Source: Candidatus Omnitrophota bacterium
GTDB lineage: Bacteria; Omnitrophota; Gorgyraeia; Zapsychrales; Fredricksoniimonadaceae
Direction: 5' to 3'
DNA length: 64,000 bases
NCBI GenBank assembly: GCA_903901225.1
Contig: CAIUQE010000035.1
Location: 9,249 to 73,248, forward strand
Both the position numbers and the translations under genes were made by a program. Shown piece by piece: positions 1-64,000 of this stretch; within the stretch, counting starts at the first letter, position 1; every line of letters starts with the position of its first letter. The notes beneath the pieces were generated by a model. It worked only from the letters and a program-made list of their open reading frames with translations, had not been told where the DNA came from and did not search any database.

Positions 1-474
1 CTGATGATGCTCAACAATTCCGTGGCCAGCATCCAGGTGGGCGAGACCCGCTCATATGTGGAAAGCACCAACATGGAAACCACCCAGGGCGGCGCCACGA
101 TCACGTCCGCGACCCTTAACGAGGTGCACGGCGGCGTGACCCTCCAGCTCACGGGCAGCATTGTCGGTGAGGATGTGTATCTTAATGTCACGCCCGTGGT
201 GAGCACGATCGACGGTATCCGCACGATCATGCTGGGCGGCGGGAATAAGCTTGAAGCGCCGGATACCTCCATGAAAACCATGTCAACGCTCGTTCGCGTG
301 AAAGCGGGGCAGACGGTGGCCATCGGCGGGTTGATCACGCGCGACCGGACAAACCAGCAGCAGGGTGTCCCGTTCTTGTCCAAAGTTCCTGTGCTGGGAA
401 AGATGTTCTCTTACGAGGTGCGCGGTGACAAGCGCACGGAACTTGTCATTTTTATGACACCGCGCCGGGGGTAA
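1..474 (+). CDS. secretin (GspD/PilQ family), C-terminal fragment; 5' end outside window
   Basis: Conserved secretin C-domain motifs (GGLITRDRT...VPFLSKVPVLGKMF...ELVIFMTPR). The reading frame is open to the window edge. Confidence 0.7.
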   Translation: MMMLNNSVASIQVGETRSYVESTNMETTQGGATITSATLNEVHGGVTLQLTGSIVGEDVYLNVTPVVSTIDGIRTIMLGGGNKLEAPDTSMKTMSTLVRVKAGQTVAIGGLITRDRTNQQQGVPFLSKVPVLGKMFSYEVRGDKRTELVIFMTPRRG

Positions 475-477
475 ATC

Positions 478-1515
478 ATGGGTTGTTATCTTTTTCAGAA
501 CGGGAATGTATATTTTGCGGCGCAGGGCAAGGCGGGGAGCCTGCGTTGGGACGAATTCCGGTCTTCCGATATGACGCACGACAGGCACGCGCATATCCTT
601 GTCCTGGAAGGTGAAGGCGGCGCGCGTTTTGAACTGGTGCGACGGAGCCGGGAAGTTTTCGGCCGCGGGTGCATCAGGACCCTGGCACCTTACGCAGAGG
701 GCCTGAGAGCGTATTTTCGCGCGCATGACCTGGCACGTCCTGACGAGAATTTCTTCGTGGCGGATGATCTGGGCGACAGGGTACTTTTGACAGTGTTCCG
801 GGGTGGCCGCGCGGCCATGACCCGGATGATCCCGTCGCAGGACGCTGTCGTGATCATGGATGAGATCCGTCGCACCTGCAAAAGCGTCCAGGAAAAGGAA
901 CCGGGTGTGGTGTTGCGGATCTTTACAAATCGCGCGGGGCTGAAAGATACTGTGTTCTTTGAAACGCGCTTCCCGGCGTTCGACGTCCTTGGCAAGGTGA
1001 AATTCCCGCTGTTAATGTTGCCTGAAGAGGCGGCGGAAATGAAAAAACGTGGCCGGCGCGTTGAATTCATCAAAGCGTGCCTGGCGGCTTTGCTGATGGG
1101 CGGGGCCGGTGCGGGTGCTTGGGGTTGCGCGGGCCATGCCGCGGCGGCCATCGATGCCCGGCTAGGCAGCCTGTCCCGGGAGCGCGCCGCGCTTGAAAAT
1201 GATCTTCGCTCCATCGGCTGTCGGACGTACCATTCCAGCGTGAAGCATTTGCCCTCGGTAAATTTCGCCGCGGTTTTTAGTGTGTTTTTGGATAACGTCC
1301 CGCCGGAAAGCCGGCTTGTATCCGTGGTGTTCCAACGCAGCAGTGACATGACATGGGATCTCGCGGGGACCGTCATGTTCCCGGGGCAGGAAATATATCC
1401 TTTCGCGGCGCGCGGGATATTGTCAGGTGCCATGGCCGACGATATTAACTACCAGGGAAAACCGGGGCTTAGGATCAGTCTGAAGCTGCCTGAAAGACGT
1501 GAGGTGGATAAATGA
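478..1515 (+). CDS. hypothetical bitopic membrane protein, GspL/PilM-N-like assembly component (tentative)
   Basis: Starts 4 nt after the secretin stop. About 200 aa cytoplasmic part, one TM helix (FIKACLAALLMGGAGAGAW), a coiled coil and a ~110 aa periplasmic tail. Assigned by architecture and context only. Confidence 0.3.
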   Translation: MGCYLFQNGNVYFAAQGKAGSLRWDEFRSSDMTHDRHAHILVLEGEGGARFELVRRSREVFGRGCIRTLAPYAEGLRAYFRAHDLARPDENFFVADDLGDRVLLTVFRGGRAAMTRMIPSQDAVVIMDEIRRTCKSVQEKEPGVVLRIFTNRAGLKDTVFFETRFPAFDVLGKVKFPLLMLPEEAAEMKKRGRRVEFIKACLAALLMGGAGAGAWGCAGHAAAAIDARLGSLSRERAALENDLRSIGCRTYHSSVKHLPSVNFAAVFSVFLDNVPPESRLVSVVFQRSSDMTWDLAGTVMFPGQEIYPFAARGILSGAMADDINYQGKPGLRISLKLPERREVDK

Positions 1516-2003
1516 GATCTTTGGTGCTGGTAACGGGGGTGCTGGCCTTCGCGGCCGGGTTGTGGCTGGCCAGGGGGTTCCATGAACACTGTCAACAACA
1601 GTCCGTTGCGGCAAGGCAGATAGAGGCGGAGATACAGGATCTTGCGCGCAAGAAGGCGCTCCTGGAAAAACTGCCGCGGCAGGAGCCGGGCACGCTCATG
1701 CGGGCTTATGCGGGGTTTGTTAATGAGATTGGAATGATGGCCCGGTTCCATCATGTGACGTGGGGCGCCGTTGTCCGGGGCTTGAACGATGCTGACGTTC
1801 AAAAAAGCGCAATGCCTTCTGATATATCGGGCGTCAGGGAACTTGGACTGCAGGTGACATTTTCCAATTTCCCCCGGTTCGGGACCCTTTTGTCATTGCT
1901 GGACGCGGTATCCGATGTTGGGCATGTTTTTCCTGTTGTGGTGCGGAAGGTTTCTTTTGAAAAGGATTCCCTTGTGCTGGATGTGTCAGTGCTGGGGCCG
2001 TAA
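1512..2003 (+). CDS. hypothetical membrane protein, GspM/PilO-like (tentative)
   Basis: ATGA overlap with the upstream gene. N-terminal TM (LVLVTGVLAFAAGLWLA) followed by a coiled coil and a periplasmic domain. Confidence 0.3.
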   Translation: MRSLVLVTGVLAFAAGLWLARGFHEHCQQQSVAARQIEAEIQDLARKKALLEKLPRQEPGTLMRAYAGFVNEIGMMARFHHVTWGAVVRGLNDADVQKSAMPSDISGVRELGLQVTFSNFPRFGTLLSLLDAVSDVGHVFPVVVRKVSFEKDSLVLDVSVLGP

Positions 2004-2015
2004 GGAGATGAAGGC

Positions 2016-2483
2016 ATGAAGAAAATGATGGTTGTTATTTTTTATATTGGGTTGATGATGCCGCTCGCGCGGGCGGGACAGAGTCCGGTCGTGGGAGAAG
2101 ATGAAAATCTTACGCGCATGCGCACGCAGGTCGAGTCCCAGCGGCGTAAGGAGGAGGAGCTTCAACTGTTGCAAATGGATGTCGAGCGGCTGAAACTTGA
2201 GGTTGAAAAGAAAAAAGCCGTCGCCGAGCTGGGGCAGTTGTCCGGCGGCGGGCAGGGTTCCGCGTCATTGACGGGGGCCGGGCCGTCCGTTGTCCTGAAA
2301 TATATTTTTATCAGTGCCGGAGATAAAACGCGGAAAGAGGCTGTATTTGATGTGAACGGCGTCCAAAGCCGGGCGCGTGAAGGCGGCGACGTCGGAGGAA
2401 GGCTGGTGAAGGCTATTGCCGCCCAAGGGGTCACTCTTCAGGCCAAGGACGGCCAGGAGGAGCGTTTTACCCTGAAAGAATAG
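2016..2483 (+). CDS. hypothetical secreted coiled-coil protein (PilP/GspC-like, tentative)
   Basis: N-terminal signal peptide (MKKMMVVIFYIGLMMPLARA) and a charged coiled-coil segment. Same operon as the secretin. Confidence 0.3.
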   Translation: MKKMMVVIFYIGLMMPLARAGQSPVVGEDENLTRMRTQVESQRRKEEELQLLQMDVERLKLEVEKKKAVAELGQLSGGGQGSASLTGAGPSVVLKYIFISAGDKTRKEAVFDVNGVQSRAREGGDVGGRLVKAIAAQGVTLQAKDGQEERFTLKE

Positions 2484-2946
2484 TAGCGTTTTCCTGAATA
2501 CATGTTCGAGGGCTTGTTTTTTCCGAAGTCGTAGGACATACTTTAGCAGGTGGTCGGCCGTGAGCCGGTCGTGGGAGGGGAATAGTCCCGAATGGGTAAA
2601 CTTTTTCCTCATGCAAATTTGGGGGCTGTCAGAGCCCTCCCACAAAGACGAAACCACCAAACTAGTAGCACATCCCCCTTCTCTGGCGCCCCCAATTTTT
2701 TCCCTCCCGTGCCGAGAGGCTAATAATAGTGAGAAGGAAATTGCACCGAGGCAACGATGGGCTCCTACAGAGCCCCGTGCCAAGGTGATATGAAAAGAGA
2801 CGCGGCAATCCATCCGGGGGCGAGACCTTCAATGGGTTGCCGTTTTCTTGTTTCGTCAGCGCTCCCGCTCCCGCTTGGCATTATTAAGAAATATATGTTA
2901 ACTTTTACTAGAGTGGTAGAGCATCTATCCCAATAAAGGATAAAAA

Positions 2947-5900
2947 TTGAAGAATTGTACGCGAGTGTTGCGTAAATTTATTGCCACCGTATTGATCCTG
3001 GCCTTCACGCTGATGGATCTGCGCGCCTATGCCCAGGGGGTGATCCCCTTGCCGCCGCCAGGCACGCGCCTGGCCCTCAGCCCTATTGTTGCCCCACCGC
3101 TGCTCAAGGGCATCAAGGTGTTCCGTGACGATCCTTTCCGTTTTGATTTTATCCTCGATAAAGGTGACGCGCCGTCCACGGATACGCAGGTTAAAACAGA
3201 TTCAACCCGCCTGATCAAATACTTCCTCGCCGCGCTCACAGTCCCTGAAAAAGACCTCTGGGTCAACCTTTCGCCCTACGAAAAAGACCGCATTGTGCCC
3301 GAAGCCTTTGGCCAGACCGAGATGGGGCGTGATCTTCTGGCCCAGGATTACATTCTTAAACAGATAACGGCATCAGTTCTCTATCCGGATGAGAAAACTG
3401 GCAAGGAATTCTGGGCTAAGGTCTACGCCGAAGCGCAGCAACGTTACGGCACAACCGACATCCCGGTGGACACCTTCAACAAAGTCTGGATCGTCCCGGA
3501 GAAAGCCACCGTCTATGAACACCAGGACGCCGCCTTTGTGGTCGAGAGCGGATTGAAAGTCATGTTGGAAAGTGATTACGTAGCCATGTCCCGGGCGGAC
3601 ATGAAGTCCGCCCCTACAACACAGGGTGTTGCTCTCATGAGCGTAGGGGAGGACCTTGTGTCCTCCCGTAACGAGATCGCAAAAAATGTTTTACGCGAAG
3701 TCATCATCCCCATCCTCGAAAAAGAAGTCAACGAAGGCAAGAATTTCGCCACGCTCCGCCAGGTTTACAACTCCCTCATCCTGGCCACCTGGTACAAGCG
3801 CAAGATCAAAGCCAGCATCATGGGCCGGGCGTACGTCGACCAAAAGAAAACCGCCGGCGTTGACATTGTTGACAAGAACGAGAAGGAAAAGATCTGGGCC
3901 CAATACGTCGAAGCCTTCAAGAAAGGCGCGTACAACTTCATCAAGGAAGAATATGACCCGTCCACGCAAACCACGATCCCCAGGAAGTATTTTTCCGGTG
4001 GGATGGATTGCTCGATGGAGGTGTTCAAGGTAAATGTAACAGATGCGGCTATGCCGGTTGAGGCAATTACCCCAGGACGTGACGTTGTTATCGGTGTAAC
4101 AGGGGCGCTGGAAAAGCCTGCCTTTGAAGAAAATTACAATTTGAAGACATCCGATCAGGACCACGCCATGTTCTCATCGGCGTTAAACATCAAATACAGG
4201 CCTGAGGTCGAACGAATTTATGATATTTACAGCCAGTTCATAAAGGATGGCGGAGGTTATGTATTGCCGTTTTCAAAAGAAAAAGCAGTGAAAAGATTAG
4301 ATTTTCGTTCAGCGGCGAAATCGTATTTTATTGCCGGATGTTATCTTGGTGTTGCCCTTGCTGTAGGTGGTATTCAGTATAGCCTGATACCGGATTCATT
4401 TTTTTTCCAAACAATTGGCAGTTCCATAAAAGTTCTTTCATTAGCGATGTTTTTTTATAAATCTTATACTTCTTTCCTGTACGGCGGGCTTCAGCCACTA
4501 ACTCATAAAGTTATCATGACACGGGCAACAGGTAAACTTGATGCTTTTCATGCGTATGGTATTTCTCATGAGATGGCCCATGTTCTGGAAATGCCAAAAA
4601 ATATTATATATGCTAATGCGTATGGTTTCTTAATGAGCAAGAAACTTGGCTATGAACATTCCAGCTATGATGAGAACATGGCTTTAATTTATGATTTGGA
4701 TATGTTTTCGTCTAAGAATCTGAATGACCATATCTGTCGTGGGCCGGGGTATGCGGTCGCCAATATTATTTTAAAAGAATTTCCCGGCACCTTGTCGGAT
4801 CAGGAGAGGTTGCTTAGAAAATTTCTTCAAGCAGTAGAAAGAAACGAATTTATGCTGGATGAAAGCATAAAAGATGCTTTGAAAAAGACACGATCAAGCC
4901 TGGAAGAGAAAGATTACTTTATAGTTGCTCCCAAACGTGAAAAAAGTTGGATATATCGATATGGGAACGGGATCGCTCAGCTGGCGTTACGGCATTACAA
5001 CAATGACGTTGACGCCGCGTTGCGATATATTTATCGGCTTAGTCGGCAACGGGATTCAAGGTTGGCAGATAAGCCCGTTGATAATGCTATGGAAGAAAAA
5101 AATGACGGCGGGATCAAAGATTTCAATGAAAAATCATTACTTGCCCCCCACCGCCTGACGATCGCCGAAGCCAGGGAGCGCTTGATCGACAGTTTAAAGG
5201 TCATCAAGGCGCATTATCCTGCTTTTCAAAAAGCTTGTTCCGATGGGCTTGAGGTTTTCAAGAACGAAGGAGTTAAGGCATTTGAAAGCAGATCTTATCC
5301 GGTGATCAAGGCAGAGGCCGATGCCCTTCGGGTCCACGTTGACGCGGTGAAGGCATTGCCCGCGTTATTGGGCTTTTCAGAGCCGGAAATGAAAGCCAAA
5401 CTGGATCCGTTCCTGCGGCAGATCGCTGAAGAAGCAAAAGTGGATAAGGTCCTTATTTCGTTCAGGACTGGTTTTTATTATGATTTTTCTTATACGAGCG
5501 GCTTTACGGATGAAGAAATTATGAATTTCAGATTACAGAACGATGAAATTTTCGATGTGATCTCTAATTCCGGAATTCAAATGAGTCCTGAGAAAATAGC
5601 CAAGGGGATGAACGCGTTAAGATCCGCGGGTATGGTTTCAGCACTCGACGTATCAACAGACGCAAAATGGTTGATCAAGATAGAGGATTCTTACATTTCA
5701 ATCGTTATCGGGCGCTCAGCGCAAGGGGTTTCATTGAATGGAGAGCTTACGGATAATGACAGGAAGGCTTTGGCCACGAAGTTGAACGCATTTGTAAGGA
5801 ATGGCCAAGCTCCGTGGTATGGGGTGAGGAAGTTTCTTGACGACAATCAATATAAAACATTTGACGATTTTATGTATTTCTTAAGGCACAACAGCGGGAT

Positions 5901-6819
5901 TGGTCCTTTAAAGGAACACATACTCCCGATCATTTATAATAATATTCCGGAATTGCTGAAAGGATCTCCCGCGCAAGACGGAAGGATTCAGCAGCGGGAT
6001 GATCACATTATTGGAAACATGGTAGAAGTATTAAAACAAACACAACTCCTTGGTAATGTGGAAACATTTTTGCAGTTATTGGAAAAGGGGGCTGAATTTA
6101 AATCTTGGGATATTTCAGGAGAAGTTCATCAGAGAGTCGCGTCATTTAAAGGGATGGCGGAAGACAAGAAGCTCAAGCTTGATATTTCCGGTCTCACAAA
6201 TGAAGCGCTGATCGTCCCTGCGTGCGACCTGAACTGGCTGGATGTGGTGGTGGATAATCTCCTTCAGAATGCCATTAAATATACATCGGCCGGCGCGGTG
6301 AAGGTTCGTCTTTCTAAAAAGATGATGCACGCGGAAGATCCTGATTTAGAACAAGCATTTGCTGTTCTGGAAGTCGAAGATACGGGCATAGGTGTTCCTG
6401 CAGATGAAAGGGTTGCAGTATTGGAGAGAGGATACCGGGCAACGAACGCGATCGCCGCTAAGATCAAAGGCACGGGCATAGGGTTGGATGCTGTTTCTAC
6501 TATTCTGCGCTTGATGCAAGGCGATATTACGGTTGAACCCGGTGAGAATGGAATAGGTTCAAAATTCATCGTCCGCTTGCCGCTTGTTCAAGATCCAAGC
6601 CAGGATCAAGCTGAGGTACCTTTACCCGGCGGCATCGACCTTAACCCGGCGCAACTTGATCTTAAAACGCAGAATTCCGGCGGCGAGATCGCTTTCAATC
6701 TTGACCCCACGTTGCTCGCCCGCCTGCAGAATGCTTCCGGCATTTCACCCGTGATCGTCAGTGTGCGGCCGCTGGACAGCATTTCTGCATTCATGGGGAT
6801 CCAGAAGCCTGTGAAATGA
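2947..6819 (+). CDS. giant (1290 aa) secreted/membrane protein, paralogue A: conserved N-terminal ~330 aa domain, two TM helices, C-terminal GHKL/HATPase_c ATPase domain, conserved ~60 aa C-terminal tail
   Basis: TTG start with an AAAGGA SD 6 nt upstream. Signal peptide ending AYAQG. Residues ~35-365 are ~65% identical to the 17180 protein. N-box LLQNAIKYT, G1 VEDTGIGV and G2 GTGIGLD motifs are present near the C-terminus, but no recognisable H-box. The last ~60 aa (GGIDLN..DL....G..F.DP...) are shared with the paralogue. Confidence 0.75.
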   Translation: MKNCTRVLRKFIATVLILAFTLMDLRAYAQGVIPLPPPGTRLALSPIVAPPLLKGIKVFRDDPFRFDFILDKGDAPSTDTQVKTDSTRLIKYFLAALTVPEKDLWVNLSPYEKDRIVPEAFGQTEMGRDLLAQDYILKQITASVLYPDEKTGKEFWAKVYAEAQQRYGTTDIPVDTFNKVWIVPEKATVYEHQDAAFVVESGLKVMLESDYVAMSRADMKSAPTTQGVALMSVGEDLVSSRNEIAKNVLREVIIPILEKEVNEGKNFATLRQVYNSLILATWYKRKIKASIMGRAYVDQKKTAGVDIVDKNEKEKIWAQYVEAFKKGAYNFIKEEYDPSTQTTIPRKYFSGGMDCSMEVFKVNVTDAAMPVEAITPGRDVVIGVTGALEKPAFEENYNLKTSDQDHAMFSSALNIKYRPEVERIYDIYSQFIKDGGGYVLPFSKEKAVKRLDFRSAAKSYFIAGCYLGVALAVGGIQYSLIPDSFFFQTIGSSIKVLSLAMFFYKSYTSFLYGGLQPLTHKVIMTRATGKLDAFHAYGISHEMAHVLEMPKNIIYANAYGFLMSKKLGYEHSSYDENMALIYDLDMFSSKNLNDHICRGPGYAVANIILKEFPGTLSDQERLLRKFLQAVERNEFMLDESIKDALKKTRSSLEEKDYFIVAPKREKSWIYRYGNGIAQLALRHYNNDVDAALRYIYRLSRQRDSRLADKPVDNAMEEKNDGGIKDFNEKSLLAPHRLTIAEARERLIDSLKVIKAHYPAFQKACSDGLEVFKNEGVKAFESRSYPVIKAEADALRVHVDAVKALPALLGFSEPEMKAKLDPFLRQIAEEAKVDKVLISFRTGFYYDFSYTSGFTDEEIMNFRLQNDEIFDVISNSGIQMSPEKIAKGMNALRSAGMVSALDVSTDAKWLIKIEDSYISIVIGRSAQGVSLNGELTDNDRKALATKLNAFVRNGQAPWYGVRKFLDDNQYKTFDDFMYFLRHNSGIGPLKEHILPIIYNNIPELLKGSPAQDGRIQQRDDHIIGNMVEVLKQTQLLGNVETFLQLLEKGAEFKSWDISGEVHQRVASFKGMAEDKKLKLDISGLTNEALIVPACDLNWLDVVVDNLLQNAIKYTSAGAVKVRLSKKMMHAEDPDLEQAFAVLEVEDTGIGVPADERVAVLERGYRATNAIAAKIKGTGIGLDAVSTILRLMQGDITVEPGENGIGSKFIVRLPLVQDPSQDQAEVPLPGGIDLNPAQLDLKTQNSGGEIAFNLDPTLLARLQNASGISPVIVSVRPLDSISAFMGIQKPVK
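3593..3667. repeat. REPIN-like hairpin doublet, copy A, in frame inside CDS (GGGCGGAC-atgaa-GTCCGCCC ...32 nt... GGGAGGAC-cttgt-GTCCTCCC)
   Basis: Two 21-nt hairpins (8-bp GC stem, 5-nt loop) 32 nt apart. Additional CCCCTAC/GTAGGGG pairing bridges the spacer. Homologous to the copies at 17832 and 10929. Confidence 0.8.
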
Positions 6820-6837
6820 TCGAACGATAACGGGGCG

Positions 6838-7134
6838 TTATTTCAGGAACCGTCGAACCTGGTCGTGGTTGCCGGCGAGCATGGCGGTGAAGGCGAGGCC
6901 GTCTTTGCGCAGGACGAGGCGTAATTTTCCCTCAATGCCGGCTTCGTAGAATGGCCGGCGCAGTTGCTTGAAAAAGAACCGCGGCGCGATCTTTTGCGCT
7001 TCCGTGAGGTCGTTGTTCGTTGAGAAATAAGCCAGCAAGGCCCGCAGGGCTGTTTTGACGGTTTCTTTTTGCTGTGGATCAAGGCCTTTGACGTCGCGCT
7101 CGAAGGACGGGAGCCAGGCGAGGGTATACGGCAT
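6838..7134 (-). CDS. type II toxin, RelE/ParE superfamily (98 aa)
   Basis: 98 aa basic protein with a C-terminal ...MLAGNHDQV motif typical of RelE/StbE-like toxins. Overlaps the upstream antitoxin gene by 4 nt. Convergent with giant gene A, with 18 bp between stops. Confidence 0.55.
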   Translation of the reverse strand: MPYTLAWLPSFERDVKGLDPQQKETVKTALRALLAYFSTNNDLTEAQKIAPRFFFKQLRRPFYEAGIEGKLRLVLRKDGLAFTAMLAGNHDQVRRFLK

Positions 7135-7137
7135 GGG

Positions 7138-7380
7138 CTACAGCCTTTCGATATCCCTGGCCGTTACCTTCTTCGCGGTGTTCTTTTCTTTCTGGTAGAC
7201 GGACTCCAGCCTGGCATATTCCTCATCCGAAAATATTTTTTCGACCGTTTCCAGCGGCACCAGTTCAAGGCGGTTGCCTTTGATATGGATATCAAAAAGC
7301 GCCCCTTCCGCGAGGTGCATTTCATTGATGAGTTTTTTGGGGATCGTGATCTGGTTCTTACTGGTCAGTGTGATGGTCAT
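7138..7380 (-). CDS. AbrB/MazE/SpoVT-family antitoxin (start at internal Met, MTITLTSKNQITIPKK)
   Basis: Swapped-hairpin DNA-binding motif ITIPKKLINEMHL..G. A strong SD (AAGGAG) lies 6 nt upstream of the ATG at 7380 on the minus strand. Forms an operon with the toxin. Confidence 0.65.
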   Translation of the reverse strand: MTITLTSKNQITIPKKLINEMHLAEGALFDIHIKGNRLELVPLETVEKIFSDEEYARLESVYQKEKNTAKKVTARDIERL

Positions 7381-7549
7381 GGACAGCTCCTTATTGTGGT
7401 ATAAGTTTACCATATATTCTGAAATTCCGTAAAGAAGAAAGTAAGGCTATGGAATTGGACTATCGGGTTGCGAACTGGGCCGCAAAATCCGGGTTGACCG
7501 GGTCGATTGAGGCGTTTATAGTAAAGGTGACTATTAATATATTTTCGAT

Positions 7550-7921
7550 TTGTGCCATGAAATGGGGACGCAAATGCGTAGTGAACGAGTGAGTTATAAA
7601 CATAAAAGCCTCGCCGCTGGCCGGTGGAAAGAATTGACGTTCTGCGCGCAAATGGCCAATATCGGCAGTGAAGTGGAACGCGCGCTCAACTGGCAGGCGA
7701 AACAAAATCCCGGTTACAGCCTCAAGGCGGTGGAGCGGGCGCTGGAATTGCTTGACCTGACCCTGGACAGCGTTGCGGGTCTGGCGCGGCGCAGGGAAGT
7801 TGCCCGTGTCCGCGAGGCGGTTGTTGATTTCTTTATGGGTTCCAACGAGTTTTGTTCGACGGACAAATCCTGGCGCGGATATTTTCTCCCCTTTACTTTT
7901 GCCGCGCGGCGTTTAAAGTAA
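7550..7921 (+). CDS. hypothetical protein (123 aa), start uncertain
   Basis: ORF only. Helical, weak similarity to four-helix-bundle type proteins. No clear SD. Confidence 0.25.
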   Translation: MCHEMGTQMRSERVSYKHKSLAAGRWKELTFCAQMANIGSEVERALNWQAKQNPGYSLKAVERALELLDLTLDSVAGLARRREVARVREAVVDFFMGSNEFCSTDKSWRGYFLPFTFAARRLK

Positions 7922-7988
7922 TTCGCGATCGAACGTGACGTTCACATAGTTGAAGTAACCAAAAAAACACCTTATCAACGAGGTCCTC

Positions 7989-8756
7989 ATGAAGCGTTTT
8001 TTCTGCTGTATGTTGTTACTTGCCGCCGGGTTTTTTCCCGTCGTTTCGTCGGCTCAGGGCAACAGTTTGTCCGATATCCAGACCGCCATTATCCAGGAGG
8101 ATTACAAGAAAGCCGGTGACCTGGCCAAAGATCTTCTGAAGACGAAGCCTTCGGGCAATGAGCTGGCCCAGGCGCGTTATTACCTGGCGCTGAGCGACCT
8201 GCGCCAGGGCAATTATCCGCAGGCGTATGAGATGTTCCGCAAGGTCGTTGATTCCCGTCCGGCCGCGGATATTTTTGAGAAAGCGACTGTGGGCGTGATC
8301 GACGCGCTTTACATGCGGGGGGATTACGAGAGCGCGTTGAACGAAGCGACGCAGTTCATGAATAAGCACCGTAAGGCCGAGGACATGAGCCTGATCTACC
8401 TTAAAGCGGCCCGCTCGAACCTGAAACTGGCCCGCTGGAACAAGGCGAAGGAATTCCTGGAAAAGATCGTCGTGGAATATCCGAACAGTTTTGAATGCGG
8501 CGTGGCGCGACAGCTTCTGGAAGAAAAACAGTATTTCACGGTCCAGGTCGGGGCTTTTGTCGAGCAGGCCCGCGCCGAGCGGTTGGTGCAGGAGCTGATG
8601 CGTCAGAAAGAGTATGCCTATGTGGTCGAGACTAAGTCGCCCGACGGCAAGAATTATTATCGTGTGCGCGTCGGCCAGCTCGCGGCCCTGAAAGACGCCC
8701 AGGCGCTCGAGTCCAGGCTTTCCGGCTCCGGTTATCCGACGCGCATTTATCCGTGA
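7989..8756 (+). CDS. TPR-repeat / SPOR-domain periplasmic protein
   Basis: Signal peptide, TPR-like repeats (AQARYYLALSDLRQGNYPQA...), and a C-terminal SPOR domain (YFTVQVGAF...YYRVRVGQ). Confidence 0.7.
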   Translation: MKRFFCCMLLLAAGFFPVVSSAQGNSLSDIQTAIIQEDYKKAGDLAKDLLKTKPSGNELAQARYYLALSDLRQGNYPQAYEMFRKVVDSRPAADIFEKATVGVIDALYMRGDYESALNEATQFMNKHRKAEDMSLIYLKAARSNLKLARWNKAKEFLEKIVVEYPNSFECGVARQLLEEKQYFTVQVGAFVEQARAERLVQELMRQKEYAYVVETKSPDGKNYYRVRVGQLAALKDAQALESRLSGSGYPTRIYP

Positions 8757-9667
8757 ACAAACCCCCCGTTATTTTTATCGCCGGCCCGACAGGTGTCGGG
8801 AAATCCGCGGTGGCCATGGCTTTCGCGGGACTCGCGACGCCAGAGGCTGTCGAGATCGTCGCGTGTGACGCCATCCAGGTCTACCGTGAGGTGGCGATCG
8901 CCAGCGACAAGCCTTCTTCCGAAATGCGCCGGCAGGTGCGGCATCATTTGCTGGATGTTGTTTCTGTTGTTGAGGAATTCAACGCGGCGCGATATCGCGC
9001 GCTGGCGGTCGCGGCGGTCGATGATATCCTTGCCCGCGGGAAACAACCCGTGATCGTCGGCGGCAGCGGGATGTACATGATGGCCTTGCTGGACGGTCTT
9101 TTTGAAGAAGGCGGGGCCTCGGAAAGCCTGCGCGTCGCGCTGGAAGGCAGGGAGCTTTCCGGCCTTTACGCGGAATTGCAACGCGTTGACCCCCAGGCGG
9201 CCGCAAAGATCTCATCGAATGACAAAAAACGCATCGTGCGCGCGCTGGAAGTTTTTCACGCGACGGGCGTGCCCATGTCCGTTCAGCAGAAGAAACGCGA
9301 AGGCCTGTGGGGCAAGCATGACATTCGTATCATCGGCCTCGAACGCCCACGCGCTGAACTATATCGTCGGGTGGAGGCGCGGGTTGACGCGATGTTCGAC
9401 GCCGGGCTCGTTGACGAGGTGAAAGGTTTATTGCGCAGGCCGCTTTCTTTGACGGCGGCGCGCATCATCGGCGTGCCCGAGATCAAGGGTGTTCTTAACG
9501 GTGAGTATGATCTGGAACGCGCGCGGTATCTGATCAAACTGCACACGCGCCATTACGTGAAACGCCAGATGACATGGTTCCGCAAGGACAAGCGCCTGCA
9601 GTGGCTGGTGCCGGGGCCGAATGAGACCGCCCCAGAAACAGCGCAACGCATAAAGGATATGATATGA
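8753..9667 (+). CDS. miaA: tRNA dimethylallyltransferase
   Basis: P-loop IFIAGPTGVGKS, typical length (304 aa) and MiaA core motifs. GTG start overlapping the upstream stop. Confidence 0.9.
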   Translation: MNKPPVIFIAGPTGVGKSAVAMAFAGLATPEAVEIVACDAIQVYREVAIASDKPSSEMRRQVRHHLLDVVSVVEEFNAARYRALAVAAVDDILARGKQPVIVGGSGMYMMALLDGLFEEGGASESLRVALEGRELSGLYAELQRVDPQAAAKISSNDKKRIVRALEVFHATGVPMSVQQKKREGLWGKHDIRIIGLERPRAELYRRVEARVDAMFDAGLVDEVKGLLRRPLSLTAARIIGVPEIKGVLNGEYDLERARYLIKLHTRHYVKRQMTWFRKDKRLQWLVPGPNETAPETAQRIKDMI

Positions 9668-10911
9668 AAGAAAAGATACTGCTGGCGATCGTGGATATGA
9701 AGCTTCGGAATGCCTGGCCGGTTGAAGAAGTTATCCATGAGATGACGGAACTTGTGAAGGCGTGCCAGGGCGAGGTGGTGGGGCATATTATTTGCCCGGC
9801 GCATCCTCCGACGGCCGCCACGCTCATTCACAGCGGCAAGGTCCTTGAGGTCGCTGAATTGGCCCGTGTCCAGGGCGCGCAGGGGGTTGTTTTCAGCGAG
9901 GAGCTTAAGGGTGTCCAGCAGCGTAATCTTGAAGAAGCGCTTGCCGTTAAGACGATCGACCGCACCCAGCTTATCCTCGATATTTTTGCCCGCCGCGCGG
10001 TATCGCTCGAAGGGAAACTGCAGGTCGAGTTGGCCCAGCTGGCGTACCGCCTGCCGCGGCTGGCCGGCCATTATGACGACCTTTCGCGTCAGGGCGGCGG
10101 CATCGGCACGAGCGGCCCCGGCGAGACCAAGCTTGAGGTGGACCGCCGGCGCATTGCAGTGCGCATCGACAAGCTCAAGAAAGACCTTTTGGATGTGACC
10201 CAGAGCCGCATGACCAAACGCAAGAAACGGGAGTTGCAGCACATCCCGCTCATTTCGCTCGTCGGTTATACCAACGCGGGAAAGTCCACCCTTCTTAACA
10301 CGCTGACCGGCGCCCATCAGGCAACCAAAGACGGGCTGTTCACGACGCTTGATTCGCTCGCGCGCCAGCATGTCCTGCCTGATCGGCAGAAAGTTGTTTT
10401 TTCGGACACGGTCGGGTTCATGCGCGAGCTGCCGCACAACTTGATCGAGGCGTTCAAGGCTACGCTTGAGGAAGTGCAGAGCGCGGACATCCTCCTGCAC
10501 GTGGTGGATGTCAGCAATCCGCGTTACCGCCATTTGAAAGAGAGCGTCGACCAGGTGCTTGACGCGCTGGGGGCGCTGAACAAGCCGACGATCCTGGTCT
10601 TCAACAAGATCGACCGGGTCGAGGACAAGGAAGAGCTTGAAACGGCCTGCGGAAGATACGGCAATACCATCGCGGTTTCGGCGCTGGAAAAACAGAACAT
10701 CGACGGGCTCCTGCGCCTGATCGAAAAAGAACTGGGCGGGCGTGTCGTGGCGGTGGATGTGGCGATCCCCGTCAACCGCATGGATCTGGTGAACATGGTC
10801 CACAAGCAGGGCCAGGTCGAAGCCATTGAATACTCGGGGGAGAGCATCCGCGTGAAGGCCGTCGTGCCCCAGCAGCTCGCCGGGCTTCTTGAGAAAGCCG
10901 CTGCGTCCTAG
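9664..10911 (+). CDS. hflX: GTPase HflX
   Basis: HflX N-domain followed by G-domain motifs (GYTNAGKSTLLNTLTG, DTVGF, NKID). Confidence 0.9.
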   Translation: MKEKILLAIVDMKLRNAWPVEEVIHEMTELVKACQGEVVGHIICPAHPPTAATLIHSGKVLEVAELARVQGAQGVVFSEELKGVQQRNLEEALAVKTIDRTQLILDIFARRAVSLEGKLQVELAQLAYRLPRLAGHYDDLSRQGGGIGTSGPGETKLEVDRRRIAVRIDKLKKDLLDVTQSRMTKRKKRELQHIPLISLVGYTNAGKSTLLNTLTGAHQATKDGLFTTLDSLARQHVLPDRQKVVFSDTVGFMRELPHNLIEAFKATLEEVQSADILLHVVDVSNPRYRHLKESVDQVLDALGALNKPTILVFNKIDRVEDKEELETACGRYGNTIAVSALEKQNIDGLLRLIEKELGGRVVAVDVAIPVNRMDLVNMVHKQGQVEAIEYSGESIRVKAVVPQQLAGLLEKAAAS

Positions 10912-10928
10912 AACTCCGTTGAACGTAG

Positions 10929-11009
10929 GGGCCGACCTTGTGTCGGCCCGAAACATTTGCCGGATATCATAAGGATGCATTCTCCGACGGGAGGACACAA
11001 GGTCCTCCC
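10929..11009. repeat. REPIN-like hairpin doublet, copy C, intergenic (GGGCCGAC-cttgt-GTCGGCCC ...39 nt... GGGAGGAC-acaag-GTCCTCCC)
   Basis: Same 21-nt hairpin unit as inside the giant genes. The two hairpins are in mutually inverted orientation. Lies 18 nt after the hflX stop. Confidence 0.8.
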
Positions 11010-11045
11010 CCACGCACCATTTAAACATTCACAGAAAATTTTTTC

Positions 11046-11074
11046 TTGACAAAATCCAAGGTGAGTTGTATATT
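11046..11074 (+). promoter_or_regulatory. sigma70-type promoter TTGACA-17-TATATT
   Basis: Perfect -35 hexamer, 17-nt spacer and TATATT -10, ~150 nt upstream of the MORN gene. Confidence 0.6.
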
Positions 11075-11117
11075 TTAGCAGTAACCCATTGAGAGTGCCA
11101 GAATCAGTGGGTTTTTT
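11075..11117 (+). promoter_or_regulatory. CIRCE-like element (TTAGCAGTA-N9-GAGTGCCAG) overlapping a 10-bp stem-loop followed by a U-run (intrinsic-terminator-like leader)
   Basis: Each half matches the CIRCE consensus 7/9. The stem AACCCAUUGA/UCAGUGGGUU (one G-U pair) has an 11-nt loop and is followed by UUUUUU. It sits immediately after the -10. Confidence 0.4.
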
Positions 11118-11226
11118 CCGGCAAAGATTTTGGCACTCAATATCCAAGAGTGATAGAAACACTTGAACCAGAATTTTGTTGTTTGATAATTGCAACACCT
11201 GACGCGTCTGGTAGAATGAAGGGGCC

Positions 11227-12237
11227 ATGTTCAAACGCTTCCTCTTTTTTGCTATCGTTTGCGTTATCAGCGTTGCCAGCGCCTGGGCCCAGGACAAGGT
11301 CAAGGATGGTTTTTACAACGAGTACGATGCCAAAGGCGTTCTGGTCCGGGCCGTGGAATACCAGTTGGGCGTGCCTCACGGGCGTTTCCGCGCGTATTAT
11401 CCCGACGGGCGCATCAAGGCCACGGGCCATTATCTCAACGGCCAGCTTGACGGGGAGCTTGAGGAATATCGTCCGGACGGAAAACCCCTGACGCGGGCTG
11501 TTTACCGGCAGGATCGTTTGCACGGGGTGAAGGTGTCGTATTATCCCGACGGTGTGATCAAAAGCGAGGAAACGTTCATTGAGGGCGCGAAGGACGGGGT
11601 GAGCAAGGAGTATGACCGGCTCGGGCGGCTCGTCTGGGCGCGTTCTTTCCGGCATGCCCAGGAGGATGGTGTTTCAAAACAATACTATCCCAGCGCGCGG
11701 GTTTATCGTGAGTATGAGTATAAGAACAATGTTCAGCACTGGTATATCCGTGAGTACGCCGAGGACGGGAAGCTCACAGGCGTGTATCAGGCGGATAACG
11801 GGCTGCGTGAAGGGTCGGGCAAGGAATATTTTACCACGGGCGAGATAAAGCTCGACGGGTTCTTTGAGAAGGATCAGCTGAACGGCCTTGTGAAGATCTA
11901 TGACAAGAACGGCCATCTTCATATCCGGGCGAATTATACGGCGGGCCATATTGATGATGCCGCCTGGCGCGAATATTACGAGACGGGTGAATTGCGCTGG
12001 GTCGTGCCGGTGCGCCAGGACCTGAAAGAAGGCCTGGGCCGCGAGTATTTTGAGAACGGCGTTCTCAAGAGTGAGGGCAGCTTCGCCCATGACAAGCGTG
12101 AGGGCGTTTTCAAAATATTTGATACGGAGGGCATCCTTGTCGCGGAAGATAAATACAAGGCGGACTGGCTCCTGCGGCATACGGAATTCTATCCGTCGGG
12201 AAAGGTAAAGACGGACAAGTATTTTTTTGATCAATGA
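11227..12237 (+). CDS. MORN-repeat (YwqK-like) secreted protein
   Basis: Signal peptide, then ~12 tandem YxDGxxxxEGxYxNGxxxG-type MORN variant repeats. Confidence 0.65.
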   Translation: MFKRFLFFAIVCVISVASAWAQDKVKDGFYNEYDAKGVLVRAVEYQLGVPHGRFRAYYPDGRIKATGHYLNGQLDGELEEYRPDGKPLTRAVYRQDRLHGVKVSYYPDGVIKSEETFIEGAKDGVSKEYDRLGRLVWARSFRHAQEDGVSKQYYPSARVYREYEYKNNVQHWYIREYAEDGKLTGVYQADNGLREGSGKEYFTTGEIKLDGFFEKDQLNGLVKIYDKNGHLHIRANYTAGHIDDAAWREYYETGELRWVVPVRQDLKEGLGREYFENGVLKSEGSFAHDKREGVFKIFDTEGILVAEDKYKADWLLRHTEFYPSGKVKTDKYFFDQ

Positions 12238-12243
12238 CCGGTA

Positions 12244-12272
12244 TTGACAGGGATGGGTCTTTTTTTTATACT
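12244..12272 (+). promoter_or_regulatory. sigma70-type promoter TTGACA-17-TATACT (hrcA operon)
   Basis: Consensus -35, 17-nt spacer containing a T8 run, and TATACT -10, 70 nt upstream of hrcA. Confidence 0.55.
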
Positions 12273-12341
12273 GTGCGCCTGGCAATAAGACCGCTTGATT
12301 GCTAATTTGCGGGCCGGGATAAACATTCAAAGGACGCGTAT

Positions 12342-13070
12342 ATGCGCAAAAGTTCGCACGAGAGGAAAGACGTTGTTCTGGGCATGGTGGTTCGCCATTA
12401 TATCCAGACCACGGTCCCCGTCAGCTCCGCCTATATCGCCGAGGAGTATGAGAAGGACATCAGTTCGGCCACGATCCGCAATATCCTCGCCGAGCTTGAG
12501 GGTGACGGCTATCTCATGCACCCGCATACGTCGGCCGGCCGCGTCCCGACTGAACGAGGTTATAGATATTACGTGGATTTCCTGATGCAGGAGATCCAGC
12601 TTATTGAAGAAGACCGCCGCCGCGTCCACAAGGAATACGAGCGCGGCATCGAAGAGTTGGAAGCGCTGGTTGAAACAACGACCGAGGTCCTTGCGGATCT
12701 GACGCATTGCACGAGCATCGTGAGCGTGGACGGCTGGACGCACCATTATGTTTGTCGCGGCACGAATTATCTTGCCGAGGCGATCGGGATGCAGGGCCTG
12801 CAGAAGGTCGTGGCCATCCTCAAGGCCCTGGAAGAAAAAGACCGGGTGCTGGCGGTGTTGCGGCGCGACCTGGACAGGCGGATCAAGATCTATATCGGGC
12901 AGGAAACGGATTGCGATGCTTTTGACGGTTGTGCCATGGCGGTGGCGCGTTTTGCGACACGCCGAGGCCCGGCGGGACGCATCGCGGTGCTTGGGCCCGT
13001 GCGGATGGATTATCCCCGGGTCGTTTCCACCCTGGAATATGTTTCTGAATTGATGCATGAGGCCATGTGA
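12342..13070 (+). CDS. hrcA: heat-inducible transcription repressor HrcA (short, 242 aa)
   Basis: N-terminal winged helix (SSATIRNILAELEGDGYL...HTSAGRVPTERGYRYY) and C-terminal GPVRMDY motif. First gene of the hrcA-grpE-dnaK-dnaJ order. Confidence 0.85.
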   Translation: MRKSSHERKDVVLGMVVRHYIQTTVPVSSAYIAEEYEKDISSATIRNILAELEGDGYLMHPHTSAGRVPTERGYRYYVDFLMQEIQLIEEDRRRVHKEYERGIEELEALVETTTEVLADLTHCTSIVSVDGWTHHYVCRGTNYLAEAIGMQGLQKVVAILKALEEKDRVLAVLRRDLDRRIKIYIGQETDCDAFDGCAMAVARFATRRGPAGRIAVLGPVRMDYPRVVSTLEYVSELMHEAM

Positions 13071-13588
13071 AAGATATGACACCGGAGAACGAACAGGATA
13101 TGGATGATATTCCCGCTGAACCGCAGGTCGCGGACGCGGCGGAGACGTTGAGGAAGGATCTTGACGAGGCGAAAGACAGGTACATCCGCCTTTTCGCCGA
13201 GTTCGAGAACATGCGCAAGCGCCATGACCGGGAGCGCTCCCAGATCATCAAGTACGCGCATGAGGAAGTGATCATCGAGATGCTCGGGTTTTATGAGGAT
13301 TTCGAACGCGTGATCGTGGCGGCCAAGGCCAATCCGTCAAACGCGTCGGAACTCGTCAAGGGCATTGAGATGATCTACGGGCGGATGCAGCAGCTTCTGA
13401 AAAAGTACGATGTGCGCGAGATCGAGGCTGTGGGCAAAAAATTCGACCATAATTGCCATGAGGCGCTGATGGTCGAAGAATCCGCGGAACATGAGGATGG
13501 CACAGTGCTCGAGGTTTTTCAAAAAGGGTTTATGCTGGGCGACAGGGTGGTGCGCACGGCCAAGGTTAAAGTTTCCAAGAAGAACTAG
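13067..13588 (+). CDS. grpE: nucleotide exchange factor GrpE
   Basis: GrpE motifs (RLFAEFENMRKR...) and a 4-nt overlap with hrcA. Confidence 0.9.
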   Translation: MKDMTPENEQDMDDIPAEPQVADAAETLRKDLDEAKDRYIRLFAEFENMRKRHDRERSQIIKYAHEEVIIEMLGFYEDFERVIVAAKANPSNASELVKGIEMIYGRMQQLLKKYDVREIEAVGKKFDHNCHEALMVEESAEHEDGTVLEVFQKGFMLGDRVVRTAKVKVSKKN

Positions 13589-13600
13589 GAGGTAGCGAGT

Positions 13601-15523
13601 ATGAGTAGAGTTATTGGTATCGATCTGGGAACATCGAATTCAGCGGCCGCGGTCCTTGAAGGGGGCCGTCCGGTCATCATCCCCTCGGCCGAGGGCGCCG
13701 GGGTCGCGTCGGGCAAGGCTTTCCCGTCGTTCGTGGCGTTCACCAAGGACGGGCAGAGGCTCGTGGGTGAGCCCGCGCGCCGTCAGGCGGCCATGAACTC
13801 CGAAGGGACCGTCTACGCGGCCAAACGCAAGATGGGGACGGACCACAAGTTCAGCGTGTTCGGCAAGGACTTCACGCCCCAGCAGATCTCGGCGTTCATC
13901 CTGCAGAAGATCAAGGCCGACGCGGAAAAGTATCTGGGCGACACGGTCGAAGGCGCGGTCATCACGGTGCCGGCGTATTTCAACGACAACCAGCGCCAGG
14001 CCACCAAGGACGCGGGAGAGATCGCGGGCATGAAAGTCCTGCGCATCATCAATGAGCCCACGGCCGCGTGCCTCGCCTACGGCGTTGACAAGGCGGGCAA
14101 GGAACAGAAGATCATGGTGTTCGACCTCGGCGGCGGGACGCTCGACGTGACCATCCTTGAGATGGGCGAAGGCGGGACCTTTGAGGTTCTTTCCACCAGC
14201 GGCGACAACCTGCTTGGCGGGACGGACATGGATAATGTGATCATCGATCATATCGTTCAGACGTTCAAGAAAGAAACAGGCATTGACCTGATGAAGGACA
14301 AGATGGCGTTCCAGCGCTTGCGCGAGGCGGCGGAGAAAGCAAAAGTGGAACTGTCATCGACGATCCAGACCGACATCAACCTGCCGTTCATCTCGGCGGA
14401 CGCTTCAGGCCCGAAGCACTTGACCATGTCGCTTGACCGGGCGAAGCTGGAAAGCCTTGTCGGCCCCATTGTCGAACGTTGCCGCGGTCCGATCCGTCAG
14501 GCGATGAAGGACGCGGGCGCCAAGATCGGCGGCGAGGTCAAGATCGACAAGATCATCATGGTCGGCGGCCCCACGCGCATGCCCATCGTGCAGAACTTTG
14601 TCGAGAAAGAGGCCGGCCAGAAGATCGAACGCGGCATTGACCCCATGGAATGCGTGGCGCTCGGCGCCGCGGTGCAGGGCGGCATCATCAAGGGGGATGT
14701 GAAGGACGTCCTTCTTCTGGACGTGACGCCGTTGTCGCTGGGCATCGAGACCATGGGCGAGGTTTTCACCAAGATCATTGAGCGCAACACGACCATCCCG
14801 ACCAAGAAGAGCCAGGTCTTTTCGACCGCGGCCGATAATCAACCGGCGGTGACCATTCGCGTGCTGCAGGGCGAGCGCAAGATGGCCAGTGATAATACCG
14901 AGCTGGGGAAGTTCGACCTCGTGGGCATCCCGCCCGCGCCGCGCGGCGTTCCGCAGATCGAGGTGACCTTTGACATCGACGTGAACGGCATCGTGCATGT
15001 CCACGCCAAAGACAAGGCCACGGGCAAGGAACAGTCCATCCAGATCACGTCGCCGAAGAAACTTTCGGAGAACGAGATCGACCAGATGGTCAAGGACGCG
15101 GAAAAGTACGCGGCTGAGGACGAGAAGCGCAAGGAAGAGGCGGAATTGCTCAACCAGGCGAACACCCTGACCTATTCGACGGAAAAAGCGCTCAGTGATT
15201 ACGGCGATAAAGTCCCGCAGGCCGAACGCGATACCATCCTCAAGGAACTTGAGGGCCTCAAGCAGGCGGTCAAGGACAAGGCGGCTGATCGTATCAAGTC
15301 GTCCATGGAGTCGTTGACCAAGTCCAGCCACAAGCTCGCCGAGGAGATGTACAAGGCGACCCAGGCGCAGCAGGGCGGCGCCCAGGGGCAAAGTGGCGCG
15401 GGAGCGCAGGAGAACGCGGGCCCGGGGCCGGAAGGTTCCCAGGAGCAGCCCGGTCCGGACAAGAAGTCCGGCGGTAAGGAAGACGTGATCGACGCGGATT
15501 TCAAGGTCCAGGACGATAAATGA
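13601..15523 (+). CDS. dnaK: molecular chaperone DnaK (Hsp70)
   Basis: [19 protein letters not shown] and other Hsp70 signatures. 640 aa. Confidence 0.95.
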
Positions 15524-16662
15524 AAAAGGACTATTACGAGATCCTCGGCATAAAGAAAGATTCGGACGCGGCGGAGGTGAAGAAAGCGTATCGCCAATTG
15601 GCGATGCGCTTTCACCCCGACCGTGTTGAGGAGAAGGAAAAGAAGTCCGCCGAGGAGAAGTTCAAGGAGATCTCCGAGGCTTACGGGGTGCTTTCCGACC
15701 CGCAGAAACGCGCGACGTATGACCAGCACGGCCATTCCGGGATTGACCAGAACTACACGTCGGACGATATTTTCCGCGGTGCTGATTTCTCGAGCGTCTT
15801 TGGTGATGGCGGCGGTATGGAAGATATCCTCAGCCATTTCTTCGGCGGGGCGTTTGGCGGCGGTGGCGGCGGCAGCCGGCGTTCGCGCGGGGCGGCGCGG
15901 GGCCGTGATATCCAGTATGAAGTGGAATTGAGCCTTGAAGAAGCGTTCAGCGGCATGAAAAAGACCATCAAGGTGCCGCGCAACGAAGTGTGCGGTGATT
16001 GCCGGGGTTCGGGCGCCAAAGGCGGCACGGCCATGGCGGAGTGCGCGACGTGCGCCGGGCGCGGGCAGGTCATGGTCAACAGCGGTTATTTCCGCCTGGC
16101 CCAGACATGTCCGAATTGTCGCGGCGCGGGGCGCATCATCAAGGAAACCTGCCCCTCATGTCGGGGCGTGGGATATAACCGGATGACGCGCAACATCGAC
16201 GTCAGTTTTCCGGCGGGTTTGGACAATGATTCCCAGATGCGGGTGCGGGGCGAGGGCGAAGTGGGCCAGGGCGGCCCGGGCGACCTTTACCTTTATATCC
16301 GCGTGCGCGAACACGCGCGGTTCCGCCGGGTCCGCAATGACCTGGAGATGAACCTCGCGGTCAGTTTTGTGAAAGCGACGCTCGGCGGTGAGGTCAGCGT
16401 GCCGACGCTGAGCGGGCATGTGACGATGAAGTTGCCGGCGGGGACGGAATGCGGCAAGATGTTCCGGATCAAGGGCAAGGGCATGCCGGATGTGCACTCC
16501 CAGGGGTCGTTTGGCGATCTTTACGCGAAAGTGGTGATCGATGTTCCCGCGAGGCTGGACGCCGAACAGCGCCGGTTGCTTGAGGAATTTGCCAAAGCCA
16601 GCGGCGAAACCGTGGATGGCGCCGGTTCTTTTAAAGACAAAATAAAGAAAGTATTCAAATAA
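15520..16662 (+). CDS. dnaJ: molecular chaperone DnaJ
   Basis: J-domain (YYEILGI...HPDR), a G/F region and four CxxCxGxG zinc-finger repeats. Confidence 0.95.
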
Positions 16663-16663
16663 T

Positions 16664-16939
16664 ATGCCTACGTACGATTATGAATGCTCGGCCTGCGGCC
16701 ACGCGTTCGAAGCGCTGCAGACCATGAATGAGCCGAAACTGGAAAAGTGCCCCGCGTGCGGCAAGAAGAAGCTGCACCGGCTCATCGGCACCGGCAGCGG
16801 GGTCATTTTCAAAGGTTCCGGTTTTTATGAGACCGATTACAAGAAGAAGACACCTTCAGCTTCCGAATCCTCCAAACCCGCGAGCCAGCCTTCCTGCGCC
16901 GCTGCTTGTCCTCACGCGGGCAAGTGCGCCTCCCAATGA
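16664..16939 (+). CDS. FmdB-family zinc-ribbon protein
   Basis: MPTYDYECSACGHAFE...CPACG, the typical FmdB fold and length. Confidence 0.75.
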   Translation: MPTYDYECSACGHAFEALQTMNEPKLEKCPACGKKKLHRLIGTGSGVIFKGSGFYETDYKKKTPSASESSKPASQPSCAAACPHAGKCASQ

Positions 16940-17001
16940 TGGTTGGTCTGTAACCATCGATCTATTAAACAGATTCATTTTCATGGTTGTTTAGTGCGCC
17001 T

Positions 17002-17050
17002 GTGGGGACATGTGCCAAAGCTGTCCTTCAGATTTGGTATGTGTCCCCAC
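17002..17050 (+). terminator. long imperfect stem-loop (~17 bp) ~60 nt after fmdB; T7 run 15 nt downstream (possible operon terminator)
   Basis: GUGGGGACAU.../...AUGUGUCCCCAC with an inner CCAAA/UUUGG stem. The U-run is not immediately adjacent. Confidence 0.35.
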
Positions 17051-17179
17051 AACTCACAACTGGATTTTTTTGTGCCACAAACTTGCATTTTGCTACATTA
17101 TGTGCTATTTTTCTGCTTAAACCACCTATTGACAGATCGACTTTGTTCATAAACCCTTAAATTTTTGAGGATTAATGCC

Positions 17180-20100
17180 ATGAAGAAGACCTTTTATTTT
17201 CGATTTATTTCTGCCTGGATCCTTGTCAGTTTCCTGACAACCGGGGTGGTCCCGTCGGGCGCATACGCGCAGGCGTTGAACCTTCCGGCACCGGGGACCA
17301 TGGTATCCCTGACACCGGCCTATATGCCGATCCTCATGAAGGGTGTCCGGGTGCATCCCGAGAACCCTCTTTTGTTTGACTTTATCCTCGATAGCGGGAA
17401 ATCCGCCCTCAAGGCTGAAAGCCCTGAATTCAAGGCTGAATCCCAAAAACTCATCAAGTATTTCCTGGCGTCATTGACGATCAAGGAAGAAGACCTGTGG
17501 GTCAACTTGTCGCCTTACGAAAAAGACCGGATGATCACCGATGAGCTGGGCAAGACCGAACTGGGGCGTGACATGCTGGCGCAGGATTATATCCTCAAGC
17601 AGTTGACCGCTTCCCTTATATACCCCGAGAAGGATCTCGGCAAAGCATTCTGGGACAGGGTTTACTCCAAGGCGCGGGAACAATTTGGTAACACAGATAT
17701 CCCGGTCGACACCTTCAACAAAGTCTGGATCACAGCCGACAAGGCCAAGGTCCTCGAACGTAACAACGTAGCCTACGTCGTCGGCGCGCATCTGAAGGTG
17801 ATGCTGGATGTGGATTATACCGCTGCTATGCGGGCCGACACAAGGTCGGCCCCTACAACCAATAATGTTAGTGCGAAGGGCGTAGGGGAGGACCTTGTGT
17901 CCTCCCGCGATGAGATCGCCCGACAGGTCATCCGCGACGTCGTCATCCCCGAGATCGAAAAAGAAGTCAACGAAGGCCAAAACTTCGCCATGTTGCGCCA
18001 GATGTTCTATTCCATGATCCTCGCCTCCTGGTACAAGCTCGCGCTCAAGGATGCGCTGCTGAATCAGGTATATAGCAATCAAGCCAAGACCAGCGGGGTC
18101 CTGTCCGACGATCCGGCGGTCAAGGACAAGATCTATACGCAGTATCTGGAAGCCTACAAGAAGGGCGTGTTCAATTATATCAAGGAAGACATGGACGCTG
18201 TGAGTCAGCAGCCTGTGCCGCGGAAGTATTTTTCGGGTGGGCTCAATTTATTTCCCAAGGGATCTGAAACTGTTGAGTATGCGCAAGCGGCAACGCAGGA
18301 GCAGATAGCGAATATTACGTTTTCAAAATTATGGTCTATTTCCGTTCTGGTTACCCGAGAGCGGACGCCACCTTCTAAGGCAACAGAGACGGAGCCGACG
18401 ATCCTTTATGATCTGTGGGGAAGCATGGAAGTTACACCTGCAGTAGATCTCTATAAATTGGAAAGTTGGTGGATAGAAGGGGGAGAATATTGGAAGGCTT
18501 TCGTGAATCTCAAGAAAGCCCTCGATACAGATGCCAAATATACTCGTTTTGATGACATGGGCAAGGCGGAAAATTATATATCTGGAAAAAAATTTAAAGA
18601 AGCTGAAAAGATATTAAGGCAGGTCATATCAGCCAATCCGGAGTATTCATTGGCCTATGCCTATTTAGGGTTGGCCTTATGCGCGCAAGGCAATACTGAA
18701 GAGGCATACAAGAATAATATGAAAGCCGCGGAGCTGGATGCCATTAACAAGATCGAAATAAGAAAATTTCCGCAAAGGCCATTGTCGCGTGCGGCGAGAC
18801 TTGAAAGATATATGCAAATTTTCAGAAAATTTTTTCCTCAAAGAATGACGTATGAAGCTTTTGTGGATCGTGTTTGGGATGGCAGGATCAAGGAAAACCC
18901 CAGGATCAAGGTCCAAACTTATTCGGCGAATAAAGACAAAAAAAGTATTTATGTGGGGAAGTTGAATAAAATTGGCCCATACTTGGAGCTCTTTATTCAA
19001 CCTGAGGAAGGGGATGGGGTAAAAATAGATTCCTACAAAATTAAAAGGATCACTGTTTATCCCGATTTAGCTCAGGTGAAAGAGGCGTCTGACGCGGCGG
19101 AAAAGAGCTTATCTGTTGAAGAAATGATCTCATTGGGACAATTGCATGAACGCCAAGGTGATTTGGAAAGTGCGGAAAAATATTTTCGTGATGCTGTGAA
19201 AAAGAACGGCAATGATGCCAGGGCCCACGCGGTCCTTGGCGTGTTTTTGAGATCTGTGAATCGTCTGGATGAGGCCGTGCAAGAGTTGGAGATAGCTCAA
19301 AACTTGGATCATCAGTATTATCCTGAGTATTTTACCGTCGACGGAATCCAAAAGCTGATAGATGGATATGTAGTTGATGCCATTGAGGATTTTGAAGAGG
19401 CAGTGAAATCAGATGAAGAGATGGCATTGGCTTATGCGTGGTGGGGGATCGCCTTGAATGCCGCAGCAGATAAAAAAGCCAAAAGAGAGGGGGGGCAAGT
19501 CTCGGGATCTCAAAGAAGCGAGGCACTTGGTTATATAAAACACGCGTTGATATTGGATCCAGAAAACAAGGAGATCAAAAGACTTCTTGCCCTTCTTAAG
19601 CCATCCTTTTTATCAAAGGTGAGGTTCGCCAGGGATTTCACCGGGGAAACAATGAGCGCTGAACAGTTTAAAAAAGCGATTCTGACGGGGAAGATCCAGC
19701 CGGGGACCAGGATCAAGATCAAACGGGTCTTTGAAGAAGGGGTTTCCACGGGGATCACGGATAATGTCGTTTTTGGATATGTCGAGACAACGCCCCATAG
19801 CAGTACGCCTGACATTGTTTACAATCTCCCGTTATTTACAGGTGATGGAAAAATAGTGAGTCTTGATAAAATTGTTGAGGTTACTGTTTACGACGCGTCA
19901 ATGGAAACTATCACGGCGCCCGAAGGCCTGGAGAACTCAAATCAAACATTGACCATCAAGTCCGACGCGGCGGAAAAAATATCAGGGTCAATGCGTCAAA
20001 CGGATGCTGAAATTATGGCAGGCCTGGAAGAAATAATGGCTCTTCCTGATGCATCGAAAGAAGCCATGGAGCAAGTTTTGTCAGATTTTGCGCAGGGAAT

Positions 20101-21202
20101 TCCTCCCACAACGAATATATCTGATGTGCCGACAGATCAGGAATTGGAGGATTTGGTTTTCAAGGTTTCGGAATTTGCGACAAGTAACAGTGAATTTATT
20201 CAAGCGTTGCAAAGAGTAACGCCTGAGCAGATCGAGGAATTTGTCAGGATGGATTTGCGTTTTGACGAAGATAAGAAACCGGCACTCATTCAATTGATGC
20301 TGAAGATCAGGGAGCTCTCCAGTGATCACGTTCTTGCGGCTGGAAGGATGTTGGGGGAAAACCCAGAAGTATCAGCAAATTTTATTAAAACCGTTAATCA
20401 ATTGGTTTATATCTTTGAACAGGGAAAGCTTGGCGGGTTGGTCAAAGTGGACAAGGAAAGGCAAAGAAGGATACATCTGATAAAAGGCGCATTTGAATAT
20501 GTCCTGTTTTTTGCGATGGCTTTGGTTGGAGAGATGGGGGCAGAACAGCTTTCTGAAGTTCGTGGGAATTTGTCGAGGTTTTTTATGGTGGCGATAAGTA
20601 TAGCTTGGTTGATCAATAAATCGGGGATGGACATTTCAAATCCATTAGGAACAAAGTCACCTGCGTTGATCAAGCCGGTTTATTTCAATTCTATGTTGAA
20701 GGCGGATATGGTAAAGATGGCCGAGGATTTTTTGAAGGATAATAGATCGGTCAGGGCGGCCTCCGAAAATATCGCGTTATTGAAACTCAAGAAGCGGTTG
20801 ATGCTTTGGCTGAAGAACACCATGTTCATTGATAAAGATTCACGTAACACGGCCTTTAAGGGGATATCAACGTATATCCGTGTTGTTGAGGTGCAGAAGG
20901 GCTTGTACAAAGTAGAGCTTGATCCCGATGCCAAGATGGATGGCGCGCAAAAGGGCATGGACCAGGCGGAAAATGTTAAAGAACCTGAGCAGCATAGAGA
21001 TAATGCCGGAGTTACAAACGGCGGTATCGACCTCAACGCCAAAAAGATGGACCTGGACGTGGCCAGGGATGGCAAGGGTGTTGAGATGACATTTGACCCG
21101 GCCATGGTCGCGGAGTTCCGCAAGGGTAATTTTACGGGAGTTGAAGGGATCATCCTCAAGATCGTCCCGATCGAGAACCCCCAGGCGCTCCTGGGGCTGT
21201 AG
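17180..21202 (+). CDS. giant (1340 aa) secreted protein, paralogue B: conserved N-terminal domain, TPR repeats, conserved ~60 aa C-terminal tail; no ATPase domain
   Basis: GAGGA SD 8 nt upstream of the ATG at 17180. Signal peptide ending AYAQA. The N-terminal ~330 aa and C-terminal ~60 aa are homologous to the 2947 protein. The middle contains TPR-like repeats and is AT-rich. Confidence 0.75.
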   Translation: MKKTFYFRFISAWILVSFLTTGVVPSGAYAQALNLPAPGTMVSLTPAYMPILMKGVRVHPENPLLFDFILDSGKSALKAESPEFKAESQKLIKYFLASLTIKEEDLWVNLSPYEKDRMITDELGKTELGRDMLAQDYILKQLTASLIYPEKDLGKAFWDRVYSKAREQFGNTDIPVDTFNKVWITADKAKVLERNNVAYVVGAHLKVMLDVDYTAAMRADTRSAPTTNNVSAKGVGEDLVSSRDEIARQVIRDVVIPEIEKEVNEGQNFAMLRQMFYSMILASWYKLALKDALLNQVYSNQAKTSGVLSDDPAVKDKIYTQYLEAYKKGVFNYIKEDMDAVSQQPVPRKYFSGGLNLFPKGSETVEYAQAATQEQIANITFSKLWSISVLVTRERTPPSKATETEPTILYDLWGSMEVTPAVDLYKLESWWIEGGEYWKAFVNLKKALDTDAKYTRFDDMGKAENYISGKKFKEAEKILRQVISANPEYSLAYAYLGLALCAQGNTEEAYKNNMKAAELDAINKIEIRKFPQRPLSRAARLERYMQIFRKFFPQRMTYEAFVDRVWDGRIKENPRIKVQTYSANKDKKSIYVGKLNKIGPYLELFIQPEEGDGVKIDSYKIKRITVYPDLAQVKEASDAAEKSLSVEEMISLGQLHERQGDLESAEKYFRDAVKKNGNDARAHAVLGVFLRSVNRLDEAVQELEIAQNLDHQYYPEYFTVDGIQKLIDGYVVDAIEDFEEAVKSDEEMALAYAWWGIALNAAADKKAKREGGQVSGSQRSEALGYIKHALILDPENKEIKRLLALLKPSFLSKVRFARDFTGETMSAEQFKKAILTGKIQPGTRIKIKRVFEEGVSTGITDNVVFGYVETTPHSSTPDIVYNLPLFTGDGKIVSLDKIVEVTVYDASMETITAPEGLENSNQTLTIKSDAAEKISGSMRQTDAEIMAGLEEIMALPDASKEAMEQVLSDFAQGIPPTTNISDVPTDQELEDLVFKVSEFATSNSEFIQALQRVTPEQIEEFVRMDLRFDEDKKPALIQLMLKIRELSSDHVLAAGRMLGENPEVSANFIKTVNQLVYIFEQGKLGGLVKVDKERQRRIHLIKGAFEYVLFFAMALVGEMGAEQLSEVRGNLSRFFMVAISIAWLINKSGMDISNPLGTKSPALIKPVYFNSMLKADMVKMAEDFLKDNRSVRAASENIALLKLKKRLMLWLKNTMFIDKDSRNTAFKGISTYIRVVEVQKGLYKVELDPDAKMDGAQKGMDQAENVKEPEQHRDNAGVTNGGIDLNAKKMDLDVARDGKGVEMTFDPAMVAEFRKGNFTGVEGIILKIVPIENPQALLGL
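17832..17906. repeat. REPIN-like hairpin doublet, copy B, in frame inside CDS (GGGCCGAC-acaag-GTCGGCCC ...33 nt... GGGAGGAC-cttgt-GTCCTCCC)
   Basis: Same position in the protein alignment as copy A. It encodes RADTRSAPTT...VGEDLVSSR. Confidence 0.8.
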
Positions 21203-21219
21203 ACGGGAGTGAACCTGGG

Positions 21220-21921
21220 TTAACCCGCGGGTGGTCCTGAAAGGGCCTGCAACATGACAATGGTGTCTTCAATAAGCTGTTTTCTGGCCCATTGTTTTTG
21301 ATCTTCGTCCAGGGCGGTGCCCAATCCCTGCAAGATGTTCCTGGGCGTAAAAGTCTTCCTGATGAACTTGATCGTCATCTGGATCAATTCATCCGTCCCC
21401 TTGCCTGTCCGTTCACGGATCAGGTCAGAATCAGCGCGGAATCCTGACTTGAGGAAATACCAGATATCATACAGATCCCGGGCGACAGGTGTTTTACGGT
21501 CAGTCAAAGCCACCAGTTTATTCGTCAGAAGGGTGGTTTCCTCGGGGATAGTGAGGGAAACGCCCAGGAACAGGACAGGTTTGAATTTGTTAGCCGTCCA
21601 AAGCCTTTTGTTAAGCTCGATCTTGATGTTGGGATAACCCGCGCCGTAGTCAAGGACACCCAAAAGTGTAAAGTGTTTGTCTTGCCAGTCGAGGATGCGG
21701 CCCTCCCGGGCCAGGATGGAGCGTAAGCGCGCGACGTCATCATCGGAGAAAGGCTTGAGCATATCGAAATCCAGGTCAAAAGAGAAGCGGGGAAGGCCGT
21801 AGAAGAAGAGCGCGCACGTGCCGCCTTTAAAGGCGATCTTCCCGGGAAATGCTTTGGTAATGGACGTCAGCAAGCTTGTCAAATATCGGCGATGAAGCGC
21901 CTGGTCAAACTTGCGTTCCAT
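21220..21921 (-). CDS. AbiEii/AbiGii-family nucleotidyltransferase toxin (type IV TA / abortive infection)
   Basis: FKGGTCALFFYGLPRFSFDLDFDM nucleotidyltransferase motif. Convergent with giant gene B, with 17 bp between stops. Confidence 0.75.
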   Translation of the reverse strand: MERKFDQALHRRYLTSLLTSITKAFPGKIAFKGGTCALFFYGLPRFSFDLDFDMLKPFSDDDVARLRSILAREGRILDWQDKHFTLLGVLDYGAGYPNIKIELNKRLWTANKFKPVLFLGVSLTIPEETTLLTNKLVALTDRKTPVARDLYDIWYFLKSGFRADSDLIRERTGKGTDELIQMTIKFIRKTFTPRNILQGLGTALDEDQKQWARKQLIEDTIVMLQALSGPPAG

Positions 21922-22516
21922 AAAACTTACGCGCTTTCTTTTGCACGGTTAAAGGGAAAATACCACATAATTGTTTCAGATAGCTCCGGTCAAGGCGATC
22001 CGGAGTATCAATGTCAGGCATAAAACCGAAATACAATGAATCCAGGATGGCCCGTTCGGGGCAGGCGATAGAAACATTGTTTTTTGTGATGATCCCTTCC
22101 TGATGAAAAAACAATTCTTTCTTTATGGAGTAGTAGGCGTACGTGATGCTTTGGATCTTGCGCCGATAAGAGAGAAGGGCTACGGAATCAATGCTTTTGC
22201 GCTGCTGAAAATTGATCCCCGCGCTTGCCAAAGCGCTGTTAAAAGACACATACGAAGGCGTGATCACTAAATTAGCCAGCGCACGCGTGTCATAATTCTC
22301 GTCAATGGCATAATAGCCCTTGGCCAGCCTGAGGATCAGCTTCCGTTCCACCATGCGGGCGGCGCTGATCTTGGCGGTCAGCGCGCTGTCCTTCCAGAGT
22401 ACACGAAGATCCTGCGGACGGAAAACCGTTCGCCCGGAACTCATCAAAATTTTCAATCGCGTTGATGCATTCATATGCGATAGAAGTATACAACATTGTA
22501 TCCTTGGATGCAACAT
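21905..22516 (-). CDS. AbiEi-family antitoxin/transcriptional regulator (start may be the internal Met at 22474)
   Basis: N-terminal AbiEi-type winged helix (GRTVFRPQDL...RKLILRLAKGYYAI). Overlaps the toxin gene by 17 nt. Confidence 0.65.
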   Translation of the reverse strand: MLHPRIQCCILLSHMNASTRLKILMSSGRTVFRPQDLRVLWKDSALTAKISAARMVERKLILRLAKGYYAIDENYDTRALANLVITPSYVSFNSALASAGINFQQRKSIDSVALLSYRRKIQSITYAYYSIKKELFFHQEGIITKNNVSIACPERAILDSLYFGFMPDIDTPDRLDRSYLKQLCGIFPLTVQKKARKFYGTQV

Positions 22517-22591
22517 ATAGTCAAATAACTGTTATTTAATATTCAAAAGGGAACACTTTTCATTGAAAGATGTCATGCGTTAAACCTTTCC

Positions 22592-22619
22592 TTGTCAAAC
22601 ACGCTTTTTTTTGTATACT
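22592..22619 (+). promoter_or_regulatory. sigma70-like promoter TTGTCA-16-TATACT
   Basis: Lies 70 nt upstream of the DUF1015 gene. The spacer contains a T8 run. The region is also divergent to the abiEi start. Confidence 0.4.
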
Positions 22620-22689
22620 TATGTGATGTTTTGCAGTTCCATGGGAACGGTTTATCCATTAATCTCGTTAAATAAGGGGTCTTTTTCGG

Positions 22690-23952
22690 ATGTCAGTAAT
22701 AAAACCTTTCAACGGACTTGTTTACAATCCTTCTAAAATCGCGGATATGGGCAAGGTCGTATGCCCGCCCTACGATGTCATTTCTCCTGAACAGGAGATC
22801 GTCCTCAAGAAACGCAGCCCGTACAATTTTATCCATGTGATGCTGGCCAAGGTTGACGCCAAGCACGGGGAGGAGGATGCCCGCTACGCCAAGGCCGGTG
22901 ATACCTTCCGGCAATGGCTCAAGGACGGCATCCTTGTCCAGGATGATAAGCCCTGCATTTATTACACCAAGCAGGAATACAAGGTCATGGGCCAGCGTTA
23001 CAGCCGCATGGGGTTCCTGGCCGTCATGAAGATCGAGGACGAGAAGGCGAAGATCCACCCGCATGAAAAGACCCACGCCGGGGCCAAGGAAGACCGTTTC
23101 AAGCTCTGGTCTTCCCTCAAGGCTGCCTGCAGCCCGATCTTTGTTTGCTTTTCCGACCGCCAGAAGAAGGTCGAGGGCATTTTTCAGCGCAAGATCGCGG
23201 CCACGAAGCCTTTTGTCGATGTGATCGACGATGACGGCACGCGCAACCTGTGCTGGCGCCTGGATGATCCCATCCTCATCCAGGAGATCGTGGACACCTT
23301 TGACAACCAGAATTTGTTCATCGCGGACGGGCATCACCGCTATGAGGTGTCCCGCCGTTACCGTGAGACGATGCTGGCGGCGACGCCGGACGCGACCGGG
23401 GAAGAGCCCTGGAATTACGTGATGACCTATTTCACCAACATCGATTCCCGCGACCTGCAGATATTCCCGATCCACCGCATTGTCAGGAATTTTCCGAAGG
23501 ATATCAGCTTCCTTGAGGAGCTTTTCCGTATCGATACCATCAAAAAGCGCGAAGACCTTGTGGTGATGATCGCCAAGGCCGGGCGCAACGAGCATGCCTT
23601 CGGCCTTTATACCAAGAAAGGCCTCCAGCTGCTGCGCCTGAAGAACAAGAACCAGATCGACGCTTTCATCAAGGAAGGGTCGCAGGACTATCGTTCGCTG
23701 GATTCTTTGATCCTCAAGGCGTTCGTGTTCGACAAGCTGGGGATCAAGTCCGAGGACATCACCTATTGCAACAAGGACATGGATGAATGTTTCAGCACCG
23801 TCGACAATAACGAGAATGTCGCGGCGTTCATCCTCAACCCGGTGCGCATCGAGCAGCTGCGTTCCATTGCCTTGAATGGCGAAAAGATGCCGCCCAAGAC
23901 GACATATTTTTATCCCAAGGCCATTTCGGGCCTCACGATGTATAAACTCTAG
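22690..23952 (+). CDS. DUF1015-family protein
   Basis: Conserved ...FIADGHHRYE... motif and ~420 aa length. Confidence 0.7.
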   Translation: MSVIKPFNGLVYNPSKIADMGKVVCPPYDVISPEQEIVLKKRSPYNFIHVMLAKVDAKHGEEDARYAKAGDTFRQWLKDGILVQDDKPCIYYTKQEYKVMGQRYSRMGFLAVMKIEDEKAKIHPHEKTHAGAKEDRFKLWSSLKAACSPIFVCFSDRQKKVEGIFQRKIAATKPFVDVIDDDGTRNLCWRLDDPILIQEIVDTFDNQNLFIADGHHRYEVSRRYRETMLAATPDATGEEPWNYVMTYFTNIDSRDLQIFPIHRIVRNFPKDISFLEELFRIDTIKKREDLVVMIAKAGRNEHAFGLYTKKGLQLLRLKNKNQIDAFIKEGSQDYRSLDSLILKAFVFDKLGIKSEDITYCNKDMDECFSTVDNNENVAAFILNPVRIEQLRSIALNGEKMPPKTTYFYPKAISGLTMYKL

Positions 23953-23970
23953 TCCAACGGTCGAGGTGTC

Positions 23971-24834
23971 ATGAGCCTGTTCGGTAAAAGCAGAAATACA
24001 TTTGTCAGGGTCCCGAAGAAGAAGGTCATCCCTGACGGGGTCTGGATGAAATGCCCCGATTGCCAGCAGCCTTCCTATACCAAAGAGGTTGACGGGAACC
24101 TGAACGTGTGCCCCAAGTGCGGCTATCACATGACGCTGACCGCGCGCGGCAGGATCGAGCTTTTGGTTGATGCGGGGACATTCGTGGAAATGGACCCCGA
24201 CATGCTTTCGGCCGATCCGCTGGAGTTCAAGGGAGTTAAAACTTACAAGGACAAACTTGCCGGCGACCAGAAGCTGACGGGTCTCAAGGATGCCGCCATC
24301 ACGGGCCACGGGAAGATCAACGGCCACGCGGCCGCCCTCGCGGTCACGGATTCGCAGTTCATCATGGGGTCGATGGGGTCGGTGGTGGGCGAGAAGATCA
24401 CCCGCGTGATCGAATACGCGACGGCCAACGGCCTTCCCGTGATCATCGTGTCCGGGTCCGGCGGTGGCGCGCGCATGTACGAGGGGTGTATTTCGCTCAT
24501 GCAGATGGCCAAGACCTGCGCGGCGCTGTCGCGTCACGGGAAAAAAGGCTTCGTGTATATTTCGGTACTGACGAACCCGACCATGGGAGGTATCATGGCC
24601 TCGTTCGCGGGTGTTGGTGACATTATCATGGCCGAACCCAAGGCCCTCCTGGGTTTCGCCGGGCCGCGCGTCGTCGAGTCAACGGTACGTCAGAAACTTC
24701 CCAAGGGATTCCAGACATCGGAATTCATGCTGGCCCACGGCCTCCTGGACATGATCGTGCCGCGCAAGGAAATGAAGAGCTTGCTCGCGAAGCTCCTTGA
24801 ATATAACCATAAAACAACACGGAGGAACACGTAA
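23971..24834 (+). CDS. accD: acetyl-CoA carboxylase carboxyltransferase beta subunit
   Basis: N-terminal zinc ribbon CPDC...CPKCG followed by a carboxyltransferase domain. Confidence 0.9.
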   Translation: MSLFGKSRNTFVRVPKKKVIPDGVWMKCPDCQQPSYTKEVDGNLNVCPKCGYHMTLTARGRIELLVDAGTFVEMDPDMLSADPLEFKGVKTYKDKLAGDQKLTGLKDAAITGHGKINGHAAALAVTDSQFIMGSMGSVVGEKITRVIEYATANGLPVIIVSGSGGGARMYEGCISLMQMAKTCAALSRHGKKGFVYISVLTNPTMGGIMASFAGVGDIIMAEPKALLGFAGPRVVESTVRQKLPKGFQTSEFMLAHGLLDMIVPRKEMKSLLAKLLEYNHKTTRRNT

Positions 24835-26291
24835 TGGACCACCACCACGAGACAGCTCCCGGCGACCGCATTCCTTTTCTTCAGAAGGCTGTCTATGGTG
24901 TAGGTTCCTTCGTCAACCAGTTCCAGGCTGCCGCGATCGGCCAGCTGATCACCGTCCTCAATGTCGGGCTGGGCGTGAACCCCGCTTTGGTCGGATGGAT
25001 CGGCGCCATCCCCCGGTTCGTTGATGCTTTCTCAGACCCGCTCATCGGTTACACGTCCGACAACACGCGCACCCGTTACGGCCGCCGCCGCCCGTGGATC
25101 TTCTTCGGGGCCCTGGCCTCGGGGATCCTCCTGGCGTTGATGTTCCAGCTTTACAAAGGCCATAGCGAGCTTTTCTATTTCGGTTATGTCCTGGCGATCC
25201 AGCTCCTTTTTGTGATCGCGTTCGCCTGCTATTCGATCCCCTGGATCGCGTTGGGGTATGAGATGACGCCGGATTATCACGAGCGCACGCGCCTGCAGGC
25301 GTTTGCCAGCTTCTTTGCCCAGCCGGTGTGGATGATCGCGCCGTGGTTCTTTTCGGTCATGAGCAACAAGTCTTACTTCCCGGATATCGTGGCCGGTGCC
25401 CGCGTCCTGGCGATCATCGTCGGGGCTTTCATTTTGGTCGGCGGCATCCTTCCGGCGATCTTCAACAAGGAGATCTATGGCAACTTGCCCGTGCCCAAGA
25501 AAGAAAAAGGTTACGGCGGTGTCATCAAGGATCTCCTGGGCAATTGCGCGGCGTCTTTCAAGTGCCTTCCTTTTGTAAAACTTTGCGCGGTGACGTTCCT
25601 GATCTTTAACGGGTTCATGCTGGCCTCCTCCTTCACGTTCTACGTGATCTGCTTTTATGTTTATGGCGGTTCACAGCCTGACGGGGCCACGTCGGCCATG
25701 GATGTGATGTGGCACAGCGGCGGGACGCTGATCGGCCTGTTCGGCACTTTCAGTTCCGTGTGCGCGTTCGGCGCCATCTCTTTGACCGCCTGGATATCTT
25801 CAAAGATCGGTAAAAGAAAGGCGTTCCTGATCACCATGTCCCTGGCGGTCATTGGTTACGCGCTCAAATGGATCGGCTATGATCCCGCGCATCCGTACCT
25901 GCTGTTGATCGCGGCGCCGTTCTTGGCGTTCCACCTGGGTTCGCTGTTCACCATTGTTCCCTCCATGGTCGCGGATGTGTGCGACTACGATGAGTTGCAG
26001 TGCGGGACCCGCCGTGAAGGGATGTTCAGCGGCATTTACTGGTGGATCCAGAAGCTGGGCATGGCCGGGGCTTCCGTCATCGGCGGTTATCTTCTCAACT
26101 GGACCGGGTTCAACATTGCCCTGGGGGTCGGACAGGCATCGCAAACCCTGTTTTATATGCGCGTGTGCGATGTTGGCATCCCGATCGTGACCACATTGAT
26201 CGCGATTTATATTATCGCGACCTTTGAAGTTTCAGAAGACAAGGCGTATGATATTCGCAAGCAGCTGGAAGCCAAACGCGGAAAGAATTGA
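24834..26291 (+). CDS. MFS transporter, glycoside-pentoside-hexuronide (GPH) symporter family
   Basis: About 12 TM helices and the RYGRRRPW GPH-family motif. Confidence 0.7.
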   Translation: MDHHHETAPGDRIPFLQKAVYGVGSFVNQFQAAAIGQLITVLNVGLGVNPALVGWIGAIPRFVDAFSDPLIGYTSDNTRTRYGRRRPWIFFGALASGILLALMFQLYKGHSELFYFGYVLAIQLLFVIAFACYSIPWIALGYEMTPDYHERTRLQAFASFFAQPVWMIAPWFFSVMSNKSYFPDIVAGARVLAIIVGAFILVGGILPAIFNKEIYGNLPVPKKEKGYGGVIKDLLGNCAASFKCLPFVKLCAVTFLIFNGFMLASSFTFYVICFYVYGGSQPDGATSAMDVMWHSGGTLIGLFGTFSSVCAFGAISLTAWISSKIGKRKAFLITMSLAVIGYALKWIGYDPAHPYLLLIAAPFLAFHLGSLFTIVPSMVADVCDYDELQCGTRREGMFSGIYWWIQKLGMAGASVIGGYLLNWTGFNIALGVGQASQTLFYMRVCDVGIPIVTTLIAIYIIATFEVSEDKAYDIRKQLEAKRGKN

Positions 26292-26292
26292 C

Positions 26293-27264
26293 ATGGCATC
26301 GACGGATCTTCAGGAAAAGAGCATGGCGCAGCCACTGGATAACAAGAAGACAGGTTCCAAGCCGCTGATTATTTTCCCGTACATGGGGTATGAGAAAAAC
26401 AAGCAGTGCGAATGGTACTTCTGGTGGACGATCGATCGCTGCAAGAAGATCGACCCCAGGCCGCTTGTTGTGGTGCCGCGGGACACGGTCATCCGGGGGG
26501 ACGCGGCGTCATTCATCAAGGATGAAAGGTTCAAGACCCTCGAGGTCGTGCAGACCTGGTCCGTCGACTCCTGCCAGACATGGTTGTCGGGTTGGGGGCA
26601 TGTGCTGGACAATTATCCCGACGTCGACAGGATCGTGCAAATACCCGGCGATATCGATTTCGTCCTTGAAGATGTTGAATTTTATAACAATCTCAGCAAT
26701 TTTATTGAAACAACAAGTTCGGATATCGCGATCGGCGATTTCAGGACGGGTGACCAGTACAGCGCCAAAAGCCTTGTGGACACCTATGGCACGTATTCGC
26801 TCCTGGCGAACTGGTTCCCCGAGGTCTCGCGCAGCATCAGGTCCCTGCCGCTGAACCGGCCGCGGTCCGAGTTCCTTAACATCAAAACATCCGTATTGCG
26901 CGACCTGTTGATCAACCACAGGAATTTCGCCTACGAGCAGACCTTGAACTTCCTGATCAAGTGCTGGAATTATGACGAGGCCAAATGGCGGTATAATATT
27001 TCCATATCCCGCCTGGGGACCTTGTCGGACAACAAGTCTTTCAGGAATTACAGGGGCAGCATTGACCAGATCGAAAGGATCGACCGGATGTTGTCGCTGT
27101 TATGGCGCGAGATCAAGGCGCCCCAAAAGAAGGACAGTGTGAGCGACAAGCAATTTGAGGAACAATATACCGTATTCAGCAATGAATACGACAAGCTTTT
27201 CACCAAATCCAACGGCATCATGGACACGGCCAGGACGACGTTAAGGGCCCTTTTGGGCGTCTAG
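26293..27264 (+). CDS. hypothetical protein (start chosen after the MFS stop)
   Basis: ORF with an SD GGAAAG. No recognisable domain. Sits between sugar transporter genes. Confidence 0.4.
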   Translation: MASTDLQEKSMAQPLDNKKTGSKPLIIFPYMGYEKNKQCEWYFWWTIDRCKKIDPRPLVVVPRDTVIRGDAASFIKDERFKTLEVVQTWSVDSCQTWLSGWGHVLDNYPDVDRIVQIPGDIDFVLEDVEFYNNLSNFIETTSSDIAIGDFRTGDQYSAKSLVDTYGTYSLLANWFPEVSRSIRSLPLNRPRSEFLNIKTSVLRDLLINHRNFAYEQTLNFLIKCWNYDEAKWRYNISISRLGTLSDNKSFRNYRGSIDQIERIDRMLSLLWREIKAPQKKDSVSDKQFEEQYTVFSNEYDKLFTKSNGIMDTARTTLRALLGV

Positions 27265-27314
27265 CAGGATGCGTTAGAGGTTAACCCGGGCCCATTGTCA
27301 GTTCCAAAGGATCC

Positions 27315-28421
27315 ATGGCAAGCATCAGACTCGAAAATCTGAGCAAGATCTATCCGGGTGCCGCGGCGAAAGTCGTGGCGAACGTTAACCTGGAAGTCGG
27401 GGACAAGGAATTCATTGTCCTGGTGGGGCCTTCAGGTTGCGGCAAGTCCACGACCCTGCGGATGATCGCGGGCCTGGAGCCTGTTACCGAGGGGAAGATC
27501 TGGATCGGCGATCGCCTGGTCAATGATGTTCCCGCCCGAGACCGCGATATCGCCATGGTGTTCCAGAATTACGCGCTCTACCCTCACATGACCGTTTTCG
27601 AGAACATGGCCTTCGGCCTCAAGCTCCGGAATTATCCGAAGGTTGAGATCGAGAAGCGCGTGCATGAGGCGGCGGAGATCCTCAACGTCCACAAGTACCT
27701 CAACCGGCGCCCGGGCCAGCTTTCGGGCGGTGAGTGCCAGCGCGTCGCGCTCGGCCGCGCGATCGTGCGCAAGCCCAAGGTGTTCCTCTTCGACGAGCCT
27801 CTCTCCAATCTTGACGCCAGGATGCGCGTGACGATGCGCACGGAGATCCATAAATTGCGCACGCGCCTGCAGACCACGTTCATCTATGTGACCCATGATC
27901 AGACCGAGGCCATGACCATGGGCAACAGGATCGTTATCATGAAGAATGGAGCGATCCAGCAGTGCGCCGGGCCCATGACCATTTATGATAAGCCGGCCAA
28001 CAAATTCGTGGCCGGTTTCATCGGCACGCCTCCGATCAACCTGATCAAGGGCGCGATCCTGCACAAGGACAGGAAATATTATTTTGACGAGGGGAAATTC
28101 CGCGTTAAACTGATGGATGAAATGAGCGGCTTCCTCGCTCCGTACGCCGGCAAAGATGTTATTTTAGGGGTCCGCAGCGAGGACATTTACGACAAGCTGT
28201 TCGTTTCGGAAGCGTCCGCGGATAACACGGTCCGGGTGACCTGCGAGGTGGTGGAGCCTCTGGGGTCGGATGTTTACTTGTACCTTAATTCCGGGAAGAA
28301 CACTTTCATGGCGCGCGTGGGGGCCCATAACCGCCCCGAGGTCAACCGCGACGTGGAAGTTGTCTTCGACATGCGCAAGGTGCACTTCTTTGATCCAGAA
28401 ACTGAAACAACGATCATTTAA
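27315..28421 (+). CDS. sugar ABC transporter ATP-binding protein (MalK/UgpC type)
   Basis: Walker A GPSGCGKST, the LSGGQ-like signature LSGGECQR, Walker B LFDEPLSNLD, and a C-terminal MalK-type regulatory domain. Confidence 0.9.
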   Translation: MASIRLENLSKIYPGAAAKVVANVNLEVGDKEFIVLVGPSGCGKSTTLRMIAGLEPVTEGKIWIGDRLVNDVPARDRDIAMVFQNYALYPHMTVFENMAFGLKLRNYPKVEIEKRVHEAAEILNVHKYLNRRPGQLSGGECQRVALGRAIVRKPKVFLFDEPLSNLDARMRVTMRTEIHKLRTRLQTTFIYVTHDQTEAMTMGNRIVIMKNGAIQQCAGPMTIYDKPANKFVAGFIGTPPINLIKGAILHKDRKYYFDEGKFRVKLMDEMSGFLAPYAGKDVILGVRSEDIYDKLFVSEASADNTVRVTCEVVEPLGSDVYLYLNSGKNTFMARVGAHNRPEVNRDVEVVFDMRKVHFFDPETETTII

Positions 28422-29685
28422 GTATTTTATCCTGCTCGTTATCTGCCTTCTTCTGCCCCTTATCGGGTTCTTTGTTTACGCGACCCGGTTCCAGACAGGA
28501 TTCTTCGCTTTTCTGACGCTGGCCCTGCTGATCAATATCCTCCTGTTGTCGCTTTTCTTCCACCGCCTCAAGAACCGAAGGTCCCTGCTCAAGCTCCAGC
28601 GCGAGGAATTTTCCGAGAAGGCCAATGTCCTCAAGGTCGACCTGGAGAATGAGGTCGCGGCCATCGCTGCTTTTCGCCGGAAGATCGTCACCTATTCCCA
28701 GCTCAAGGTTTTTGTCGAGAAGCTGAGCCTGTGCCTGACGCAGGAGGATTCCGCGCACATGCTTTGCCGCGAGGTGGGCAGGTTCTTCGAACAGGCGGAT
28801 GCGACCGTTGTTGTTTACGTGCTTGACGCGGCTACGGGCGAACTCGCCATTGTTTCTTCGGAAGCCAACCAGCATCCGGTGAACGTCAAAAGCAAGCGCG
28901 GCGATGTGTTCGACAGGTGGATCATGCAGAACATGCAGCCGTTATACCTTGAGGACACGAAGAATGATTTTCGTTTTGACCAGGATAAGGTGGAAGAAGA
29001 GCAAACCCGCCCGGTCCGTTCAGTCCTGAGCGTGCCGCTGGCTATTCACGCCAAACTTGTCGGTATCCTGAGGCTGGATAGCCCTGAGCCGGCGAAGTTC
29101 CACAAGGAAGACCTGCGGTTCCTGAAGGCCATCGGGGATGTGGCGGCCGTGGCGATCGAGAACGCGCAGCTTTACGACAAGGTCGAAGACCTTGCCATCC
29201 GTGACAGCCTGACCGGCTTGTACTTGCGCCGTTATCTGGCCGAACGTCTTCAGGAGGAGCTGGCGCGGCATTTGCGCCGTGACAAGCCTGTGGCATTCCT
29301 CATCCTGGACCTGGACCATTTCAAACAGTATAACGACAGTTTCGGCCATGCGGCGGGTGACCTGGTCCTCCGGCATATGGCGGCGCTCATGCGGCGGCAT
29401 TTTTCGACACCCGGAAACCTGCTCTGCCGTTACGGGGGGGAGGAATTTTGCGTGGTCCTGCCGGAATGTTCCAAAGAAGAGGCCATGGCCCTTGCTAAAA
29501 GTTTTGTGGCGCTGGTTGAAAGTGAAGCCGTGACGCTGCGCCGGGAAAAGACGCCCGTGACCGTTTCCGTGGGGGTCGCGGTATTCCCTTCGGACGGGCG
29601 GACTAAAGAAGAATTGATCCAGAAAGCAGATCACGCGTTATACGAGGCCAAGCGTAAAGGCCGCAATTGTGCCTGCGCGGCGTGA
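28390..29685 (+). CDS. diguanylate cyclase with two N-terminal TM helices, a GAF domain and a GGDEF (GGEEF) domain
   Basis: GGEEF active site, RxxD-like I-site and a GAF segment. Start set at the TTG at 28390 (AAGGTG SD). The listed ATG at 28270 lies inside malK in another frame. Confidence 0.7.
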   Translation: MIQKLKQRSFKYFILLVICLLLPLIGFFVYATRFQTGFFAFLTLALLINILLLSLFFHRLKNRRSLLKLQREEFSEKANVLKVDLENEVAAIAAFRRKIVTYSQLKVFVEKLSLCLTQEDSAHMLCREVGRFFEQADATVVVYVLDAATGELAIVSSEANQHPVNVKSKRGDVFDRWIMQNMQPLYLEDTKNDFRFDQDKVEEEQTRPVRSVLSVPLAIHAKLVGILRLDSPEPAKFHKEDLRFLKAIGDVAAVAIENAQLYDKVEDLAIRDSLTGLYLRRYLAERLQEELARHLRRDKPVAFLILDLDHFKQYNDSFGHAAGDLVLRHMAALMRRHFSTPGNLLCRYGGEEFCVVLPECSKEEAMALAKSFVALVESEAVTLRREKTPVTVSVGVAVFPSDGRTKEELIQKADHALYEAKRKGRNCACAA

Positions 29686-29712
29686 GCGGACGCTGACGCG
29701 TAAAGGAGCGGG

Positions 29713-30753
29713 ATGGACCAGTACCTGATGTTGATCCTTTTGGCGCTTCATACCGTGGCGGTGGCCTGTTTCGCCTGGGCCGCCGTGATGGAATTTGAGC
29801 AGCGGGCCGACAATGATGTTGTGCGCGTCAAGACGGGGTATTTGGGCATCATTGAACAGAAAGACCACCTGGCGGATGAGAAGAAACAGCTGCAGGCCGA
29901 AGCTGACCGTATTTTTCAGATGTTTGAGCTCACGCGCGAGGTGACCGCCACGTTCGATGAGCAGGAAGCGTTCATGGCGTTCAGGGAGCATATGAGCCGT
30001 TTTCTGACGGTCGAGGATTGCCAGATGCTCGAGCATTTTCCGCAGGACTTCAACGATTTTCCCCTGTTCAAGGGGTACAAGTTTTTTCCATTGCGCATCA
30101 ATAAAATGGTGCTGGGGGAGATCGCCTACAAGGGGATGGCGGACGCGGATGAGGAAGCCTTTACCGTGCTGGTGCACCAGTTCGCGCTGGGCTTGCGGCG
30201 CATCCGGCTTTACCATGAGGTGGAGAACCTGGCGATCACCGACGGGTTGACGCAAATGCATACCCGCCGGCACCTTGGTGAGCGTTTTGAAGAGGAATTC
30301 CGCCGCGCGACACTGCGCCAGGTGCCGTTGTCGGTGCTCATGATCGATGTGGACCATTTCAAGAAAGTGAACGACCAGTACGGGCATTTGACCGGCGATA
30401 TGCTCCTGCGCGCCGTGGCCCGGATCATCTTGGAGCACATCCGCGAGATCGATATCGCCGGCCGCTACGGCGGCGAGGAATTCTGCCTCCTTTTGCTCGA
30501 CACGGATAAGCCGGGAGCCTTGGTCGTGGCCGAGCGTATCCGTGAGGCCATTCATGCCAAAGGCATCAAGGCGTATGATGCCGCGATCCGCGTGAGCGTC
30601 AGCATCGGGGTGTCGTCCCTGCCCGATGACGCGGCCAAGGTCGAGGAGTTGCTCGACAAGGCCGATTGGGCGCTTTACCGCGCCAAAAGATCAGGCCGCA
30701 ACCGCGTGGTCGGTTTCAGTGTTTATCCGCCAGAGAATATAAATCCAGGTTGA
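29713..30753 (+). CDS. membrane-anchored diguanylate cyclase (GGEEF)
   Basis: N-terminal TM helix, coiled coil and a GGDEF domain with a GGEEF motif. Confidence 0.8.
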   Translation: MDQYLMLILLALHTVAVACFAWAAVMEFEQRADNDVVRVKTGYLGIIEQKDHLADEKKQLQAEADRIFQMFELTREVTATFDEQEAFMAFREHMSRFLTVEDCQMLEHFPQDFNDFPLFKGYKFFPLRINKMVLGEIAYKGMADADEEAFTVLVHQFALGLRRIRLYHEVENLAITDGLTQMHTRRHLGERFEEEFRRATLRQVPLSVLMIDVDHFKKVNDQYGHLTGDMLLRAVARIILEHIREIDIAGRYGGEEFCLLLLDTDKPGALVVAERIREAIHAKGIKAYDAAIRVSVSIGVSSLPDDAAKVEELLDKADWALYRAKRSGRNRVVGFSVYPPENINPG

Positions 30754-30778
30754 ATTACGGCGTCTTTTTATATACAAT
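30750..30778 (+). promoter_or_regulatory. candidate sigma70 promoter TTGAAT-17-TACAAT
   Basis: AT-rich 65-bp gap upstream of the ROK kinase gene. Confidence 0.3.
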
Positions 30779-30819
30779 GAAAATTCAAATTTATAATAAT
30801 TATTACCTTTAAGCCCCAT

Positions 30820-31746
30820 ATGAAGAAATACGTGGTTGGTGTCGATGTTGGCGGGACGAACGTGAGGCTTGGGCTGGTCGATCCGCGCGGGGATGTTTGT
30901 TCCAGCCTGTCTTTTGCCACCCGGCATTTTTCCGCGACCCCGGAGAAACTCACCGGCGCGATCTGCGAGGCTGTCGGTACGCTCCTGCGCAAGGAACGGA
31001 TCGTGAAGGCCAGGATCGCGGGCGTTGGCGTGGGGCTTCCCGGCCTGGTCGATGTTGAAAAAGGCATTGTCCGGATCCTTCCTAATATCCCGGGATGGAA
31101 GGACGTCTTGTTGCAAAAAGACATGGAAAAACGCCTTGGATTGCGGGTCCAGCTTGAGAATGACGTGAACATGATCACCCTCGGCGAATGGAAATACGGC
31201 GCCGGCAGGGGGTTTACGGATGTGATCGTGATGACGCTCGGCACGGGCGTTGGCGCGGGGCTTGTCCTTTCCGGCGACATTTATCGCGGCCCCGGGTTTG
31301 CCGCGGGTGAGATCGGCCACGCGCCGTTCAATGATGAAGGGCCTGAATGCGGCTGCGGCGGTTGGGGGTGTTTTGAACGTTATGTGGGCAACAAGGAGCT
31401 CCAGCGCCTGGCGGCCGGCATATTCAAGGAGCGTGACATCGCGCTTGAAGAAGTTTACCGCAAGGCGGTGGACGGAAAAAAGAAAGCCCTGGAATTCTGG
31501 GACATGGTCGGGCAGAGGGTCGGCAACGGCCTGGTCGGCGCGGTCAATCTCCTGAATCCCGAGGCGGTTGTCATCGGCGGCGGGGTGTCCCGCAGTTTTG
31601 CTTTTATCGAGCCGGCGATCGCGCGAACGTTGCGCCGGCGCGCGATGCGCACGCAGGCCGAGATGGTCCGTATCGTCAAGGCCCAGCTGGATGATGATGC
31701 CGGTATTATTGGAGCCAAGGTATTGATCTGCCATGAAAAACATTAA
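30820..31746 (+). CDS. ROK-family sugar kinase (glucokinase-like)
   Basis: VGVDVGGTNVRLGLVD and the ROK zinc motif GH..C.CG..GC.E. Confidence 0.85.
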   Translation: MKKYVVGVDVGGTNVRLGLVDPRGDVCSSLSFATRHFSATPEKLTGAICEAVGTLLRKERIVKARIAGVGVGLPGLVDVEKGIVRILPNIPGWKDVLLQKDMEKRLGLRVQLENDVNMITLGEWKYGAGRGFTDVIVMTLGTGVGAGLVLSGDIYRGPGFAAGEIGHAPFNDEGPECGCGGWGCFERYVGNKELQRLAAGIFKERDIALEEVYRKAVDGKKKALEFWDMVGQRVGNGLVGAVNLLNPEAVVIGGGVSRSFAFIEPAIARTLRRRAMRTQAEMVRIVKAQLDDDAGIIGAKVLICHEKH

Positions 31747-33874
31747 GACCTGTTCTGTTTTTCTGTTCATGCTCCTCGTGCTGTGCGGGTGGGTGTCCGT
31801 GGTGAAGGTGTTTGCCCAGGACACAGGATCGAAGAATGCTGACCCCGTGGAACTGAACGGCGACGTGATCGAGTACAAGGCCGAAGAAGGGAAGATGGTC
31901 GCCACGGGCAATGTGCTGTTGAAGCAGAAAGACACGGTCCTTTATTGCGATAAGGTGGAGTTTTACAAGGAAAAGAAAGAGGCCCATGCCGAGGGCAATG
32001 TTATCCTTAAGTCCGGCAGGGGAGAGGTATGGGCGGACAAGGCTTTTTTTAATTTCGCGACCAAAAAAGGCGAGTTCACCAACGCGCGCTTCATGGCCGA
32101 CCCGCTTTACGGACGCGCCCGTTCCATCATCAGGGTGGGGGAAAATTATTATATCCTCAAGGATGGTTATCTGACGACGAGCGATTACGACACCCCCGGA
32201 TATCGTATCAAAGCGAGGCGCCTGGACGTTTATCCTGATGACAAGGCTGTGGCCCGTGATTCGGTCATGTACCTGGGGTCGGTCCCGATCATGTACATGC
32301 CAAAATATGTCCAGGATCTGCGTACCGACCGGCCGCATTTCAGCTTCATTCCCGGTTACAGCAAGGAGTTCGGGCCTTACGCGTTAATGACGTACCGCGC
32401 GCCGTTGACCGGGCGGATCGAAATGCTTTACCATCTTGACCTGCGGGAGCGCAAGGGCATCGCGTGGGGCATTGATGCTAAATATAACGCGGCGCCTTAC
32501 GGGACCGGCCTTGTGCGAACTTATTACACCAAGGAAACCAAGGCGGATAATCGTTGGCTCTGGGAACAGAATACGGAACCTGTTGTCAAACACCAGCAGG
32601 CGCGCGTCGAATGGCGACATATGGTGGACATCGACCCTGCTACATTTTTGATCGGACAATATTACCGGATCAGGGACCCCAATTTCATGGTCAGGTATTT
32701 TCCCAGGGAGCATCAGCAGGATGAAAGTCCCGCCACATACGTGCTGTTGACACATTCAACGTCGGCCACAACCTCTTCCTTACGTTTTGATCGCCGTGTA
32801 AACCGCGACCAGGCCATGGTAGAACGTTTGCCGGAGGCTTCCTTTTCCTTGTCCAATCAGGAGCTTGGCACCAGCGGGTTTTATTTCAAGAGCACGAACA
32901 CTGCCTCCAGCCTGGTGTACAAAGACCCGGCGCCGTCGGATAATCAAAAACGCACCCTGCGCCTTGACACGGACAATGACCTGTCGCATCCCTTCAAGGT
33001 CGCGTTTCTCGAGGTTAATCCTCATGTCGGTACCGAACAGACGTATTACTGGCGGGCTTTGGAGATGAAGGACAATAACAGTATCCGCGGGCTTTTCAAG
33101 ACCGGCGTGGACTTAAGCACCAAATTTTACAAGATCTATAACGCGCATTTTGACAAATGGGGATTTGAGCTTAACAATGTTCGCCATGTCATCACCCCGA
33201 CGGTATCTGAATGGTATCAGCACGCGCCCACCATGCCTTCTTCCAAGTTTTACCAATATGACGCCATGGATAACCGGGCCATGAGCCATCAGGTCACATT
33301 TGGCATCGAGAATAAGTTGCAGACGAAAAGGAAAGGCGTGTCGGTGGATTTCTTTCGTTCATTGTTCAGCGTGCCCTATCGGCTTAATGATGACCCTGCC
33401 GGACCAGGACTGGGTGATATGACGGTAGCCAATGAGTTTTATGCCAATCAATATGTGTCCTTGCATGAGGACATGACGTACAGCAACGATTTGCACCAGC
33501 TGCAGACGGTGAATGTGAGCATAGGTCTGAATGACCAGAATAAATGGGACCTTAATATTGGTCAGCGCAAGGCTACAGGAGGGGAAGATCTTTTTACGTC
33601 CCAATTGTCCTACAAGTTCAATCCTTTGTGGAAGACGGTCATCTACGAGCAGTTTGAATCGAGGACCGGGCAGTTGCGGCAGCAGCAGTATTCCTTTGTC
33701 CGCGACCTGCATTCCTGGGAGGTGGAATTCGCCTTTATTGACAAGAACCACTACCAGGACAGCGGCAGTGAGATATGGTTCATTTTTCGCATCAAAGCAT
33801 TCCCGTCAGTCGCTGTTAACGGCGGTTCGAGTTTCGCGACGGCAAAAGCAGGGTCACAGTCGAAGACGTTTTAG
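31733..33874 (+). CDS. lptD: LPS-assembly protein LptD (OstA family)
   Basis: Signal peptide, an N-terminal OstA-like domain (VELNGDVIEY...GNVLLKQKD..) and a large C-terminal beta-barrel. Confidence 0.75.
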   Translation: MKNIKTCSVFLFMLLVLCGWVSVVKVFAQDTGSKNADPVELNGDVIEYKAEEGKMVATGNVLLKQKDTVLYCDKVEFYKEKKEAHAEGNVILKSGRGEVWADKAFFNFATKKGEFTNARFMADPLYGRARSIIRVGENYYILKDGYLTTSDYDTPGYRIKARRLDVYPDDKAVARDSVMYLGSVPIMYMPKYVQDLRTDRPHFSFIPGYSKEFGPYALMTYRAPLTGRIEMLYHLDLRERKGIAWGIDAKYNAAPYGTGLVRTYYTKETKADNRWLWEQNTEPVVKHQQARVEWRHMVDIDPATFLIGQYYRIRDPNFMVRYFPREHQQDESPATYVLLTHSTSATTSSLRFDRRVNRDQAMVERLPEASFSLSNQELGTSGFYFKSTNTASSLVYKDPAPSDNQKRTLRLDTDNDLSHPFKVAFLEVNPHVGTEQTYYWRALEMKDNNSIRGLFKTGVDLSTKFYKIYNAHFDKWGFELNNVRHVITPTVSEWYQHAPTMPSSKFYQYDAMDNRAMSHQVTFGIENKLQTKRKGVSVDFFRSLFSVPYRLNDDPAGPGLGDMTVANEFYANQYVSLHEDMTYSNDLHQLQTVNVSIGLNDQNKWDLNIGQRKATGGEDLFTSQLSYKFNPLWKTVIYEQFESRTGQLRQQQYSFVRDLHSWEVEFAFIDKNHYQDSGSEIWFIFRIKAFPSVAVNGGSSFATAKAGSQSKTF

Positions 33875-33889
33875 TTGAGAGAGGGGTAT

Positions 33890-35224
33890 ATGGAAATCGC
33901 GATCATTGGTTCAGGTTATGTCGGGCTTGTCACGGGAGTTTGCCTTGCCCATATCGGGCACACGGTCACGTGCGTTGACAATAATCCTGAAAAGGTCCGC
34001 AAGCTCAAGGCGGGCGAGGTCCCGATCTACGAACCGGGCCTCGAGCCCCTTATGCACAAGTACAGCAAAATGAAACGCTTGAATTTCTCGTCGTCCATTG
34101 AGGCGGCGACGAAAAAAGCGACGGTCATTTTCATCGCGGTGGGGACCCCGTCAAAGAAGAACGGCGACGCTGACCTTACTTATATCGAGAATGTGGCGCG
34201 CGCGATCGCCAGGAACATGGATTCTTATAAGCTGCTCGTCGAGAAGTCAACGGTCCCCGTGCAGACGGGCAACCGCATCGAGCGCACCGTGGCGCTCAAT
34301 CTTCCGGCAAAATTCCGCCGCGGCAATAAATGCCTTGTGGAATTCGATGTCGCCTCCAATCCGGAGTTCCTGCGCGAAGGCTCGGCGGTGGAAGATTTCA
34401 TGAATCCCGACCGTATCGTCATTGGCGTCAAGTCACGGCGGGCCGAACAGCTGCTGCGCGAGGTTTACGCGCCATTGAAAGCCAGGCTGGTCGTGACGAA
34501 CGTGGCCACCGCGGAAATGATCAAGCACGCCTCCAATTCGTTCCTGGCGACAAAGATATCTTTTATTAATTCCGTCGCGCAGATCTGCGACAGGGTCGGC
34601 GCCGACGTCCTCAGTGTGGCCGAAGGCATGGGCTATGACCGGCGTATCGGTCGCGCGTTCCTCAATGCCGGTATCGGTTACGGCGGCAGCTGCTTTCCGA
34701 AGGATGTTGACGCCTTCGTGCGCCTCGCCGAGAAGAGCGGGTATGATTTCAAGCTTCTCAAGGGCGTGCGCGACGTTAATGAGCAGCAGAAAGCCTCGTT
34801 CATCCACCTGATCGAGGATAAATTGTGGATCATCAAGGACAAGACCATCGCGATATGGGGCCTGGCGTTCAAGGCTGACACGGATGACATGCGCCGCGCC
34901 GCGTCCATTGACATTATCCAGGCGCTTCAGGAGGAGGGTGCCCGCGTCCAGGCGTTCGACCCCAAGGCCATGGATAACGCGCGCCATGAATTGAAAGGCG
35001 TCAAATTCTGCGCGGACGCGTACGCGGCCGCGAAAGGCGCGGATTGCCTGCTTGTCCTTACTGAATGGGAAGAGTTCAAGCGCCTGGACCTCAAGCGCGT
35101 CCGGGGGTTGTTGCGCCAGGCGGTGGTGTTTGACGGGCGGAATTTCTTCGATGACAAGCTGTTCGTTGATCTGGGGTTTGAATATCACGGGATCGGCCGT
35201 GGCAGGGGGGCGCATGCCAGCTGA
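33890..35224 (+). CDS. ugd: UDP-glucose 6-dehydrogenase
   Basis: [14 protein letters not shown] Rossmann fold, GGSCFPKD catalytic Cys, and the UDPGDH C-terminal domain. Confidence 0.9.
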
Positions 35225-36158
35225 ACAGTCCGTTCTTATGTCCGGGGGCGCGGGTTTCCTCCCAAGCCATATGTGCGACATGCTCTTGGCGCGCGGCTAC
35301 AAGGTGATCTGCGCGGATAATTTTATCACCGGCAGGAAGGCCAACATTGCCCACCTCCTGAAGCACAAGAAGTTTACGCTCATCAGGCAGGATGTGACGG
35401 AACCTTTCAGGATCTGTGGCCGTATTAATTATGTGATGCACTGCGCGTCGCCCGCAAGCCCGGTCGATTACCTGAACCATCCTCTTGAGACGCTCATGGT
35501 CGGGGCGCAGGGCACCCAGAACATGCTGGATATCGCCAGGGCCAAGAAAGCCGTGTTCCTGCTGACATCGACATCCGAAGTTTACGGCGACCCGCTTGAA
35601 CATCCCCAGAAAGAAACGTATTGGGGCAATGTCAATCCCAACGGCCCCCGCAGTGTTTACGATGAGGCCAAGCGCTACGCCGAGGCGATCACCTTTGCCT
35701 ATCGCCGGACCTTCGGGGTGGATACGCGCGTTGTCCGTATTTTTAACACGTATGGCCCGCGCATGAACATCCACGACGGGCGCGTAGTCCCCAATTTCAT
35801 CGACCAGGCCCTCAAGGGCCTCCCGCTGACCGTGTACGGTGACGGGGAACAGACGCGCTCATTTTGTTACGTTTCCGACGAAGCCGATGGCATCCTGAAG
35901 CTGCTTTTCTCAAAGGAACCGGGGCCGGTGAATATCGGCAATCCCCGTGAATTCACGATGAAGGAATTCGCGGCGATCGTCCTGGAGTTGACCGGCAGTA
36001 AAAGCCGTATCATCCATAAACCTTTGCCCCAGGACGATCCACGCCAGCGCAAGCCCGATATCACCCTGGCGCGCCGCCGTCTCGGCTGGGAGCCGAAGGT
36101 GGCGCTCCGTGACGGGTTGAAAATGACGATCGACTGGTTTCGGGCCAATCCCGAGTAG
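35214..36158 (+). CDS. UDP-glucuronate decarboxylase (UXS/ArnA-decarboxylase-like SDR)
   Basis: GGAGFL, YDEAKR, and UXS hallmarks ([20 protein letters not shown]). An 11-nt overlap with ugd and a GGGGGG SD. Confidence 0.8.
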
Positions 36159-36164
36159 GGGCGC

Positions 36165-36776
36165 ATGCTGACACAAGAGGATCTCATTCAATTTGAGAAC
36201 GAGATCGCCGGGGCTTTTGCCAAGGGCCTGATCAAGGCGCCGGTCCACCTGCGCGCCGGCCGAGAGGCCGAGCTCATCCGTCTTTTCCAGAAATACAATA
36301 TCGGCCCTGATGACCATATCCTGGGGCATTGGGATTCACACGAATTATGCCTGCTCAAAGGCGTGCCGCCGGATGTGCTGAAACAGGCGATCCTCGACGG
36401 GCGCAGCATCGCGTTGTGTTTTCCCGAATACCGGATTTACTGTTCCGGCATTGTGGGCAGCCTCATGGGCGTGGCCACGGGCCTGGCGTGGGCGATCAAG
36501 GCCCGGGGGGAGCGCGGCAGGGTCTTTCTTTTTTGCGGGGATATGTCTTCCGAGACGGGCATTTTTCATGAGGCGGTAAAGTACGCGGTGAATTTTGACC
36601 TTCCGGCCGTTTTCGTTGTTTCCGATAACGGGCTGAGCGTCATGACCGATACCCGCGCGGCGTGGGGATCGCGGGAACCCTGGTTTCTGGGCACGCGCTT
36701 CGTCGCGAAGATCGAGTATTTCCGTTACAAGAACGGCTGGCCGCATTCCGGGTTGGGGAAGCTGGTGAAGTTCTGA
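36165..36776 (+). CDS. thiamine-diphosphate-dependent enzyme, alpha/N-terminal (PP-domain) subunit, truncated transketolase/E1-like
   Basis: TPP-binding GDMSSETG...NFDLPAVFVVSDNG motif. Only 203 aa. Confidence 0.6.
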   Translation: MLTQEDLIQFENEIAGAFAKGLIKAPVHLRAGREAELIRLFQKYNIGPDDHILGHWDSHELCLLKGVPPDVLKQAILDGRSIALCFPEYRIYCSGIVGSLMGVATGLAWAIKARGERGRVFLFCGDMSSETGIFHEAVKYAVNFDLPAVFVVSDNGLSVMTDTRAAWGSREPWFLGTRFVAKIEYFRYKNGWPHSGLGKLVKF

Positions 36777-36918
36777 CATTAGTAGCCAGGGTTTTTGACG
36801 TATCTTGATACGAGTTCAGAAACCAAGCTTTCCTTAATGCTTTTTTGAAAAAGCTGTTTCTGCTGTTTGAGTAGCAAGATATGTTAAAAACCCGATGGGG
36901 AATATCTAAAAGATAACA

Positions 36919-37458
36919 ATGGCTAAATATTTTGACGAGCTTAAACGTACCATGGAATGGCTGGCGCAGCACCCGCAGGTGGTATTTGTGGGGCAGACCG
37001 CGGCGGTCCCTGGCACGTTCATGTACCAGACGCTGCGGGATATCCCGCCGGGGAAGGCCCTGGAGTTCCCGGTGGCCGAGAGCTTCCAGATGCAGTTCAC
37101 CCTGGGGTTGGCGATCGGGGGGTACATCCCGGTCAGCATTTATCCGCGGCAGAATTTCCTGCTGCTGGCCGCCGGCGACATGGCGAACATGGTCGACAAG
37201 TTCAGTGACCTGACCTGCGGCCGGGTGAACCCGCGCCTTATCATCCGCGTGGCCACGGGGCCGGATAAGCCGGTCCATCCCGGGCACCAGCATGTGGGCA
37301 ACTATGCCGGCGCGTTGCGCGCGATGTTCTCCCGTATCGAGGTTGTTGAACTGGATGAGCCGCAGGATATTTTTCCCGCGTATGAAAAGGCGTTGACGCG
37401 GCCGGACGCGAAGCCCGTGATCCTTATCGAGCACGGAAATCATTACCAGGACAAGTGA
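36919..37458 (+). CDS. thiamine-diphosphate-dependent enzyme, beta/C-terminal (PYR-domain) subunit
   Basis: Pyrimidine-binding domain similar to the transketolase C-part / E1-beta. 179 aa. Partner of the upstream gene. Confidence 0.55.
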   Translation: MAKYFDELKRTMEWLAQHPQVVFVGQTAAVPGTFMYQTLRDIPPGKALEFPVAESFQMQFTLGLAIGGYIPVSIYPRQNFLLLAAGDMANMVDKFSDLTCGRVNPRLIIRVATGPDKPVHPGHQHVGNYAGALRAMFSRIEVVELDEPQDIFPAYEKALTRPDAKPVILIEHGNHYQDK

Positions 37459-37459
37459 C

Positions 37460-38407
37460 ATGCCAAAAAATACGATGAAGGTGCTGGTCACCGGCGGAGC
37501 CGGATATCTCGGATCCGTGCTTGTGCCATTGCTGCTTGAGAAAGGGCACGCGGTCACCGTACTGGACAATTTCATGTACGGCCAGACGCCGCTTTTGGAG
37601 TTGTGCCATCACGAACAACTGACGATCGTGCGGGGTGACGCGCGGGACAAGGCGACGGTCGAGCGGCTGATGCGCGATGCCGACGCCGTATTTCCCCTGG
37701 CGTGCCTGACGGGCGCGCCGTTGTGCGCGAAGGACCCCGCGGGGGCGCGCGCGGTCATCCTGGACGCGGTTGTGATGGCGCTGGCGCTGGCCTCAAAGGA
37801 GCAGCGGGTCATTTTTCCGACGACCAACAGCGGTTACGGCATCGGGGAACAGGGGAAATTCTGCACGGAGAGCACACCCCTGCGGCCCATATCCCTTTAC
37901 GGCAGGCTCAAGGTGGACGCGGAGAAAGCGGTGCTCGACAGCGGCCACGGCATCACCCTGCGCCTGGCCACGGCTTTCGGCGCGAGCCCGCGCATGCGCC
38001 TGGACCTTCTTGTGAACGATTTTACGTATCGCGCCGTTAATGACCGTTTCATTATCCTTTTTGAGGCGCATTTCAAGAGGAATTTCATCCACACGCGCGA
38101 CGTGGCCAGGGCGTTCCTTCACGCGCTCGACAATTTTGCCGCGATGCGCAATGAACCTTACAATGTCGGATTATCCGACGCGAACCTGAGCAAGCTTGAG
38201 CTGTGCCAGGAAATAAAAAAACAGGTGCCGGATTTTTATTTCGTCGAGGCGGCCGTGGGTGAAGACCCAGACAAGCGCGATTATATCGTTTCGAACGCGA
38301 AGATCGAACGCGCGGGGTTCAGGCCCGCGGTGTCCTTGTCCGACGGGATCAAAGAGCTTGTCAAGGCATACCAGGTCATCCGGCGCAACCAGTTCGCGAA
38401 TATCTGA
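37460..38407 (+). CDS. NAD-dependent epimerase/dehydratase-family SDR
   Basis: VLVTGGAGYLGS Rossmann fold and a YGRLK catalytic dyad. Confidence 0.75.
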   Translation: MPKNTMKVLVTGGAGYLGSVLVPLLLEKGHAVTVLDNFMYGQTPLLELCHHEQLTIVRGDARDKATVERLMRDADAVFPLACLTGAPLCAKDPAGARAVILDAVVMALALASKEQRVIFPTTNSGYGIGEQGKFCTESTPLRPISLYGRLKVDAEKAVLDSGHGITLRLATAFGASPRMRLDLLVNDFTYRAVNDRFIILFEAHFKRNFIHTRDVARAFLHALDNFAAMRNEPYNVGLSDANLSKLELCQEIKKQVPDFYFVEAAVGEDPDKRDYIVSNAKIERAGFRPAVSLSDGIKELVKAYQVIRRNQFANI

Positions 38408-39645
38408 TGCTGACGGCCTTCATCAAGCCTAACGCGAAGATGGACCAGTACGGCAAGGTTGCCGGCCTTTCCGCGATCGAGCTGCCGGTGTGGCTTATGC
38501 TGTTCGCCCAGAGCGTGCCCGGGAGTGTCGTCGTGGACATGGAGGCCGAAGGGCTTGATCACGCCGGGCTGGTCGCGCGCCTGGGTTCTCTCAAGGCGGG
38601 CCGCGCGGTGGTCCTGGCCACAGGCTCGCATCCTTCGGCGCATGTCCAGCAGGCCGAAGCCGCGCAGGCCGTCCGTCGGGTGGTGGGCGAGGCTTTGGGC
38701 ATCACGACGGAGATCCATGACCGCCTGCCCTTTGACCCTTTAAAGGCCGGGCAGCTGGACCTTGCGCGTGTTCCGATGGTAAAGTACCGCGCGCATAACT
38801 GGCATGGGTGGGGGCGCGATGACCTGGCGTATGGCGCGACGTTCGCGAGCATTTCATGCCCTTTCCATTGTGATTTTTGTTGCGTGAAGGATTTTTACGG
38901 GTCAGGTTACCGTCAGAGGGATCCCGGTGCTGTTGTTGAGGATGTGCGCGCGCTTGTTGAGAATGGCGTGACGAACATCAAGATGATGGACGAGCTTTTT
39001 GCCATCGACAATCCCGGTGTCCATGCTGTTTGTGACGGCTTGGCGGCCAGCGGGCTGGCGGACAGGCTTAATATCTGGGCTTACGCCCGCATTGACACCG
39101 TGACACCGGTCCTTTTAAAGAAAATGCGCGCCGCCGGCATCCGTTGGCTCGCGTACGGGATCGAGTCAGGGAACGAGGCGATACGCGCTGGCGCGGCCAA
39201 GGGGGCATTCACGAACGCGCGCGTCCGTGACGTCGTGGCCATGACCAAAGCAGCCGGCATCCATGTTGTCGGGAATTTCATGTTCGGCTTCTGGGAGGAT
39301 GACAGCGTCACCATGCGCCAGACGCTGGATCTCGCGAAAGAACTGGCCTGCGAATACGCGAATTTTTATTGCGTGACGGCGTACCCGGGCAGCCGGTTCT
39401 ACGATGAGATGAAAGCCCGCGGGGTCGATCTTCCCGCGGCGGGCGCGGAATACGCGCAGATGAGCCCGCGTTTCAAGCCGGTGCCTTCGGCAAAGCTTTC
39501 GGGGCGGGACATCCTGGCGTTCAGGGACGCGGCATTCATGGAATATTTCACCGACGCGCAATATCTGGCCATGATGGCGCGTTCATTCGGGGACGGCACC
39601 GTGGCCGGTATTCGCGCCATGACAAAGATCAAGATCAGAGGATAA
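38407..39645 (+). CDS. B12-binding radical SAM protein (class B, probable C-methyltransferase)
   Basis: N-terminal cobalamin-binding-like domain followed by a CPFHCDFC (CxxxCxxC) radical SAM core. Confidence 0.75.
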   Translation: MLTAFIKPNAKMDQYGKVAGLSAIELPVWLMLFAQSVPGSVVVDMEAEGLDHAGLVARLGSLKAGRAVVLATGSHPSAHVQQAEAAQAVRRVVGEALGITTEIHDRLPFDPLKAGQLDLARVPMVKYRAHNWHGWGRDDLAYGATFASISCPFHCDFCCVKDFYGSGYRQRDPGAVVEDVRALVENGVTNIKMMDELFAIDNPGVHAVCDGLAASGLADRLNIWAYARIDTVTPVLLKKMRAAGIRWLAYGIESGNEAIRAGAAKGAFTNARVRDVVAMTKAAGIHVVGNFMFGFWEDDSVTMRQTLDLAKELACEYANFYCVTAYPGSRFYDEMKARGVDLPAAGAEYAQMSPRFKPVPSAKLSGRDILAFRDAAFMEYFTDAQYLAMMARSFGDGTVAGIRAMTKIKIRG

Positions 39646-39661
39646 CAGGAGTGAACGTGTC

Positions 39662-40660
39662 ATGATCATCAGCCGCACGCCTTTTCGCATTTCTTTCTTT
39701 GGCGGTGGGACGGACTATCCCCAGTGGTTCAAGGACCATCCGGGGGCTGTCCTGTCCACCACCATCGACAAGTATTGTTATATTACCGCGCGTTACCTGC
39801 CGCCTTTCTTTGAGCATCGTTCGCGCATCATTTATTCCAAAATGGAACATGTCCATAATATCGACGAGATCGATCATCCCTCAGTGCGCGAGACGCTGAG
39901 GTTTCTGGATATTTCCCGCGGCCTTGAGATCCACCATGACGGCGACCTTCCCGCGCGCACGGGCCTTGGCTCCAGTTCGGCATTCACTGTCGGGCTTTTG
40001 AACGCGCTTTACGCCCTCAAGGGTGTGATGCCCACGAAGACCCGCCTCGCGGAAGAAGCCATCCATATTGAGCAGGACATGATCAAGGAGAGCGTGGGCT
40101 GCCAGGACCAGGTCGCGGCCGCTGAGGGCGGATTGAACCACATCGAGTTCGGAGGCCCCGGGCATCTGAACGTGAACAAGGTCACGATCTCGCGGGAGAA
40201 CCTTATCACCTTGCAGAACCATATGATGCTTTTCTTTACCGGGATATCCCGTATTTCGTCGGCGATCGCCGTGCACCAGGTCCAGAACATCCCGCGGCTC
40301 AGCCGTGAGCTGGGGACCATGCACGCGCATGTCGCTGAAGCGCTGGCACGCCTGAACGCGGCGGATTTTAAGGGGTTCGGCAAGCTCCTGCACGAAAGCT
40401 GGTTGTGCAAGCGCTCCCTTTCGGACAGGATCACGACTCCTCAGGTCGATGATGTGTACGCCAAAGCATTGCGGGCGGGCGCTCTGGGCGGCAAACTGCT
40501 GGGCGCGGGCGGGGGCGGGTTCGTGCTCATTTACGCGGAGCCCGACAGGAAGCCGGCGGTCCGCAAGGCGCTGGAAGGGTTGCTTGAGGTCCCGTTCAGG
40601 TTCGAGACGCTGGGCAGCCAGATCATTTTCTACCAACCTTATGACGGGGTCGTGGCATGA
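39662..40660 (+). CDS. GHMP-family sugar kinase (HddA-like heptose-7-phosphate kinase)
   Basis: RISFFGGGTDYP N-terminus and the GHMP motif PARTGLGSSSA. Confidence 0.7.
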   Translation: MIISRTPFRISFFGGGTDYPQWFKDHPGAVLSTTIDKYCYITARYLPPFFEHRSRIIYSKMEHVHNIDEIDHPSVRETLRFLDISRGLEIHHDGDLPARTGLGSSSAFTVGLLNALYALKGVMPTKTRLAEEAIHIEQDMIKESVGCQDQVAAAEGGLNHIEFGGPGHLNVNKVTISRENLITLQNHMMLFFTGISRISSAIAVHQVQNIPRLSRELGTMHAHVAEALARLNAADFKGFGKLLHESWLCKRSLSDRITTPQVDDVYAKALRAGALGGKLLGAGGGGFVLIYAEPDRKPAVRKALEGLLEVPFRFETLGSQIIFYQPYDGVVA

Positions 40661-41370
40661 GCGCTGATGTCGGGAAAACGGATTTCCTTATCCTTTGCGG
40701 CGGGCTCGGCACGCGGCTGCGCTCCGTTACGGGCGGTGTGCCCAAGGTCATGGCCGAGGTCCAGGGTGAGCCGTTCCTGGATTTTTTATTGCGTTATCTC
40801 ATCAAACAGGGTGCCACACGCGTGATCCTTTGCGCGGGTTACAAGGCGGAATCGATCGCGGCGCATTACAAGGCCAAATTCAGCCAGTTGGACCTCCAGT
40901 TGTCGGTGGAACGGGAACCTTTGGGCACGGGCGGCGCCCTGAAGAATGCCGCGCCCCTGTTGAAATATGATCATGTTTTCGGCCTTAACGGCGATTGTTT
41001 CACTCCCGTGGATTATGCCGCTTTTCTTGGCGCCCATCTGGATAAAAAGGCGCTGGCCACCCTGGTCGGTGTCCGTGTCGAGGGCAACAAGGATTTCGGC
41101 ACTATCGTGAGCAATGACAAAGGAGATATCCTCGCGTTCAAAGAAAAGTTTGAGACCCGGGACGTGCAGTATATCAGCGCGGGCATTTATTGTTTCAACC
41201 GGGGGCTGTTTGAACGCATGCCGCCGGGGAAATTTTCCATCGAGTATGACTTTTTCCCGGGGATGATCGCCAACCGGTTCTATTGCCACAAGGTTGAGGC
41301 GCCTTTCATTGACATAGGGACGCCGGAGCGTTTTGCCTGGGCCCAGGAAAATCTCATGGGGATGCTATGA
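40657..41370 (+). CDS. sugar-1-phosphate nucleotidyltransferase (HddC-like)
   Basis: ILCGGLGTRLRSVTGGVPKV nucleotidyltransferase signature. Overlaps the kinase stop. Confidence 0.75.
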   Translation: MSADVGKTDFLILCGGLGTRLRSVTGGVPKVMAEVQGEPFLDFLLRYLIKQGATRVILCAGYKAESIAAHYKAKFSQLDLQLSVEREPLGTGGALKNAAPLLKYDHVFGLNGDCFTPVDYAAFLGAHLDKKALATLVGVRVEGNKDFGTIVSNDKGDILAFKEKFETRDVQYISAGIYCFNRGLFERMPPGKFSIEYDFFPGMIANRFYCHKVEAPFIDIGTPERFAWAQENLMGML

Positions 41371-42533
41371 TCCCGCGCGGCGAGGAGCAGAAGAAAGCGG
41401 ATTACAGGGTGCCTTTCGGGACGGTTTCCATAACGCCCAAAGCGCGCCGGCTCATCGATGCGGCGCTGGAAAGCGGCTGGGTGACCAAGGGAAAATATGT
41501 TAAAGAGTTCGAAGAGAAGTTCGCCGCCCTTTTTGGCGTGAAGCACGCGGTCGCGGTCTCCAGCGGCACGGACGCGGACGCGTTGGCGTGCGCGGCGCTT
41601 TATGATCTGGGCGCGCGGCGGGGGGATGAGGTCATCGTCCCCGCGTTGTCATTCGTGGCCACCGGCAACGCGGTTTTTCAGGCGGGACTGACGCCGGTCT
41701 TTGTGGATGTACGGAGGGACACTCTCAATATTGACGTGACGAAGATCGAGGCGAAGATCACCGCCCGCACGCGCGCGATCATGCCCGTGCACCTGATGGG
41801 CAAGCCCGCGGACATGGACGCGGTCAATGCTATTGCCCGCAAGCACGGGTTGAAGGTCATCGAGGACGCGGCCGAGGCGCACGGGGCCGAGTACCGCGGC
41901 CGGAAAGCGGGGGCTATGGGTGACATGTCCTGTTTCAGCCTTTATGCCGCCCATATCATCACGACGATCGAGGGGGGGATGGTCCTGACGGATGACGCGG
42001 CCATCGCTGAGGCCTTGATGTCGCTGCGCAATCACGGGATGACGGGAAAATTTACGTTTGAGCGGATCGGTTTTTCAGCTAAAATGAACGAACTTGAAGC
42101 CGCGGTGGGGCTTGGCAACATGGAGATATTCGCGGACATCCTCTCCCGCCGCCGCAGGAATATGCTTTATCTCATCGAAAAGTTCAAGCGGTTCGACAAG
42201 GTATTCATCACGCTGCGGGAAGAACCTTTTGAGAAGCTTGGCCCGCACGCTTTTTCCATTATCGTGAAAGAGGGGGCGCCTTTTACCAGGGATGAATTCG
42301 TGGCTGGCCTGGAGGCGAACGGCGTGGATTCGAGGAACCTTTTTTATTCCATGCCGACGCAGTGCCCGGGTTACGCGTTCCTGGGTCACAGGCGCGGTGA
42401 TTTTCCCGAGGCTGAATATTGCAGTGACCACGGGACCCATATCGGGATCCATCAGGATATAGGGATCGAACAGCTCGACCATGTGGTCGGTGTCGTGGAA
42501 AAGTTCCTCAAGAGTAAAGGGGTGAATTATTAA
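41367..42533 (+). CDS. DegT/DnrJ/EryC1-family PLP/PMP enzyme, His-for-Lys variant (ColD/E1-like sugar 3-dehydratase candidate)
   Basis: DegT fold. The Schiff-base Lys position reads FSLYAAHIITTIEGG (Ala/His), unlike the paralogue at 55550 (FYPTKGLGAWGDGG). Confidence 0.6.
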   Translation: MIPRGEEQKKADYRVPFGTVSITPKARRLIDAALESGWVTKGKYVKEFEEKFAALFGVKHAVAVSSGTDADALACAALYDLGARRGDEVIVPALSFVATGNAVFQAGLTPVFVDVRRDTLNIDVTKIEAKITARTRAIMPVHLMGKPADMDAVNAIARKHGLKVIEDAAEAHGAEYRGRKAGAMGDMSCFSLYAAHIITTIEGGMVLTDDAAIAEALMSLRNHGMTGKFTFERIGFSAKMNELEAAVGLGNMEIFADILSRRRRNMLYLIEKFKRFDKVFITLREEPFEKLGPHAFSIIVKEGAPFTRDEFVAGLEANGVDSRNLFYSMPTQCPGYAFLGHRRGDFPEAEYCSDHGTHIGIHQDIGIEQLDHVVGVVEKFLKSKGVNY

Positions 42534-42546
42534 AGAATATCTCCGG

Positions 42547-44325
42547 ATGATCCATTTGGCGCGCAGGAACCTGCATTATCTGGCGGGAGGCATCCTGTGC
42601 ATGATGGCGTCGACCCTTTTTGAAGGCGTGCAGTTCGGCGCGATCGTGCCGCTGGCGGACCGCATCTTCACCAACAAGCTCATCGTCCTGCCGACGGGCA
42701 TGCCGCCTTATGTGGCAGAGTGGGCGGCCAGGCTTAATGCGATCGACCGTAACCAGATCTTTTACGGCATCATTTTCATGATCCCGTTCTTTTTTCTTCT
42801 CAAGGGCATATTTTCTTACGCCCAGGGGTACTTCATGAACGAGGTCGGTCAGAAATCCGTATCCGACGTGAGGGCTGACCTTTTTCGCAAATACCAGGAA
42901 CTGTCCCTTGATTTTTACAGCCAGAAGCGCCAGGGAGAGCTCATGTCGCGCATCACCAATGACGCGGGGTTCATCGGTAACGCCATTTCCTACGGCATGA
43001 CGGACATGGTGTACCAGTCGTTTTTGGCGATCATGTTCGCCGTGATCGCCTTCGCGATCAGCTGGCAGATGGTCCTGATCGTCCTGCTTGTTTTCCCCAT
43101 CAACGGCTTTCTTATTTACGCGATCGGCAAGACCATCAAGAAGCAGTCCATTTATTCCCAGGAATCCATGGCGGACCTCAATTCGATCCTCGCGGAGACG
43201 AATCAGGGCGTTGCCATCGTCAAGGCGTTCTCCCGCGAGAACCACGAGATCGATCGTTTTGACGTGATCAACAAGCGCTATTACAAGGCGATCATCAAGG
43301 GGATCAGGCGCAACCTTCTCCTGGCCCCGGTGAGCGAATTGCTGGCATCGATCGCGGTTGTCATCGTGTTCTGGATCGGCGGCCGTTCTGTCCTCGAAGG
43401 CAAGATGTCCTTTGGCGTGTTCGCGCTTTTTCTGACATCGCTCATCAGCATCCTGCGGCCGATCAAGAAACTGACCGGCGTGTACGGCATCAACCAGCAG
43501 GCGCTGGCGTCCACCAAAAGGCTTTATGATATCCTTGACTGGAAGCCGCTCATTGTGGACGCGCCATCCGCGGTGGCATGCCTTCCGCCTGAAAAATACA
43601 TCCGTTTTCACGACGTGTCCTTTAAATACGAGAAAGCCGAAGAGCGCTGGATCATCAAGAATTTCTCCCACGATTTCGAGATCGGCAAGACCACGGCCCT
43701 GGTGGGCCCCACCGGCTGCGGGAAGACCACGATCATGAACATGATCCTGCGTTTTTATGACCCGGACAAGGGAGTTATTCTTTTTGACGATCAGGACATC
43801 AAGCAGGTGACGGTCAATTCATTGCGCAAGAACGTGGGGCTCGTGACGCAGGACATGATCCTGTTCAACGAGACCATTCGCGAGAACCTGCGTTACGGCA
43901 AGCTGGACGCGACGGACCAGGAGATCAATGACGCGGCGCGCCGCGCGCTGGCCTGGGAGTTCATCGAGCGGATGCCCAACGGCCTGGAGACGGTCATCGG
44001 TGACCGCGGGTTCAAGCTTTCCGGCGGGCAGAAACAGCGGCTGTGCATCGCCCGTGCCATCCTGAAGAATCCAAAGATACTGCTTCTGGACGAGGCGACC
44101 TCCGCGCTTGATTCGGAATCGGAATATTTTGTCCAGCAGGCGCTGGACAACCTGATGAAGGACCGCACGGTCGTCGTGATCGCCCACAGGCTTTCGACCA
44201 TACGCCATGCCTCGTGCATCCTGGTGATGGATCAGGGCCGCATCATCGAGAAAGGCATACACGACGATCTGATGACGTCTTCCGAGCTTTACGCGCGGCT
44301 GGCGAGTTATCATTTCAACCAGTGA
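42547..44325 (+). CDS. ABC transporter permease/ATPase fusion, MsbA-like lipid/glycolipid exporter
   Basis: Six-TM domain followed by an NBD (GPTGCGKTT, LSGGQKQR, LLLDEATSALD). Confidence 0.8.
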   Translation: MIHLARRNLHYLAGGILCMMASTLFEGVQFGAIVPLADRIFTNKLIVLPTGMPPYVAEWAARLNAIDRNQIFYGIIFMIPFFFLLKGIFSYAQGYFMNEVGQKSVSDVRADLFRKYQELSLDFYSQKRQGELMSRITNDAGFIGNAISYGMTDMVYQSFLAIMFAVIAFAISWQMVLIVLLVFPINGFLIYAIGKTIKKQSIYSQESMADLNSILAETNQGVAIVKAFSRENHEIDRFDVINKRYYKAIIKGIRRNLLLAPVSELLASIAVVIVFWIGGRSVLEGKMSFGVFALFLTSLISILRPIKKLTGVYGINQQALASTKRLYDILDWKPLIVDAPSAVACLPPEKYIRFHDVSFKYEKAEERWIIKNFSHDFEIGKTTALVGPTGCGKTTIMNMILRFYDPDKGVILFDDQDIKQVTVNSLRKNVGLVTQDMILFNETIRENLRYGKLDATDQEINDAARRALAWEFIERMPNGLETVIGDRGFKLSGGQKQRLCIARAILKNPKILLLDEATSALDSESEYFVQQALDNLMKDRTVVVIAHRLSTIRHASCILVMDQGRIIEKGIHDDLMTSSELYARLASYHFNQ

Positions 44326-44333
44326 CGGCCGCG

Positions 44334-45293
44334 ATGAAAAAGATCCTGGCCGTCAGAAACGACCGTTTCGGCGAGTTCCTGCTGAATATCCCGGCATTGC
44401 GGGCGATCAAGGAAACTTATCCCACGGCCGAATTGCATGTGATGGTCGCGCCCGCGGTCGTGGAATTGGCCCGGGCGGTTCCGTTCATTGACAAGATCCT
44501 CGAGCGGCCCTTCGGGCGCCGCGCTTGGGGTGAAGATATCGCGCTGGTCTGGCAGTTGCGGCGCGAACACTATGACGCCGCGATCGTCCTCAACCCGACG
44601 CGGGAAGCGCATCATATTGTTTTTTGGGCCGGTATCCCGTGCCGTATCGGTTACGCGCGCAAGCATCCCTTTTTGCTCAATCGCACCCTGCCCGATAAAA
44701 AACACCTGGGCCTGCGCCACGAGGTGGAGTATAACCTTGAACTCGTTGCCTTGATCGGCGCGGCGACGCAGGATCGTTCTTTGGAGCTGGCGATCCCGGC
44801 TGAGGTCCAAGCCGCGGTTGCCGCCAAATTCGGGATAACGCCCGGCAGTATTGCCGTCCATCCCTGGACGAGCGATCCCGTCAAGCAGTGGCCGCTGGAA
44901 AGGTTCACAGAGTTGGTACGGCGTCTGGCTGAAAAGGAAACCGGCAAGGTCATCATTATCGGTCGACCCGAGCCCTGGCAGATTAGTATTCCCTCCCCCC
45001 GGTGGGGAGGGGTAGGGGAGGGGGGTCGTAACATCCTCGACCTAAGCGGCCGCACAACCCTCCTCGAAACCGCCGCCATCCTGAAGCAATGCCGTTGCCT
45101 CGTGTCGTGCGACAGCGGCCCGGTCCATTTGGCCGCGGCCGTGGGCGCGCGCACCGTGGCGCTTTTTCGCAACGACATACCCGGGAAAAACCCCGAGCGC
45201 TGGGGGCCATGGGGCACGGGCGCGGGGCATGTTGTTGTTCAGGCTGCCGGCGTGGACCGGATCACGGTCGAGGATGTGGCGGGTAAGATTTGA
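44334..45293 (+). CDS. glycosyltransferase family 9 (heptosyltransferase-like)
   Basis: GT9 C-terminal motif LVSCDSGPVHLAAAVGARTVALF. Start taken at MKKILAVRND. Confidence 0.7.
   Translation: MKKILAVRNDRFGEFLLNIPALRAIKETYPTAELHVMVAPAVVELARAVPFIDKILERPFGRRAWGEDIALVWQLRREHYDAAIVLNPTREAHHIVFWAGIPCRIGYARKHPFLLNRTLPDKKHLGLRHEVEYNLELVALIGAATQDRSLELAIPAEVQAAVAAKFGITPGSIAVHPWTSDPVKQWPLERFTELVRRLAEKETGKVIIIGRPEPWQISIPSPRWGGVGEGGRNILDLSGRTTLLETAAILKQCRCLVSCDSGPVHLAAAVGARTVALFRNDIPGKNPERWGPWGTGAGHVVVQAAGVDRITVEDVAGKI
45004..45025 (+). repeat. G-quadruplex motif GGGGAGGGGTAGGGGAGGGGGG preceded by complementary CCCTCCCCCC (inside the GT9 CDS)
   Basis: Four G-tracts of at least 4 nt with 1-2 nt loops. 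Encodes a Gly-rich insertion (PRWGGVGEGGR). Confidence 0.5.
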
Positions 45294-45345
45294 CGGGCCG
45301 CGGGTTACGACTTGGATGTCGGATAAATGCATGTTTGGAGGGGGC

Positions 45346-46200
45346 ATGGAAGATTTGAAACAGTGCGCTGTATGCCAAAGTAAGAGCCTTGCTGTTTTTG
45401 ATAAAACTGGCCATATTAAAATTTGCAAAGAATGCGGGTATAAATTTACAAGTCCGCGGATTGCGACGACGAAAGAAATTTCCGATATGGATCAGAAATA
45501 TGAGCGGGAATTTATAAAGGGTTTTGATCCTGCCCGGGCAGAGCATTTATATTTAAGGCGCGTGGGATTGGTCCGGAAATACCTTTCTCGCGGGGCGATC
45601 CTTGACGTCGGCGCTGGCCCGGGGACTTTTTTATATTTCCTGAAGGCGGCAGGCAACTACCAGTTGCATGGGACCGAAGTTTCACAAGCGTGTGTTGCCT
45701 GCGCAAAGAATGGTCTGGGTGTTTTGTTGGACCAGGGCATATTGGAAGCGATCAGGTATCCTGACGCGTCTTTCGACGGGGTGGTTTTGCTCCATGTGTT
45801 TGAGCATTTGCCGGACCCGGTAGTTACGTTGCGGGAAATTGCGCGGATCCTGAAACCCGGCGGGTTTGTTTTCATTGCTGTTCCGAATGATTCGCTTTTA
45901 GGGCGCAAGGGGTATTTAAGATACGCGCTTCAGAAGTTTGTCGGGATGAGGAAGAAACTGATGTATCCTGATTATGTGAAGGAAGGCAATTGGCACCTTT
46001 CGCATTTCACGCCATCTGTTTTACGCAAGACTTTGGAAGTGGCCGGGTTCTCCGTTAAAGAGGCGACGGTGGATGATGCCTGGGGGGATATTGTCAAGCC
46101 CTGGCATAAGCGGGGCCGACTTACGTTGGCATTGTTGATGAACAAGATATTCGGTTGTATTCTTTATGATGCTCAATTCTTTGTCGGACAGAAAATTTAA
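45346..46200 (+). CDS. class I SAM-dependent methyltransferase with N-terminal zinc ribbon
   Basis: CxxC...CxxC ribbon, then motif I LDVGAGPG and VLLHVFEHL. Start chosen at the Met with a GGAGGG SD. Confidence 0.65.
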   Translation: MEDLKQCAVCQSKSLAVFDKTGHIKICKECGYKFTSPRIATTKEISDMDQKYEREFIKGFDPARAEHLYLRRVGLVRKYLSRGAILDVGAGPGTFLYFLKAAGNYQLHGTEVSQACVACAKNGLGVLLDQGILEAIRYPDASFDGVVLLHVFEHLPDPVVTLREIARILKPGGFVFIAVPNDSLLGRKGYLRYALQKFVGMRKKLMYPDYVKEGNWHLSHFTPSVLRKTLEVAGFSVKEATVDDAWGDIVKPWHKRGRLTLALLMNKIFGCILYDAQFFVGQKI

Positions 46201-46270
46201 AGGCTCCGGCATGAAAAGACTCGACGTGAGTTGTTCAAGGGACAAAGTCAAGGGTTCCGTGCAGGGAGCG

Positions 46271-47050
46271 ATGCCAAAAATATCCGTTGTTATCATTACA
46301 AAGAATGAAGAACCGCGTATCAGGAAAGCGTTGGCGTCTGTGCGTTCATTCGCCGATGAAATTGTTGTTGTCGACGATATGTCCACGGACTGTACGCGTG
46401 AGATCGCGGCGCGGGAGTTCCAGGCTAAAGTTTTTCAGCGGCCGCTGGAAAAGGATTTTGCCGCCCAGCGTAATTTCGGCGCCCAACAGGCGTCATCCGC
46501 GTGGATTTTTCCCATGGATGCCGACGAGTTCATTTCCGATGCGGTGGGCGCCAGGATCAGGGAGGCGATCGGGGCCGCGGGTGACACGGCGGCCTTTGAG
46601 TTGCGGCGCCTGAATTATTTTGTCGGAAGTCCTATTCGCCACGCCGGCGCGTATGGTTATTACGTCAGGCTTTACCGGAAAGACTGCGTCGCTTACCATG
46701 GCCCCGTGCATGAACAACTTGAGGTCAGGGGAGTTGTTAGCCGTATCGACGGAGATATCTGTCATTATCCTTTTGAAACATTGGCACCATTCTTTGATAA
46801 GGCTGTCCGTTACGCCGAACAGGAGGCCGAGCTTTATTGCCAGGCGCGGCCCCATGTCAGCGCGAAAGAGATCCGTTACCATTTGACGTGGAGGCCTTTG
46901 AAAACATTCTGGAAGATCTATGTCAGAAAAAAAGGGTACAGGGACGGTTTGCCCGGGCTTGTCTGGTGTGTCGGCAATGTCATCGGCCCGCTGATCAAAT
47001 GGATGAAGATCTGGGAGAAGGCGGAGCGGTCCGGGTTGCTGGCGCCTTGA
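46271..47050 (+). CDS. glycosyltransferase family 2
   Basis: ISVVIITKNEE...VVVDDMSTD GT-A motifs. Paralogue of the 56647 gene. Confidence 0.7.
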   Translation: MPKISVVIITKNEEPRIRKALASVRSFADEIVVVDDMSTDCTREIAAREFQAKVFQRPLEKDFAAQRNFGAQQASSAWIFPMDADEFISDAVGARIREAIGAAGDTAAFELRRLNYFVGSPIRHAGAYGYYVRLYRKDCVAYHGPVHEQLEVRGVVSRIDGDICHYPFETLAPFFDKAVRYAEQEAELYCQARPHVSAKEIRYHLTWRPLKTFWKIYVRKKGYRDGLPGLVWCVGNVIGPLIKWMKIWEKAERSGLLAP

Positions 47051-47059
47051 AAGGAAACA

Positions 47060-47773
47060 ATGGAAGATAATGCACGCGCGTATCACATCAATGAGCCGGT
47101 CTTTGTCCGGACAAAAAAGAAGTTCAATTTCGGTAAACTTGCGTATGAAAGATACGTGAAGGCGGTATTCATCAATGAACGGATCATTGAGTTGCCGTTC
47201 GTTATTCAGGGGCTCGCTTCACTCAAGCGGGGAGCAGCTGTCCTCGATGTGGGGTGTATGGAAAGCCTGTTGCCGATGCAACTCGCCGGGCTGGGTTATC
47301 ATGTGACAGGCCTGGATTTCAGGAAATACCCTTTCTTTTTCCCTGGCCTTGATCTTGTCCAGGCGGATGCGACAAAAATGCCGTTGGTCGACCGGTCATT
47401 TGACGCGGTGACGTGCGTTTCAATGATCGAACATGTGGGGCTTGGTCATTATCAGGACCCTTGCCATCATCCTGATGCCGATGCGGACGTTGTCCGTGAA
47501 TTTGAGCGTGTGTTGAAGCCGGGGGGGCTCCTGTTATTGTCAGTGCCTTTTGGTGTCCTGACAACAGGGGTGGTTCAGCGGACGTATGACGCGGCGCGCC
47601 TCAAGAAAGCGCTTGGCGCTTTCCTTGTTGAGGAAAAAAGATATTATATCCAGCGCCGTGACCAACAGCATCTGAATGATTTTTGGCAGGAATGCGACGA
47701 GCCGGAAGCTTCCGGAGTACAGGCTGTTGATAAAACGGCGTGCGTGTGCCTGATAAAAGCCAGGAAGCCGTGA
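47060..47773 (+). CDS. class I SAM-dependent methyltransferase (DUF268-like)
   Basis: AAVLDVGCMES motif I and downstream methyltransferase motifs. Confidence 0.6.
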   Translation: MEDNARAYHINEPVFVRTKKKFNFGKLAYERYVKAVFINERIIELPFVIQGLASLKRGAAVLDVGCMESLLPMQLAGLGYHVTGLDFRKYPFFFPGLDLVQADATKMPLVDRSFDAVTCVSMIEHVGLGHYQDPCHHPDADADVVREFERVLKPGGLLLLSVPFGVLTTGVVQRTYDAARLKKALGAFLVEEKRYYIQRRDQQHLNDFWQECDEPEASGVQAVDKTACVCLIKARKP

Positions 47774-47777
47774 TCTT

Positions 47778-48935
47778 ATGCGTATTGGTTTTGATGCGAG
47801 AATATTGACATTGCCAAGATGCGGAGGGGTGACTGTTTTTTTGCGACTCCTGGAACATCTTCCGTTGTTAGATGATCAGTTGGAGCTTGTACTTTTTTTC
47901 CCTCGGCCTTTTTTGCCGGAGTATCAGAGATACTTGAAACATGACCGGATCGTTTGTGTCCAGGTTGCGGAGCGCGTCAGCGATATAAGCCGTTGGCCCA
48001 ACAGACAATTGTCGCCCCTTCTTCGGGAGCAAAGGATTGATATTTTTCATCAACCGTTCAATGCGGATGGCCCGTTCTTTTGCGCTCCTTGTCCTGTTGT
48101 TGTAACGATCCATGACCTGATCCCGTGGGTGATACCAGGTATTTTTCGCAAGGCCGTTAAGGCGCTACGTTATAAAGTCAGGAATATACTTTGGGCACAT
48201 GCCGCGGCAAGAGTACACACGGTCTCTGAAACCAGCAAATTCGATATTATGCGGCTTTGCCGGGTGCCTGCGACGAAAGTCCTGGTAACGCACCTGGGGG
48301 CTGATGACATCTATAGTTGCGCAATTGCTCCAGGAGAAGAGCAGGAGATCCTTCAGCGGTACAGTCTTGTGGGAAAAAGATATGTGGTTAACATGGGGGG
48401 GCTCAATCAATTGAGGCGAAACCCTGATTTCATTATTGAAGGGTTTGCAAGGTACCTGGACCGGACGGGCGACGATAGTTTTTTGGTTATTACAGGGCAA
48501 GTTCTTAAACAAGATGGTTTTTTTGATCGGGTGAAGGCTAAGATGGTGAAAGAGGGCATAAATGATCGTGTCATACTCACAGGATTCCTTTCCAACAAGG
48601 AGTTGAAAGTTGTCCTGTCGCATGGACTGGTATCAGTTGTTACATCGCTCTATGAGGGGTTTTGCTTGCCTTTGACCGAATCTTTTTCATGTGGAATTCC
48701 AACAATTGCCAATCACGCCGGCTCTATTCCTGAGATCGCAGGCGATGCGGCTATATTGGTGGATCCTCGGAAACCTGATGAGTTGGCAGGACATTTGCAG
48801 TTGTTGATGCAGGATGAGAATAGGCGCGCGGTATTGTCACGTCAAGGAAGAGAGCGGGTTAAACAGTTTCGTTGGGATGAAATGGCCCGGGGAGTCCTGG
48901 CCATGTATCATTCTGTCGGAAGATCGAGAGCCTGA
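47778..48935 (+). CDS. glycosyltransferase family 1/4 (GT-B)
   Basis: GT4 C-terminal domain with the E..E motif (SLYEGFCLPLTESFSCGIP). Confidence 0.8.
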   Translation: MRIGFDARILTLPRCGGVTVFLRLLEHLPLLDDQLELVLFFPRPFLPEYQRYLKHDRIVCVQVAERVSDISRWPNRQLSPLLREQRIDIFHQPFNADGPFFCAPCPVVVTIHDLIPWVIPGIFRKAVKALRYKVRNILWAHAAARVHTVSETSKFDIMRLCRVPATKVLVTHLGADDIYSCAIAPGEEQEILQRYSLVGKRYVVNMGGLNQLRRNPDFIIEGFARYLDRTGDDSFLVITGQVLKQDGFFDRVKAKMVKEGINDRVILTGFLSNKELKVVLSHGLVSVVTSLYEGFCLPLTESFSCGIPTIANHAGSIPEIAGDAAILVDPRKPDELAGHLQLLMQDENRRAVLSRQGRERVKQFRWDEMARGVLAMYHSVGRSRA

Positions 48936-48937
48936 GC

Positions 48938-49792
48938 ATGCTGTTCCGTAAAAAGACACCCGTCATTGAGTATCCGGATTCGGTGCAGATCGAAACGACC
49001 AACCGCTGCAACGGGCGGTGTGTTTTTTGTCCGCATCCACGGATGAAGCGCCCCTTGATGGATATGTCCGACGAGGTGTTCGCGAAACTGATCCGCGACG
49101 TTAAAGAACTCAAGGTGAAGTCCATCCAGCCTTTTGTCAACGGCGAGCCTTTCATGGACCGTAATATTTTTGAGCGGCTCCTGCTCATCAACCGTGAATT
49201 GCCCGGGGTGAAGATCGTCATTTATACCAATGGCGCCTTGCTTACCGCCGACAAGTTGCAGAAACTTGCGGCGGTCAAAGACATTGATGTGATGAACTTT
49301 AGCCTTAACGGGATCGATGCCGCGGATTATCATGAGCGGGTGGGACTTAATTTTGAAAAGACCGTCGCTAATATCAAGGAATTCTTGCGCTTGAACAGGG
49401 AATTGAATTTCGTGCGCGAGGTCTGCGTCGCTTCGGTTGAGCCGGGCAATGGCAGCAAGGCGCAGGACAAGGCTTATAATGACGCCTTTACCCGTTTTTG
49501 CCACGCGAATTTTCCGGGCGTCCAGGTGAAGATCGGGTACAAGTATAACTGGCTTTCCCGGGTTTTCAGCCTCCGGCGGTTCCGCAATATTTTCTGCCCC
49601 CGCTTGAAGGCCATGATCGTCCTGGCCAATGGGCTGGTGGCGCTGTGTTGCATGGACATGGAGGGCGAATTCATTCTTGGCAACGCGCAGGAGCGTTCAC
49701 TGCTGGATATTTACAACGGGATCCTGGCGCGTGAATACCGGCATCACCGCAAGGCACATATGGTGCCATGCCGCACGTGCAACATGATCTAG
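48938..49792 (+). CDS. radical SAM enzyme with SPASM/twitch C-terminal domain
   Basis: CNGRCVFC CxxxCxxC cluster and C-terminal Cys motifs (LCCMD...CRTC). Paralogue of the 52573 gene. Confidence 0.75.
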   Translation: MLFRKKTPVIEYPDSVQIETTNRCNGRCVFCPHPRMKRPLMDMSDEVFAKLIRDVKELKVKSIQPFVNGEPFMDRNIFERLLLINRELPGVKIVIYTNGALLTADKLQKLAAVKDIDVMNFSLNGIDAADYHERVGLNFEKTVANIKEFLRLNRELNFVREVCVASVEPGNGSKAQDKAYNDAFTRFCHANFPGVQVKIGYKYNWLSRVFSLRRFRNIFCPRLKAMIVLANGLVALCCMDMEGEFILGNAQERSLLDIYNGILAREYRHHRKAHMVPCRTCNMI

Positions 49793-49806
49793 GTGAAAGG
49801 GAACAG

Positions 49807-50550
49807 ATGTTCAAGACAGGTGTTTTCCGGGAATTGTGCGCGATCAGCGCGGGCATTGAAGGTTTTCTGACAGATCGTGAAGGCTGGTTGCTCTATCAAT
49901 TGGCCCGCAGGGCTTCCGGTGGATGTATCGTTGAGATCGGTTCATGGCAGGGTAAATCCACGGTTTGGATCGGGTTGGGCGCGAAGGCCAGCGCGTCTCA
50001 CGGCGAACCCTCCAGGGTTTATGCCATTGATCCTCATACCGGTTCCGAAGAACATCAGAAACCGGGTGAGAAGATCTGGACGTTGGAACGGTTCAAGGCC
50101 AATATCAGTCGTAACGGGCTTGACAGGATCGTTACGCCCATCGTGGAGCGCGCGCATAATGCCCGCCGTGCTTTTGAACAGCCTGTCAGCCTGCTTTTCA
50201 TTGACGGAGCGCATGATTACGATTCGGTCAAACAGGACTATGAGCTTTGGGCGCCGCTGGTGGTGGAGGGCGGGTATATCGTGTTCCATGATACCCAGCA
50301 GGCCGGCGTGAAGAAATTTGTTGATGAGATTATCCCCACAGGGCCCTTCGCGAAGGTTTATTTCCAGGATACCATCTGTTATGGGAAAAAAGTGGTGCGG
50401 CATTCTTCCGTTGATGCTTTTCGCGGCCGCGCCATGATCCGGCTGAAAAACGAGTTCCTGGATGTCTGCGACGGGGCGGTTTCGAAGGAACATAAAAAAT
50501 GGGTCAAACAGCGGGTCAAGTTCGTGCGCGCGCTATTGACGATCCTGTGA
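49807..50550 (+). CDS. class I SAM-dependent O-methyltransferase (TylF/MycF/CmcI-like)
   Basis: GCIVEIGSWQGKST and LLFIDGAHDYDSV motifs. Confidence 0.7.
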   Translation: MFKTGVFRELCAISAGIEGFLTDREGWLLYQLARRASGGCIVEIGSWQGKSTVWIGLGAKASASHGEPSRVYAIDPHTGSEEHQKPGEKIWTLERFKANISRNGLDRIVTPIVERAHNARRAFEQPVSLLFIDGAHDYDSVKQDYELWAPLVVEGGYIVFHDTQQAGVKKFVDEIIPTGPFAKVYFQDTICYGKKVVRHSSVDAFRGRAMIRLKNEFLDVCDGAVSKEHKKWVKQRVKFVRALLTIL

Positions 50551-50562
50551 CAATGAGGAGCC

Positions 50563-51720
50563 TTGATGAGAATTGCCTTTGATGCGGTGAGCCTGACCCG
50601 GGAGCGTTCGGGCGTGGCGAATTATCTCACGCGCCTTGTGCGCCGGCTGGTTGAGATCGACCCGGACCTTCAGGTTGTCTTGCTGGCGCCTGACAAGATC
50701 TGTGTGGAGTACGACCTTTTTATCCGTCATCCGCGGATCAGGCGGGTGGTGGTGGACCTGCCGCGTGCCGGGCGGAAAAAGTGGGCGTCAACGCACCTGC
50801 CCCGCCTTCTGAAGGAGCATGGCATTGACCTTTTTCACCAGCCCGGCGGCATGGACGTGGCGCTCTTTCGTTCGCCCTGCCCGATGGTCCTTACCGTTCA
50901 CGATATGGCGCCCTGGGTGTTGAGTACTTTCAAGGATTGGCGCCGGGCGCTGCGTTATAAATTGCGCAGCCTTGTTTGGGCGCACCAGGCGGCCAGGATC
51001 CTCACGGGAGTCGAGGTGAGCCGCAAGGACATTGTCCGGTTATGCCGCGTCCCGGCGGACAAGGTCGCCGTCACGCCGTACGGGGCGGAGCCTGTGTATG
51101 AAGGCGAGATCAAGGCCGGTGAGGCGGATGACATCCTGCGCAAGTACCGTTTGCTCGGGAAAAGGTATGTCGTTAATTTTTCCGGATTGAATTATAAACG
51201 GCGTAACATTGACCTTGTGCTCGACGGCTTCGCGCGTTTCCACCGTGAGGTTCCCGATGACGTGACGCTTGTTTTTACCGGGCCTGTGGCCAACGCGCAA
51301 GGCGCGTACGACCGGGCCCAGCGCAAGATGGGCATCCTCGGCATCCGCGAGCGCGTGGCCACGACCGGGTTCATGAACGAGAAGGCTCTGCAGGTGGTCA
51401 TTGAGAATGCCGAGGCGGCGATCGTGACCTCCCTGCATGAGGGATTCCCCCAGTCGATGGTCGAGGCGTTCGCTTCCGGCACGGCGGTCATTGCCACGGA
51501 CCGGGGCGGCGTGCCCGAGGTGGCGGGCGAGGCCGCGATCATCATTGACCCATACGACCCCGCGGCCCTGGCCGACGCGCTCAAACGCTTGCTCGGCAAT
51601 TCCGTCGACCGTGAACTTTATGTTGAACGGGGTTACGGCTGCATCCGTGCCTTGACCTGGCAGCGGACCGCCCGTGAGACGCTCAATGCCTACCGTTCCG
51701 TCCTGAAGGTCAGCGCATGA
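50563..51720 (+). CDS. glycosyltransferase family 1/4 (GT-B)
   Basis: GT4 C-terminal domain (SLHEGFPQSMVEAFASG). Confidence 0.8.
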   Translation: MMRIAFDAVSLTRERSGVANYLTRLVRRLVEIDPDLQVVLLAPDKICVEYDLFIRHPRIRRVVVDLPRAGRKKWASTHLPRLLKEHGIDLFHQPGGMDVALFRSPCPMVLTVHDMAPWVLSTFKDWRRALRYKLRSLVWAHQAARILTGVEVSRKDIVRLCRVPADKVAVTPYGAEPVYEGEIKAGEADDILRKYRLLGKRYVVNFSGLNYKRRNIDLVLDGFARFHREVPDDVTLVFTGPVANAQGAYDRAQRKMGILGIRERVATTGFMNEKALQVVIENAEAAIVTSLHEGFPQSMVEAFASGTAVIATDRGGVPEVAGEAAIIIDPYDPAALADALKRLLGNSVDRELYVERGYGCIRALTWQRTARETLNAYRSVLKVSA

Positions 51721-52592
51721 AGATCGCCCTCGTCTATGACCGCGACAGCCGCGTGGGGGTCGGGGAAAGATGCCGGCGCGTGCTGGAGCATCAGCCCGGG
51801 CTTCAGGTCTCTCAGTTCGACCTGAAAGAGATACGGCAGGTCACGGGGGGGTTTGACCTTTATCTGCGCCTGGACGACGGGGATTACGCGGCGCCGTTCC
51901 CTGCCGGCCTGCATCCTTACGCGTGGTGGGTGGCCGATACGCATTTGAAACATCCCTTGCGCTGCATCATCCGCAATGCCCCCGACTGTGACGCGCTTTT
52001 TTGTTTCCAGAAAGAAGGCGCCTGGGAGGTTTCCCGTGCCACAGGGAGGCTGGCGCGCTGGCTTCCGCCGGCGTGTGATCCAGTAAATCCGTCGTCTGCT
52101 TTTGTTCCTCATTCTCAGCGGCGCTGGGATATCGCTTTTGTCGGGACGACGGGAAAATATACCCTGCGCAAGGTGGTGCTGGAACTCATTAAAAGCGGCT
52201 ATCCCAACGCCTTCATCGGGACAGCCCATCACAGCGAACTTTTTTCGATCTATTCCCAGGCCAGGATCGTCGTCAACTACGCGATCAACAATGACCTCAA
52301 CATGCGCATTTTTGAAGCCATGGCGGCCGGGGCTTTGGTCCTCAACAACAGGATCAAGGACAACGGTTTTGAAGATATCTTTTCACCCGGCCAAGACTGT
52401 GTTGTCTTTGACGACCCGACGACCGGGGAGCTGAAGCGGCTGATCGACCATTATCTGTCCCATCGCGAAGACGGGGAACGGATCGCCCGGGCCGGGTTCA
52501 CCCTGGCAGAGCGGCACACGTACCGGGAAAGGCTCCGGGAGATAGGGCGGATCGTTCTCAACAGGGGGGCGCGTGAAGCTGATTTCTTTTAA
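51717..52592 (+). CDS. CgeB-family glycosyltransferase-like protein
   Basis: C-terminal NMRIFEAMAAGALVL motif typical of the CgeB/DUF3880 family. Confidence 0.5.
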   Translation: MKIALVYDRDSRVGVGERCRRVLEHQPGLQVSQFDLKEIRQVTGGFDLYLRLDDGDYAAPFPAGLHPYAWWVADTHLKHPLRCIIRNAPDCDALFCFQKEGAWEVSRATGRLARWLPPACDPVNPSSAFVPHSQRRWDIAFVGTTGKYTLRKVVLELIKSGYPNAFIGTAHHSELFSIYSQARIVVNYAINNDLNMRIFEAMAAGALVLNNRIKDNGFEDIFSPGQDCVVFDDPTTGELKRLIDHYLSHREDGERIARAGFTLAERHTYRERLREIGRIVLNRGAREADFF

Positions 52593-53631
52593 CAAAAGAA
52601 TGTACCAGCTGTTCAAGGTGTTTTACAAATTGACCGGGCAGTGCCGGAAGATGGACGATCATTTTCTCGTCGAGAGGTTTGTGGATTCTCTCCAGCGGCT
52701 GCATTTCACGCAGCAAGGGGCTTCGGCGGCGGAACGGCGGGATTTCTTCAGGAAGCATCTTGTGGAGATCGAGGTGGAAACGCATGGGTATTGCAACCGC
52801 ACATGTTCTTTTTGCCCCAACGCGCATTTCAGCCGTGCCGACAAGTCTCAGATCATGCCGGAGGATGTTTTTGACCGGATCATTGCGCAATTGAAGTCCA
52901 TTGATTATGCTCATACGTTGAAACTGCATCGTTATAATGAACCGCTGGCGCTCGATATCATTTTCGACCGCATCCGCCGCGCGCGCCGGGAATTGCCGCG
53001 GGCGCGGATAGGGTTCCATTCCAACGGCGACTATGTCACCGCGGAAAAACTGAAGGAACTGGAGTCCGCGGGCCTTGATTTTGTGATCATCGGCATGTAC
53101 CTTGACGCAGCGGGGAGCCGTGAAGCGCTGCTGGCCGAAGCCAAAGACCGATGTCGGGAATTTCTCCGGCGGAGGGATCTTGAGGCGCATGAGGTCCCCG
53201 CGGATGGGGCGCTGGTGCGTTACCGTGTCCGTATGGAGAAGCTCCAGGTTGCCATGTTCGTGCCGGATGTCGCCAGCCAGTGGAACGACCGCGGCGGCAC
53301 GTTGAAAAGTTATGCCAGGCACGCCCGCGTGTCGCCCTGCGAAAGTCCCTTTGGCAGGCTTTTGGTCGACTGGACCGGAGATGTCCTGCCGTGCTGTAAT
53401 TTGAGAGGGGATGTCGCGGCGCACAAGCCTTATATCCTCGGCAACGCGGCCACAACCGCGCTCGAAGACATTTATTTTTCCGGTGTTGCCAATGGATTGC
53501 GGCGGAAGCTTGCCGGTTTTGACATCAAGGAAGGGGCCTGCCGGACCTGCCACTACGCGTCGTTCCCGCAGGATGATGGGTACAAGGCGCTGGTTGAAAA
53601 GAAGATCCGTAAACTTGATATTGATCAATGA
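52573..53631 (+). CDS. radical SAM enzyme with SPASM domain (second copy)
   Basis: CNRTCSFC cluster and C-terminal Cys motifs (LPCCN...CRTCH). Confidence 0.75.
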   Translation: MKLISFNKRMYQLFKVFYKLTGQCRKMDDHFLVERFVDSLQRLHFTQQGASAAERRDFFRKHLVEIEVETHGYCNRTCSFCPNAHFSRADKSQIMPEDVFDRIIAQLKSIDYAHTLKLHRYNEPLALDIIFDRIRRARRELPRARIGFHSNGDYVTAEKLKELESAGLDFVIIGMYLDAAGSREALLAEAKDRCREFLRRRDLEAHEVPADGALVRYRVRMEKLQVAMFVPDVASQWNDRGGTLKSYARHARVSPCESPFGRLLVDWTGDVLPCCNLRGDVAAHKPYILGNAATTALEDIYFSGVANGLRRKLAGFDIKEGACRTCHYASFPQDDGYKALVEKKIRKLDIDQ

Positions 53632-53644
53632 AGGAGAGGCCGGA

Positions 53645-54301
53645 ATGAGCGAAGATTTCAGGATGTGGAAAAAGAAGAACCTGCCGGGATTAAGGGCGCT
53701 GGTCAGGTCGGTCCGTTATATTTTCAAAAGGCCCCGCTGGTTTTTTCAGCGGGAGATCATGAAGAACAGCATTTTTATTTCCGAGTTTGAGATCGCCGAG
53801 GCGTCGCTTTTTCCGCGCCGGGTCATTGACCGGGTCATTGATATGTTCCGTCCGTCGTCCGTCCTGGACCTGGGATGCGGGGTGGGCCGGGCGCTGGAAT
53901 ATTTTCATGATCGCGGGATAGATGTCCAGGGCGTGGAGGGGTCTGAACTGGCCATATCCAAAGCGAAGTATCCCGACAAGATCCTTCAGTATAATCTTGA
54001 GAAAGAACTCAACCTCAAGAAGCGGTTTGACCTCATCTGGTCATTTGAATTTGTCGAGCACATCCATCCCAAATATGTAGATAACCTGCTAAAAACTTTT
54101 TCAAACCATTCCGATAAGGTTGTTGTTTCCGCCGCGCCTCCGGGGCAGGGGGGCGACGGTCATTTTAATGAACAGCTTCCGGTTTACTGGATAGAAAAGT
54201 TCAAACAATACGGTTATGCATTCGACCAGCCAAGGTCTGAAGAGCTGCGCAAGCTGGAAGACAGTTACAGCCAAAACCTTATTGTTTTCGAAAGAAAATG
54301 A
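53645..54301 (+). CDS. class I SAM-dependent methyltransferase
   Basis: Perfect AAGGAGAGG SD and motif I VLDLGCGVGRA. Confidence 0.65.
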   Translation: MSEDFRMWKKKNLPGLRALVRSVRYIFKRPRWFFQREIMKNSIFISEFEIAEASLFPRRVIDRVIDMFRPSSVLDLGCGVGRALEYFHDRGIDVQGVEGSELAISKAKYPDKILQYNLEKELNLKKRFDLIWSFEFVEHIHPKYVDNLLKTFSNHSDKVVVSAAPPGQGGDGHFNEQLPVYWIEKFKQYGYAFDQPRSEELRKLEDSYSQNLIVFERK

Positions 54302-54494
54302 TCTCTGTGGGAATTAGAGGCGGGAGAGGATCGTCGGGTATGAAAATTTCCACGCATTGTGTGGCCATTGGAATGGGATCAAAGTTCAACTTCATGTCGC
54401 CTGTATGGTTTTATCGTTCAAAATACGAGCGCTGGGCCATCCTGCGCGTGTGCGGCATTTATTTCTGGTTCGTCGTCAAGGAGTTCAAAATATT

Positions 54495-55553
54495 TTGAAA
54501 AAAGTCCTGATCGTCAACCCTTTCGGCATCGGGGACGTGCTGTTCACGACGCCTTTGATCGCGGCCCTCAAGCGCCGGGAGCCCGGCATATCCATCAGTT
54601 TCGTCGGGAACGCCCGCACCGCGCCCTTCCTCAGGAATGACCCCCGCCTTGACCGGGTTTTTTCCTATGAACGTGATGAATTCGTCGCGGTCTATAAAAG
54701 ATCGCCGTGGCAGTTCCTCCTGAAATGGAAAGCGTTCACGGCAGAACTGTATGCCGGGCATTTTGATACCGCGTTCGACCTTTCCATGGGGTCCCCCGTC
54801 GGAGCGGCGCTGATGCTGGCCGGGATCCCGGCGCGCGTCGGATATGACTACAAGGGCCGCGGGCGGTGGTTGACCCGCAAGGTCCCGCTCAAAGGCTATG
54901 AAGGCCGGCACGTGGCCGCGCATTATCTGGACCTTCTTGAGCCCCATCCCGGTAACGAAGACCGCATGGCCTTGTTCGTTCCCGAAGCTGACAAGGCCTG
55001 GGCCGGAGAGTTCATGGCACGTCACGGGTTGGGGGATAACGCCTTCATCGTCATGTTCCCGGGTGGCGGGGCAAGCTGGGGGCAGGGGGCCGGCATGAAA
55101 CGCTGGCCGCCGGAAGGCTACGCGCGATTGGCAGAGAAAATAATTGAAAGATCAAAGTGCCCCATTATACTGATGGGGGACCAAAGCGAGCTGGAGCTTT
55201 GCCGTCATGTCGCCGGGTCAGCTTCAAGTCCGCTGGTAGCGGTGGCGGATCCGACGAGCCTGACGCGGGCCGCGGCGCTGATGCGCCGGGCAAGGTGCGC
55301 TGTTGTCAACGATGGCGGCCCGTTGCACGTGGGGGTGGCCTGCGGCGCGCGGACAGTTTCGATCTTTGGCCCTGTCGACCCCGTGGTTTACGGGCCTTAC
55401 CCGCCGGGGAAAGATCACCGGGTGGTGACCAAAGGGCTGCCCTGCCAGCCGTGTTACAGGAATTTTCGCGTGTCAGGGTGCGATCATCAGAGTTGTTTGA
55501 GAACATTAACCATGGATGAGGTCTACAGGGCCTTGGAGGAGTTCGTCTCATGA
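54495..55553 (+). CDS. glycosyltransferase family 9 (heptosyltransferase-like), second copy; TTG start inferred
   Basis: N-terminal KKVLIVNPFGIGDVLFTTP and C-terminal NDGGPLHVGVACGARTVSIFG GT9 motifs. Confidence 0.65.
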   Translation: MKKVLIVNPFGIGDVLFTTPLIAALKRREPGISISFVGNARTAPFLRNDPRLDRVFSYERDEFVAVYKRSPWQFLLKWKAFTAELYAGHFDTAFDLSMGSPVGAALMLAGIPARVGYDYKGRGRWLTRKVPLKGYEGRHVAAHYLDLLEPHPGNEDRMALFVPEADKAWAGEFMARHGLGDNAFIVMFPGGGASWGQGAGMKRWPPEGYARLAEKIIERSKCPIILMGDQSELELCRHVAGSASSPLVAVADPTSLTRAAALMRRARCAVVNDGGPLHVGVACGARTVSIFGPVDPVVYGPYPPGKDHRVVTKGLPCQPCYRNFRVSGCDHQSCLRTLTMDEVYRALEEFVS

Positions 55554-56647
55554 GCGTGCCGTTCATTGATTTTACCGAACAGAATAAAATGATCCGCAAG
55601 GCGGTCGACGCGGGGCTTGAACAGGTGATCGCGAAAGCGTCATTCATCATGGGGCCGGAAGTGAAGAAATTCGAGGATGAGTTCGCGGCTTTTTGCGGCG
55701 TGAAATACGCGGTGGGCGTGAATTCCGGGACGGACGCGCTGTACCTTGCTTTGGCGGCCATGGGTGTCGGGGAAGGTGACGAGGTGATCCTGCCGACGTT
55801 CACGTTCATCGCCACGGCCCTGTGCGCGTCTTATACGGGCGCCCGGGTCAAGTTCGTGGACATCGATGAGCATTCCTACAATATGGACCCCGCGAAGCTG
55901 GAGCAGGTGATCACGCCGCGGACCAAGGTCATCATTCCCGTGCACCTTTACGGGCAGATGGCGAACATGGACGAGATCCTGGCGGTCGCCCGCCGGCGCG
56001 GCGTGGCGGTGCTCGAGGACGCCTGCCAGGCGCACGGCACGCGTTACAAGGGCCAGCGCAGCGGGTCCATGGGCAACGGCGGTTGTTTCAGCTTTTATCC
56101 GACCAAGGGCCTGGGCGCCTGGGGCGACGGCGGCATGGTCGTGACCAATGACGCGAAACTGGCCGAGATGGTGCGGATGCTCAGGGATTACGGGCGCACG
56201 GACCGTTATGCCCACAAGTTCAAGGGGCACAACTCGCGGCTGGACACGGTGCAGGCCGTTGTGCTTTCGGAGAAGTTGAAACACCTGGACGCGTGGAACA
56301 GCTTGCGCCAGACGGTGGCCGGATATTACGCCAGGCACCTTGCCGGATCGGGGATCATTGTGCCGCAGACACTGCCTGACCGGGAGCATGTCCATCAGAC
56401 CTATGCCGTCCGCCTGAAGGACCGCGCCCGCGTGCTGGACCGGCTGAAGGAGAAAGGCGTCACCGCGCTGATCCATTACCCCATACCGATCCATCTGCAG
56501 GAAGCATACGCCGACGCCGGATTCAAGGCGGGGGATTTTCCTGTTTCCGAGAAAGTCGCTGACGAGATCCTGTCGCTGCCCATGTTCCCGCACATGACGG
56601 AGGCCCAGGTCATTGAGGTTGCTGCCGCGCTCAAGGGAGCCCTGTAA
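55550..56647 (+). CDS. DegT/DnrJ/EryC1-family aminotransferase (canonical Lys)
   Basis: PLP lysine in FYPTKGLGAWGDGG and full DegT fold. Confidence 0.85.
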   Translation: MSVPFIDFTEQNKMIRKAVDAGLEQVIAKASFIMGPEVKKFEDEFAAFCGVKYAVGVNSGTDALYLALAAMGVGEGDEVILPTFTFIATALCASYTGARVKFVDIDEHSYNMDPAKLEQVITPRTKVIIPVHLYGQMANMDEILAVARRRGVAVLEDACQAHGTRYKGQRSGSMGNGGCFSFYPTKGLGAWGDGGMVVTNDAKLAEMVRMLRDYGRTDRYAHKFKGHNSRLDTVQAVVLSEKLKHLDAWNSLRQTVAGYYARHLAGSGIIVPQTLPDREHVHQTYAVRLKDRARVLDRLKEKGVTALIHYPIPIHLQEAYADAGFKAGDFPVSEKVADEILSLPMFPHMTEAQVIEVAAALKGAL

Positions 56648-57420
56648 TGTTCCCAGTACCGGTGGCGGTCGTCATCATCGCGAAGAATGAAGAAGACAAT
56701 ATGGAGGCCTGCATCCACAGCGTCAAGGGGTGGGCCGCCGAGATCATCGTGGTCAATGACAATTCCACGGACCGCACGGTGGCCATTGCCGAGGCCTGCG
56801 GCGCCGTTGTCCATCATCGCACGATGGACAATGAGGGCATCCACCGCAACTGGGCCGCGGCCCGGGCGACGAGCGCGTGGGTCCTCTATCTTGACGCGGA
56901 CGAACGCGTGACGCCGGAGCTTCGCCGGGAGATCGATGCGGTGCTGCCCGGCACAGCGCACGTGGCCTTTGCCATACCGTTCAAGACCTATATCGGCAAT
57001 TACTGGGTGGACCATTCCGGATGGTACCCGGGGTCGAAGACCAGGCTGGTCCTGAAAAGCAAATTCCGTTATGAGGAGGCACCAGTCCATCCGCGCGTGT
57101 TCCACGAGGGGACCTGCGGGCATTTGACCGGGGATATCGTGCATTACGGTTATCCTGACCTGGCGCATTTTCTCGCCAGCCTTAATCGCCAGACGACGCT
57201 GGAAGCGCAGAAGTGGGTCGATACCGGACGGCGCATGTCCATGCTCGCGGGATTTTGGCGCATGGTCGACCGGTTCTTCCGTTCCTATATCGGCAAGGGC
57301 GGCTGGAAGGGCGGGTTCATGGGTTTTGTGATCGCTTATTTCGCCTCGCTGTACCAGGTCATGAGCTACATCAAATATTACGAGATCATCAAAGGCATCA
57401 AAGAGCCCGTGAAAAAATGA
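56647..57420 (+). CDS. glycosyltransferase family 2
   Basis: VAVVIIAKNEE...IIVVNDNSTD GT-A motifs. Confidence 0.75.
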   Translation: MFPVPVAVVIIAKNEEDNMEACIHSVKGWAAEIIVVNDNSTDRTVAIAEACGAVVHHRTMDNEGIHRNWAAARATSAWVLYLDADERVTPELRREIDAVLPGTAHVAFAIPFKTYIGNYWVDHSGWYPGSKTRLVLKSKFRYEEAPVHPRVFHEGTCGHLTGDIVHYGYPDLAHFLASLNRQTTLEAQKWVDTGRRMSMLAGFWRMVDRFFRSYIGKGGWKGGFMGFVIAYFASLYQVMSYIKYYEIIKGIKEPVKK

Positions 57421-58016
57421 AAGTTGTTTTTGTTGATAGAGATGGCGTGATCAATGAATTTCCCGGCAACGGCCTTTATGTCACCAACGTCAAGGATTTT
57501 CATTTCATCCCGCGTTCCATGGAAGCGCTGAAATTGTTGACCGACGCCGGGTACCATATTTTCGTGATATCGAACCAGGCGGGTGTCGGCAAAGGGGTAT
57601 TCACCCACGACAAGCTCCGGCGCATCACGCAGCGCCTGCACGATGGCGCGGCCCGGGCCGGAGCGCGTATCACCGGGGTCCATTACTGCACCTGCAAGTC
57701 GACGGACGGGTGCAATTGCCGCAAGCCGCGCGTCGGCAATATCCTCAAGGCGCTTGCCTCCGTCGGGGGGAGTGACGCGGACGCGCGCGACGCGTATTTT
57801 GTGGGGGATACCGAGATCGACATCAAGGCCGGGAAGAATGCCGGATGCAAGACGGTCTTTGTCCTGTGCGGGCGTGAAGACCGGGCGTACATGAAGCGCT
57901 GGGATATCAGGCCCGACCATATAGCAAAGGACCTTTATGAAGCCGCAAAACTCATCATCGCCCGGGATACTGATCATCCACGCGACCGCGGGCGCCGGGC
58001 ATCGCAAGGCCGCTGA
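57417..58016 (+). CDS. gmhB: D-glycero-D-manno-heptose 1,7-bisphosphate phosphatase-like HAD-IIIA phosphatase
   Basis: VFVDRDGVIN motif I, ISNQ, and the Zn motif H..C.C.DGCNCRKP. The 3' end overlaps the next gene by ~80 nt. Confidence 0.65.
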   Translation: MKVVFVDRDGVINEFPGNGLYVTNVKDFHFIPRSMEALKLLTDAGYHIFVISNQAGVGKGVFTHDKLRRITQRLHDGAARAGARITGVHYCTCKSTDGCNCRKPRVGNILKALASVGGSDADARDAYFVGDTEIDIKAGKNAGCKTVFVLCGREDRAYMKRWDIRPDHIAKDLYEAAKLIIARDTDHPRDRGRRASQGR

Positions 58017-59046
58017 AGCCATCCATCACGGGCTGGAGGACCGTTATCCGGGAGCGTCGACGGTCGTTGACGCGCTGGACCTTACCACGCCGTTCTTTCG
58101 CCATGCCTATACCCAGGGTTACGAATTCATGGTCGGGAAGATCCCGGTGTTCTGGGGAATGTTCTTTTGGCTCACCGACCAGGCCTGGTTCCTGCCGGTC
58201 TTCCGCGCCATCCGTCGCGTCTATAACGGGCTTAACGCCACGCGCCTCGTGGCTTTCCTGAAGAAAGAAAAGTTCGACTGCGTCGTGGCGACGCATTTCT
58301 TTGCCGCGGAGGTGTGCGGCCATCTGCGCCGCACGGGGCAGCTCGGCGGAAAGCTGGTCGTTGTTGTGACGGATTTCGACGTGCATAAAATATGGCTTGT
58401 CCCGGGCGTCGATGAATACTGCGTGGCGAGCGAGTACACCAAAAGGCGCCTGGTGTCGCTTGGAGTGGATGAGAGTAAAATATTCATTACCGGCATCCCG
58501 CTGGATGAGAAATTCACCCGGCCGCGCGACAAGGCCGGGATGCGCCGCAAGCTCGGCCTTGACTCGGAGGCGTTCACGGTCCTTATCTCAACAAGTTCAT
58601 TCGGTTTCGGGCCTATCGAGGAATTGGCCGGATACCTGGCCACGTTGCAGCTCATTATCATTTGCGGGAACAACAAGGAACTCCAGGCGCGGATCGCGGC
58701 GCGGTCCAATCCGCGGCACAAGCCTTTCGGGTTCGTCAATAACATGGAAGAGATGATGGCTGCCGCCGACGTCATGGTCACGAAGCCCGGCGGCCTTTCG
58801 GTCACGGAAGCGCTGGCCAATAACCTTCCCCTTGTTTTCTTCAGCGCGATCCCGGGTCAGGAAGCCGGGAATATCCATGTCCTGGCGATCAATGGCATCG
58901 GCCTGAGCGGCATGCCGTTGCGCGACCTTTGTTCCGAGGTCCTCGGCCTGGCCGCGTCCCCGGCGGCCCTGGCGCAGGCGCGGGAGAGGACCCGCATCCT
59001 GGCCAGGCCTGATTCCGTCCGGGATATCATTGCCCGTCTGGTATGA
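57937..59046 (+). CDS. GT28-family glycosyltransferase (MGDG-synthase/UgtP/MurG-like)
   Basis: N-terminal ILIIHATAGAGHRKAAEAI and a C-terminal GT28 domain. Confidence 0.7.
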   Translation: MKPQNSSSPGILIIHATAGAGHRKAAEAIHHGLEDRYPGASTVVDALDLTTPFFRHAYTQGYEFMVGKIPVFWGMFFWLTDQAWFLPVFRAIRRVYNGLNATRLVAFLKKEKFDCVVATHFFAAEVCGHLRRTGQLGGKLVVVVTDFDVHKIWLVPGVDEYCVASEYTKRRLVSLGVDESKIFITGIPLDEKFTRPRDKAGMRRKLGLDSEAFTVLISTSSFGFGPIEELAGYLATLQLIIICGNNKELQARIAARSNPRHKPFGFVNNMEEMMAAADVMVTKPGGLSVTEALANNLPLVFFSAIPGQEAGNIHVLAINGIGLSGMPLRDLCSEVLGLAASPAALAQARERTRILARPDSVRDIIARLV

Positions 59047-60704
59047 CACGGCCTTTGATCGCCCAGGTCGTGGTCGGGGTCCCCGTGGAAGGCCCTTTCG
59101 ATTATCTCATTCCTGATGAACTTTCCGCCAAAGTCGCGGCAGGGCAGCGCGTCCTTGTCCGTTTCGCCGGCCGCAAGCGCGTGGGTGTCATAGTGCGGCT
59201 TCTGGCGAACACGGAACATACGGGGAAATTGAGCGTCCTGATGAATGTCCTGGACGCGGCCCCTGTGTTTTCACCGGAGTTCATCCGGCTGGCCGATGTT
59301 TTCGCGCGGCGGTTCGCCTGCACCACGGGTGAGGCGTTTGAACTTTTCCTGCCTGCGTACCTGAGAGAAGCGAAGATCGCCGCGGTAACACCGCATGGCC
59401 CGCGCGCGCCTCAAGGCCCTTTCTCCGTCGACATGATATTTGATCGCGGGCAAACGAAGCGCTGGGATATCCTGTTACCGCGCATTACCGCAACCTTGCG
59501 CGAAGGGTACGGGGTCCTTGTCCTCGTCCCCGATTCCGCCAGGCTTGCGGATGTCCTTGCGAAGCTGGGCCCTCTGGCCAAAGCCGAAGAGCGCGTGTTC
59601 CTGGCGCAGGACACTCCCAAAAAGGAATATGACCGCTGGCTCAAGGCCCGCAACGGCCAGGCCCGGCTGGTCGTGGGTTTTGTGTCGGCGGTATTTGCCC
59701 CCGTGCAGCGCCTGGGGCTTGTTGTCGTGATCGACGAGGAGAGCGCGGCTTACAAGAACGACCAGTCGCCTTTTTATCACGCGCGAGACGTCGCGTTCGC
59801 GCGCGCGGCCATCGAAGGATGCGCGCTTGTCTGCGTTTCCAGCGCCCCGTCGGCTGAAATGTGGCACAAGGCCGGCGCGGGGGAGGCGTCCCTGACCCGC
59901 CTTGATGAGGCGCTGGCGCCCGTCAAGCTTTTGGACCTGACGAATTTCAAGATGAAAAAAGGGACATATGTTTCCCCGGGATTGCGGCAGCTGATCGAAA
60001 CGACGCTGAAGAACGGGCACAAGGCCCTCTGTTATATCCAGGCCGCGCGCGGCGTCGCGGGGGTTGTTGCCGAGATAAAAAAGATATTTTCCTCGGCCCG
60101 GGTCGAAGGGTATGACAAGGCGTCGGCCGCGCTTGGCACCGATGCCGATATCCTCGTCGTGACACAAGCGGTGTTCCGGCATCGCGCCTCCTTCAAGGCC
60201 GCTCTCACGGTGGTGCTCGATATTGACTGGGAATTTCACAAACATCATTATCAGGCGGCCCAGGGCGCGTTCGCCCTGGTTCAGTATTTACGCCAGATGA
60301 CCCAGGAGCAGGTGGTCCTGCAGACCCGTAACGCGGCCGATCCTTTGTTGCAGGCCCTCGCGGCGCCGGACCCGGCGGCGTTCTATGATCGCGAGCTGGC
60401 CCAGCGGCGTGCCATGGAACTGCCGCCGTTCGCGACGCATGTCACGATCATCCTGCGCTCAGCCGACTTTGAGCTGGCTTGCGGGGAAGCCAAAAGGTTG
60501 TATGATATCCTTGATCCTTTACGCTCCGGGGATGTGATGGTCCTTGAGCCGCAGGAAGACCGCGCGGCGATCGTGCGCGGTAAGTTTCGTTTTTGCGTGA
60601 CGCTGCAGGGGCCCGACAGGGACGTGGTTGTCGGGATCGTCAAGGGCGCGTTGAAGGCCTTCAGGCCGAGGAAAGGCACGGTGGTTACCGTGAACGTGGA
60701 TTAA
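59043..60704 (+). CDS. PriA-like protein lacking helicase catalytic motifs (degenerate primosomal protein N')
   Basis: N-terminal 3'BD (VPVEGPFDYLIPD) and C-terminal domain (VVLQT...RRAMELPPFATHV) align to PriA. Walker A is absent, DEEH reads DEES, there is no Cys4 zinc finger and no motif VI arginines. Confidence 0.65.
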   Translation: MTRPLIAQVVVGVPVEGPFDYLIPDELSAKVAAGQRVLVRFAGRKRVGVIVRLLANTEHTGKLSVLMNVLDAAPVFSPEFIRLADVFARRFACTTGEAFELFLPAYLREAKIAAVTPHGPRAPQGPFSVDMIFDRGQTKRWDILLPRITATLREGYGVLVLVPDSARLADVLAKLGPLAKAEERVFLAQDTPKKEYDRWLKARNGQARLVVGFVSAVFAPVQRLGLVVVIDEESAAYKNDQSPFYHARDVAFARAAIEGCALVCVSSAPSAEMWHKAGAGEASLTRLDEALAPVKLLDLTNFKMKKGTYVSPGLRQLIETTLKNGHKALCYIQAARGVAGVVAEIKKIFSSARVEGYDKASAALGTDADILVVTQAVFRHRASFKAALTVVLDIDWEFHKHHYQAAQGAFALVQYLRQMTQEQVVLQTRNAADPLLQALAAPDPAAFYDRELAQRRAMELPPFATHVTIILRSADFELACGEAKRLYDILDPLRSGDVMVLEPQEDRAAIVRGKFRFCVTLQGPDRDVVVGIVKGALKAFRPRKGTVVTVNVD

Positions 60705-60706
60705 TC

Positions 60707-61636
60707 ATGCGGATCGTTTTTTTCGGCTGCGATGATTTCGCGGCGATCAACTTGTTGCATCTGATCGACCGTGGGCATCATATCGTCGGGCTCGTCACAC
60801 AGCCGGACAAGCCCAAGGGCCGCGGTTTGCGCGTCACGTATTCTCCCACCAAGCATATTGCCATGCTCAACGGGATCGCGCTGTTCCAGCCGGACTCCTT
60901 GAAGAATCCCGTTCTGGTGAGCCGTTTGGCCTGGTTCCACGCGGATATTTTCGTCGTTATCGCTTACGGGAAGATCCTTCCCGCGGAAGTCCTGGCTTTG
61001 CCGAAGCATTTTTGCGTCAACCTGCACGCGTCATTATTGCCCCGGCACAGGGGCGCGGCTCCGATCAACTGGGCTATCATCCACGGTGATACTGAAACGG
61101 GCGTGACGCTCATGAAGATGGATGAGGGCATGGACACGGGGGATATCATCGCCCAGGCCGCGTGCCCCATTGCCGACGATATGACGTCGGCTGAACTGCG
61201 CGCCAGGCTGGCCGATATGGGCGCGCGGCTTTTATCGGATTCACTGGAGCAGATAAAGTCCGGCGGCCACACGATCAAGCCACAGGATGCGGCGGGGGTC
61301 ACGCGCGCGCCCAAGATGCACAAGGACCTCGGGCATATCCGCTGGGACCGCACGGCGAAAGAGATCCATGACCTTGTCCGCGGGGTCCAGCCATGGCCCG
61401 GCGCTTTTACGTTCTGGGGCGCGACGCGGCTGAAGGTCCTGGAAGCCGAGGCGGCCGTGGCACAGGGAAAAGGCCGGCCGGGGGAGATCGTCGAGCTGCA
61501 CAAGGACGGTTTTTACGTCCAGGCCGCTGACAGCGCGGTGATCGTTAAGCGCGTGGTCCCGGCTGGTTCCCACGCCATGGACGCGCGGGCGTTCCTCGCC
61601 GGGCACAAGCTCAAGGTCGGGGATGTTTTAGGGTAG
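60707..61636 (+). CDS. fmt: methionyl-tRNA formyltransferase
   Basis: Formyltransferase motifs N..SLLP..RG..P and HGDTETG. 309 aa. Confidence 0.9.
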   Translation: MRIVFFGCDDFAAINLLHLIDRGHHIVGLVTQPDKPKGRGLRVTYSPTKHIAMLNGIALFQPDSLKNPVLVSRLAWFHADIFVVIAYGKILPAEVLALPKHFCVNLHASLLPRHRGAAPINWAIIHGDTETGVTLMKMDEGMDTGDIIAQAACPIADDMTSAELRARLADMGARLLSDSLEQIKSGGHTIKPQDAAGVTRAPKMHKDLGHIRWDRTAKEIHDLVRGVQPWPGAFTFWGATRLKVLEAEAAVAQGKGRPGEIVELHKDGFYVQAADSAVIVKRVVPAGSHAMDARAFLAGHKLKVGDVLG

Positions 61637-61662
61637 GTTTATTCGCTGGTAATGGAGGTGGC

Positions 61663-62820
61663 ATGGTTTCTGTAATATTGGTTATCGTCGGTTCTACGGT
61701 TGTCACATTGCTGGCTGTTATGGGTATTGCCTACAGTCTCAGCCGGGTCTCGGATCCTTCTTTAAAAGCGCTGCTGACAGGTTTTGGCGGCCGGCCGGCA
61801 TGGTTCAACAATGGCGCGATGGATGTCGATGGCCGCGCCGTGCGCGTGGTGTATACGCCGCGCGGCAGGAATATGCCCTCACGCCTGACGGTCGCCTTAA
61901 AGGGGGATTTCTTCGCGCACGCGATCTTTCGTTCGGAGACACAGGCAGACCGTATTTCCAAAGAAATAGGATTGAACCGGGAGATCCAGCTGTATGACCC
62001 GGCTTTCGACAGCGCGGTTTACGTCGAGTGCGAGGATGAGCCTTTTGTCCGGCAGTTGCTGGGGGCGCGTGAGGCCAAAGAACGCGTCGGCCGCATCCTC
62101 AGGGCCTTTACATCTTTAGAGATCGATGGCAAAGAATGCCGGATCATTAAATCCCCTTGTGATGATAATGCCGGATTGGGGCAGGATATATTGATGGAGG
62201 CCGTGCGTGCCCTGGTTGCCTTGACCGCTGATATTTCGTTGCCTGCGCCGGGACAGGCGTCAGCAACGCCTCTGACCGATGAAAGCCGGCGAACAACGGG
62301 ATTCTTTGTTGCTTTTGCCGGAGTTGTCCTGGTTACCGGTATTTTCCTGTGGATATGGGGTCTGGTCGCGTTCCCACCGGTATTGCCGGGAAAGGCGTTC
62401 ATGTCATCGCTCGTGATCAGCGGGACCCTGGGGTTTCCTTTCTTGTTGTATATTTATACTCAGCTCAAGGGGCTGTCCACGGCGTCGCGGTATTTTTTGT
62501 TGACGGCTATTTTAGGCGGCGCGGGTATCCTGTTTTTGTGCTGGGGCGGGTTGATGGTCCTCAACGGCAGTCAGGATGTTTCGCCTCTCGCCGTGCACCA
62601 CGTGGGGGTGACGGAAAAAAATATCACGCATTCCAAAAATTCGACAACGTATCATGTCACGGTTCTGTCCTGGGAACGCGGCTTCGCGACGTATTCGTTC
62701 AGCGTGCCGCAGTCCATGTATGCCAGGATCGAGCCCGGTGATACCTGCGCGATCGGGACCCGGGGAGGGTTGTTCGCCCTGGAATGGGTGGCGTCGAAAG
62801 AATGCCAGCCGTCGCGCTAA
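61663..62820 (+). CDS. hypothetical polytopic membrane protein
   Basis: N-terminal TM helix, ~180 aa soluble region, then 4-5 C-terminal TM helices. Confidence 0.5.
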   Translation: MVSVILVIVGSTVVTLLAVMGIAYSLSRVSDPSLKALLTGFGGRPAWFNNGAMDVDGRAVRVVYTPRGRNMPSRLTVALKGDFFAHAIFRSETQADRISKEIGLNREIQLYDPAFDSAVYVECEDEPFVRQLLGAREAKERVGRILRAFTSLEIDGKECRIIKSPCDDNAGLGQDILMEAVRALVALTADISLPAPGQASATPLTDESRRTTGFFVAFAGVVLVTGIFLWIWGLVAFPPVLPGKAFMSSLVISGTLGFPFLLYIYTQLKGLSTASRYFLLTAILGGAGILFLCWGGLMVLNGSQDVSPLAVHHVGVTEKNITHSKNSTTYHVTVLSWERGFATYSFSVPQSMYARIEPGDTCAIGTRGGLFALEWVASKECQPSR

Positions 62821-62844
62821 GGCCTGGAGAGAAAGAGAATTGTC

Positions 62845-64000
62845 ATGATCGACCTGGTCGCCGTCATATTTATTTTCGCGCTCCGGCTGTGGATATGGAA
62901 ATTCTTCCCGTCCCTCGAGTCCGGCATCAAGGACGACCTGTCGAACATGATCATCGCCAGCTGTATTTTCACCCTGGCGGCTTTCTTTTTTTCAAGGAAG
63001 ATGTTCCGGCGGGAGACGTGCTTTAAAAGCGGACTCGAAGCGCCGCTGACGTTATTTATTGCCGCCGCGGCCCTGTCCCTGGGTTGGACCGTCGACCAGG
63101 GGGCGAGCGTCAGGGCGCTGGTGATGCTCCTGGCGTATGTGGTCTATTTCTATATTCTCCTTGATGTTTTTGCCGACACAGGGCGGCGCAGGTTCTTTCT
63201 CTGGGCGTTCCTCGCCGGAGGTTTACTGGTGGGGGCCCTGGGGGTCAATGACATTATCATCCTTAACCAGACACCGGCCGCGACGATCGAGGCCGCGCGC
63301 CTGACGAACAGGAGCCTGTATTACATCCTGACGCACAAGCGGGCGTGTTCGCTGTTCGGCTGGCCGAATGTCCTGGTCGCGTTCCTGATGCTGGTCCTGC
63401 CGCTGGCGGCCGCTTTTTTCATGTCGGTGAAAAATATTGCCGGGAAAGTCCTCGTCGCGCTGGTCGGGTGCGTGTGCGTGGCAGCCTTCTTTTTCACGTT
63501 CTCCTTCCTTGGCTGGAGCATCTTTCTGGCCGCGTCGGCATTCATGTTCATTGTCCTGGCGCGGACCGGGGTGATTGCGATCAGGCCGGCCGTGTTGCGT
63601 TTCGGGGGCGTTGCCGTTGTTCTGGCCGCGCTTTTGTTCGCGGGTGTTATCCATAAAAAGAATTTTGGTGAATCCATGACGCCGCGCAAGGAATACTGGC
63701 GCGTGGTCTGCGCCGTGATCGGGGAGCATCCGTTGGCGGGCACCGGGTTCGGGACATACCGTTACGCTTCGTCGAAATTTGTGACCTCGCTGGAGGCGTT
63801 GACCGCTTTCCCGCATAACAGCTACGCCCAGATATGGGCTGAAACGGGGCTTGCGGGGCTTGCGGGCATGCTCTGGCTCATTGTCCTGCTCGTACTTCGC
63901 GCATGGGAAAAGTTGCGGCGCCTGCGCGATGAGAAGGAGGCGTGGTTCCTGGCCGCCGCCATCTGGGGGCTGGGGGCGTTCCTTGTGGAGAATATCAACA
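62845..64000 (+). CDS. O-antigen ligase (Wzy_C/WaaL)-family membrane protein; 3' end outside window
   Basis: Multi-TM protein with the ...FPHNSYAQIWAETGLAGL... ligase signature. No stop before the window edge, so it is absent from the ORF track. Confidence 0.65.
   Translation, partial: MIDLVAVIFIFALRLWIWKFFPSLESGIKDDLSNMIIASCIFTLAAFFFSRKMFRRETCFKSGLEAPLTLFIAAAALSLGWTVDQGASVRALVMLLAYVVYFYILLDVFADTGRRRFFLWAFLAGGLLVGALGVNDIIILNQTPAATIEAARLTNRSLYYILTHKRACSLFGWPNVLVAFLMLVLPLAAAFFMSVKNIAGKVLVALVGCVCVAAFFFTFSFLGWSIFLAASAFMFIVLARTGVIAIRPAVLRFGGVAVVLAALLFAGVIHKKNFGESMTPRKEYWRVVCAVIGEHPLAGTGFGTYRYASSKFVTSLEALTAFPHNSYAQIWAETGLAGLAGMLWLIVLLVLRAWEKLRRLRDEKEAWFLAAAIWGLGAFLVENIN

Follow-up and report, generated by a model that had tools for sequence, protein, structure and literature searches.

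Across the Omnitrophota, toxin-antitoxin (TA) modules lie beside one family of genes for large secreted mosaic proteins far more often than beside other genes, and this adjacency is not due to chance. On balance, we lean towards the explanation that the modules are mobile cargo that gathers at the recombination-prone borders of a hypervariable gene family. Two members of the family, genes A and B, are encoded in the stretch of DNA analyzed here (64,000 nucleotides, hereafter the window), and each is followed by a TA module on the opposite strand (Table 1). According to the original prediction, gene A stops at 6819, facing a toxin gene that ends at 6838, and gene B stops at 21202, facing an AbiEii gene that ends at 21220, with the two TA pairs belonging to unrelated families. 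The stops, gaps and orientations are as described, and the family assignments were upheld by Pfam and NCBIfam profiles combined with AlphaFold modeling and Foldseek searches, which identified the first pair (TA1) as a RelE-fold toxin and its MazE/AbrB antitoxin, and the second (TA2) as AbiEii and an AbiEi-like partner.

Table 1. Positions of the two large genes, the adjoining TA modules and associated features in the window
Feature	Positions	Strand	Remarks
Gene A	2947-6819	+	1290 aa; large secreted mosaic protein; Omnitrophota-wide family
Gene A, signal peptide and conserved N-domain	about 2947-4010	+
Gene A, variable middle	about 4011-6625	+	Low GC; contains HATPase_c (69 bits)
Gene A, conserved C-terminal module	about 6626-6816	+
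Spacer between stop codons of gene A and toxin 1	6820-6837		18 bp
TA1 toxin	6838-7134	-	98 aa; RelE-superfamily fold by modeled structure
TA1 antitoxin	7138-7380	-	80 aa (independent gene calls); AbrB/MazE (SpoVT-AbrB) DNA-binding fold
TA1 promoter/operator and RBS region (presumed)	7381-7450	-	Putative function; closes the ~820-bp block in common with locus L167
Gene B	17165-21202	+	1340-1345 aa; paralogue of gene A; 1340 aa by independent gene call
Spacer separating the gene B stop codon from that of AbiEii	21203-21219		17 bp
AbiEii nucleotidyltransferase toxin (TA2)	21220-21921	-	233 aa; type IV TA / abortive infection
AbiEi-like antitoxin/regulator (TA2)	21905-22516 (longest ORF)	-	Weak AbiEi profile scores
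Promoter-like site TTGACT-N18-TACAAT	22495-22524	-	Consensus scan; putative function; upstream of AbiEi

Genes A and B are paralogous at their ends only, with 53% identity over 351 aa in the N-domain and 33% over 76 aa in the C-terminal module. Between these shared ends, the middle of gene B differs from that of gene A, being likewise low in GC but carrying TPR repeats, and the mosaic structure is apparent in base composition, with a GC content of 38-46% in the middles of the two genes, 52-55% in their ends and 55-63% in the backbone. Both proteins are large rather than giant (1290 and 1345 aa), whereas family members elsewhere exceed 3700 aa; several paralogues are present per genome. The N-domain has more than 1389 homologues, those with a named source coming almost exclusively from Omnitrophota/Omnitrophica, and its structure model, which is of moderate confidence (pLDDT 70), had no match in the PDB. 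The genes lying between A and B include hflX, miaA and hrcA-grpE-dnaK-dnaJ. Nearly the entire window is encoded on the plus strand, and the only confidently called minus-strand genes (score of at least 20; genes were called with our own dicodon model, and independent gene calls around both modules agree) are those of the TA modules. None of the 80 genome loci compared shares the window's neighboring genes, and they offered no orthologous empty site for dating the insertions.

The toxin of TA1 produced no match to any Pfam or NCBIfam profile, even at E=10, the curated profiles of the RelE/ParE superfamily such as PF05016, PF06296 and PF15738 included, and searching the PDB with phmmer, using either the single sequence or a profile, retrieved no toxin. 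Its AlphaFold model (pLDDT 92.8), with the element order E-H-H-H-E-E-E-E-H, behaved differently: the top 30 PDB matches identified by Foldseek were all RelE, YafQ, YoeB, HP0894, ParE or HigB toxins; TM-scores lay between about 0.45 and 0.69, and the probability was mostly 1.00. The RelE microbial-RNase fold is typical of proteins of about 85-100 aa and consists of a beta-alpha-alpha unit and, after it, an antiparallel sheet. By its modeled structure, toxin 1 is confirmed as a member of the RelE fold, a membership that was recognized solely by fold comparison. The respective clade consists of 32 homologous proteins or clusters, and the three of these that carry a source name are from Omnitrophota. 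In the clade alignment, H90, K56, R59 and E64/E68 are invariant; H90 belongs to a GNH(D) motif close to the C-terminus. YafQ and YoeB have a conserved C-terminal histidine as well. The antitoxin, encoded 3 bp upstream of the toxin gene, scored above the cut-offs for both PF04014 MazE_antitoxin (28.6 bits; cut-off 24.7) and TIGR01439 AbrB (31.1 bits; cut-off 28.3), and a partner of 80-81 aa is found directly upstream of the toxin in every TA1-homologous locus. The longest ORF for the antitoxin starts at 7413.

In its general plan, TA1 resembles PrlF-YhaV, RelBE, DinJ-YafQ and YefM-YoeB, in which a small toxin of the RelE microbial-RNase fold is likewise preceded directly by its antitoxin gene. 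PrlF offers a further parallel, as it also contains an AbrB/SpoVT-type DNA-binding domain, and the antitoxin of the TA1 homologue in locus L077 additionally matches PF15937 PrlF_antitoxin. Unlike the known toxins of the RelE superfamily, toxin 1 belongs to no Pfam or NCBIfam toxin family, and it is only 10-21% identical to toxins with solved structures.

TA2 is assigned to AbiE, a family of abortive-infection systems. AbiEii matches PF08843 well above threshold (58.5 bits; cut-off 22.5) and has 557 homologues in several phyla, with PF08843 annotated in all the close ones. The upstream partner gave an AbiEi winged-helix signal under the curated cut-offs (PF13338, 18 bits against a cut-off of 25; NF047376, 26 bits against a cut-off of 150). 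The two genes form a bicistronic unit with the antitoxin first and an overlap of 17 bp (21905-21921), and the true start of AbiEi is probably at 22444 or 22474, giving a protein of 179 or 189 aa as in the independent gene calls. The AbiE layout is identical in loci L175-L179, where the AbiEi partner, encoded beside AbiEii, shows 81-84% identity. The promoter-like site upstream of AbiEi lies inside a blastn block common to other AbiE loci (window positions 21246/21320-22528). The AbiE systems of Lactococcus and Streptococcus agalactiae are similar in their bicistronic organization, their AbiEii domain and the overlapping upstream gene for a partner of some 180-200 aa. TA2 differs from them in its subthreshold AbiEi and in being chromosomal in an uncultured Omnitrophota bacterium. 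Together, these observations support the view that TA1 and TA2 are genuine TA modules and come from unrelated families.

The convergent junctions themselves appear unexceptional. No terminator-like hairpin is present in or across either spacer, no Rfam family was detected at the junctions, and fold z-scores against shuffled controls were close to zero (+0.65 and +0.75 for the TA1 spacer, -0.44 and -0.19 for the TA2 spacer), none exceeding the controls, which makes it physically plausible that transcription continues into the opposing gene. These features, together with the preservation of the convergent junction in locus L167 (gap of 14 bp), are what one would expect if the transcripts of the TA operon and the large gene overlapped at their 3' ends and regulated each other, as had been proposed along with the claim that the junctions leave no room for a terminator. 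The spacers are indeed short and free of terminators, but this is a general trait of the genomes rather than a peculiarity of the pairing: in related loci, convergent gaps have a median of 11.5 bp, and 62% of these are no longer than 30 bp, so the 17-18 bp spacing is ordinary for convergent genes in related genomes. The geometry is not conserved either. Only 4 of the 17 TA modules located downstream of a family gene are convergent with it (the two in the window and those in L003 and L167); most of the adjacent modules are co-directional, about 40% lie upstream of the family gene, and the spacing between module and family gene varies from -21 to about 560 bp. The closest AbiE homologue, too, is co-directional, following a B-like gene. 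Because the geometry is not conserved and short gaps are general, conserved antisense control is quite improbable.

The adjacency as such, irrespective of orientation, is a different matter. In 154 other Omnitrophota loci, 19 of the 264 junctions flanking family genes had a TA module, as did 6 of the 1005 junctions elsewhere (OR 12.9, p=3e-9). The census used genes called with our own dicodon model and was based on aggregate Pfam counts and targeted checks, with all small proteins read by eye. The enrichment was observed in one set of loci (11/147 family-flanking junctions vs 3/587 others; OR 15.8, p=3e-6) and replicated in a second, independent set (8/117 vs 3/418, p=4e-4), with the proviso that some loci of the two sets may be kin, L059 and L114 holding the same module. 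When the first set was restricted to gaps of at least 100 bp or strand switches, the difference persisted (10/102 vs 2/142, p=0.003), and because roughly 7-fold enrichment remains at such probable transcription-unit boundaries, the notion that TA modules settle at any permissive intergenic site is incomplete as an explanation. We also considered whether any large gene attracts TA modules. No module was detected at 41 junctions beside non-family genes of at least 800 aa, and this idea was set aside, although the comparison is underpowered (p=0.06) and one TA1 homologue, in L169, does adjoin a giant gene outside the family. The modules next to family genes belong to at least 12 different TA families and occur on either side and on either strand.

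The window taken by itself would not have sufficed for this conclusion. Given its approximately 8 real intergenic boundaries, there is a probability of about 0.04 that both modules fall downstream of A and B, and one of about 0.2 that both occupy any of the four family flanks. The window-only coincidence is not significant, and the case for non-randomness rests on other genomes. These figures, and the occurrence of TA homologues in unrelated contexts, are compatible with a fortuitous placement, in which two TA modules out of many ended up behind two paralogues out of many. TA1 homologues have further settings, namely, the interval separating ribF from mraZ, the position behind a sulfite-reductase-like gene and a TA cluster within a glycosyltransferase region, and AbiEii homologues at 50-60% identity are scattered over several phyla. 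However, the replicated enrichment across loci runs counter to coincidence, which in the original prediction would have meant family members without TA neighbors and a random distribution of TA pairs, and the nearest homologues of both modules in the window again adjoin family genes. Coincidence is therefore very improbable.

The scattered contexts of the TA1 and AbiEii homologues also speak for mobility of the modules, as do other features of the homologous loci. AbiE modules at 81-86% identity adjoin family genes in three arrangements, namely, the convergent one in the window, a co-directional one in L178 and a place inside an island of 5-6 TA modules that borders on tandem family genes in L175; islands with several TA modules are also seen in L040 and L164. 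In the case of TA1, blastn aligned window positions 6626-7446 with L167 as one contiguous block of ~820 bp at 81% identity, extending from the C-terminal module through TA1 to just past its presumed promoter. Homology ends near 7450, and the flanks are unrelated. Transfer could account for such a block, but so could vertical inheritance with later replacement of the flanking sequence. Transposase, IS66 and integrase genes adjoin other family genes. The flanks of Omnitrophota giant-protein loci are reported to be rich in mobile DNA (10.64898/2026.06.07.730766), and RelE, HigBA and MntA pairs to be mobile cargo moving across replicons in Omnitrophota (10.64898/2026.05.20.726742). In the window, neither module is flanked by a transposase, an integrase or a convincing target-site duplication, and no tRNA is present. 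Two pairs of direct repeats, both weak two-copy matches, were considered as traces of insertion and attributed to chance: flanking TA1, 6757-6780 and 7364-7387 (75% over 24 nt), which are less alike in L167, and near TA2, 22569-22590 and 22689-22710 (77%).

In the scheme of mobile cargo gathering at family borders, both modules would be autonomous, self-regulated operons acquired independently of each other. TA1 would be a type II system, with a RelE-fold toxin that is presumably a ribosome-dependent mRNA endonuclease and would be both neutralized and transcriptionally repressed by its AbrB/MazE-fold antitoxin, and TA2 would be a type IV system, in which a winged-helix regulator accompanies a predicted nucleotidyltransferase toxin. 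Each operon would be transcribed towards the large gene from a putative promoter of its own on the side away from that gene, and would therefore end 17-18 bp from its stop, at the spacing usual for compact co-directional genomes. Their position beside A and B would reflect the nature of the family's borders as flexible, insertion-tolerant and recombination-prone sites in an otherwise streamlined genome. The family is paralogous and compositionally mosaic and appears to diversify fast, and its conserved terminal modules probably serve as homology anchors, so that blocks consisting of a C-terminal module and a TA operon could be exchanged between genomes by recombination. Any stabilizing effect on the neighboring locus would be a by-product, presumably with no direct functional link between module and protein. 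Conceivably, specific targeting or a selective link is involved instead of passive gathering.

One extension of this scheme, which we entertain only tentatively, assigns the N- and C-terminal modules a more active role as portable homology arms that capture and exchange foreign DNA, including the low-GC variable middles and TA cargo, by one- or two-sided homologous recombination, with the captured TA modules subsequently stabilizing the hypervariable loci; the family borders would then constitute a specific, integrase-free hot spot of gene capture, integron-like in function and new to the literature. Stabilization could also be the very reason for the association. By analogy with the protection that TA cassettes give to superintegrons and to islands of the SXT type, post-segregational killing might penalize deletions of the modules and thereby shield the adjacent recombination-prone paralogues. 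The strong, replicated enrichment at family borders would fit such an addiction role, as would the presence of several paralogues per genome, whose conserved ends could drive deletions, the placement of TA modules between tandem family genes in L069 and L077, the multi-TA island next to tandem family genes in L175, and the co-inheritance of the C-module and TA1 as a block. Nevertheless, selection for stabilization is less likely than passive gathering: only ~7% of the family-flanking junctions (19/264) have a TA module, a deletion between A and B would probably be lethal anyway due to the loss of hflX, miaA and hrcA-grpE-dnaK-dnaJ, and passive accumulation predicts the same pattern.

A functional partnership between TA/Abi modules and the secreted giant proteins, serving, for instance, phage defense or the control of predation or attachment machinery, is highly doubtful. 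The role of AbiE in abortive infection, the signal peptides of the giant proteins and the proximity of their genes to those for secretion, as well as the recurrent adjacency, are suggestive of such cooperation, but the TA partners are interchangeable among at least 12 unrelated families, the operon structure is not conserved, and in other contexts the TA modules are autonomous.

The gathering of unrelated TA families at a variable locus is reminiscent of superintegrons, genomic islands and defense islands, such as the TA cassettes of the Vibrio superintegron and mosAT on SXT, and the resemblance extends to the multi-TA islands (L175, L040, L164) and the debris of mobile elements nearby. What recurs here as a landmark is not a defined mobile element, as in those islands, but the border of a single paralogous protein family. 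The family itself shares with the giant proteins of Omnitrophota (West-Roberts et al. 2023, 10.1101/2023.11.21.568195; 10.64898/2026.06.07.730766) a large size, a signal peptide and a multi-domain organization including HATPase_c or TPR, and its loci similarly have secretin and ATPase genes near them and neighborhoods rich in mobile DNA. Compared with the reported giant proteins, the products of the genes in the window are small, at only about 1300 aa. One RHH antitoxin is listed among the flanks of giant genes (10.64898/2026.06.07.730766); neither the family defined by the N-domain and the C-terminal module nor the overrepresentation of TA modules beside it is described in the studies consulted.

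Taken by themselves, TA1 and TA2 are unremarkable additions to the known RelE-fold/AbrB and AbiE pairs. Pfam and NCBIfam miss the RelE-fold clade of toxin 1, however, so TA censuses of Omnitrophota will under-count it. The ~13-fold enrichment of TA modules marks the borders of the family as the flexible sites of otherwise streamlined, co-directional genomes, and the shared block of C-terminal module and TA operon provides a concrete handle on the shuffling of mosaic genes and their neighbors. If homology-anchored capture or selected stabilization proved to be true, it would help explain the diversification of surface and effector proteins in predatory or host-dependent Omnitrophota.

Genes A and B are two large secreted-protein paralogues of an Omnitrophota bacterium sampled by metagenomics, and their similarity is confined to the two ends. 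The N-terminal domains, which begin with a signal-peptide-like segment, share 53% identity over 351 aa and the C-terminal modules 33% over 76 aa, whereas the middles are unrelated, with a HATPase_c domain in A and TPR repeats in B; no third paralogue was found within the 64-kb window. The N-domains and C-modules have a GC content of 52-55% and the housekeeping backbone (miaA, hflX, hrcA-grpE-dnaK-dnaJ, accD and others) 55-63%, but the middles only 38-46% (about 4000-6400 and 18400-20800), which suggests that the middles are recently imported cassettes. The N-domain (~350 aa; 2947-4010 in gene A) is common to >1389 proteins, those with a named source almost all from Omnitrophota/Omnitrophica, and includes the invariant motifs WVNLSPYE and LAxDYxLKQ. 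It has no match in Pfam, and its AlphaFold model, of moderate confidence (pLDDT 70), matched no PDB fold. Upstream of gene A, in the contig context of window positions 1-2500, lie three unannotated ORFs, a secretin and a TraC_F_IV / P-loop_TraG-type ATPase, which may form a secretion or conjugation-like apparatus handling the family proteins. Small ORFs consisting of the C-module only (GGIDL...P(V)I motif) occur in two comparison loci, L122 (4893-5147, just downstream of a family gene) and L155 (18584-18877); these may be tails detached by a frameshift or modules encoded on their own.

Each paralogue is followed by a minus-strand gene pair, TA1 after gene A and TA2 after gene B. The ORF map and the sequence confirmed the coordinates, gene order and convergent gaps of 18 and 17 bp of the original prediction, and its assignment of both pairs as toxin-antitoxin (TA) modules is upheld by profile matches, a RelE fold model and conserved partners.

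Genes A and B and the TA genes that follow them, in window positions
Feature	Position	Strand	Remarks
Gene A	2947-6819	+	1290 aa; ORF map
TA1 toxin ORF	6838-7134	-	98 aa; 18 bp after gene A
TA1 antitoxin ORF	7138-7380/7413	-	3 bp beyond toxin ORF
Gene B	17165-21202	+	1345 aa; ORF map
AbiEii (TA2)	21220-21921	-	233 aa; 17 bp after gene B
AbiEi-like partner (TA2)	21905-22516	-	overlaps AbiEii ORF by 17 bp

The TA1 antitoxin scored above the curated MazE/AbrB thresholds in Pfam and NCBIfam profile searches, and the toxin had no match in Pfam, NCBIfam or PDB sequences. The toxin family is small (32 clusters, three with a source organism name, all Omnitrophota), and its alignment shows H90 to be invariant, within a GNH(D) motif. 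The AlphaFold model built from this alignment is confident (pLDDT 92.8) and, searched against the PDB, matched only RelE-superfamily toxins (RelE, YafQ, YoeB, HP0894, HigB, ParE; TM-scores <=0.69). A MazE-type gene of 80-81 aa lies directly upstream of the toxin in every homologous locus examined. Given the AbrB-fold antitoxin, the nearest known arrangement is PrlF-YhaV, and the antitoxin of a more distant TA1 homologue matches the PrlF profile. In TA2, the AbiEii match is clear (58.5 bits); profile searches gave weak, sub-threshold AbiEi signals for the partner, which is kept beside AbiEii elsewhere at 81-84% identity. TA1 and TA2 are thus both TA modules, and of known kinds. Window GC is 56% at 6801-7200 (TA1 toxin), about 44% at 7201-7600 (most of the antitoxin and the promoter) and about 50% in TA2. 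Between TA1 and a TPR/SPOR gene lies a small plus-strand ORF at 7550-7921 (123 aa as the longest ORF, 89 aa in independent calls) that matched no family. Elsewhere, two genomes (L059 9212-9848 and L114 9210-9880) carry, directly upstream of a family gene, a conserved pair that encodes an AbrB-like protein of ~112-126 aa and a ~98 aa protein with a terminal histidine motif; three of the four proteins had no Pfam match, the 98-aa L114 protein being scanned only in aggregate, and the pair may represent a further unrecognised RelE-like TA family.

The close spacing without room for a terminator, originally pointed out for the pairing, turned out to be ordinary. The window is essentially all plus-strand, with TA1 and TA2 its sole confident minus-strand genes (score >=20, dicodon gene caller; independent calls around both modules agree), so that any minus-strand insert must converge on the gene preceding it. 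Convergent junctions are rare in 80 related loci (34/767) and have a median gap of 11.5 bp, with gaps of <=30 bp in 62% of cases; because they are set by stop codons alone, these lengths are immune to start-codon errors. We found no terminator-like hairpin in or spanning either gap, fold z-scores of only -0.44 to +0.75 for the 121 nt around each junction on both strands, and no Rfam matches. Short convergent junctions lacking a terminator are a trait of this genome type. Weak two-copy direct repeats bracket TA1 (6757-6780 / 7364-7387, 75% over 24 nt) and another such pair lies upstream of the gene after TA2 (22569-22590 / 22689-22710, 77% over 22 nt); as target-site duplications they are unconvincing and probably due to chance.

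Within the window, the case for a non-random association is weak (~8 real intergenic boundaries, p about 0.04), and we therefore carried out the multi-locus paralogue survey that had been proposed. The first set comprised 80 Omnitrophota genome loci retrieved with the N-domain alignment, with genes called by the dicodon model, which matches the independent window calls and misses some overlapping genes. Small proteins were classified by aggregate Pfam scans, per-protein scans of part of them and reading of all sequences, and a site was defined as a junction between non-TA genes. This set yielded 19 TA modules, occupying 11/147 family-flanking sites (junctions beside a family gene) compared to 3/587 others (OR 15.8, p=3e-6). 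The enrichment persisted at probable transcription-unit boundaries, that is, residual gaps >=100 bp or strand switches (10/102 vs 2/142; OR 7.6, p=0.003), leaving room for a more specific cause such as capture or stabilising selection; that the modules are selected for stabilising the family loci nevertheless appears rather improbable. The second, independent set, of 74 non-redundant loci from metagenomes, gave 8/117 vs 3/418 (OR 10, p=4e-4), and 5/117 vs 2/424 (p=0.006) for Pfam-supported toxins only; modules with weak or no profile support (L059, L114, L100, L147) were left out of such strict counts. Combined, 19/264 family-flanking and 6/1005 other sites were occupied (OR 12.9, p=3e-9), and although the loci are not formally phylogenetically independent, the range of TA families and layouts represented points to many separate events. 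The families comprise ParE, RelE (PF06296), Gp49/HigB, BrnT, PIN, HicA, YhaV, HepT/MNT, DUF4160, the new RelE-fold clade and AbiE. Of 41 junctions adjoining non-family genes >=800 aa, none was occupied. These statistics make pure coincidence barely credible.

The survey thus bore out TA adjacency, but not a fixed convergent architecture: occupied junctions lie both downstream (11/117) and upstream (10/168) of family genes, and the modules are mostly co-directional with the family gene, converging on it in only 4/17 downstream cases. Because orientation is not conserved, conserved antisense control by convergent transcription is very unlikely. The association is real, but it comes without a conserved architecture. 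Mobile elements border other family genes, namely, a DDE transposase fragment (L016) and IS66 orf2 (L106, L153), and integrase or phage-like genes do so in L146. Two loci (L120 18919-19591, L147 10222-10919) carry a DUF5678 gene (~77 aa) overlapping one for a ~150-aa protein in a TA-like layout, adjoining family genes in both and between two of them in one; the ~150-aa partner had no Pfam match (L147 copy checked).

The nearest relative of TA1, in L167/L168, is 87% identical and also convergent. A gap of 14 bp separates it from a gene whose C-terminal end shares 72% identity with the gene A C-module; the other flank of this module, unlike that in the window, is rpsB-tsf. Window 6626-7446 and L167 1895-2714 form a single 824-bp DNA block of 81% identity, with no similarity outside it on either side. 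The block opens at the GGIDL motif at the C-module start, covers the spacer and both TA1 genes, and extends to about 35-70 bp upstream of where the antitoxin begins, just past the presumed TA1 promoter; conservation looks highest over the final ~100 bp of the giant gene (roughly 95% by eye). The comparison shows that a family C-module and a TA operon can stay together, through inheritance or exchange, in otherwise different surroundings. A specific platform, with homology-anchored capture via the conserved terminal modules, is a conceivable but minority reading. More distant TA1 homologues adjoin a non-family giant gene (L169), follow a sulfite-reductase-like gene (L161) or lie between ribF and mraZ (L173), between two family genes (L077) or in a TA cluster in a glycosyltransferase region (L164). 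Relatives of the AbiE pair are found directly downstream of, and co-directional with, a 645-aa B-like family member (L178/L179, 86%/84% identical) and as part of an island comprising five or six TA modules (L175, 81%; MazE/PrlF-like, RelE+MqsA-like, AbiEi/ii, ParE, RHH+PIN_3), which at 3366-10177 is directly downstream of tandem family genes (10256-15759). The AbiE homology block (window 21246/21320-22528) stops short of gene B. AbiEii homologues of 50-60% identity are spread over several phyla, suggesting horizontal mobility.

According to recent preprints, giant-protein loci of Omnitrophota have mobile-DNA-rich flanks, which include one RHH antitoxin (10.64898/2026.06.07.730766, section 10), and RelE, HigBA and MntA pairs belong to the cross-replicon mobile cargo of the phylum (10.64898/2026.05.20.726742); antitoxins go unmentioned in West-Roberts et al. 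(10.1101/2023.11.21.568195). None of the three describes the N-domain/C-module family or TA enrichment at its borders, and the phylum-wide clustering, together with the shared C-module-TA block, is modestly novel. On balance, we slightly favor the best-supported reading, in which TA1 and TA2 would be autonomous TA operons, acquired independently and settled at the borders of two genes from a hypervariable family of paralogues, these borders acting as flexible, insertion-tolerant and recombination-prone sites in an otherwise streamlined, co-directional genome.

Follow-up and report, generated by a model that had tools for sequence, protein, structure and literature searches.

A candidate HrcA-type control region, probably orphaned by the loss of hsp20, beside the hrcA operon of a Candidatus Omnitrophota bacterium

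What does a strong promoter control when it runs directly into a CIRCE-like repeat and a terminator-like hairpin, and when the genes that follow encode a MORN-repeat protein and then HrcA? We addressed this question in a 64-kb stretch of DNA from a Candidatus Omnitrophota bacterium (here called the window). Positions 11035 to 11170 are probably the conserved 5' control region of an HrcA-regulated Omnitrophota heat-shock transcription unit, now orphaned. The control region is real and mostly ordinary, being of the known HrcA-CIRCE circuit type. Its sole unusual feature is the hairpin interleaved with the operator, the role of which is putative. The features of the region and its neighborhood are as follows (window coordinates).

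11035-11044, + strand: A4T6 tract, UP-element-like, directly upstream of the -35 hexamer (read from the sequence)
11046-11074, + strand: promoter P1, sigma-70 type; TTGACA (11046-11051), 17-nt spacer, TATATT (11069-11074); 11/12 to consensus
11075-11101, no strand assigned: CIRCE#1, promoter-proximal candidate HrcA operator; TTAGCAGTA-N9-GAGTGCCAG; 7/9 + 7/9, 4 mismatches
11083-11117, + strand: hairpin plus T6, intrinsic-terminator-like; 11083-11092 pairs with 11104-11113, T6 at 11112-11117
11130-11156, no strand assigned: CIRCE#2, candidate ancestral hsp20 operator; TTGGCACTC-N9-GAGTGATAG; 3 mismatches
11157-11170, no strand assigned: deletion junction; compared with L001 and L081, a Shine-Dalgarno sequence, the hsp20 ORF, and some 30 nt have been lost
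11179-11217, + strand: MORN upstream region; motif TTGTTTGATAATT, then promoter TTGCAA-16-TGgTAGAAT (11190-11217) with an extended -10
11227-12237, + strand: MORN_2-repeat protein with an N-terminal signal peptide (Pfam MORN_2, E = 2e-31)
12244-12305, + strand: hrcA promoter, TTGACA-17-TATACT (12244-12272), 11/12 to consensus, plus CIRCE#3
12279-12305, within the preceding feature: CIRCE#3 at the hrcA promoter; CTGGCAATA-N9-GATTGCTAA; 13/18 matches
12342-13070, + strand: hrcA, short form, 242 aa (Pfam HrcA), first gene of hrcA-grpE-dnaK-dnaJ

Promoters and candidate HrcA operators

A preliminary description of this DNA had reported a TTGACA-17-TATATT promoter followed by a CIRCE-like repeat with 7/9 plus 7/9 matches, and both are present, at 11046-11074 and 11075-11101, respectively. 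Within the first 20 kb, P1 is the best promoter-like site, tied with the hrcA promoter at 12244. The A4T6 tract upstream of it may act as an UP element; an A-run and T-run occupy the equivalent position in the relatives' loci L001, L081, L002, L074, and L003.

CIRCE#2, CIRCE#3, and the MORN promoter had been overlooked. Measured against the CIRCE consensus TTAGCACTC-N9-GAGTGCTAA (quoted in PMC545781 and PMC8762339), the sites at 11075, 11130, and 12279 match at 14, 15, and 13 of 18 positions, respectively. All three CIRCE-like sites of the window lie within 1.25 kb of each other, and the chance expectation per 64 kb is 0.09 for sites with four or fewer mismatches and 0.01 for a site as good as CIRCE#2 (three mismatches). 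A matrix trained on 111 CIRCE sites of relatives, which had been selected for similarity to canonical CIRCE, gave CIRCE#2 a score of 22.2, CIRCE#1 18.5, and CIRCE#3 18.0 (next best in the 64 kb, 6.5). A score as high as that of CIRCE#1 is expected by chance about 0.02 times per 64 kb. The three sites fall at the weak end of the clade's scores (range, 17.0 to 33.2; median, 29.8). The clade consensus, derived from 78 hrcA-proximal sites in relatives, is canonical and reads TTGACA-17-TTATAAT-N6-TTAGCAWTC-N9-GAGTGCTAA.

The proposal of an HrcA-type promoter and operator in the classical position was borne out: CIRCE#1 adjoins the -10 hexamer of P1 and covers the expected transcription start, the three sites cluster, and relatives carry an orthologous module. 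A -10 that abuts the repeat in this way is also found at the hrcA promoters of seven relatives. CIRCE#3 begins 6 nt past its -10, a layout that is identical at 49 of the 81 hrcA-proximal sites in relatives, and its degenerate left arm is common to the nearest clade. The claim that the hrcA promoter has no CIRCE therefore fails, since an orthologous, if degenerate, copy occupies 12279-12305. Judging from sequence, the repeats are very probably HrcA operators at a genuine promoter. No consistent sigma-70 layout was found at CIRCE#2 and the distal sites. The promoter candidates considered for CIRCE#2 (a repeat-embedded TTAGCA-18-YARnnT, the T-run as an UP element, and a TAAAAT -10 at the A/T junction) were too poorly conserved and were rejected.

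Downstream of CIRCE#3 lies hrcA-grpE-dnaK-dnaJ, and the hrcA product scored 208 bits on TIGR00331 (above the cutoff of 197.2); in its winged-helix domain it can be aligned with T. maritima HrcA (1STZ; E = 6e-16), and its homologues bear the names Omnitrophica or Omnitrophota. CIRCE#1 and CIRCE#2 precede the MORN gene in the window and hsp20 or clpB in relatives. [quoted passage not shown] Searches by tblastn with approximate E. coli GroEL and GroES queries detected no groES or groEL in the window or in 167 relatives' loci.

The control region in relatives and the loss of hsp20

In the closest relatives, hflX is followed by a promoter, CIRCE#1 with the interleaved hairpin, a T-run, and CIRCE#2, and this module drives a gene for an exported Hsp20 that is often followed by clpB and the MORN gene. 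The layout is plainest in L001, whose HrcA is 82% identical to that of the window. There, the stop codon of hflX falls within the -35 hexamer of TTGACA-17-TAAACT, which is followed by TTAGCAGAA-N9-GAGTGCCAA with a hairpin and T6, then by TTAGCACTC-N9-GACCGCCAG, a ribosome-binding site, a 231-aa HSP20 ORF, and the MORN gene. L081 matches L001, and L054 (54% identity in HrcA) has the matching layout with near-perfect CIRCEs. Orthologues of CIRCE#2 precede hsp20 or clpB in L001, L081, L002, L074, L003, L005, and others. In L044, the counterpart of P1 and CIRCE#1 directly drives clpB, which indicates that P1-CIRCE#1 is an mRNA promoter. The hsp20 and clpB genes lie 2 to 5 kb from hrcA in relatives, and in many Omnitrophota loci a MORN orthologue stands between them and hrcA. 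The contigs of the HrcA homologues P0009, P0015, and P0017 have no hflX-hsp20 spacer and fell outside the spacer comparison.

Conservation follows the regulatory elements. P1 is 83% identical to its counterpart in L001 and 72% in L081, and the module as a whole is 71% and 62% identical, whereas spacers and linker range from 0 to 67% and 4-fold degenerate sites reach merely 34 to 52%. The alignment shows CTTGACAAA in P1 to be invariant across the window, L001, L081, and L054. Against L001 and L081, most CIRCE arms show 78 to 89% identity: 7 to 8 of 9 positions agree in five of six arm comparisons, the exception being the right arm of CIRCE#2 against L001 (5/9), and the spacers agree at 0 to 6 of 9. 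When L054 is included, the CIRCE#1 arms are 7-8/9 identical and the spacer 4-6/9. Aligned over the leader, only the promoter, the CIRCE arms, and the T-run are conserved.

Relative to these loci, about 0.7 kb carrying hsp20 has been deleted in this genome. Homology to L001 stops a few nucleotides past CIRCE#2 and restarts at gaattttgtt(g/c)tttgataattgcaaca, and tblastn detected no hsp20, clpB, or hspR-like sequence anywhere in the 64-kb window. We rejected misassembly as the cause because an independently assembled 78-kb contig has the identical 316-nt hflX-MORN spacing and 14 further contigs share the neighboring genes. Identical proteins also occur in ENA assemblies, ERZ1426592 among them. 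The elements, their orthology, their pattern of conservation, and the deletion can be read directly from these comparisons, and we hold with high confidence that hsp20 was deleted from this very locus. The module is orphaned because the missing segment included the ribosome-binding site along with hsp20. The downstream heat-shock operon had been proposed as the target; the relatives place the module at the head of an hsp20(-clpB) unit, which is what has been deleted here, and so it was not built to regulate the MORN gene or hrcA. CIRCE#2 now has no obvious target and the MORN gene has its own promoter, so the module may be idle. That promoter, together with the TTGTTTGATAATT motif, is kept upstream of the MORN gene in L001, L081, L082, L002, L005, L006, and L007.

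These comparisons indicate that the classical HrcA-CIRCE heat-shock circuit is in use in Omnitrophota, an uncultivated phylum, with CIRCE at both hrcA and the adjacent hsp20-clpB unit, within a conserved supercluster in the order hflX, hsp20, clpB, MORN gene, and hrcA-grpE-dnaK-dnaJ. They also illustrate that a regulatory module can outlive its gene and, read alone, would wrongly point to the MORN gene or hrcA.

The hairpin inside the operator

The 10-bp stem, 11-nt loop, and T6 previously noted at this site are present, and a terminator-like structure is conserved in relatives. The ten pairs include one G-U, and the folding energy is -12.9 kcal/mol (z = -2.25 against shuffles). The 5' arm of the stem is the CIRCE#1 spacer and the loop is the CIRCE#1 right arm. 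Hairpins with differing stems occur at the equivalent position in L001, L081, L054, L002, L074, and L003; energies across the seven loci range from -13 to -23 kcal/mol, and each hairpin is followed by a T-run. No column-wise covariation count was possible because the stems are out of register in the alignment; hairpin conservation was judged by per-sequence folds and a shuffle test. On this basis, the structure appears to be maintained by compensatory change in relatives. The interleaved form is enriched: of 137 CIRCE sites scored with the matrix, 4 have it, and so does L081 (examined separately), against 4 among 2,740 shuffled controls. A simple terminator scan misses the hairpin because its 11-nt loop exceeds 8 nt, and by that scan the genome has 26 terminator-like sites against 24.3 expected, which is no enrichment.

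For an mRNA leader, it is odd to have a terminator placed straight behind a strong promoter. As in promoter-proximal intrinsic terminators and leader attenuators, the stem-loop and U-run lie within about 40 nt of the expected start and before the regulated gene. Unlike leader attenuators, the P1 leader showed neither a competing antiterminator upstream nor a leader peptide or ligand-binding fold, and Rfam 15 gave no match in the whole 64 kb at the gathering threshold and none at E <= 5 in 10850-12400. The sole alternative helix is one of 13 bp between 11093-11105 and 11126-11138, and it cannot kinetically prevent termination because its second strand is transcribed downstream of the U-run. Several other roles were considered and set aside. 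As an antiterminator, the RNA stem of CIRCE#1 would have arms that, on inspection, pair poorly, with the left arm mostly upstream of the expected start. An RNA thermometer or thermolabile terminator was rejected as the main idea: Type B hairpins reach -20 to -23 kcal/mol and no ribosome-binding site is sequestered, the hairpin at 11083-11117 being free of any Shine-Dalgarno sequence. A leader peptide was discarded since the 27-codon ORF of the L002 leader is not conserved and L074 has no ATG there.

That the hairpin is a leader terminator acting on P1 transcripts has, to judge from these structures, about an even chance of being correct. Its main competitor as a role for the hairpin is that of intrinsic terminator of the upstream miaA-hflX operon, with P1 merely overlapping it. 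This fits L001, where the hairpin is the first terminator-like structure past hflX because the hflX stop lies within the -35 hexamer, and it fits the window, where the hairpins between hflX and P1 (10929-10949 and 10989-11009) have no T-runs. However, L054 has the interleaved hairpin without any + strand ORF of at least 52 aa within about 500 nt upstream of P1, so that P1 transcripts appear to be its main target there, and not the end of a substantial upstream gene. A conserved strong promoter, moreover, stands upstream of the hairpin in every Type A or B locus, so that the hairpin would also act on RNA made from P1. We regard hflX termination as an unlikely main function; the two roles are not mutually exclusive, and the hflX role may be secondary.

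Proposed function, rival readings, and known systems

As the control region of a heat-shock unit, the module would work as follows. P1 would act as a strong sigma-70-type promoter. At normal temperature, HrcA on CIRCE#1 would cover the start site and block initiation. Any RNA that started near 11080 would fold the hairpin at once and reach the U-run, so that many transcripts would stop after about 35 to 40 nt; with the CIRCE#1 spacer as the 5' arm of its hairpin, the element would be a leader terminator or attenuator. CIRCE#2, 55 bp downstream, would have provided a second HrcA block as the ancestral hsp20 operator. In the nearest relatives, the unit so controlled would begin with the exported Hsp20 and often continue into clpB and the MORN gene. 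In the present genome, read-through would enter the MORN gene, itself equipped with a promoter, and might continue into hrcA; such read-through is possible because no terminator-like hairpin was seen between 11117 and 12244. HrcA binding, the transcription start site, termination, and present-day activity are what we infer from these elements.

Chance resemblance to a promoter, a CIRCE, and a terminator could be argued from the two mismatches to consensus in each CIRCE arm, yet the expectations of 0.01 to 0.09 per 64 kb, the clustering of the three sites, and the orthology of the whole module in relatives make it practically negligible. The preliminary description listed, among its candidate roles, a degenerate operator or attenuator governing read-through into hrcA-grpE-dnaK-dnaJ, with hrcA lacking a CIRCE of its own. 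The hairpin-free stretch from 11117 to the hrcA promoter would allow this, as would the position of the MORN stop codon, 7 nt from the hrcA -35. Its premise is contradicted, however, by the 11/12 promoter and orthologous CIRCE of hrcA, which make the upstream element unneeded to explain hrcA control, and in relatives the module precedes hsp20 or clpB, 2 to 5 kb from hrcA; we consider this reading very improbable. More weight belongs to the idea that the promoter-operator-hairpin block is a nonfunctional relic, jobless after the hsp20 deletion and simply not yet degraded. The downstream gene is indeed missing, the MORN gene has its own conserved promoter, and the window's CIRCE sites all score low for the clade. 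L032, moreover, has undergone a similar gene loss and still has an orphan distal CIRCE beside its hrcA promoter, which shows that orphaned operators can persist. Against this, P1 still matches at 11 of 12 positions, neither the hairpin nor T6 has decayed, and the CIRCE arms agree with L001 and L081 at 7 to 8 of 9 positions even though synonymous sites are near saturation; none of this is decisive, and we hold the relic to be a minority possibility.

The remaining readings start from the interleaving itself. The promoter, CIRCE#1, hairpin, and T-run could form a device in which operator and intrinsic terminator are physically interleaved. Two Omnitrophota clades conserve the interleaved unit, and this genome retains it despite the loss of the downstream hsp20. 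If the device were real, heat-released HrcA would switch on a hairpin RNA of about 35 to 40 nt or a tightly attenuated leader, and the unit would have an hsp20-independent function, either by yielding a small regulatory RNA or by exerting control at the DNA and RNA levels together. We find this distinctly doubtful. More specifically, the segment from P1 to the T-run might be a gene by itself, encoding an HrcA-gated RNA of about 35 to 40 nt with its own function; the loop of this RNA, a CIRCE half-site, could, for example, base-pair with the left arm of CIRCE#2, to which it is complementary, farther down the leader. A strong promoter, a hairpin, and a U-run are the anatomy of a small-RNA gene, the unit has been kept though hsp20 is gone, a 13-bp complementarity connects the loop and its flanking sequence with 11126-11138, and the interleaved design recurs in two clades. 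But Rfam gave no match even at E = 5, sequence outside the operator arms is not conserved, the complementarity is weaker in L001 and L081 on inspection and largely automatic given two copies of CIRCE, and the equivalent promoter-operator drives clpB mRNA in L044. A stand-alone RNA gene is thus quite improbable. Whatever its role, the interleaving of operator and terminator hairpin, seemingly kept by compensatory change in two clades, may bear on how tightly a heat-shock promoter can be silenced.

Among known systems, the B. subtilis-type HrcA-CIRCE circuit (groESL and hrcA-grpE-dnaK-dnaJ) is close to the heat-shock control region proposed here: a 9-N9-9 inverted repeat with conserved arms and a free spacer directly follows a sigma-70-type promoter, and the window's hrcA heads the dnaK operon and has its own CIRCE. 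Unlike in that circuit, the window's sites carry three to five mismatches, HrcA is a 242-aa short form, there are two operators at a distance of 55 to 59 bp, the first of them interleaved with a terminator-like hairpin, and the target in relatives is the exported Hsp20 (plus clpB) instead of groESL and has been deleted here. Variant operators have precedents in the Desulfovibrio vulgaris groESL CIRCE, cTgGCACTC-N9-GAGTGCcAA (PMC545781, Table 8), and in the relaxed core TAGCA-N15-TGCTAA (cited in PMC8762339). The half-sites CTGGCA, TTGGCA, and TGCCAG, which are found in CIRCE#1, CIRCE#2, and CIRCE#3 of the window, are shared with variants whose third position is G or whose first is C, whereas those variant CIRCEs are predicted or ChIP derived, come from other phyla, and include none reported with an interleaved hairpin. 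Lactobacillus plantarum hsp3 is an HrcA-regulated small heat-shock-protein gene (PMC6503756). Similarly, a small heat-shock-protein gene stands behind CIRCE in L001, L081, L002, and L054; unlike hsp3, the relatives' protein carries a signal peptide, and the window has no such gene.

Dual control of chaperone operons by HspR and HrcA occurs in Helicobacter pylori and Streptomyces. In more distant Omnitrophota, CIRCE-hsp20-clpB is immediately preceded by an HspR-like gene, which suggests that two repressors act on one cluster. In contrast to those dual systems, the HspR-like gene has been lost in the window's subclade, and the palindrome TTAGA-N3-TCTAA, conserved upstream of that gene, differs from the HAIR motif. 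In a metagenome scan with an HflX alignment, which matched universal GTPase motifs, the synteny hflX-(hspR-like)-CIRCE-hrcA was widespread among the matches listed, which came mostly from distant taxa.

Probable CIRCE operators at the hflX-MORN junction and at hrcA

Between hflX and the MORN gene lies a module made up of a promoter (P1), a CIRCE (CIRCE#1) with a hairpin and T-run, and a further CIRCE (CIRCE#2); CIRCE#3 lies at hrcA. The elements and genes of this region are as follows.

7989-8756, SPOR/TPR protein gene
8753-9667, miaA
9664-10911, hflX
11035-11044, A4T6 tract upstream of P1
11046-11074, P1, sigma-70-type promoter: TTGACA (11046-11051), 17-nt spacer, TATATT (11069-11074); 11/12
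11075-11101, CIRCE#1, TTAGCAGTA-N9-GAGTGCCAG, directly after P1; 7/9 + 7/9 to CIRCE
11083-11092 paired with 11104-11113, hairpin: 10 pairs, 11-nt loop, -12.9 kcal/mol, contiguous T6 to 11117
11130-11156, CIRCE#2, TTGGCACTC-N9-GAGTGATAG; 3 mismatches, 0.01 expected (CIRCE scan)
11179-11191, motif upstream of the MORN gene, TTCTTTGAYAAWW
11190-11217, conserved MORN gene promoter, TTGCAA-16-TGgTAGAAT
11227-12237, gene for a MORN_2 protein with a signal peptide
12279-12305, CIRCE#3, CTGGCAATA-N9-GATTGCTAA, 6 nt after the -10 of the hrcA promoter (TTGACA-17-TATACT)
12342-13070, hrcA
13067-13588, grpE
13601-15523, dnaK
15520-16662, dnaJ
16664-16939, zinc-ribbon protein gene

The promoter, the adjoining CIRCE-like repeat, and the hairpin with its 10-bp stem, 11-nt loop and T6 were all present where the preliminary description had placed them. 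P1 was the best promoter-like site in the first 20 kb, tied with the hrcA promoter at 12244. CIRCE#2, a better copy than CIRCE#1 and 55 bp downstream of it, had been missed, and the premise that the hrcA promoter has no CIRCE was mistaken, given CIRCE#3. Sites with at most five mismatches numbered three in the window, all within 1.25 kb (1.15 expected per 64 kb). With a scoring matrix trained on 111 sites from relatives, CIRCE#2, CIRCE#1, and CIRCE#3 scored 22.2, 18.5, and 18.0, respectively (next best window position, 6.5); the chance of such a score is about 0.02 per 64 kb. The feature is real and nonrandom. Against a clade median of 29.8, all three sites score low. The literature accepts relaxed CIRCE cores (PMC8762339), and half-sites of the CTGGCA and TTGGCA type occur in predicted CIRCEs of other organisms (PMC545781, Table 8).

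Among hrcA loci from relatives (n = 80, one per species), nearly all had a CIRCE 40 to 260 nt upstream of hrcA. The consensus of 78 hrcA-proximal sites was TTGACA-17-TTATAAT-N6-TTAGCAWTC-N9-GAGTGCTAA, with a 6-nt gap between the -10 end and the repeat in 49/81 sites. In the nearest relatives of the window, the left arm at hrcA is consistently degenerate (CTGGCAAAC, CTAGCAAAG, or TTGGCAAAT). The window site at 12279-12305 fits this pattern exactly, which points to hrcA being autoregulated in the usual way.

The window HrcA exceeds the TIGR00331 cutoff, and its winged-helix domain aligns with that of Thermotoga maritima HrcA. Its homologues come from Candidatus Omnitrophota and are only 242 to 245 aa long across the clade, compared with 338 aa for T. 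maritima 1STZ. The alignment of this short form to 1STZ is limited to the N-terminal winged helix (residues 4 to 83). Pfam HrcA_C matches only over the last ~90 positions of the model, so ~100 aa of the usual GAF/dimerization region seems to be absent or swapped for a helical linker.

We compared the module with the loci of two relatives, L001 (the closest, with an HrcA 82% identical) and L081. Fourfold degenerate sites of hflX, MORN, and hrcA were only 34 to 52% identical, a near-saturated background. Identity to L001 and L081 was 71% and 62% over the whole module and 83% and 72% over P1. Most CIRCE arms were 78 to 89% identical (the exception being the right arm of CIRCE#2, 5/9 against L001), and the spacers and linker were 0 to 67% identical. 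Retention of promoter and arms with drifting spacers is the signature of a predicted protein-binding promoter/operator. In repeat geometry, position, and pattern of conservation, and in having a cognate repressor, the module matches classical CIRCE control. The earlier proposal of an HrcA operator at 11075-11101 appears correct, and by kind the module is, judged from sequence, a classical CIRCE promoter/operator that would work like one.

The hsp20 unit of relatives and the probable loss of hsp20 from the window

Among its candidate roles, the preliminary description had proposed read-through into the hrcA operon as the target of the module. This was wrong, as in relatives the module is the leader of an hsp20 unit. 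In L001, the hflX stop codon lies inside the -35 hexamer of the promoter (TTGACA-17-TAAACT), followed by CIRCE#1 (TTAGCAGAA-N9-GAGTGCCAA) with hairpin and T6, CIRCE#2 (TTAGCACTC-N9-GACCGCCAG), a ribosome-binding site, a signal-peptide-bearing HSP20 protein of 231 aa, the sequence gaattttgttctttgataattgcaaca, and the MORN gene. L081 has the identical order. Homology between the window and L001 ends a few bases past CIRCE#2 and restarts at gaattttgttgtttgataattgcaaca (11171 onward), indicating that ~0.7 kb carrying hsp20 was deleted in the window. No hsp20, clpB, or hspR-like sequence was found in the entire 64 kb. Misassembly was ruled out as the cause by an independently assembled 78-kb contig, which encodes identical HflX and MORN proteins at the same 316-nt spacing; the neighboring genes are common to 14 further contigs. 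We therefore consider it very probable that hsp20 was deleted. The window feature is probably the orphaned leader of an HrcA-regulated hsp20 unit. Small heat shock protein genes under HrcA control are already known (PMC6503756).

Besides the hrcA-proximal sites, relatives have a second CIRCE class, 3' of hflX or of a small HspR-like gene and 5' of hsp20 and/or clpB. The commonest arrangement across loci, and for that reason probably the ancestral one, is hflX-(hspR-like)-[CIRCE]-hsp20-clpB-MORN-[P+CIRCE]-hrcA-grpE-dnaK-dnaJ. A second orphaned operator occurs in L032 (5819, 5912), where the hrcA promoter and its CIRCE come directly after an HspR-like gene, a T-run, and the distal CIRCE, with no intervening hsp20, clpB, or MORN gene. 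Among the matches listed, nine metagenome contigs (L087, L088, L093, L105, L118, L119, L123, L132, and L138) have hflX directly 5' of a CIRCE and an hrcA-grpE cluster, whether the HspR-like gene is present or not. Their HflX proteins are only 43 to 55% identical, and the synteny of hflX with the heat shock cluster is therefore old and widespread.

The Hsp20 proteins behind the module (L001, 4099-4794; L002, 1692-2354; L081, 3375-4049) have an N-terminal signal peptide and a coiled-coil-like linker. They are thus apparently exported small heat shock proteins, which is unusual for the family. The ClpB-like ATPases of the cluster (L002, 2519-4645; L005, 2701-4809; L082, 4736-6862; 702 to 708 aa) begin at the first AAA domain, seemingly without the usual N-terminal domain.

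The operator-interleaved hairpin

Two leader layouts were found. In type A (the window, L001, L081, and the distant L054, with an HrcA 54% identical), the -10 adjoins CIRCE#1, whose spacer forms the 5' arm of the hairpin and whose right half-site forms the loop; a T-run follows, and CIRCE#2 begins 55 to 59 bp past CIRCE#1. Type B leaders (L002, L074/L082, and L003) have a single CIRCE, separated from the promoter by ~20 nt, a GC-rich hairpin, and a T-run, in that order. The seven hairpins range from -13 to -23 kcal/mol, and their stem sequences are unrelated. An interleaved hairpin was found at 4/137 matrix-scored CIRCE sites (one of them, L041, a weak 6-bp case), and in a separate check at L081, compared with 4/2740 shuffled controls. 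We know of no described operator-interleaved terminator, and none surfaced in the literature searched, though the search was not aimed specifically at interleaving. The promoter/operator kind is already known; this one design feature is unusual and conserved.

The hairpin could simply terminate the preceding gene. L054 has no plus-strand ORF of at least 52 aa within ~500 nt upstream of P1, so the hairpin there is unlikely to be the mere terminator of a substantial upstream gene. In L044, the same P1-CIRCE#1 directly drives clpB, and P1 is therefore an mRNA promoter. An alternative 13-bp helix (12 Watson-Crick pairs and one G-U; 11093-11105 with 11126-11138) joins the right arm of CIRCE#1 and its flank to the left arm of CIRCE#2 and its flank and dominates the full-leader fold. 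This helix is transcribed only after the U-run, and it pairs less well in L001 and L081. No upstream antiterminator was found.

As a leader of an HrcA-regulated unit, the module would act at several steps. HrcA on CIRCE#1 would cover the start site of the strong P1. Escaped or derepressed transcripts would start essentially at the hairpin, and many would stop at the U-run; CIRCE#2 would be a second HrcA block before the former hsp20. Read-through in the window would run into the MORN gene and might continue to hrcA, since no terminator-like hairpin was seen ahead of 12244. The MORN gene's own promoter and upstream motif are found in all close relatives.

The P1 flank aaatacTTGACAaaatt is identical in L003 (P1 without hspR) and L006 (hspR-like promoter), an indication that P1 is what remains of the old hspR-like promoter after this subclade lost the hspR-like ORF. 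We speculate that the leader hairpin, together with the new promoter-proximal CIRCE in type A, compensated for the lost HspR-like repressor.

Neighboring proteins, repeats, and motifs

The heat shock cluster of many Omnitrophota includes the MORN_2-repeat protein, with its signal peptide, as a conserved member between hsp20/clpB and hrcA. The best NCBIfam match of this protein, a Leptospira LIC20035-type adhesin, is weak. Low-G+C stretches at 4001-6000 and 18001-22000 (0.43 to 0.48, compared with ~0.57 elsewhere in the window) coincide with very large ORFs (2947-6819 and 17165-21202, the latter a TPR protein). A REP/MITE-like repeated element, whose two GC-rich hairpins (GGGGCCGACCTTGTGTCGGCCC and GGGAGGACACAAGGTCCTCCC) are nearly reverse-complementary to one another, occurs at 10924-11014 (+), 17831-17907 (-), and 3641-3669. 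One copy fills the hflX-P1 spacer, which L001 lacks; another is internal to the ORF at 17165-21202, so the true start of this ORF may lie farther downstream than called.

The HspR-like gene product is of the MerR family (NF047375, 66 bits, below cutoff). A palindrome, TTAGA-N3-TCTAA, is conserved 76 to 120 nt upstream of this gene in 23/28 loci (including L004-L006, L011, L019-L022, and L026). It lies upstream of the gene's consensus promoter, often with a related second copy between the -35 and -10, and is a candidate operator distinct from the HAIR motif. The window has neither the gene nor the palindrome. In ~20 species with the HspR-like gene, the distal CIRCE (e.g., L011, 1937; L076, 3181; L055, 886) is preceded by an A-run and then T6-8, with a gap of exactly 9 nt to the repeat. 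No hairpin or recognizable sigma-70 promoter was found at these sites. The fixed 9-nt spacing suggests that the tract is functionally tied to the operator as a promoter element, UP element, or DNA bend.

Follow-up and report, generated by a model that had tools for sequence, protein, structure and literature searches.

What does a 25-kb run of sugar genes from an uncultured bacterium make, and is its chemistry peculiar to one genome? A preliminary description of positions 33890–59046 in the window (the whole 64-kb stretch of Candidatus Omnitrophota DNA analysed here) saw one unusual locus for a heavily methylated, possibly branched deoxy-heptose/pentose glycan. The region is a real 25-kb cell-surface sugar gene cluster, and its product is probably lipopolysaccharide (LPS). 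The glycan-cluster reading, probably of LPS type, and the assignment of the unusual enzymes to sugar chemistry stand, whereas C-methylation is unproven, the O-antigen ligase is unsupported, and the region is not a single unusual locus.

Gene content and organization

ORF calling finds all the plus-strand genes of 33890–59046, the majority abutting or overlapping, and the preliminary inventory is recovered almost item by item in Pfam, NCBIfam and PDB searches. No enzyme of the locus reaches an NCBIfam equivalog cut-off, and all specific enzyme names are therefore to be read as "-like". The analysis shows which genes are present, to which families they belong, their synteny and how the cassette described below is conserved. 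The locus is composed of three parts: a conserved left part, a variable block of lower GC, and a conserved right flank. The left part comprises the following genes, in an order that is syntenic across Omnitrophota MAGs.

30820–31746, + strand: ROK-family kinase/regulator, conserved left flank (PF00480 on the identical public contig)
31733–33874, + strand: LptD-like outer-membrane LPS-assembly protein (PF04453, 26.9 bits, cut-off 22.4; PF03968, 25.4 bits, cut-off 20.4)
33890–35224, + strand: UDP-glucose 6-dehydrogenase, Ugd (three UDPG_MGDP_dh domains; TIGR03026, 476 bits against a cut-off of 190)
35214–36158, + strand: UDP-glucuronate decarboxylase, UXS (full length to human UXS1 2B69/4GLL, 349 bits, E = 2e-103)
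36165–36776, + strand: minimal E1-alpha-like ThDP subunit, PP domain, 203 aa (PF00676, residues 9–169)
36919–37458, + strand: minimal E1-beta-like ThDP subunit, Pyr domain only, 179 aa (PF02779, 25.3 bits, just below the cut-off of 27)
37460–38407, + strand: Cj1427-like NDP-heptose C4 dehydrogenase, SDR (full length to PDB 6VO6/6VO8, 388 bits, E = 3e-115)
38407–39645, + strand: radical SAM enzyme, B12-binding-rSAM family, N-terminal domain truncated (PF04055 only)
39662–40660, + strand: HddA-like GHMP sugar kinase (GHMP_kinases_N and _C; HddA model NF049969, 129 bits, below cut-off)
40657–41370, + strand: HddC/ManC-like sugar-1-phosphate (probably guanylyl) transferase (PF00483; ManC 158 bits, HddC 147 bits, both below cut-off)
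41367–42533, + strand: His-variant DegT, PMP-dependent sugar 3-dehydratase-like, ColD type (PF01041, 361 bits)
42601–44325, + strand: MsbA-like ABC exporter, lipid-linked glycan flippase (ABC_membrane and ABC_tran; TIGR02203, 492 bits, below the equivalog cut-off of 602)

The ROK position is kept in four Omnitrophota loci (L001, L005, L006 and L013), the LptD-like gene is syntenic in eight to nine, and the exporter is syntenic in Omnitrophota with 67–88% identity. The upstream LptD is a weak match, yet above the Pfam cut-offs; Ugd, UXS and the MsbA-like exporter are as first described.

The right flank is conserved as well.

54357–55553, + strand: GT9 glycosyltransferase (PF01075, 93 bits)
55550–56647, + strand: canonical DegT sugar aminotransferase (PF01041, 409 bits; Lys at the Schiff-base position)
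56647–57420, + strand: GT2 glycosyltransferase (PF00535, 73.7 bits; syntenic in another Omnitrophota contig)
57417–58016, + strand: GmhB-like HAD-IIIA phosphatase (NF006506, 141 bits, below the cut-off of 178; TIGR01656 and TIGR01662 above cut-offs; the ORF opens at 57213 and the ATG at 57417 is the presumed start)
57937–59046, + strand: MGDG_synth/GT28-type glycolipid glycosyltransferase (PF06925, 95 bits; PF04101, 40 bits; diglucosyl-DAG synthase model, 180 bits, below cut-off)

The position of the GT9 gene is kept in another Omnitrophota contig, and the canonical DegT is conserved in that contig and in locus L030. The Schiff-base Lys and the HAD-family match agree with the canonical DegT and GmhB-like phosphatase of the preliminary description. 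The gene at 61663–62820, taken there for an O-antigen-ligase family member, has no Pfam or NCBIfam match and shows only about 4–5 hydrophobic segments; PriA and Fmt stand between it and the cluster.

A widespread seven-gene cassette

The left third of the locus is a seven-gene cassette with a wide distribution: it recurs in numerous other bacteria as well as in some archaea and in phages. Our survey retrieved 83 loci, with hosts including Azospirillum, Herbaspirillum lusitanum, Solidesulfovibrio magneticus (pDMC1), Planctomycetes and archaea, plus 324 IMG/VR stretches, one of which adjoins phage tail genes. The region is not one unusual locus, but a widespread conserved cassette joined to a hypervariable block, as judged from the GC profile and from a relative with an 88%-identical radical SAM enzyme. 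We found no paper in the literature that describes this gene cassette.

A transketolase-superfamily ThDP pair is almost always carried by the cassette. For 46 loci, 18 kb or more of sequence is available; of these, the pair is present in 44, the kinase in 42, the His-variant DegT in 37, the Cj1427-like SDR in 33 and the NTP-transferase in 31. The radical SAM enzyme, the ThDP pair and the kinase thus co-occur at 91–96%, and the SDR and the His-variant DegT more loosely, at 72–80%. Therefore, the ThDP and radical steps might not need a 3-deoxy-4-keto intermediate. The company of NDP-heptose genes across the 83 loci assigns the radical SAM and ThDP genes to sugar chemistry, as had been proposed. 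An Fcl-like reductase is encoded in 32 of the 83 loci, most Omnitrophota relatives included, but is missing from the locus in the window.

Proposed heptose activation, oxidation and deoxygenation

The SDR matches PDB 6VO6, which we take to be Cj1427, at 388 bits, and the runner-up in the PDB reaches only 84 bits. The four best PDB matches of the kinase are heptose kinases (3K85, 4USK, 4N3O), and the transferase has ManC and HddC as its top matches. The best PDB matches of the His-variant DegT are GDP-perosamine synthases, with ColD at about 176 bits. In this protein His takes the place of the Schiff-base Lys, the motif FSLYAAH aligning with FSFFGNK of perosamine synthase, and the His variant is found in 61 of 69 DegTs at cassette loci. 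The SDR, kinase, nucleotidyltransferase and His-variant DegT calls first made are all confirmed.

Cj1427 oxidizes GDP-heptose at C4 using 2-oxoglutarate, with L-2-hydroxyglutarate as by-product, and when a C3-dehydratase is added in vitro the product is GDP-3-deoxy-4-keto-heptose (PMC10680097). The final gene of the S. magneticus pDMC1 copy encodes an L-2-hydroxyglutarate oxidase.

We infer the substrates, the order of steps and the product of the cassette. The starting sugar would be D-glycero-D-manno-heptose 7-phosphate, made by a GmhA encoded elsewhere. GmhA was not found anywhere in the 64-kb window; in MAGs labelled Methanoperedenaceae, Woesearchaeota, Pelotomaculum and Margulisiibacteriota, and in H. 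lusitanum too, the cassette itself includes GmhA and GmhB. The HddA-like kinase would phosphorylate C1, GmhB would remove the C7 phosphate, and the HddC-like transferase would activate the product, probably to a GDP sugar. The Cj1427-like SDR would then oxidize C4, its NADH being recycled with 2-oxoglutarate, and the His-variant DegT would remove the C3 hydroxyl by PMP-dependent, ColD-type chemistry, giving an NDP-3-deoxy-4-keto-heptose.

A minimal E1-like ThDP pair

The preliminary TPP alpha/beta pair is borne out by E1_dh and Transket_pyr domains. In the alpha subunit, the PF00676 match spans profile positions 8–175 of 300, the best PDB match is PDH E1-alpha, and a ThDP/Mg motif (GDM-X26-DN) can be read. 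Its identity is 75–80% in Omnitrophota and 45–51% in phage-type contigs. The best PDB match of the beta subunit is 1UM9, a 2-oxo acid dehydrogenase E1-beta, and a PVAE catalytic-Glu motif can be read. Pfam finds no Transketolase_C domain, the E2-binding C-terminal domain, in the beta subunit, and no E2 or E3 genes are present in the cluster. The two genes are separated as follows.

36777–36918, no strand assigned: AT-rich spacer of 143 nt with a long hairpin (inverted-repeat arms 36789–36807 and 36875–36893; fold energy -48 kcal/mol, z = -5.4)

In relatives the two subunit genes abut and there is no spacer.

In antibiotic pathways, the branching of deoxy-keto sugars has been shown for, or ascribed to, enzymes of the E1 and split-transketolase types (PMC12247030). 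YerE and aKADH2 add a C2 unit to deoxy-keto sugars, and we propose the same step for the minimal E1 pair, which would act stand-alone and place an acetyl group (a C2 unit from pyruvate) on a sugar carbonyl, most likely at C4. The pair might instead act on sugar phosphates, building or supplying the carbon backbone, either as a transketolase giving sedoheptulose 7-phosphate or, DXS-like, joining pyruvate to an aldose phosphate to give a deoxy-ketose; the kinase and transferase would then activate this unusual backbone. Consistent with this, the ThDP pair, the radical SAM enzyme and the kinase keep together most tightly of all, 16–17 loci carry a bona fide split transketolase in place of E1, and some loci (Azospirillum lipoferum p6, A. 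argentinense p5) have neither SDR nor His-variant DegT, still carrying the radical SAM enzyme and the kinase. However, full-length E1, minimal E1 and split transketolase are interchangeable forms that belong to the two superfamily types for which keto-sugar branching has been proposed or shown (PMC12247030), the co-encoded SDR and His-variant DegT generate a keto-sugar acceptor in most loci, and GmhA in several cassettes shows use of the ordinary sedoheptulose route. We therefore regard action on sugar phosphates as distinctly improbable.

The cassette radical SAM enzyme

The preliminary description named a B12 radical SAM enzyme. The radical SAM part holds, with CX3CX2C cysteines C151, C155 and C158, but the B12 part lacks support in this copy: Pfam detects PF04055 and not the B12-binding domain PF02310, and the protein is ~70 residues shorter in the Rossmann/B12 half than the long orthologues. 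Its AF2 model (pLDDT 93.9) has as its best fold match AprD4 (TMq 0.68), a cobalamin-free dehydratase, and in NCBIfam it scores highest with HpnJ, whose cut-off lies far above the 90 bits obtained. Following the minimal E1 pair, this AprD4/HpnJ-like enzyme may catalyse a further radical step, dehydration or C–C bond formation.

Intact B12 domains in the long orthologues speak for cobalamin chemistry in most of the family. The enzyme could be a cobalamin-dependent C-methyltransferase (class B, GenK/Fom3 type), making a C-methylated deoxy-heptose. The PF02310-bearing orthologues are very strongly conserved, the methylases MgmA/QCMT and TsrM come second among the PDB matches, and an A. argentinense locus also encodes a "cobalamin-dependent protein" and a methyltransferase. 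In contrast, the copy in the window and its clade are without the ~70 Rossmann-half residues and a PF02310 match, cobalamin-free AprD4 tops the fold matches, and loss of half a binding domain in an otherwise orthologous cassette is unexpected if cobalamin methyl transfer is conserved. C-methyl transfer is thus unlikely here, and the C-methylation first predicted is unproven, its sole candidate enzyme having no recognisable cobalamin domain. A branched deoxy-heptose is also the product that our best model predicts.

The variable block

The block between the exporter and the right flank holds glycosyltransferases, methyltransferases and BtrN-like SPASM enzymes, and its GC dips to 0.50–0.53. The relative with the 88%-identical radical SAM enzyme has different genes after GT9 and methyltransferase 1.

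44334–45293, + strand: GT9 glycosyltransferase, heptosyltransferase family (PF01075, 103.6 bits; TIGR02195, 97 bits, below cut-off)
45346–46200, + strand: class-I SAM methyltransferase 1 (Methyltransf_23/11/25)
46211–47050, + strand: GT2 glycosyltransferase (PF00535, 80.7 bits)
47060–47773, + strand: class-I SAM methyltransferase 2 (Methyltransf_11/25, DUF268-like region)
47778–48935, + strand: GT4 glycosyltransferase (Glycos_transf_1 and Glyco_transf_4)
48938–49792, + strand: SPASM/twitch radical SAM 1, paralogue of SPASM2 (Radical_SAM 68 bits, SPASM 47 bits)
49768–50550, + strand: Methyltransf_24 methyltransferase, weak CmcI/rhamnosyl O-MT similarity (PF13578, 95.6 bits; PF04989, 25.8 bits)
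50563–51720, + strand: GT4 glycosyltransferase (Glycos_transf_1 and Glyco_transf_4)
51717–52592, + strand: Glyco_trans_1_2 (CgeB-like) glycosyltransferase (PF13524, 83 bits)
52573–53631, + strand: SPASM/twitch radical SAM 2, BtrN-like sugar dehydrogenase candidate (Radical_SAM and SPASM; BtrN E = 1e-20 by sequence)
53645–54301, + strand: class-I SAM methyltransferase 4 (Methyltransf_23/11 from ORF residue 137; the ORF opens at 53411 and 53645 is the presumed start)

Pfam supports the two SPASM radical SAM enzymes, the four methyltransferases (all class-I) and, in the locus as a whole, two GT9, two GT2, two GT4, one CgeB-like (Glyco_trans_1_2) and one GT28 (MGDG_synth) glycosyltransferase, as listed in the preliminary description. 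The block would assemble and decorate a strain-specific outer glycan.

SPASM1 and SPASM2 share 27% identity over their full length. BtrN is the best PDB match of SPASM1 (9e-10) and the best fold match of the SPASM2 AF2 model (pLDDT 92.8; E = 2e-16, nine orders of magnitude before the runner-up). Homologues of SPASM2 lie between glycosyltransferases in other Omnitrophota, and in Ciceribacter they adjoin GMD, Fcl and a capsule synthase. These radical dehydrogenases could plausibly be a source of keto sugars for the canonical DegT aminotransferase.

We also considered whether the radical SAM and methyltransferase genes could have been inserted as an unrelated pathway for RiPP or cofactor maturation, the outcome that the preliminary description named as contrary to its own reading. 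The SPASM proteins are weakly similar in NCBIfam to maturases, among them a tungsten-cofactor maturase and spiro-SPASM, all far below cut-off. However, the abutting or overlapping genes leave no space for precursor peptides, peptidase and RiPP recognition genes are absent, BtrN tops both sequence and fold matches, the SPASM homologues reside in glycan clusters, and the remaining radical SAM gene is firmly tied to the NDP-heptose cassette. Such an insertion is extremely improbable.

Destination of the glycan

Most likely, the glycan is an LPS/LOS-type glycolipid, which would be assembled at the inner membrane face before the MsbA-like exporter flips it across. The annotated ORFs, which include part of those upstream, yielded no WaaL, Wzx/Wzy or lipid A genes, so the LPS destination rests on the adjacency of the LptD-like and MsbA-like genes and on the GT9 genes. 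It is rather unlikely, yet a serious prospect, that the glycan is instead a capsule, a diacylglycerol-anchored glycolipid or a protein glycan: WaaL, Wzy and lipid A genes are lacking in the cluster, the locus is closed by a conserved MGDG_synth/diglucosyl-DAG-synthase-like glycosyltransferase, in S. magneticus a gene after the cassette encodes a GT-C (PMT/ArnT-like) enzyme with a protein O-glycosylation annotation, and the cassette also occurs in archaeal and Gram-positive-type hosts. Against these, synteny of the cassette with the LptD-like and MsbA-like genes holds across Omnitrophota, and the locus has two GT9 genes.

Ugd and UXS would provide UDP-GlcA and UDP-Xyl, and the cassette a modified NDP-heptose. 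On balance we judge it probable, by no means certain, that this Candidatus Omnitrophota bacterium has its main envelope-glycan locus here, with the full three-layer explanation including the modified-NDP-heptose cassette. The cassette most likely converts an activated seven-carbon sugar into a deoxy, carbon-branched sugar; it draws on known enzyme families, in a combination and towards a product without known precedent.

Gene content and architecture of the locus

The left part of the glycan cluster (33890-59046, plus strand) carries a conserved set of genes, hereafter the cassette, encoding a minimal E1-like ThDP pair (mini-E1), a Cj1427-like SDR, a radical SAM enzyme, an HddA-like kinase, an HddC-like transferase, and a DegT homolog with His in place of the catalytic Lys (His-DegT). 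The cassette is most likely an NDP-sugar tailoring system for surface glycans, composed of known enzyme families in an undescribed combination. The features with coordinates discussed below are the following.

36165..36776, plus strand: mini-E1 alpha
36777-36918: spacer between the mini-E1 genes
36919..37458, plus strand: mini-E1 beta
45346..46200, plus strand: methyltransferase (MT1)
48938..49792, plus strand: SPASM radical SAM enzyme (SPASM1)
52573..53631, plus strand: SPASM radical SAM enzyme (SPASM2)
55550..56647, plus strand: canonical DegT (Lys-DegT)
59043-60704, plus strand: PriA-like gene
61663-62820: gene initially described as an O-antigen ligase
2947-6819 and 17165-21202: very long ORFs

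The gene set combines the ORF listing with the gene calls of a public contig of identical sequence (ENA ERZ1426592, 78 kb), and families were assigned by Pfam scans, NCBIfam scans, and PDB sequence searches. Between 30.8 and 61.6 kb, plus-strand genes follow one another in an unbroken series, and the majority abut or overlap. Nearly every item in the gene list of the preliminary description, which had proposed a cluster for a heavily methylated, possibly branched deoxy-heptose/pentose glycan, is borne out by these searches. They include Ugd, a genuine UXS (349 bits to human UXS1 in the PDB search), the E1-type ThDP alpha/beta pair, the SDR, the radical SAM enzyme, a ManC/HddC-like nucleotidyltransferase, a GmhB-like phosphatase, two SPASM radical SAM enzymes, four class-I methyltransferases, His-DegT, and Lys-DegT. 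The glycosyltransferases comprise two GT9, two GT2, two GT4, one Glyco_trans_1_2, and one MGDG_synth/GT28 protein; an MsbA-like exporter lies in the cluster and an LptD-like gene upstream. None of the cluster proteins reaches an NCBIfam equivalog cut-off, and all specific enzyme names therefore carry the suffix "-like".

The nearest relatives of the cassette radical SAM enzyme, 59-71% identical, are nearly all encoded in Candidatus Omnitrophota MAGs, with one labelled Planctomycetales. Gene order in the contigs of these relatives is ROK, LptD, Ugd, (Ugd2), UXS, E1-alpha, E1-beta, (Fcl-like SDR), Cj1427-like SDR, radical SAM, kinase, NTP-transferase, His-DegT, and MsbA. Of these, neither Ugd2 nor the Fcl-like gene occurs in the window. 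On the 3' side of MsbA, the GC content drops from ~0.58-0.60 to 0.50-0.53. A relative with an 88%-identical radical SAM enzyme (contig in ERZ1426844) keeps GT9 and MT1 and carries different genes beyond. There, the GT/methyltransferase/SPASM block of the window is swapped for an NTP-transferase, a 446-aa DegT (the size of an E1-dehydrase), and a 587-aa YerE-like single-chain ThDP enzyme, which suggests that this lineage has an additional branched-sugar pathway, of the yersiniose type. At the right end, GT9, Lys-DegT, GT2, GmhB, GT28, and PriA are again conserved in relatives. Therefore, the locus consists of a hypervariable block enclosed by two conserved flanks, the layout usually found at surface-antigen loci.

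The LptD-like, MsbA-like, and two GT9 genes are syntenic across Omnitrophota, all scoring below equivalog cut-offs. The ORFs between 31.7 and 62.8 kb include none for an O-antigen ligase (WaaL), Wzx/Wzy, or ABC-2 export. The downstream gene at 61663-62820, which had been named an O-antigen ligase, lies beyond PriA and Fmt and has no Pfam or NCBIfam match even at E 0.01. We reject that assignment, since the protein has no family match and too few hydrophobic segments; in its 385 aa, an N-terminal hydrophobic segment is followed by three or four others (~4-5 in total).

The PriA-like gene encodes only 553 aa. The short form is conserved, as the counterpart in a relative has 565 aa. Pfam assigns to it the 3'-DNA-binding and C-terminal domains, with no helicase-domain match at E <= 1e-3, and the NCBIfam PriA models align piecewise, far under their cut-offs. 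Elsewhere, the very long ORFs, of 1290 and 1345 aa, coincide with the lowest-GC stretches of the window (0.43-0.48); the sole domain of the first is a C-terminal HATPase_c, and the second has TPR repeats only. No RNA family (TPP, SAM, and cobalamin riboswitches included) is matched at the Rfam gathering score anywhere in the window.

Probable heptose supply, the SDR, and His-DegT

The putative heptose-supply proteins score below their NCBIfam cut-offs (HddA, 129 vs 600; HddC, 147 vs 300; GmhB, 141 vs 178). The four best PDB matches of the HddA-like GHMP kinase are all heptose kinases. The SDR matches PDB 6VO6/6VO8, which we take to be Cj1427, over its full length with 388 bits (E 3e-115), and the next match has 84 bits. 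The close, full-length similarity to the Cj1427 type sets the protein apart from other SDR sugar enzymes.

In His-DegT, the segment FSLYAAH is aligned to FSFFGNK, so that His replaces the Schiff-base Lys. The same position is His in 61 of the 69 DegT proteins aligned from cassette loci, the proteobacterial copies reading SHHI. The best matches in the PDB are GDP-perosamine synthases (240 bits), followed by ColD and E1, which suggests that His-DegT may be a GDP-sugar enzyme converted to a dehydratase. Dehydratases of this type regenerate PMP from glutamate, releasing 2-oxoglutarate, the co-substrate of the dehydrogenase. Cj1427 recycles its tightly bound NADH with 2-oxoglutarate, yielding L-2-hydroxyglutarate; when Cj1427 is combined with the C3-dehydratase of C. 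jejuni, GDP-3-deoxy-4-keto-heptose is formed in vitro (PMC10680097).

The ThDP pair

The alpha subunit has an E1_dh match and the beta subunit a Transket_pyr match in Pfam. The metal/diphosphate motif for ThDP can be read in alpha as GDM-X26-DN (GD-X28-N type), and the catalytic Glu lies in the PVAE of beta. Both subunits are short. Alpha, of 203 aa, covers positions 8-175 of the 300-position profile and ends there; beta, of 179 aa, has no Transketolase_C domain (PF02780). The pair thus departs from the full-length E1 architecture (alpha of ~330 aa, beta with Transketolase_C). The missing parts serve E2 binding and regulation in established E1 structures. No E2 or E3 gene is found near the pair, and a stand-alone decarboxylase/carboligase is therefore the reasonable reading. 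Considering its co-location with enzymes that generate keto sugars, we infer that the pair ligates a pyruvate-derived C2 unit onto a keto sugar. Across loci, the ThDP slot is occupied by three interchangeable forms: full-length E1 alpha/beta, mini-E1 (200 + 178 aa), and a split transketolase.

The two subunit genes are separated by a 143-nt AT-rich spacer that occurs once in the window. It folds as a long hairpin (-48 kcal/mol, z -5.4) with inverted-repeat arms of 19 nt. Since the ThDP genes abut in relatives, the spacer resembles either a regulatory hairpin or a small inverted-repeat element that was inserted.

The cassette radical SAM enzyme

The cassette radical SAM enzyme contains PF04055, with the core cysteines C151, C155, and C158 (CX3CX2C) invariant or nearly so. 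Its family is large: a betaproteobacterial query retrieves at least 7,992 proteins at E <= 1e-60, the top 120 of which are 75-85% identical. Most members contain the B12-binding domain PF02310, and the enzyme had been described as a B12 radical SAM. However, the window protein has no PF02310 match, nor do its relatives of 412-417 aa. Compared with the long, PF02310-bearing orthologues of ~495 aa, the 412-aa window protein and its relatives of 411-431 aa lack ~70 residues, including the second half of the Rossmann domain.

The best fold match of the AF2 model (pLDDT 93.9) is AprD4 (TMq 0.68, E 7e-20), a cobalamin-free radical 1,2-diol dehydratase acting on an aminoglycoside sugar. Next in rank come the methylases MgmA and TsrM, whose identities are confirmed in PMC12931638. 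The best NCBIfam match is HpnJ, with 90 bits against a cut-off of 578. Given the absence of PF02310, the Rossmann deletion, the AprD4-like fold, and the sub-cut-off HpnJ match, this copy cannot be called B12-dependent. Dehydration and C-C bond formation are candidate reactions; methylation is less likely for the truncated copy.

The SPASM radical SAM enzymes

SPASM1 and SPASM2 are paralogues (27% identity) containing PF04055 and PF13186. In the C-terminal auxiliary-cluster motif, C256, C274, C275, C323, and C326 are invariant. SPASM2 matches BtrN in sequence (1e-20, 22% identity) and in fold (E 2e-16, TMt 0.73-0.80), the latter nine orders of magnitude ahead of the next match. Its family is small (64 proteins); homologues occupy the corresponding slot of another Omnitrophota locus, flanked by glycosyltransferases, and in Ciceribacter adjoin GMD, Fcl, and a capsule synthase. 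SPASM2 is a candidate BtrN-like sugar dehydrogenase, in a carbohydrate rather than a peptide context.

SPASM enzymes could instead mark an inserted RiPP or cofactor pathway, the circumstance that the preliminary description named as contrary to its proposal. No gene for a precursor peptide, peptidase, or recognition protein lies beside the radical SAM genes, whose neighbours are all abutting or overlapping glycosyltransferase or methyltransferase genes. With no intergenic room for precursors, BtrN as the top match, and homologues in glycan clusters, we reject such an insertion. Lys-DegT lies three genes downstream of SPASM2, which fits the oxidise-then-aminate logic of BtrN/BtrS in butirosin; a pairing of this kind between the SPASM enzymes and Lys-DegT is plausible. 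SPASM2 differs from BtrN in an extra 60-residue N-terminal helical extension and in its surface-glycan context, BtrN being an aminoglycoside enzyme.

Distribution of the cassette

A scan of the radical SAM alignment against one genome per species gave 80 loci, the ORFs of which were compared by tblastn and all-against-all clustering. The occurrence of the cassette genes in the 46 loci with at least 18 kb is given below.

Cassette genes in the 46 loci with at least 18 kb
Gene; loci
Transketolase-superfamily ThDP pair; 44
GHMP kinase; 42
His-DegT; 37
Cj1427-like SDR; 33
NTP-transferase; 31
Fcl-like reductase; 20

Bacterial hosts include Azospirillum, Magnetospirillum, Stellaceae, Gemmataceae, Elusimicrobia, Bryobacterales, Margulisiibacteriota, Dehalococcoidia, and Nitrospirae; archaeal hosts include Methanoperedenaceae and DPANN archaea. 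A complete set adjoins the rml genes of the cultured Herbaspirillum lusitanum (GmhA, kinase, GmhB, transferase, both SDRs, DegT, mini-E1 alpha/beta, and a B12-type radical SAM). A plasmid search for the cassette gave five records, three from Azospirillum and two from Solidesulfovibrio. Plasmid pDMC1 of the cultured Solidesulfovibrio magneticus RS-1 carries the full cassette at 10191-25503; this cluster includes a GT-C (PMT/ArnT-like) transferase and is closed by an L-2-hydroxyglutarate oxidase gene (lhgO), which fits Cj1427 chemistry because L-2-hydroxyglutarate is the by-product of Cj1427-type enzymes.

A tblastn search with cassette GmhA found no GmhA in the 64-kb window. GmhA lies inside the cassette in seven related loci and in H. 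lusitanum, and may be encoded elsewhere in the present genome. Both GmhA and GmhB lie within the cassette in MAGs labelled Methanoperedenaceae, Woesearchaeota (archaea), Pelotomaculum, and Margulisiibacteriota, lineages in which a housekeeping LPS-heptose pathway would not be expected. Together, the GmhA and GmhB genes in cassettes, the H. lusitanum set, and lhgO on pDMC1 tie the cassette to NDP-heptose. The sugar nucleotide is probably GDP-heptose.

The cassette in viral contigs

Relatives of the radical SAM enzyme are encoded in 324 stretches of IMG/VR viral contigs. Among the 80 IMG/VR loci fetched, 57 have the mini-E1 form, 35 the Cj1427-like SDR, and 32 a His-DegT-like gene. One of them, L163, carries the cassette (1400-16340) immediately adjacent to genes for tail sheath, tape-measure, and virion proteins, indicating that at least some of the contigs are genuine tailed phages. 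Searches of GenBank phages gave no relative of the radical SAM enzyme even at E 1e-5 and, with the SDR as query, distant WcaG-like matches only; the viral cassette is thus known only from IMG/VR contigs. Two further loci, L002 and L003, are on phage-like contigs with hallmark genes (Thy1, GIY-YIG, HNH, and NUMOD3 on one; an intein-containing RNR and dCMP deaminase on the other, of 420 kb). Both have short radical SAM and mini-E1 genes together with NeuB, a CMP-sugar synthetase-like gene, and methyltransferases, as well as further radical SAM enzymes, which in L003 are B12-binding.

Proposed pathway

For the mechanism, gene order and family assignments are established directly, and every step below is inferred from them. 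The kinase would convert heptose 7-phosphate to the 1,7-bisphosphate, GmhB would remove the 7-phosphate to leave the 1-phosphate, and the transferase would form the NDP-heptose. The Cj1427-like SDR would then give the 4-keto sugar and His-DegT the 3-deoxy-4-keto sugar, to which mini-E1 would add an acetyl group from pyruvate, yielding a 4-C-acetyl sugar; the radical SAM enzyme would carry out the final step. After transfer to a lipid-linked glycan by GT9, GT2, and GT4 enzymes, the sugar would be methylated by the four methyltransferases and flipped by MsbA. Three points weaken the model: co-occurrence is tighter among the radical SAM enzyme, the ThDP pair, and the kinase than it is for the SDR and DegT; some Azospirillum plasmid loci retain only part of the set; and ligase and lipid A genes are not nearby.

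A more specific product can be considered. Caryose, a carbocyclic LPS sugar of Burkholderia caryophylli, is a 4,8-cyclo-3,9-dideoxy-nonose of reportedly unknown origin, and the accepted route from sugars to cyclopentane rings is through radical SAM enzymes akin to HpnJ and Cds (PMC9092360). The five-enzyme core (NDP-heptose supply, Cj1427-like C4 dehydrogenase, ColD-like C3 dehydratase, E1-type acetyl donor, and HpnJ/AprD4-like radical SAM enzyme) matches a retro-biosynthesis of caryose step for step. The heptose would supply C1-C7, and the dehydratase would make the 3-deoxy position. ThDP-dependent acetyl addition to the 4-ketone would give the C4 tertiary alcohol and the C8-C9 methyl carbinol, and a C7 radical generated by the radical SAM enzyme would add to the acetyl carbonyl, forming the C7-C8 bond. 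The version in the window, without the Fcl-like reductase, would be redox-complete. Burkholderia/Trinickia caryophylli is absent among the 120 closest radical SAM relatives listed for the betaproteobacterial orthologue. On this match we put forward, as a long shot, that the cassette encodes, across bacteria, archaea, and phages, a widely distributed route to nonoses that are carbocyclic and caryose-like, or at least 3-deoxy with a C4-acetyl branch.

Comparison with known systems

The GDP-heptose capsule pathways of Campylobacter jejuni share with the present locus the HddA/HddC/GmhB-like genes, the Cj1427-matching SDR, and a His-variant PMP dehydratase, and their Cj1428-type reductases correspond to the Fcl-like reductase carried by relatives of the locus. 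However, they have neither a ThDP enzyme nor a radical SAM enzyme, both of which are present in the cassette, and the natural 3-deoxy products of C. jejuni are 3,6-dideoxy sugars made via a 4,6-dehydratase. The cassette occurs in Omnitrophota and many other phyla, and its sugar is probably destined for LPS, as opposed to the C. jejuni capsule.

In yersiniose/erwiniose/caryophyllose-type pathways, a His-variant PMP enzyme yields a 3-deoxy-4-keto NDP-sugar and a ThDP-bound acyl anion is then added to C4 (PMC9306805). The branching logic is the same as that proposed here, and is carried out there by E1 3-dehydrase, a YerE-like enzyme, and the reductase YerF. Whereas yersiniose and erwiniose derive from CDP-hexoses and a single-chain YerE enzyme of the acetolactate-synthase type (DC family), the cassette would use a GDP-heptose-type substrate and a heteromer of the transketolase superfamily, and adds a radical SAM enzyme. 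The YerE-like gene in the variable block of the 88% relative indicates that the yersiniose-type and cassette systems are distinct and can coexist.

The aKADH2 and split-transketolase enzymes add a pyruvate-derived C2 branch and are encoded next to deoxy-keto sugar genes (aldgamycin, kibdelomycin KbDH-alpha/beta, avilamycin, and paulomycin; the miharamycin/amipurimycin transketolases); split transketolases are listed from Streptomycetes only, and E1-type/split-transketolase branching comes so far from actinomycete antibiotic clusters (PMC12247030). The heteromeric ThDP enzyme of the cassette likewise lies beside deoxy-keto sugar genes. The actinomycete enzymes are full length and belong to secondary metabolism, whereas the window pair is shortened, serves a cell-envelope glycan, and is a carboligase by analogy.

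AprD4, the best fold match of the cassette radical SAM enzyme, has a sugar-ring substrate and a Rossmann-like N-domain free of cobalamin. The two proteins differ in that they share 18% identity, no AprD3-like partner was identified for the cassette enzyme, and its substrate is presumably nucleotide-linked.

Significance

We found no paper on this cassette. Literature searches on radical SAM and heptose with GDP/methyl, thiamine, or transketolase, and on Omnitrophota LPS, gave nothing relevant, and a search on the H. lusitanum polysaccharide did not return a structure. The prediction is directly testable, since the cassette occurs in cultured, genetically tractable hosts (H. lusitanum, Azospirillum spp., and S. 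magneticus RS-1).

To our knowledge, nothing is known about the envelope chemistry of Omnitrophota, a phylum that is almost entirely uncultured. The locus predicts an unusual, conserved sugar in the Omnitrophota envelope, and beyond the window the cassette has thousands of homologues and is found in tailed-phage genomes as well. If the proposed pathway is true, E1/transketolase-type sugar branching would extend from actinomycete antibiotics to the surface glycans of numerous phyla, a minimal E1 totalling 382 aa would act as a stand-alone carboligase, and the B12-binding radical SAM family would gain a member that modifies nucleotide-heptoses. The cassette may also offer an entry into the unsolved question of how carbocyclic LPS sugars are made.
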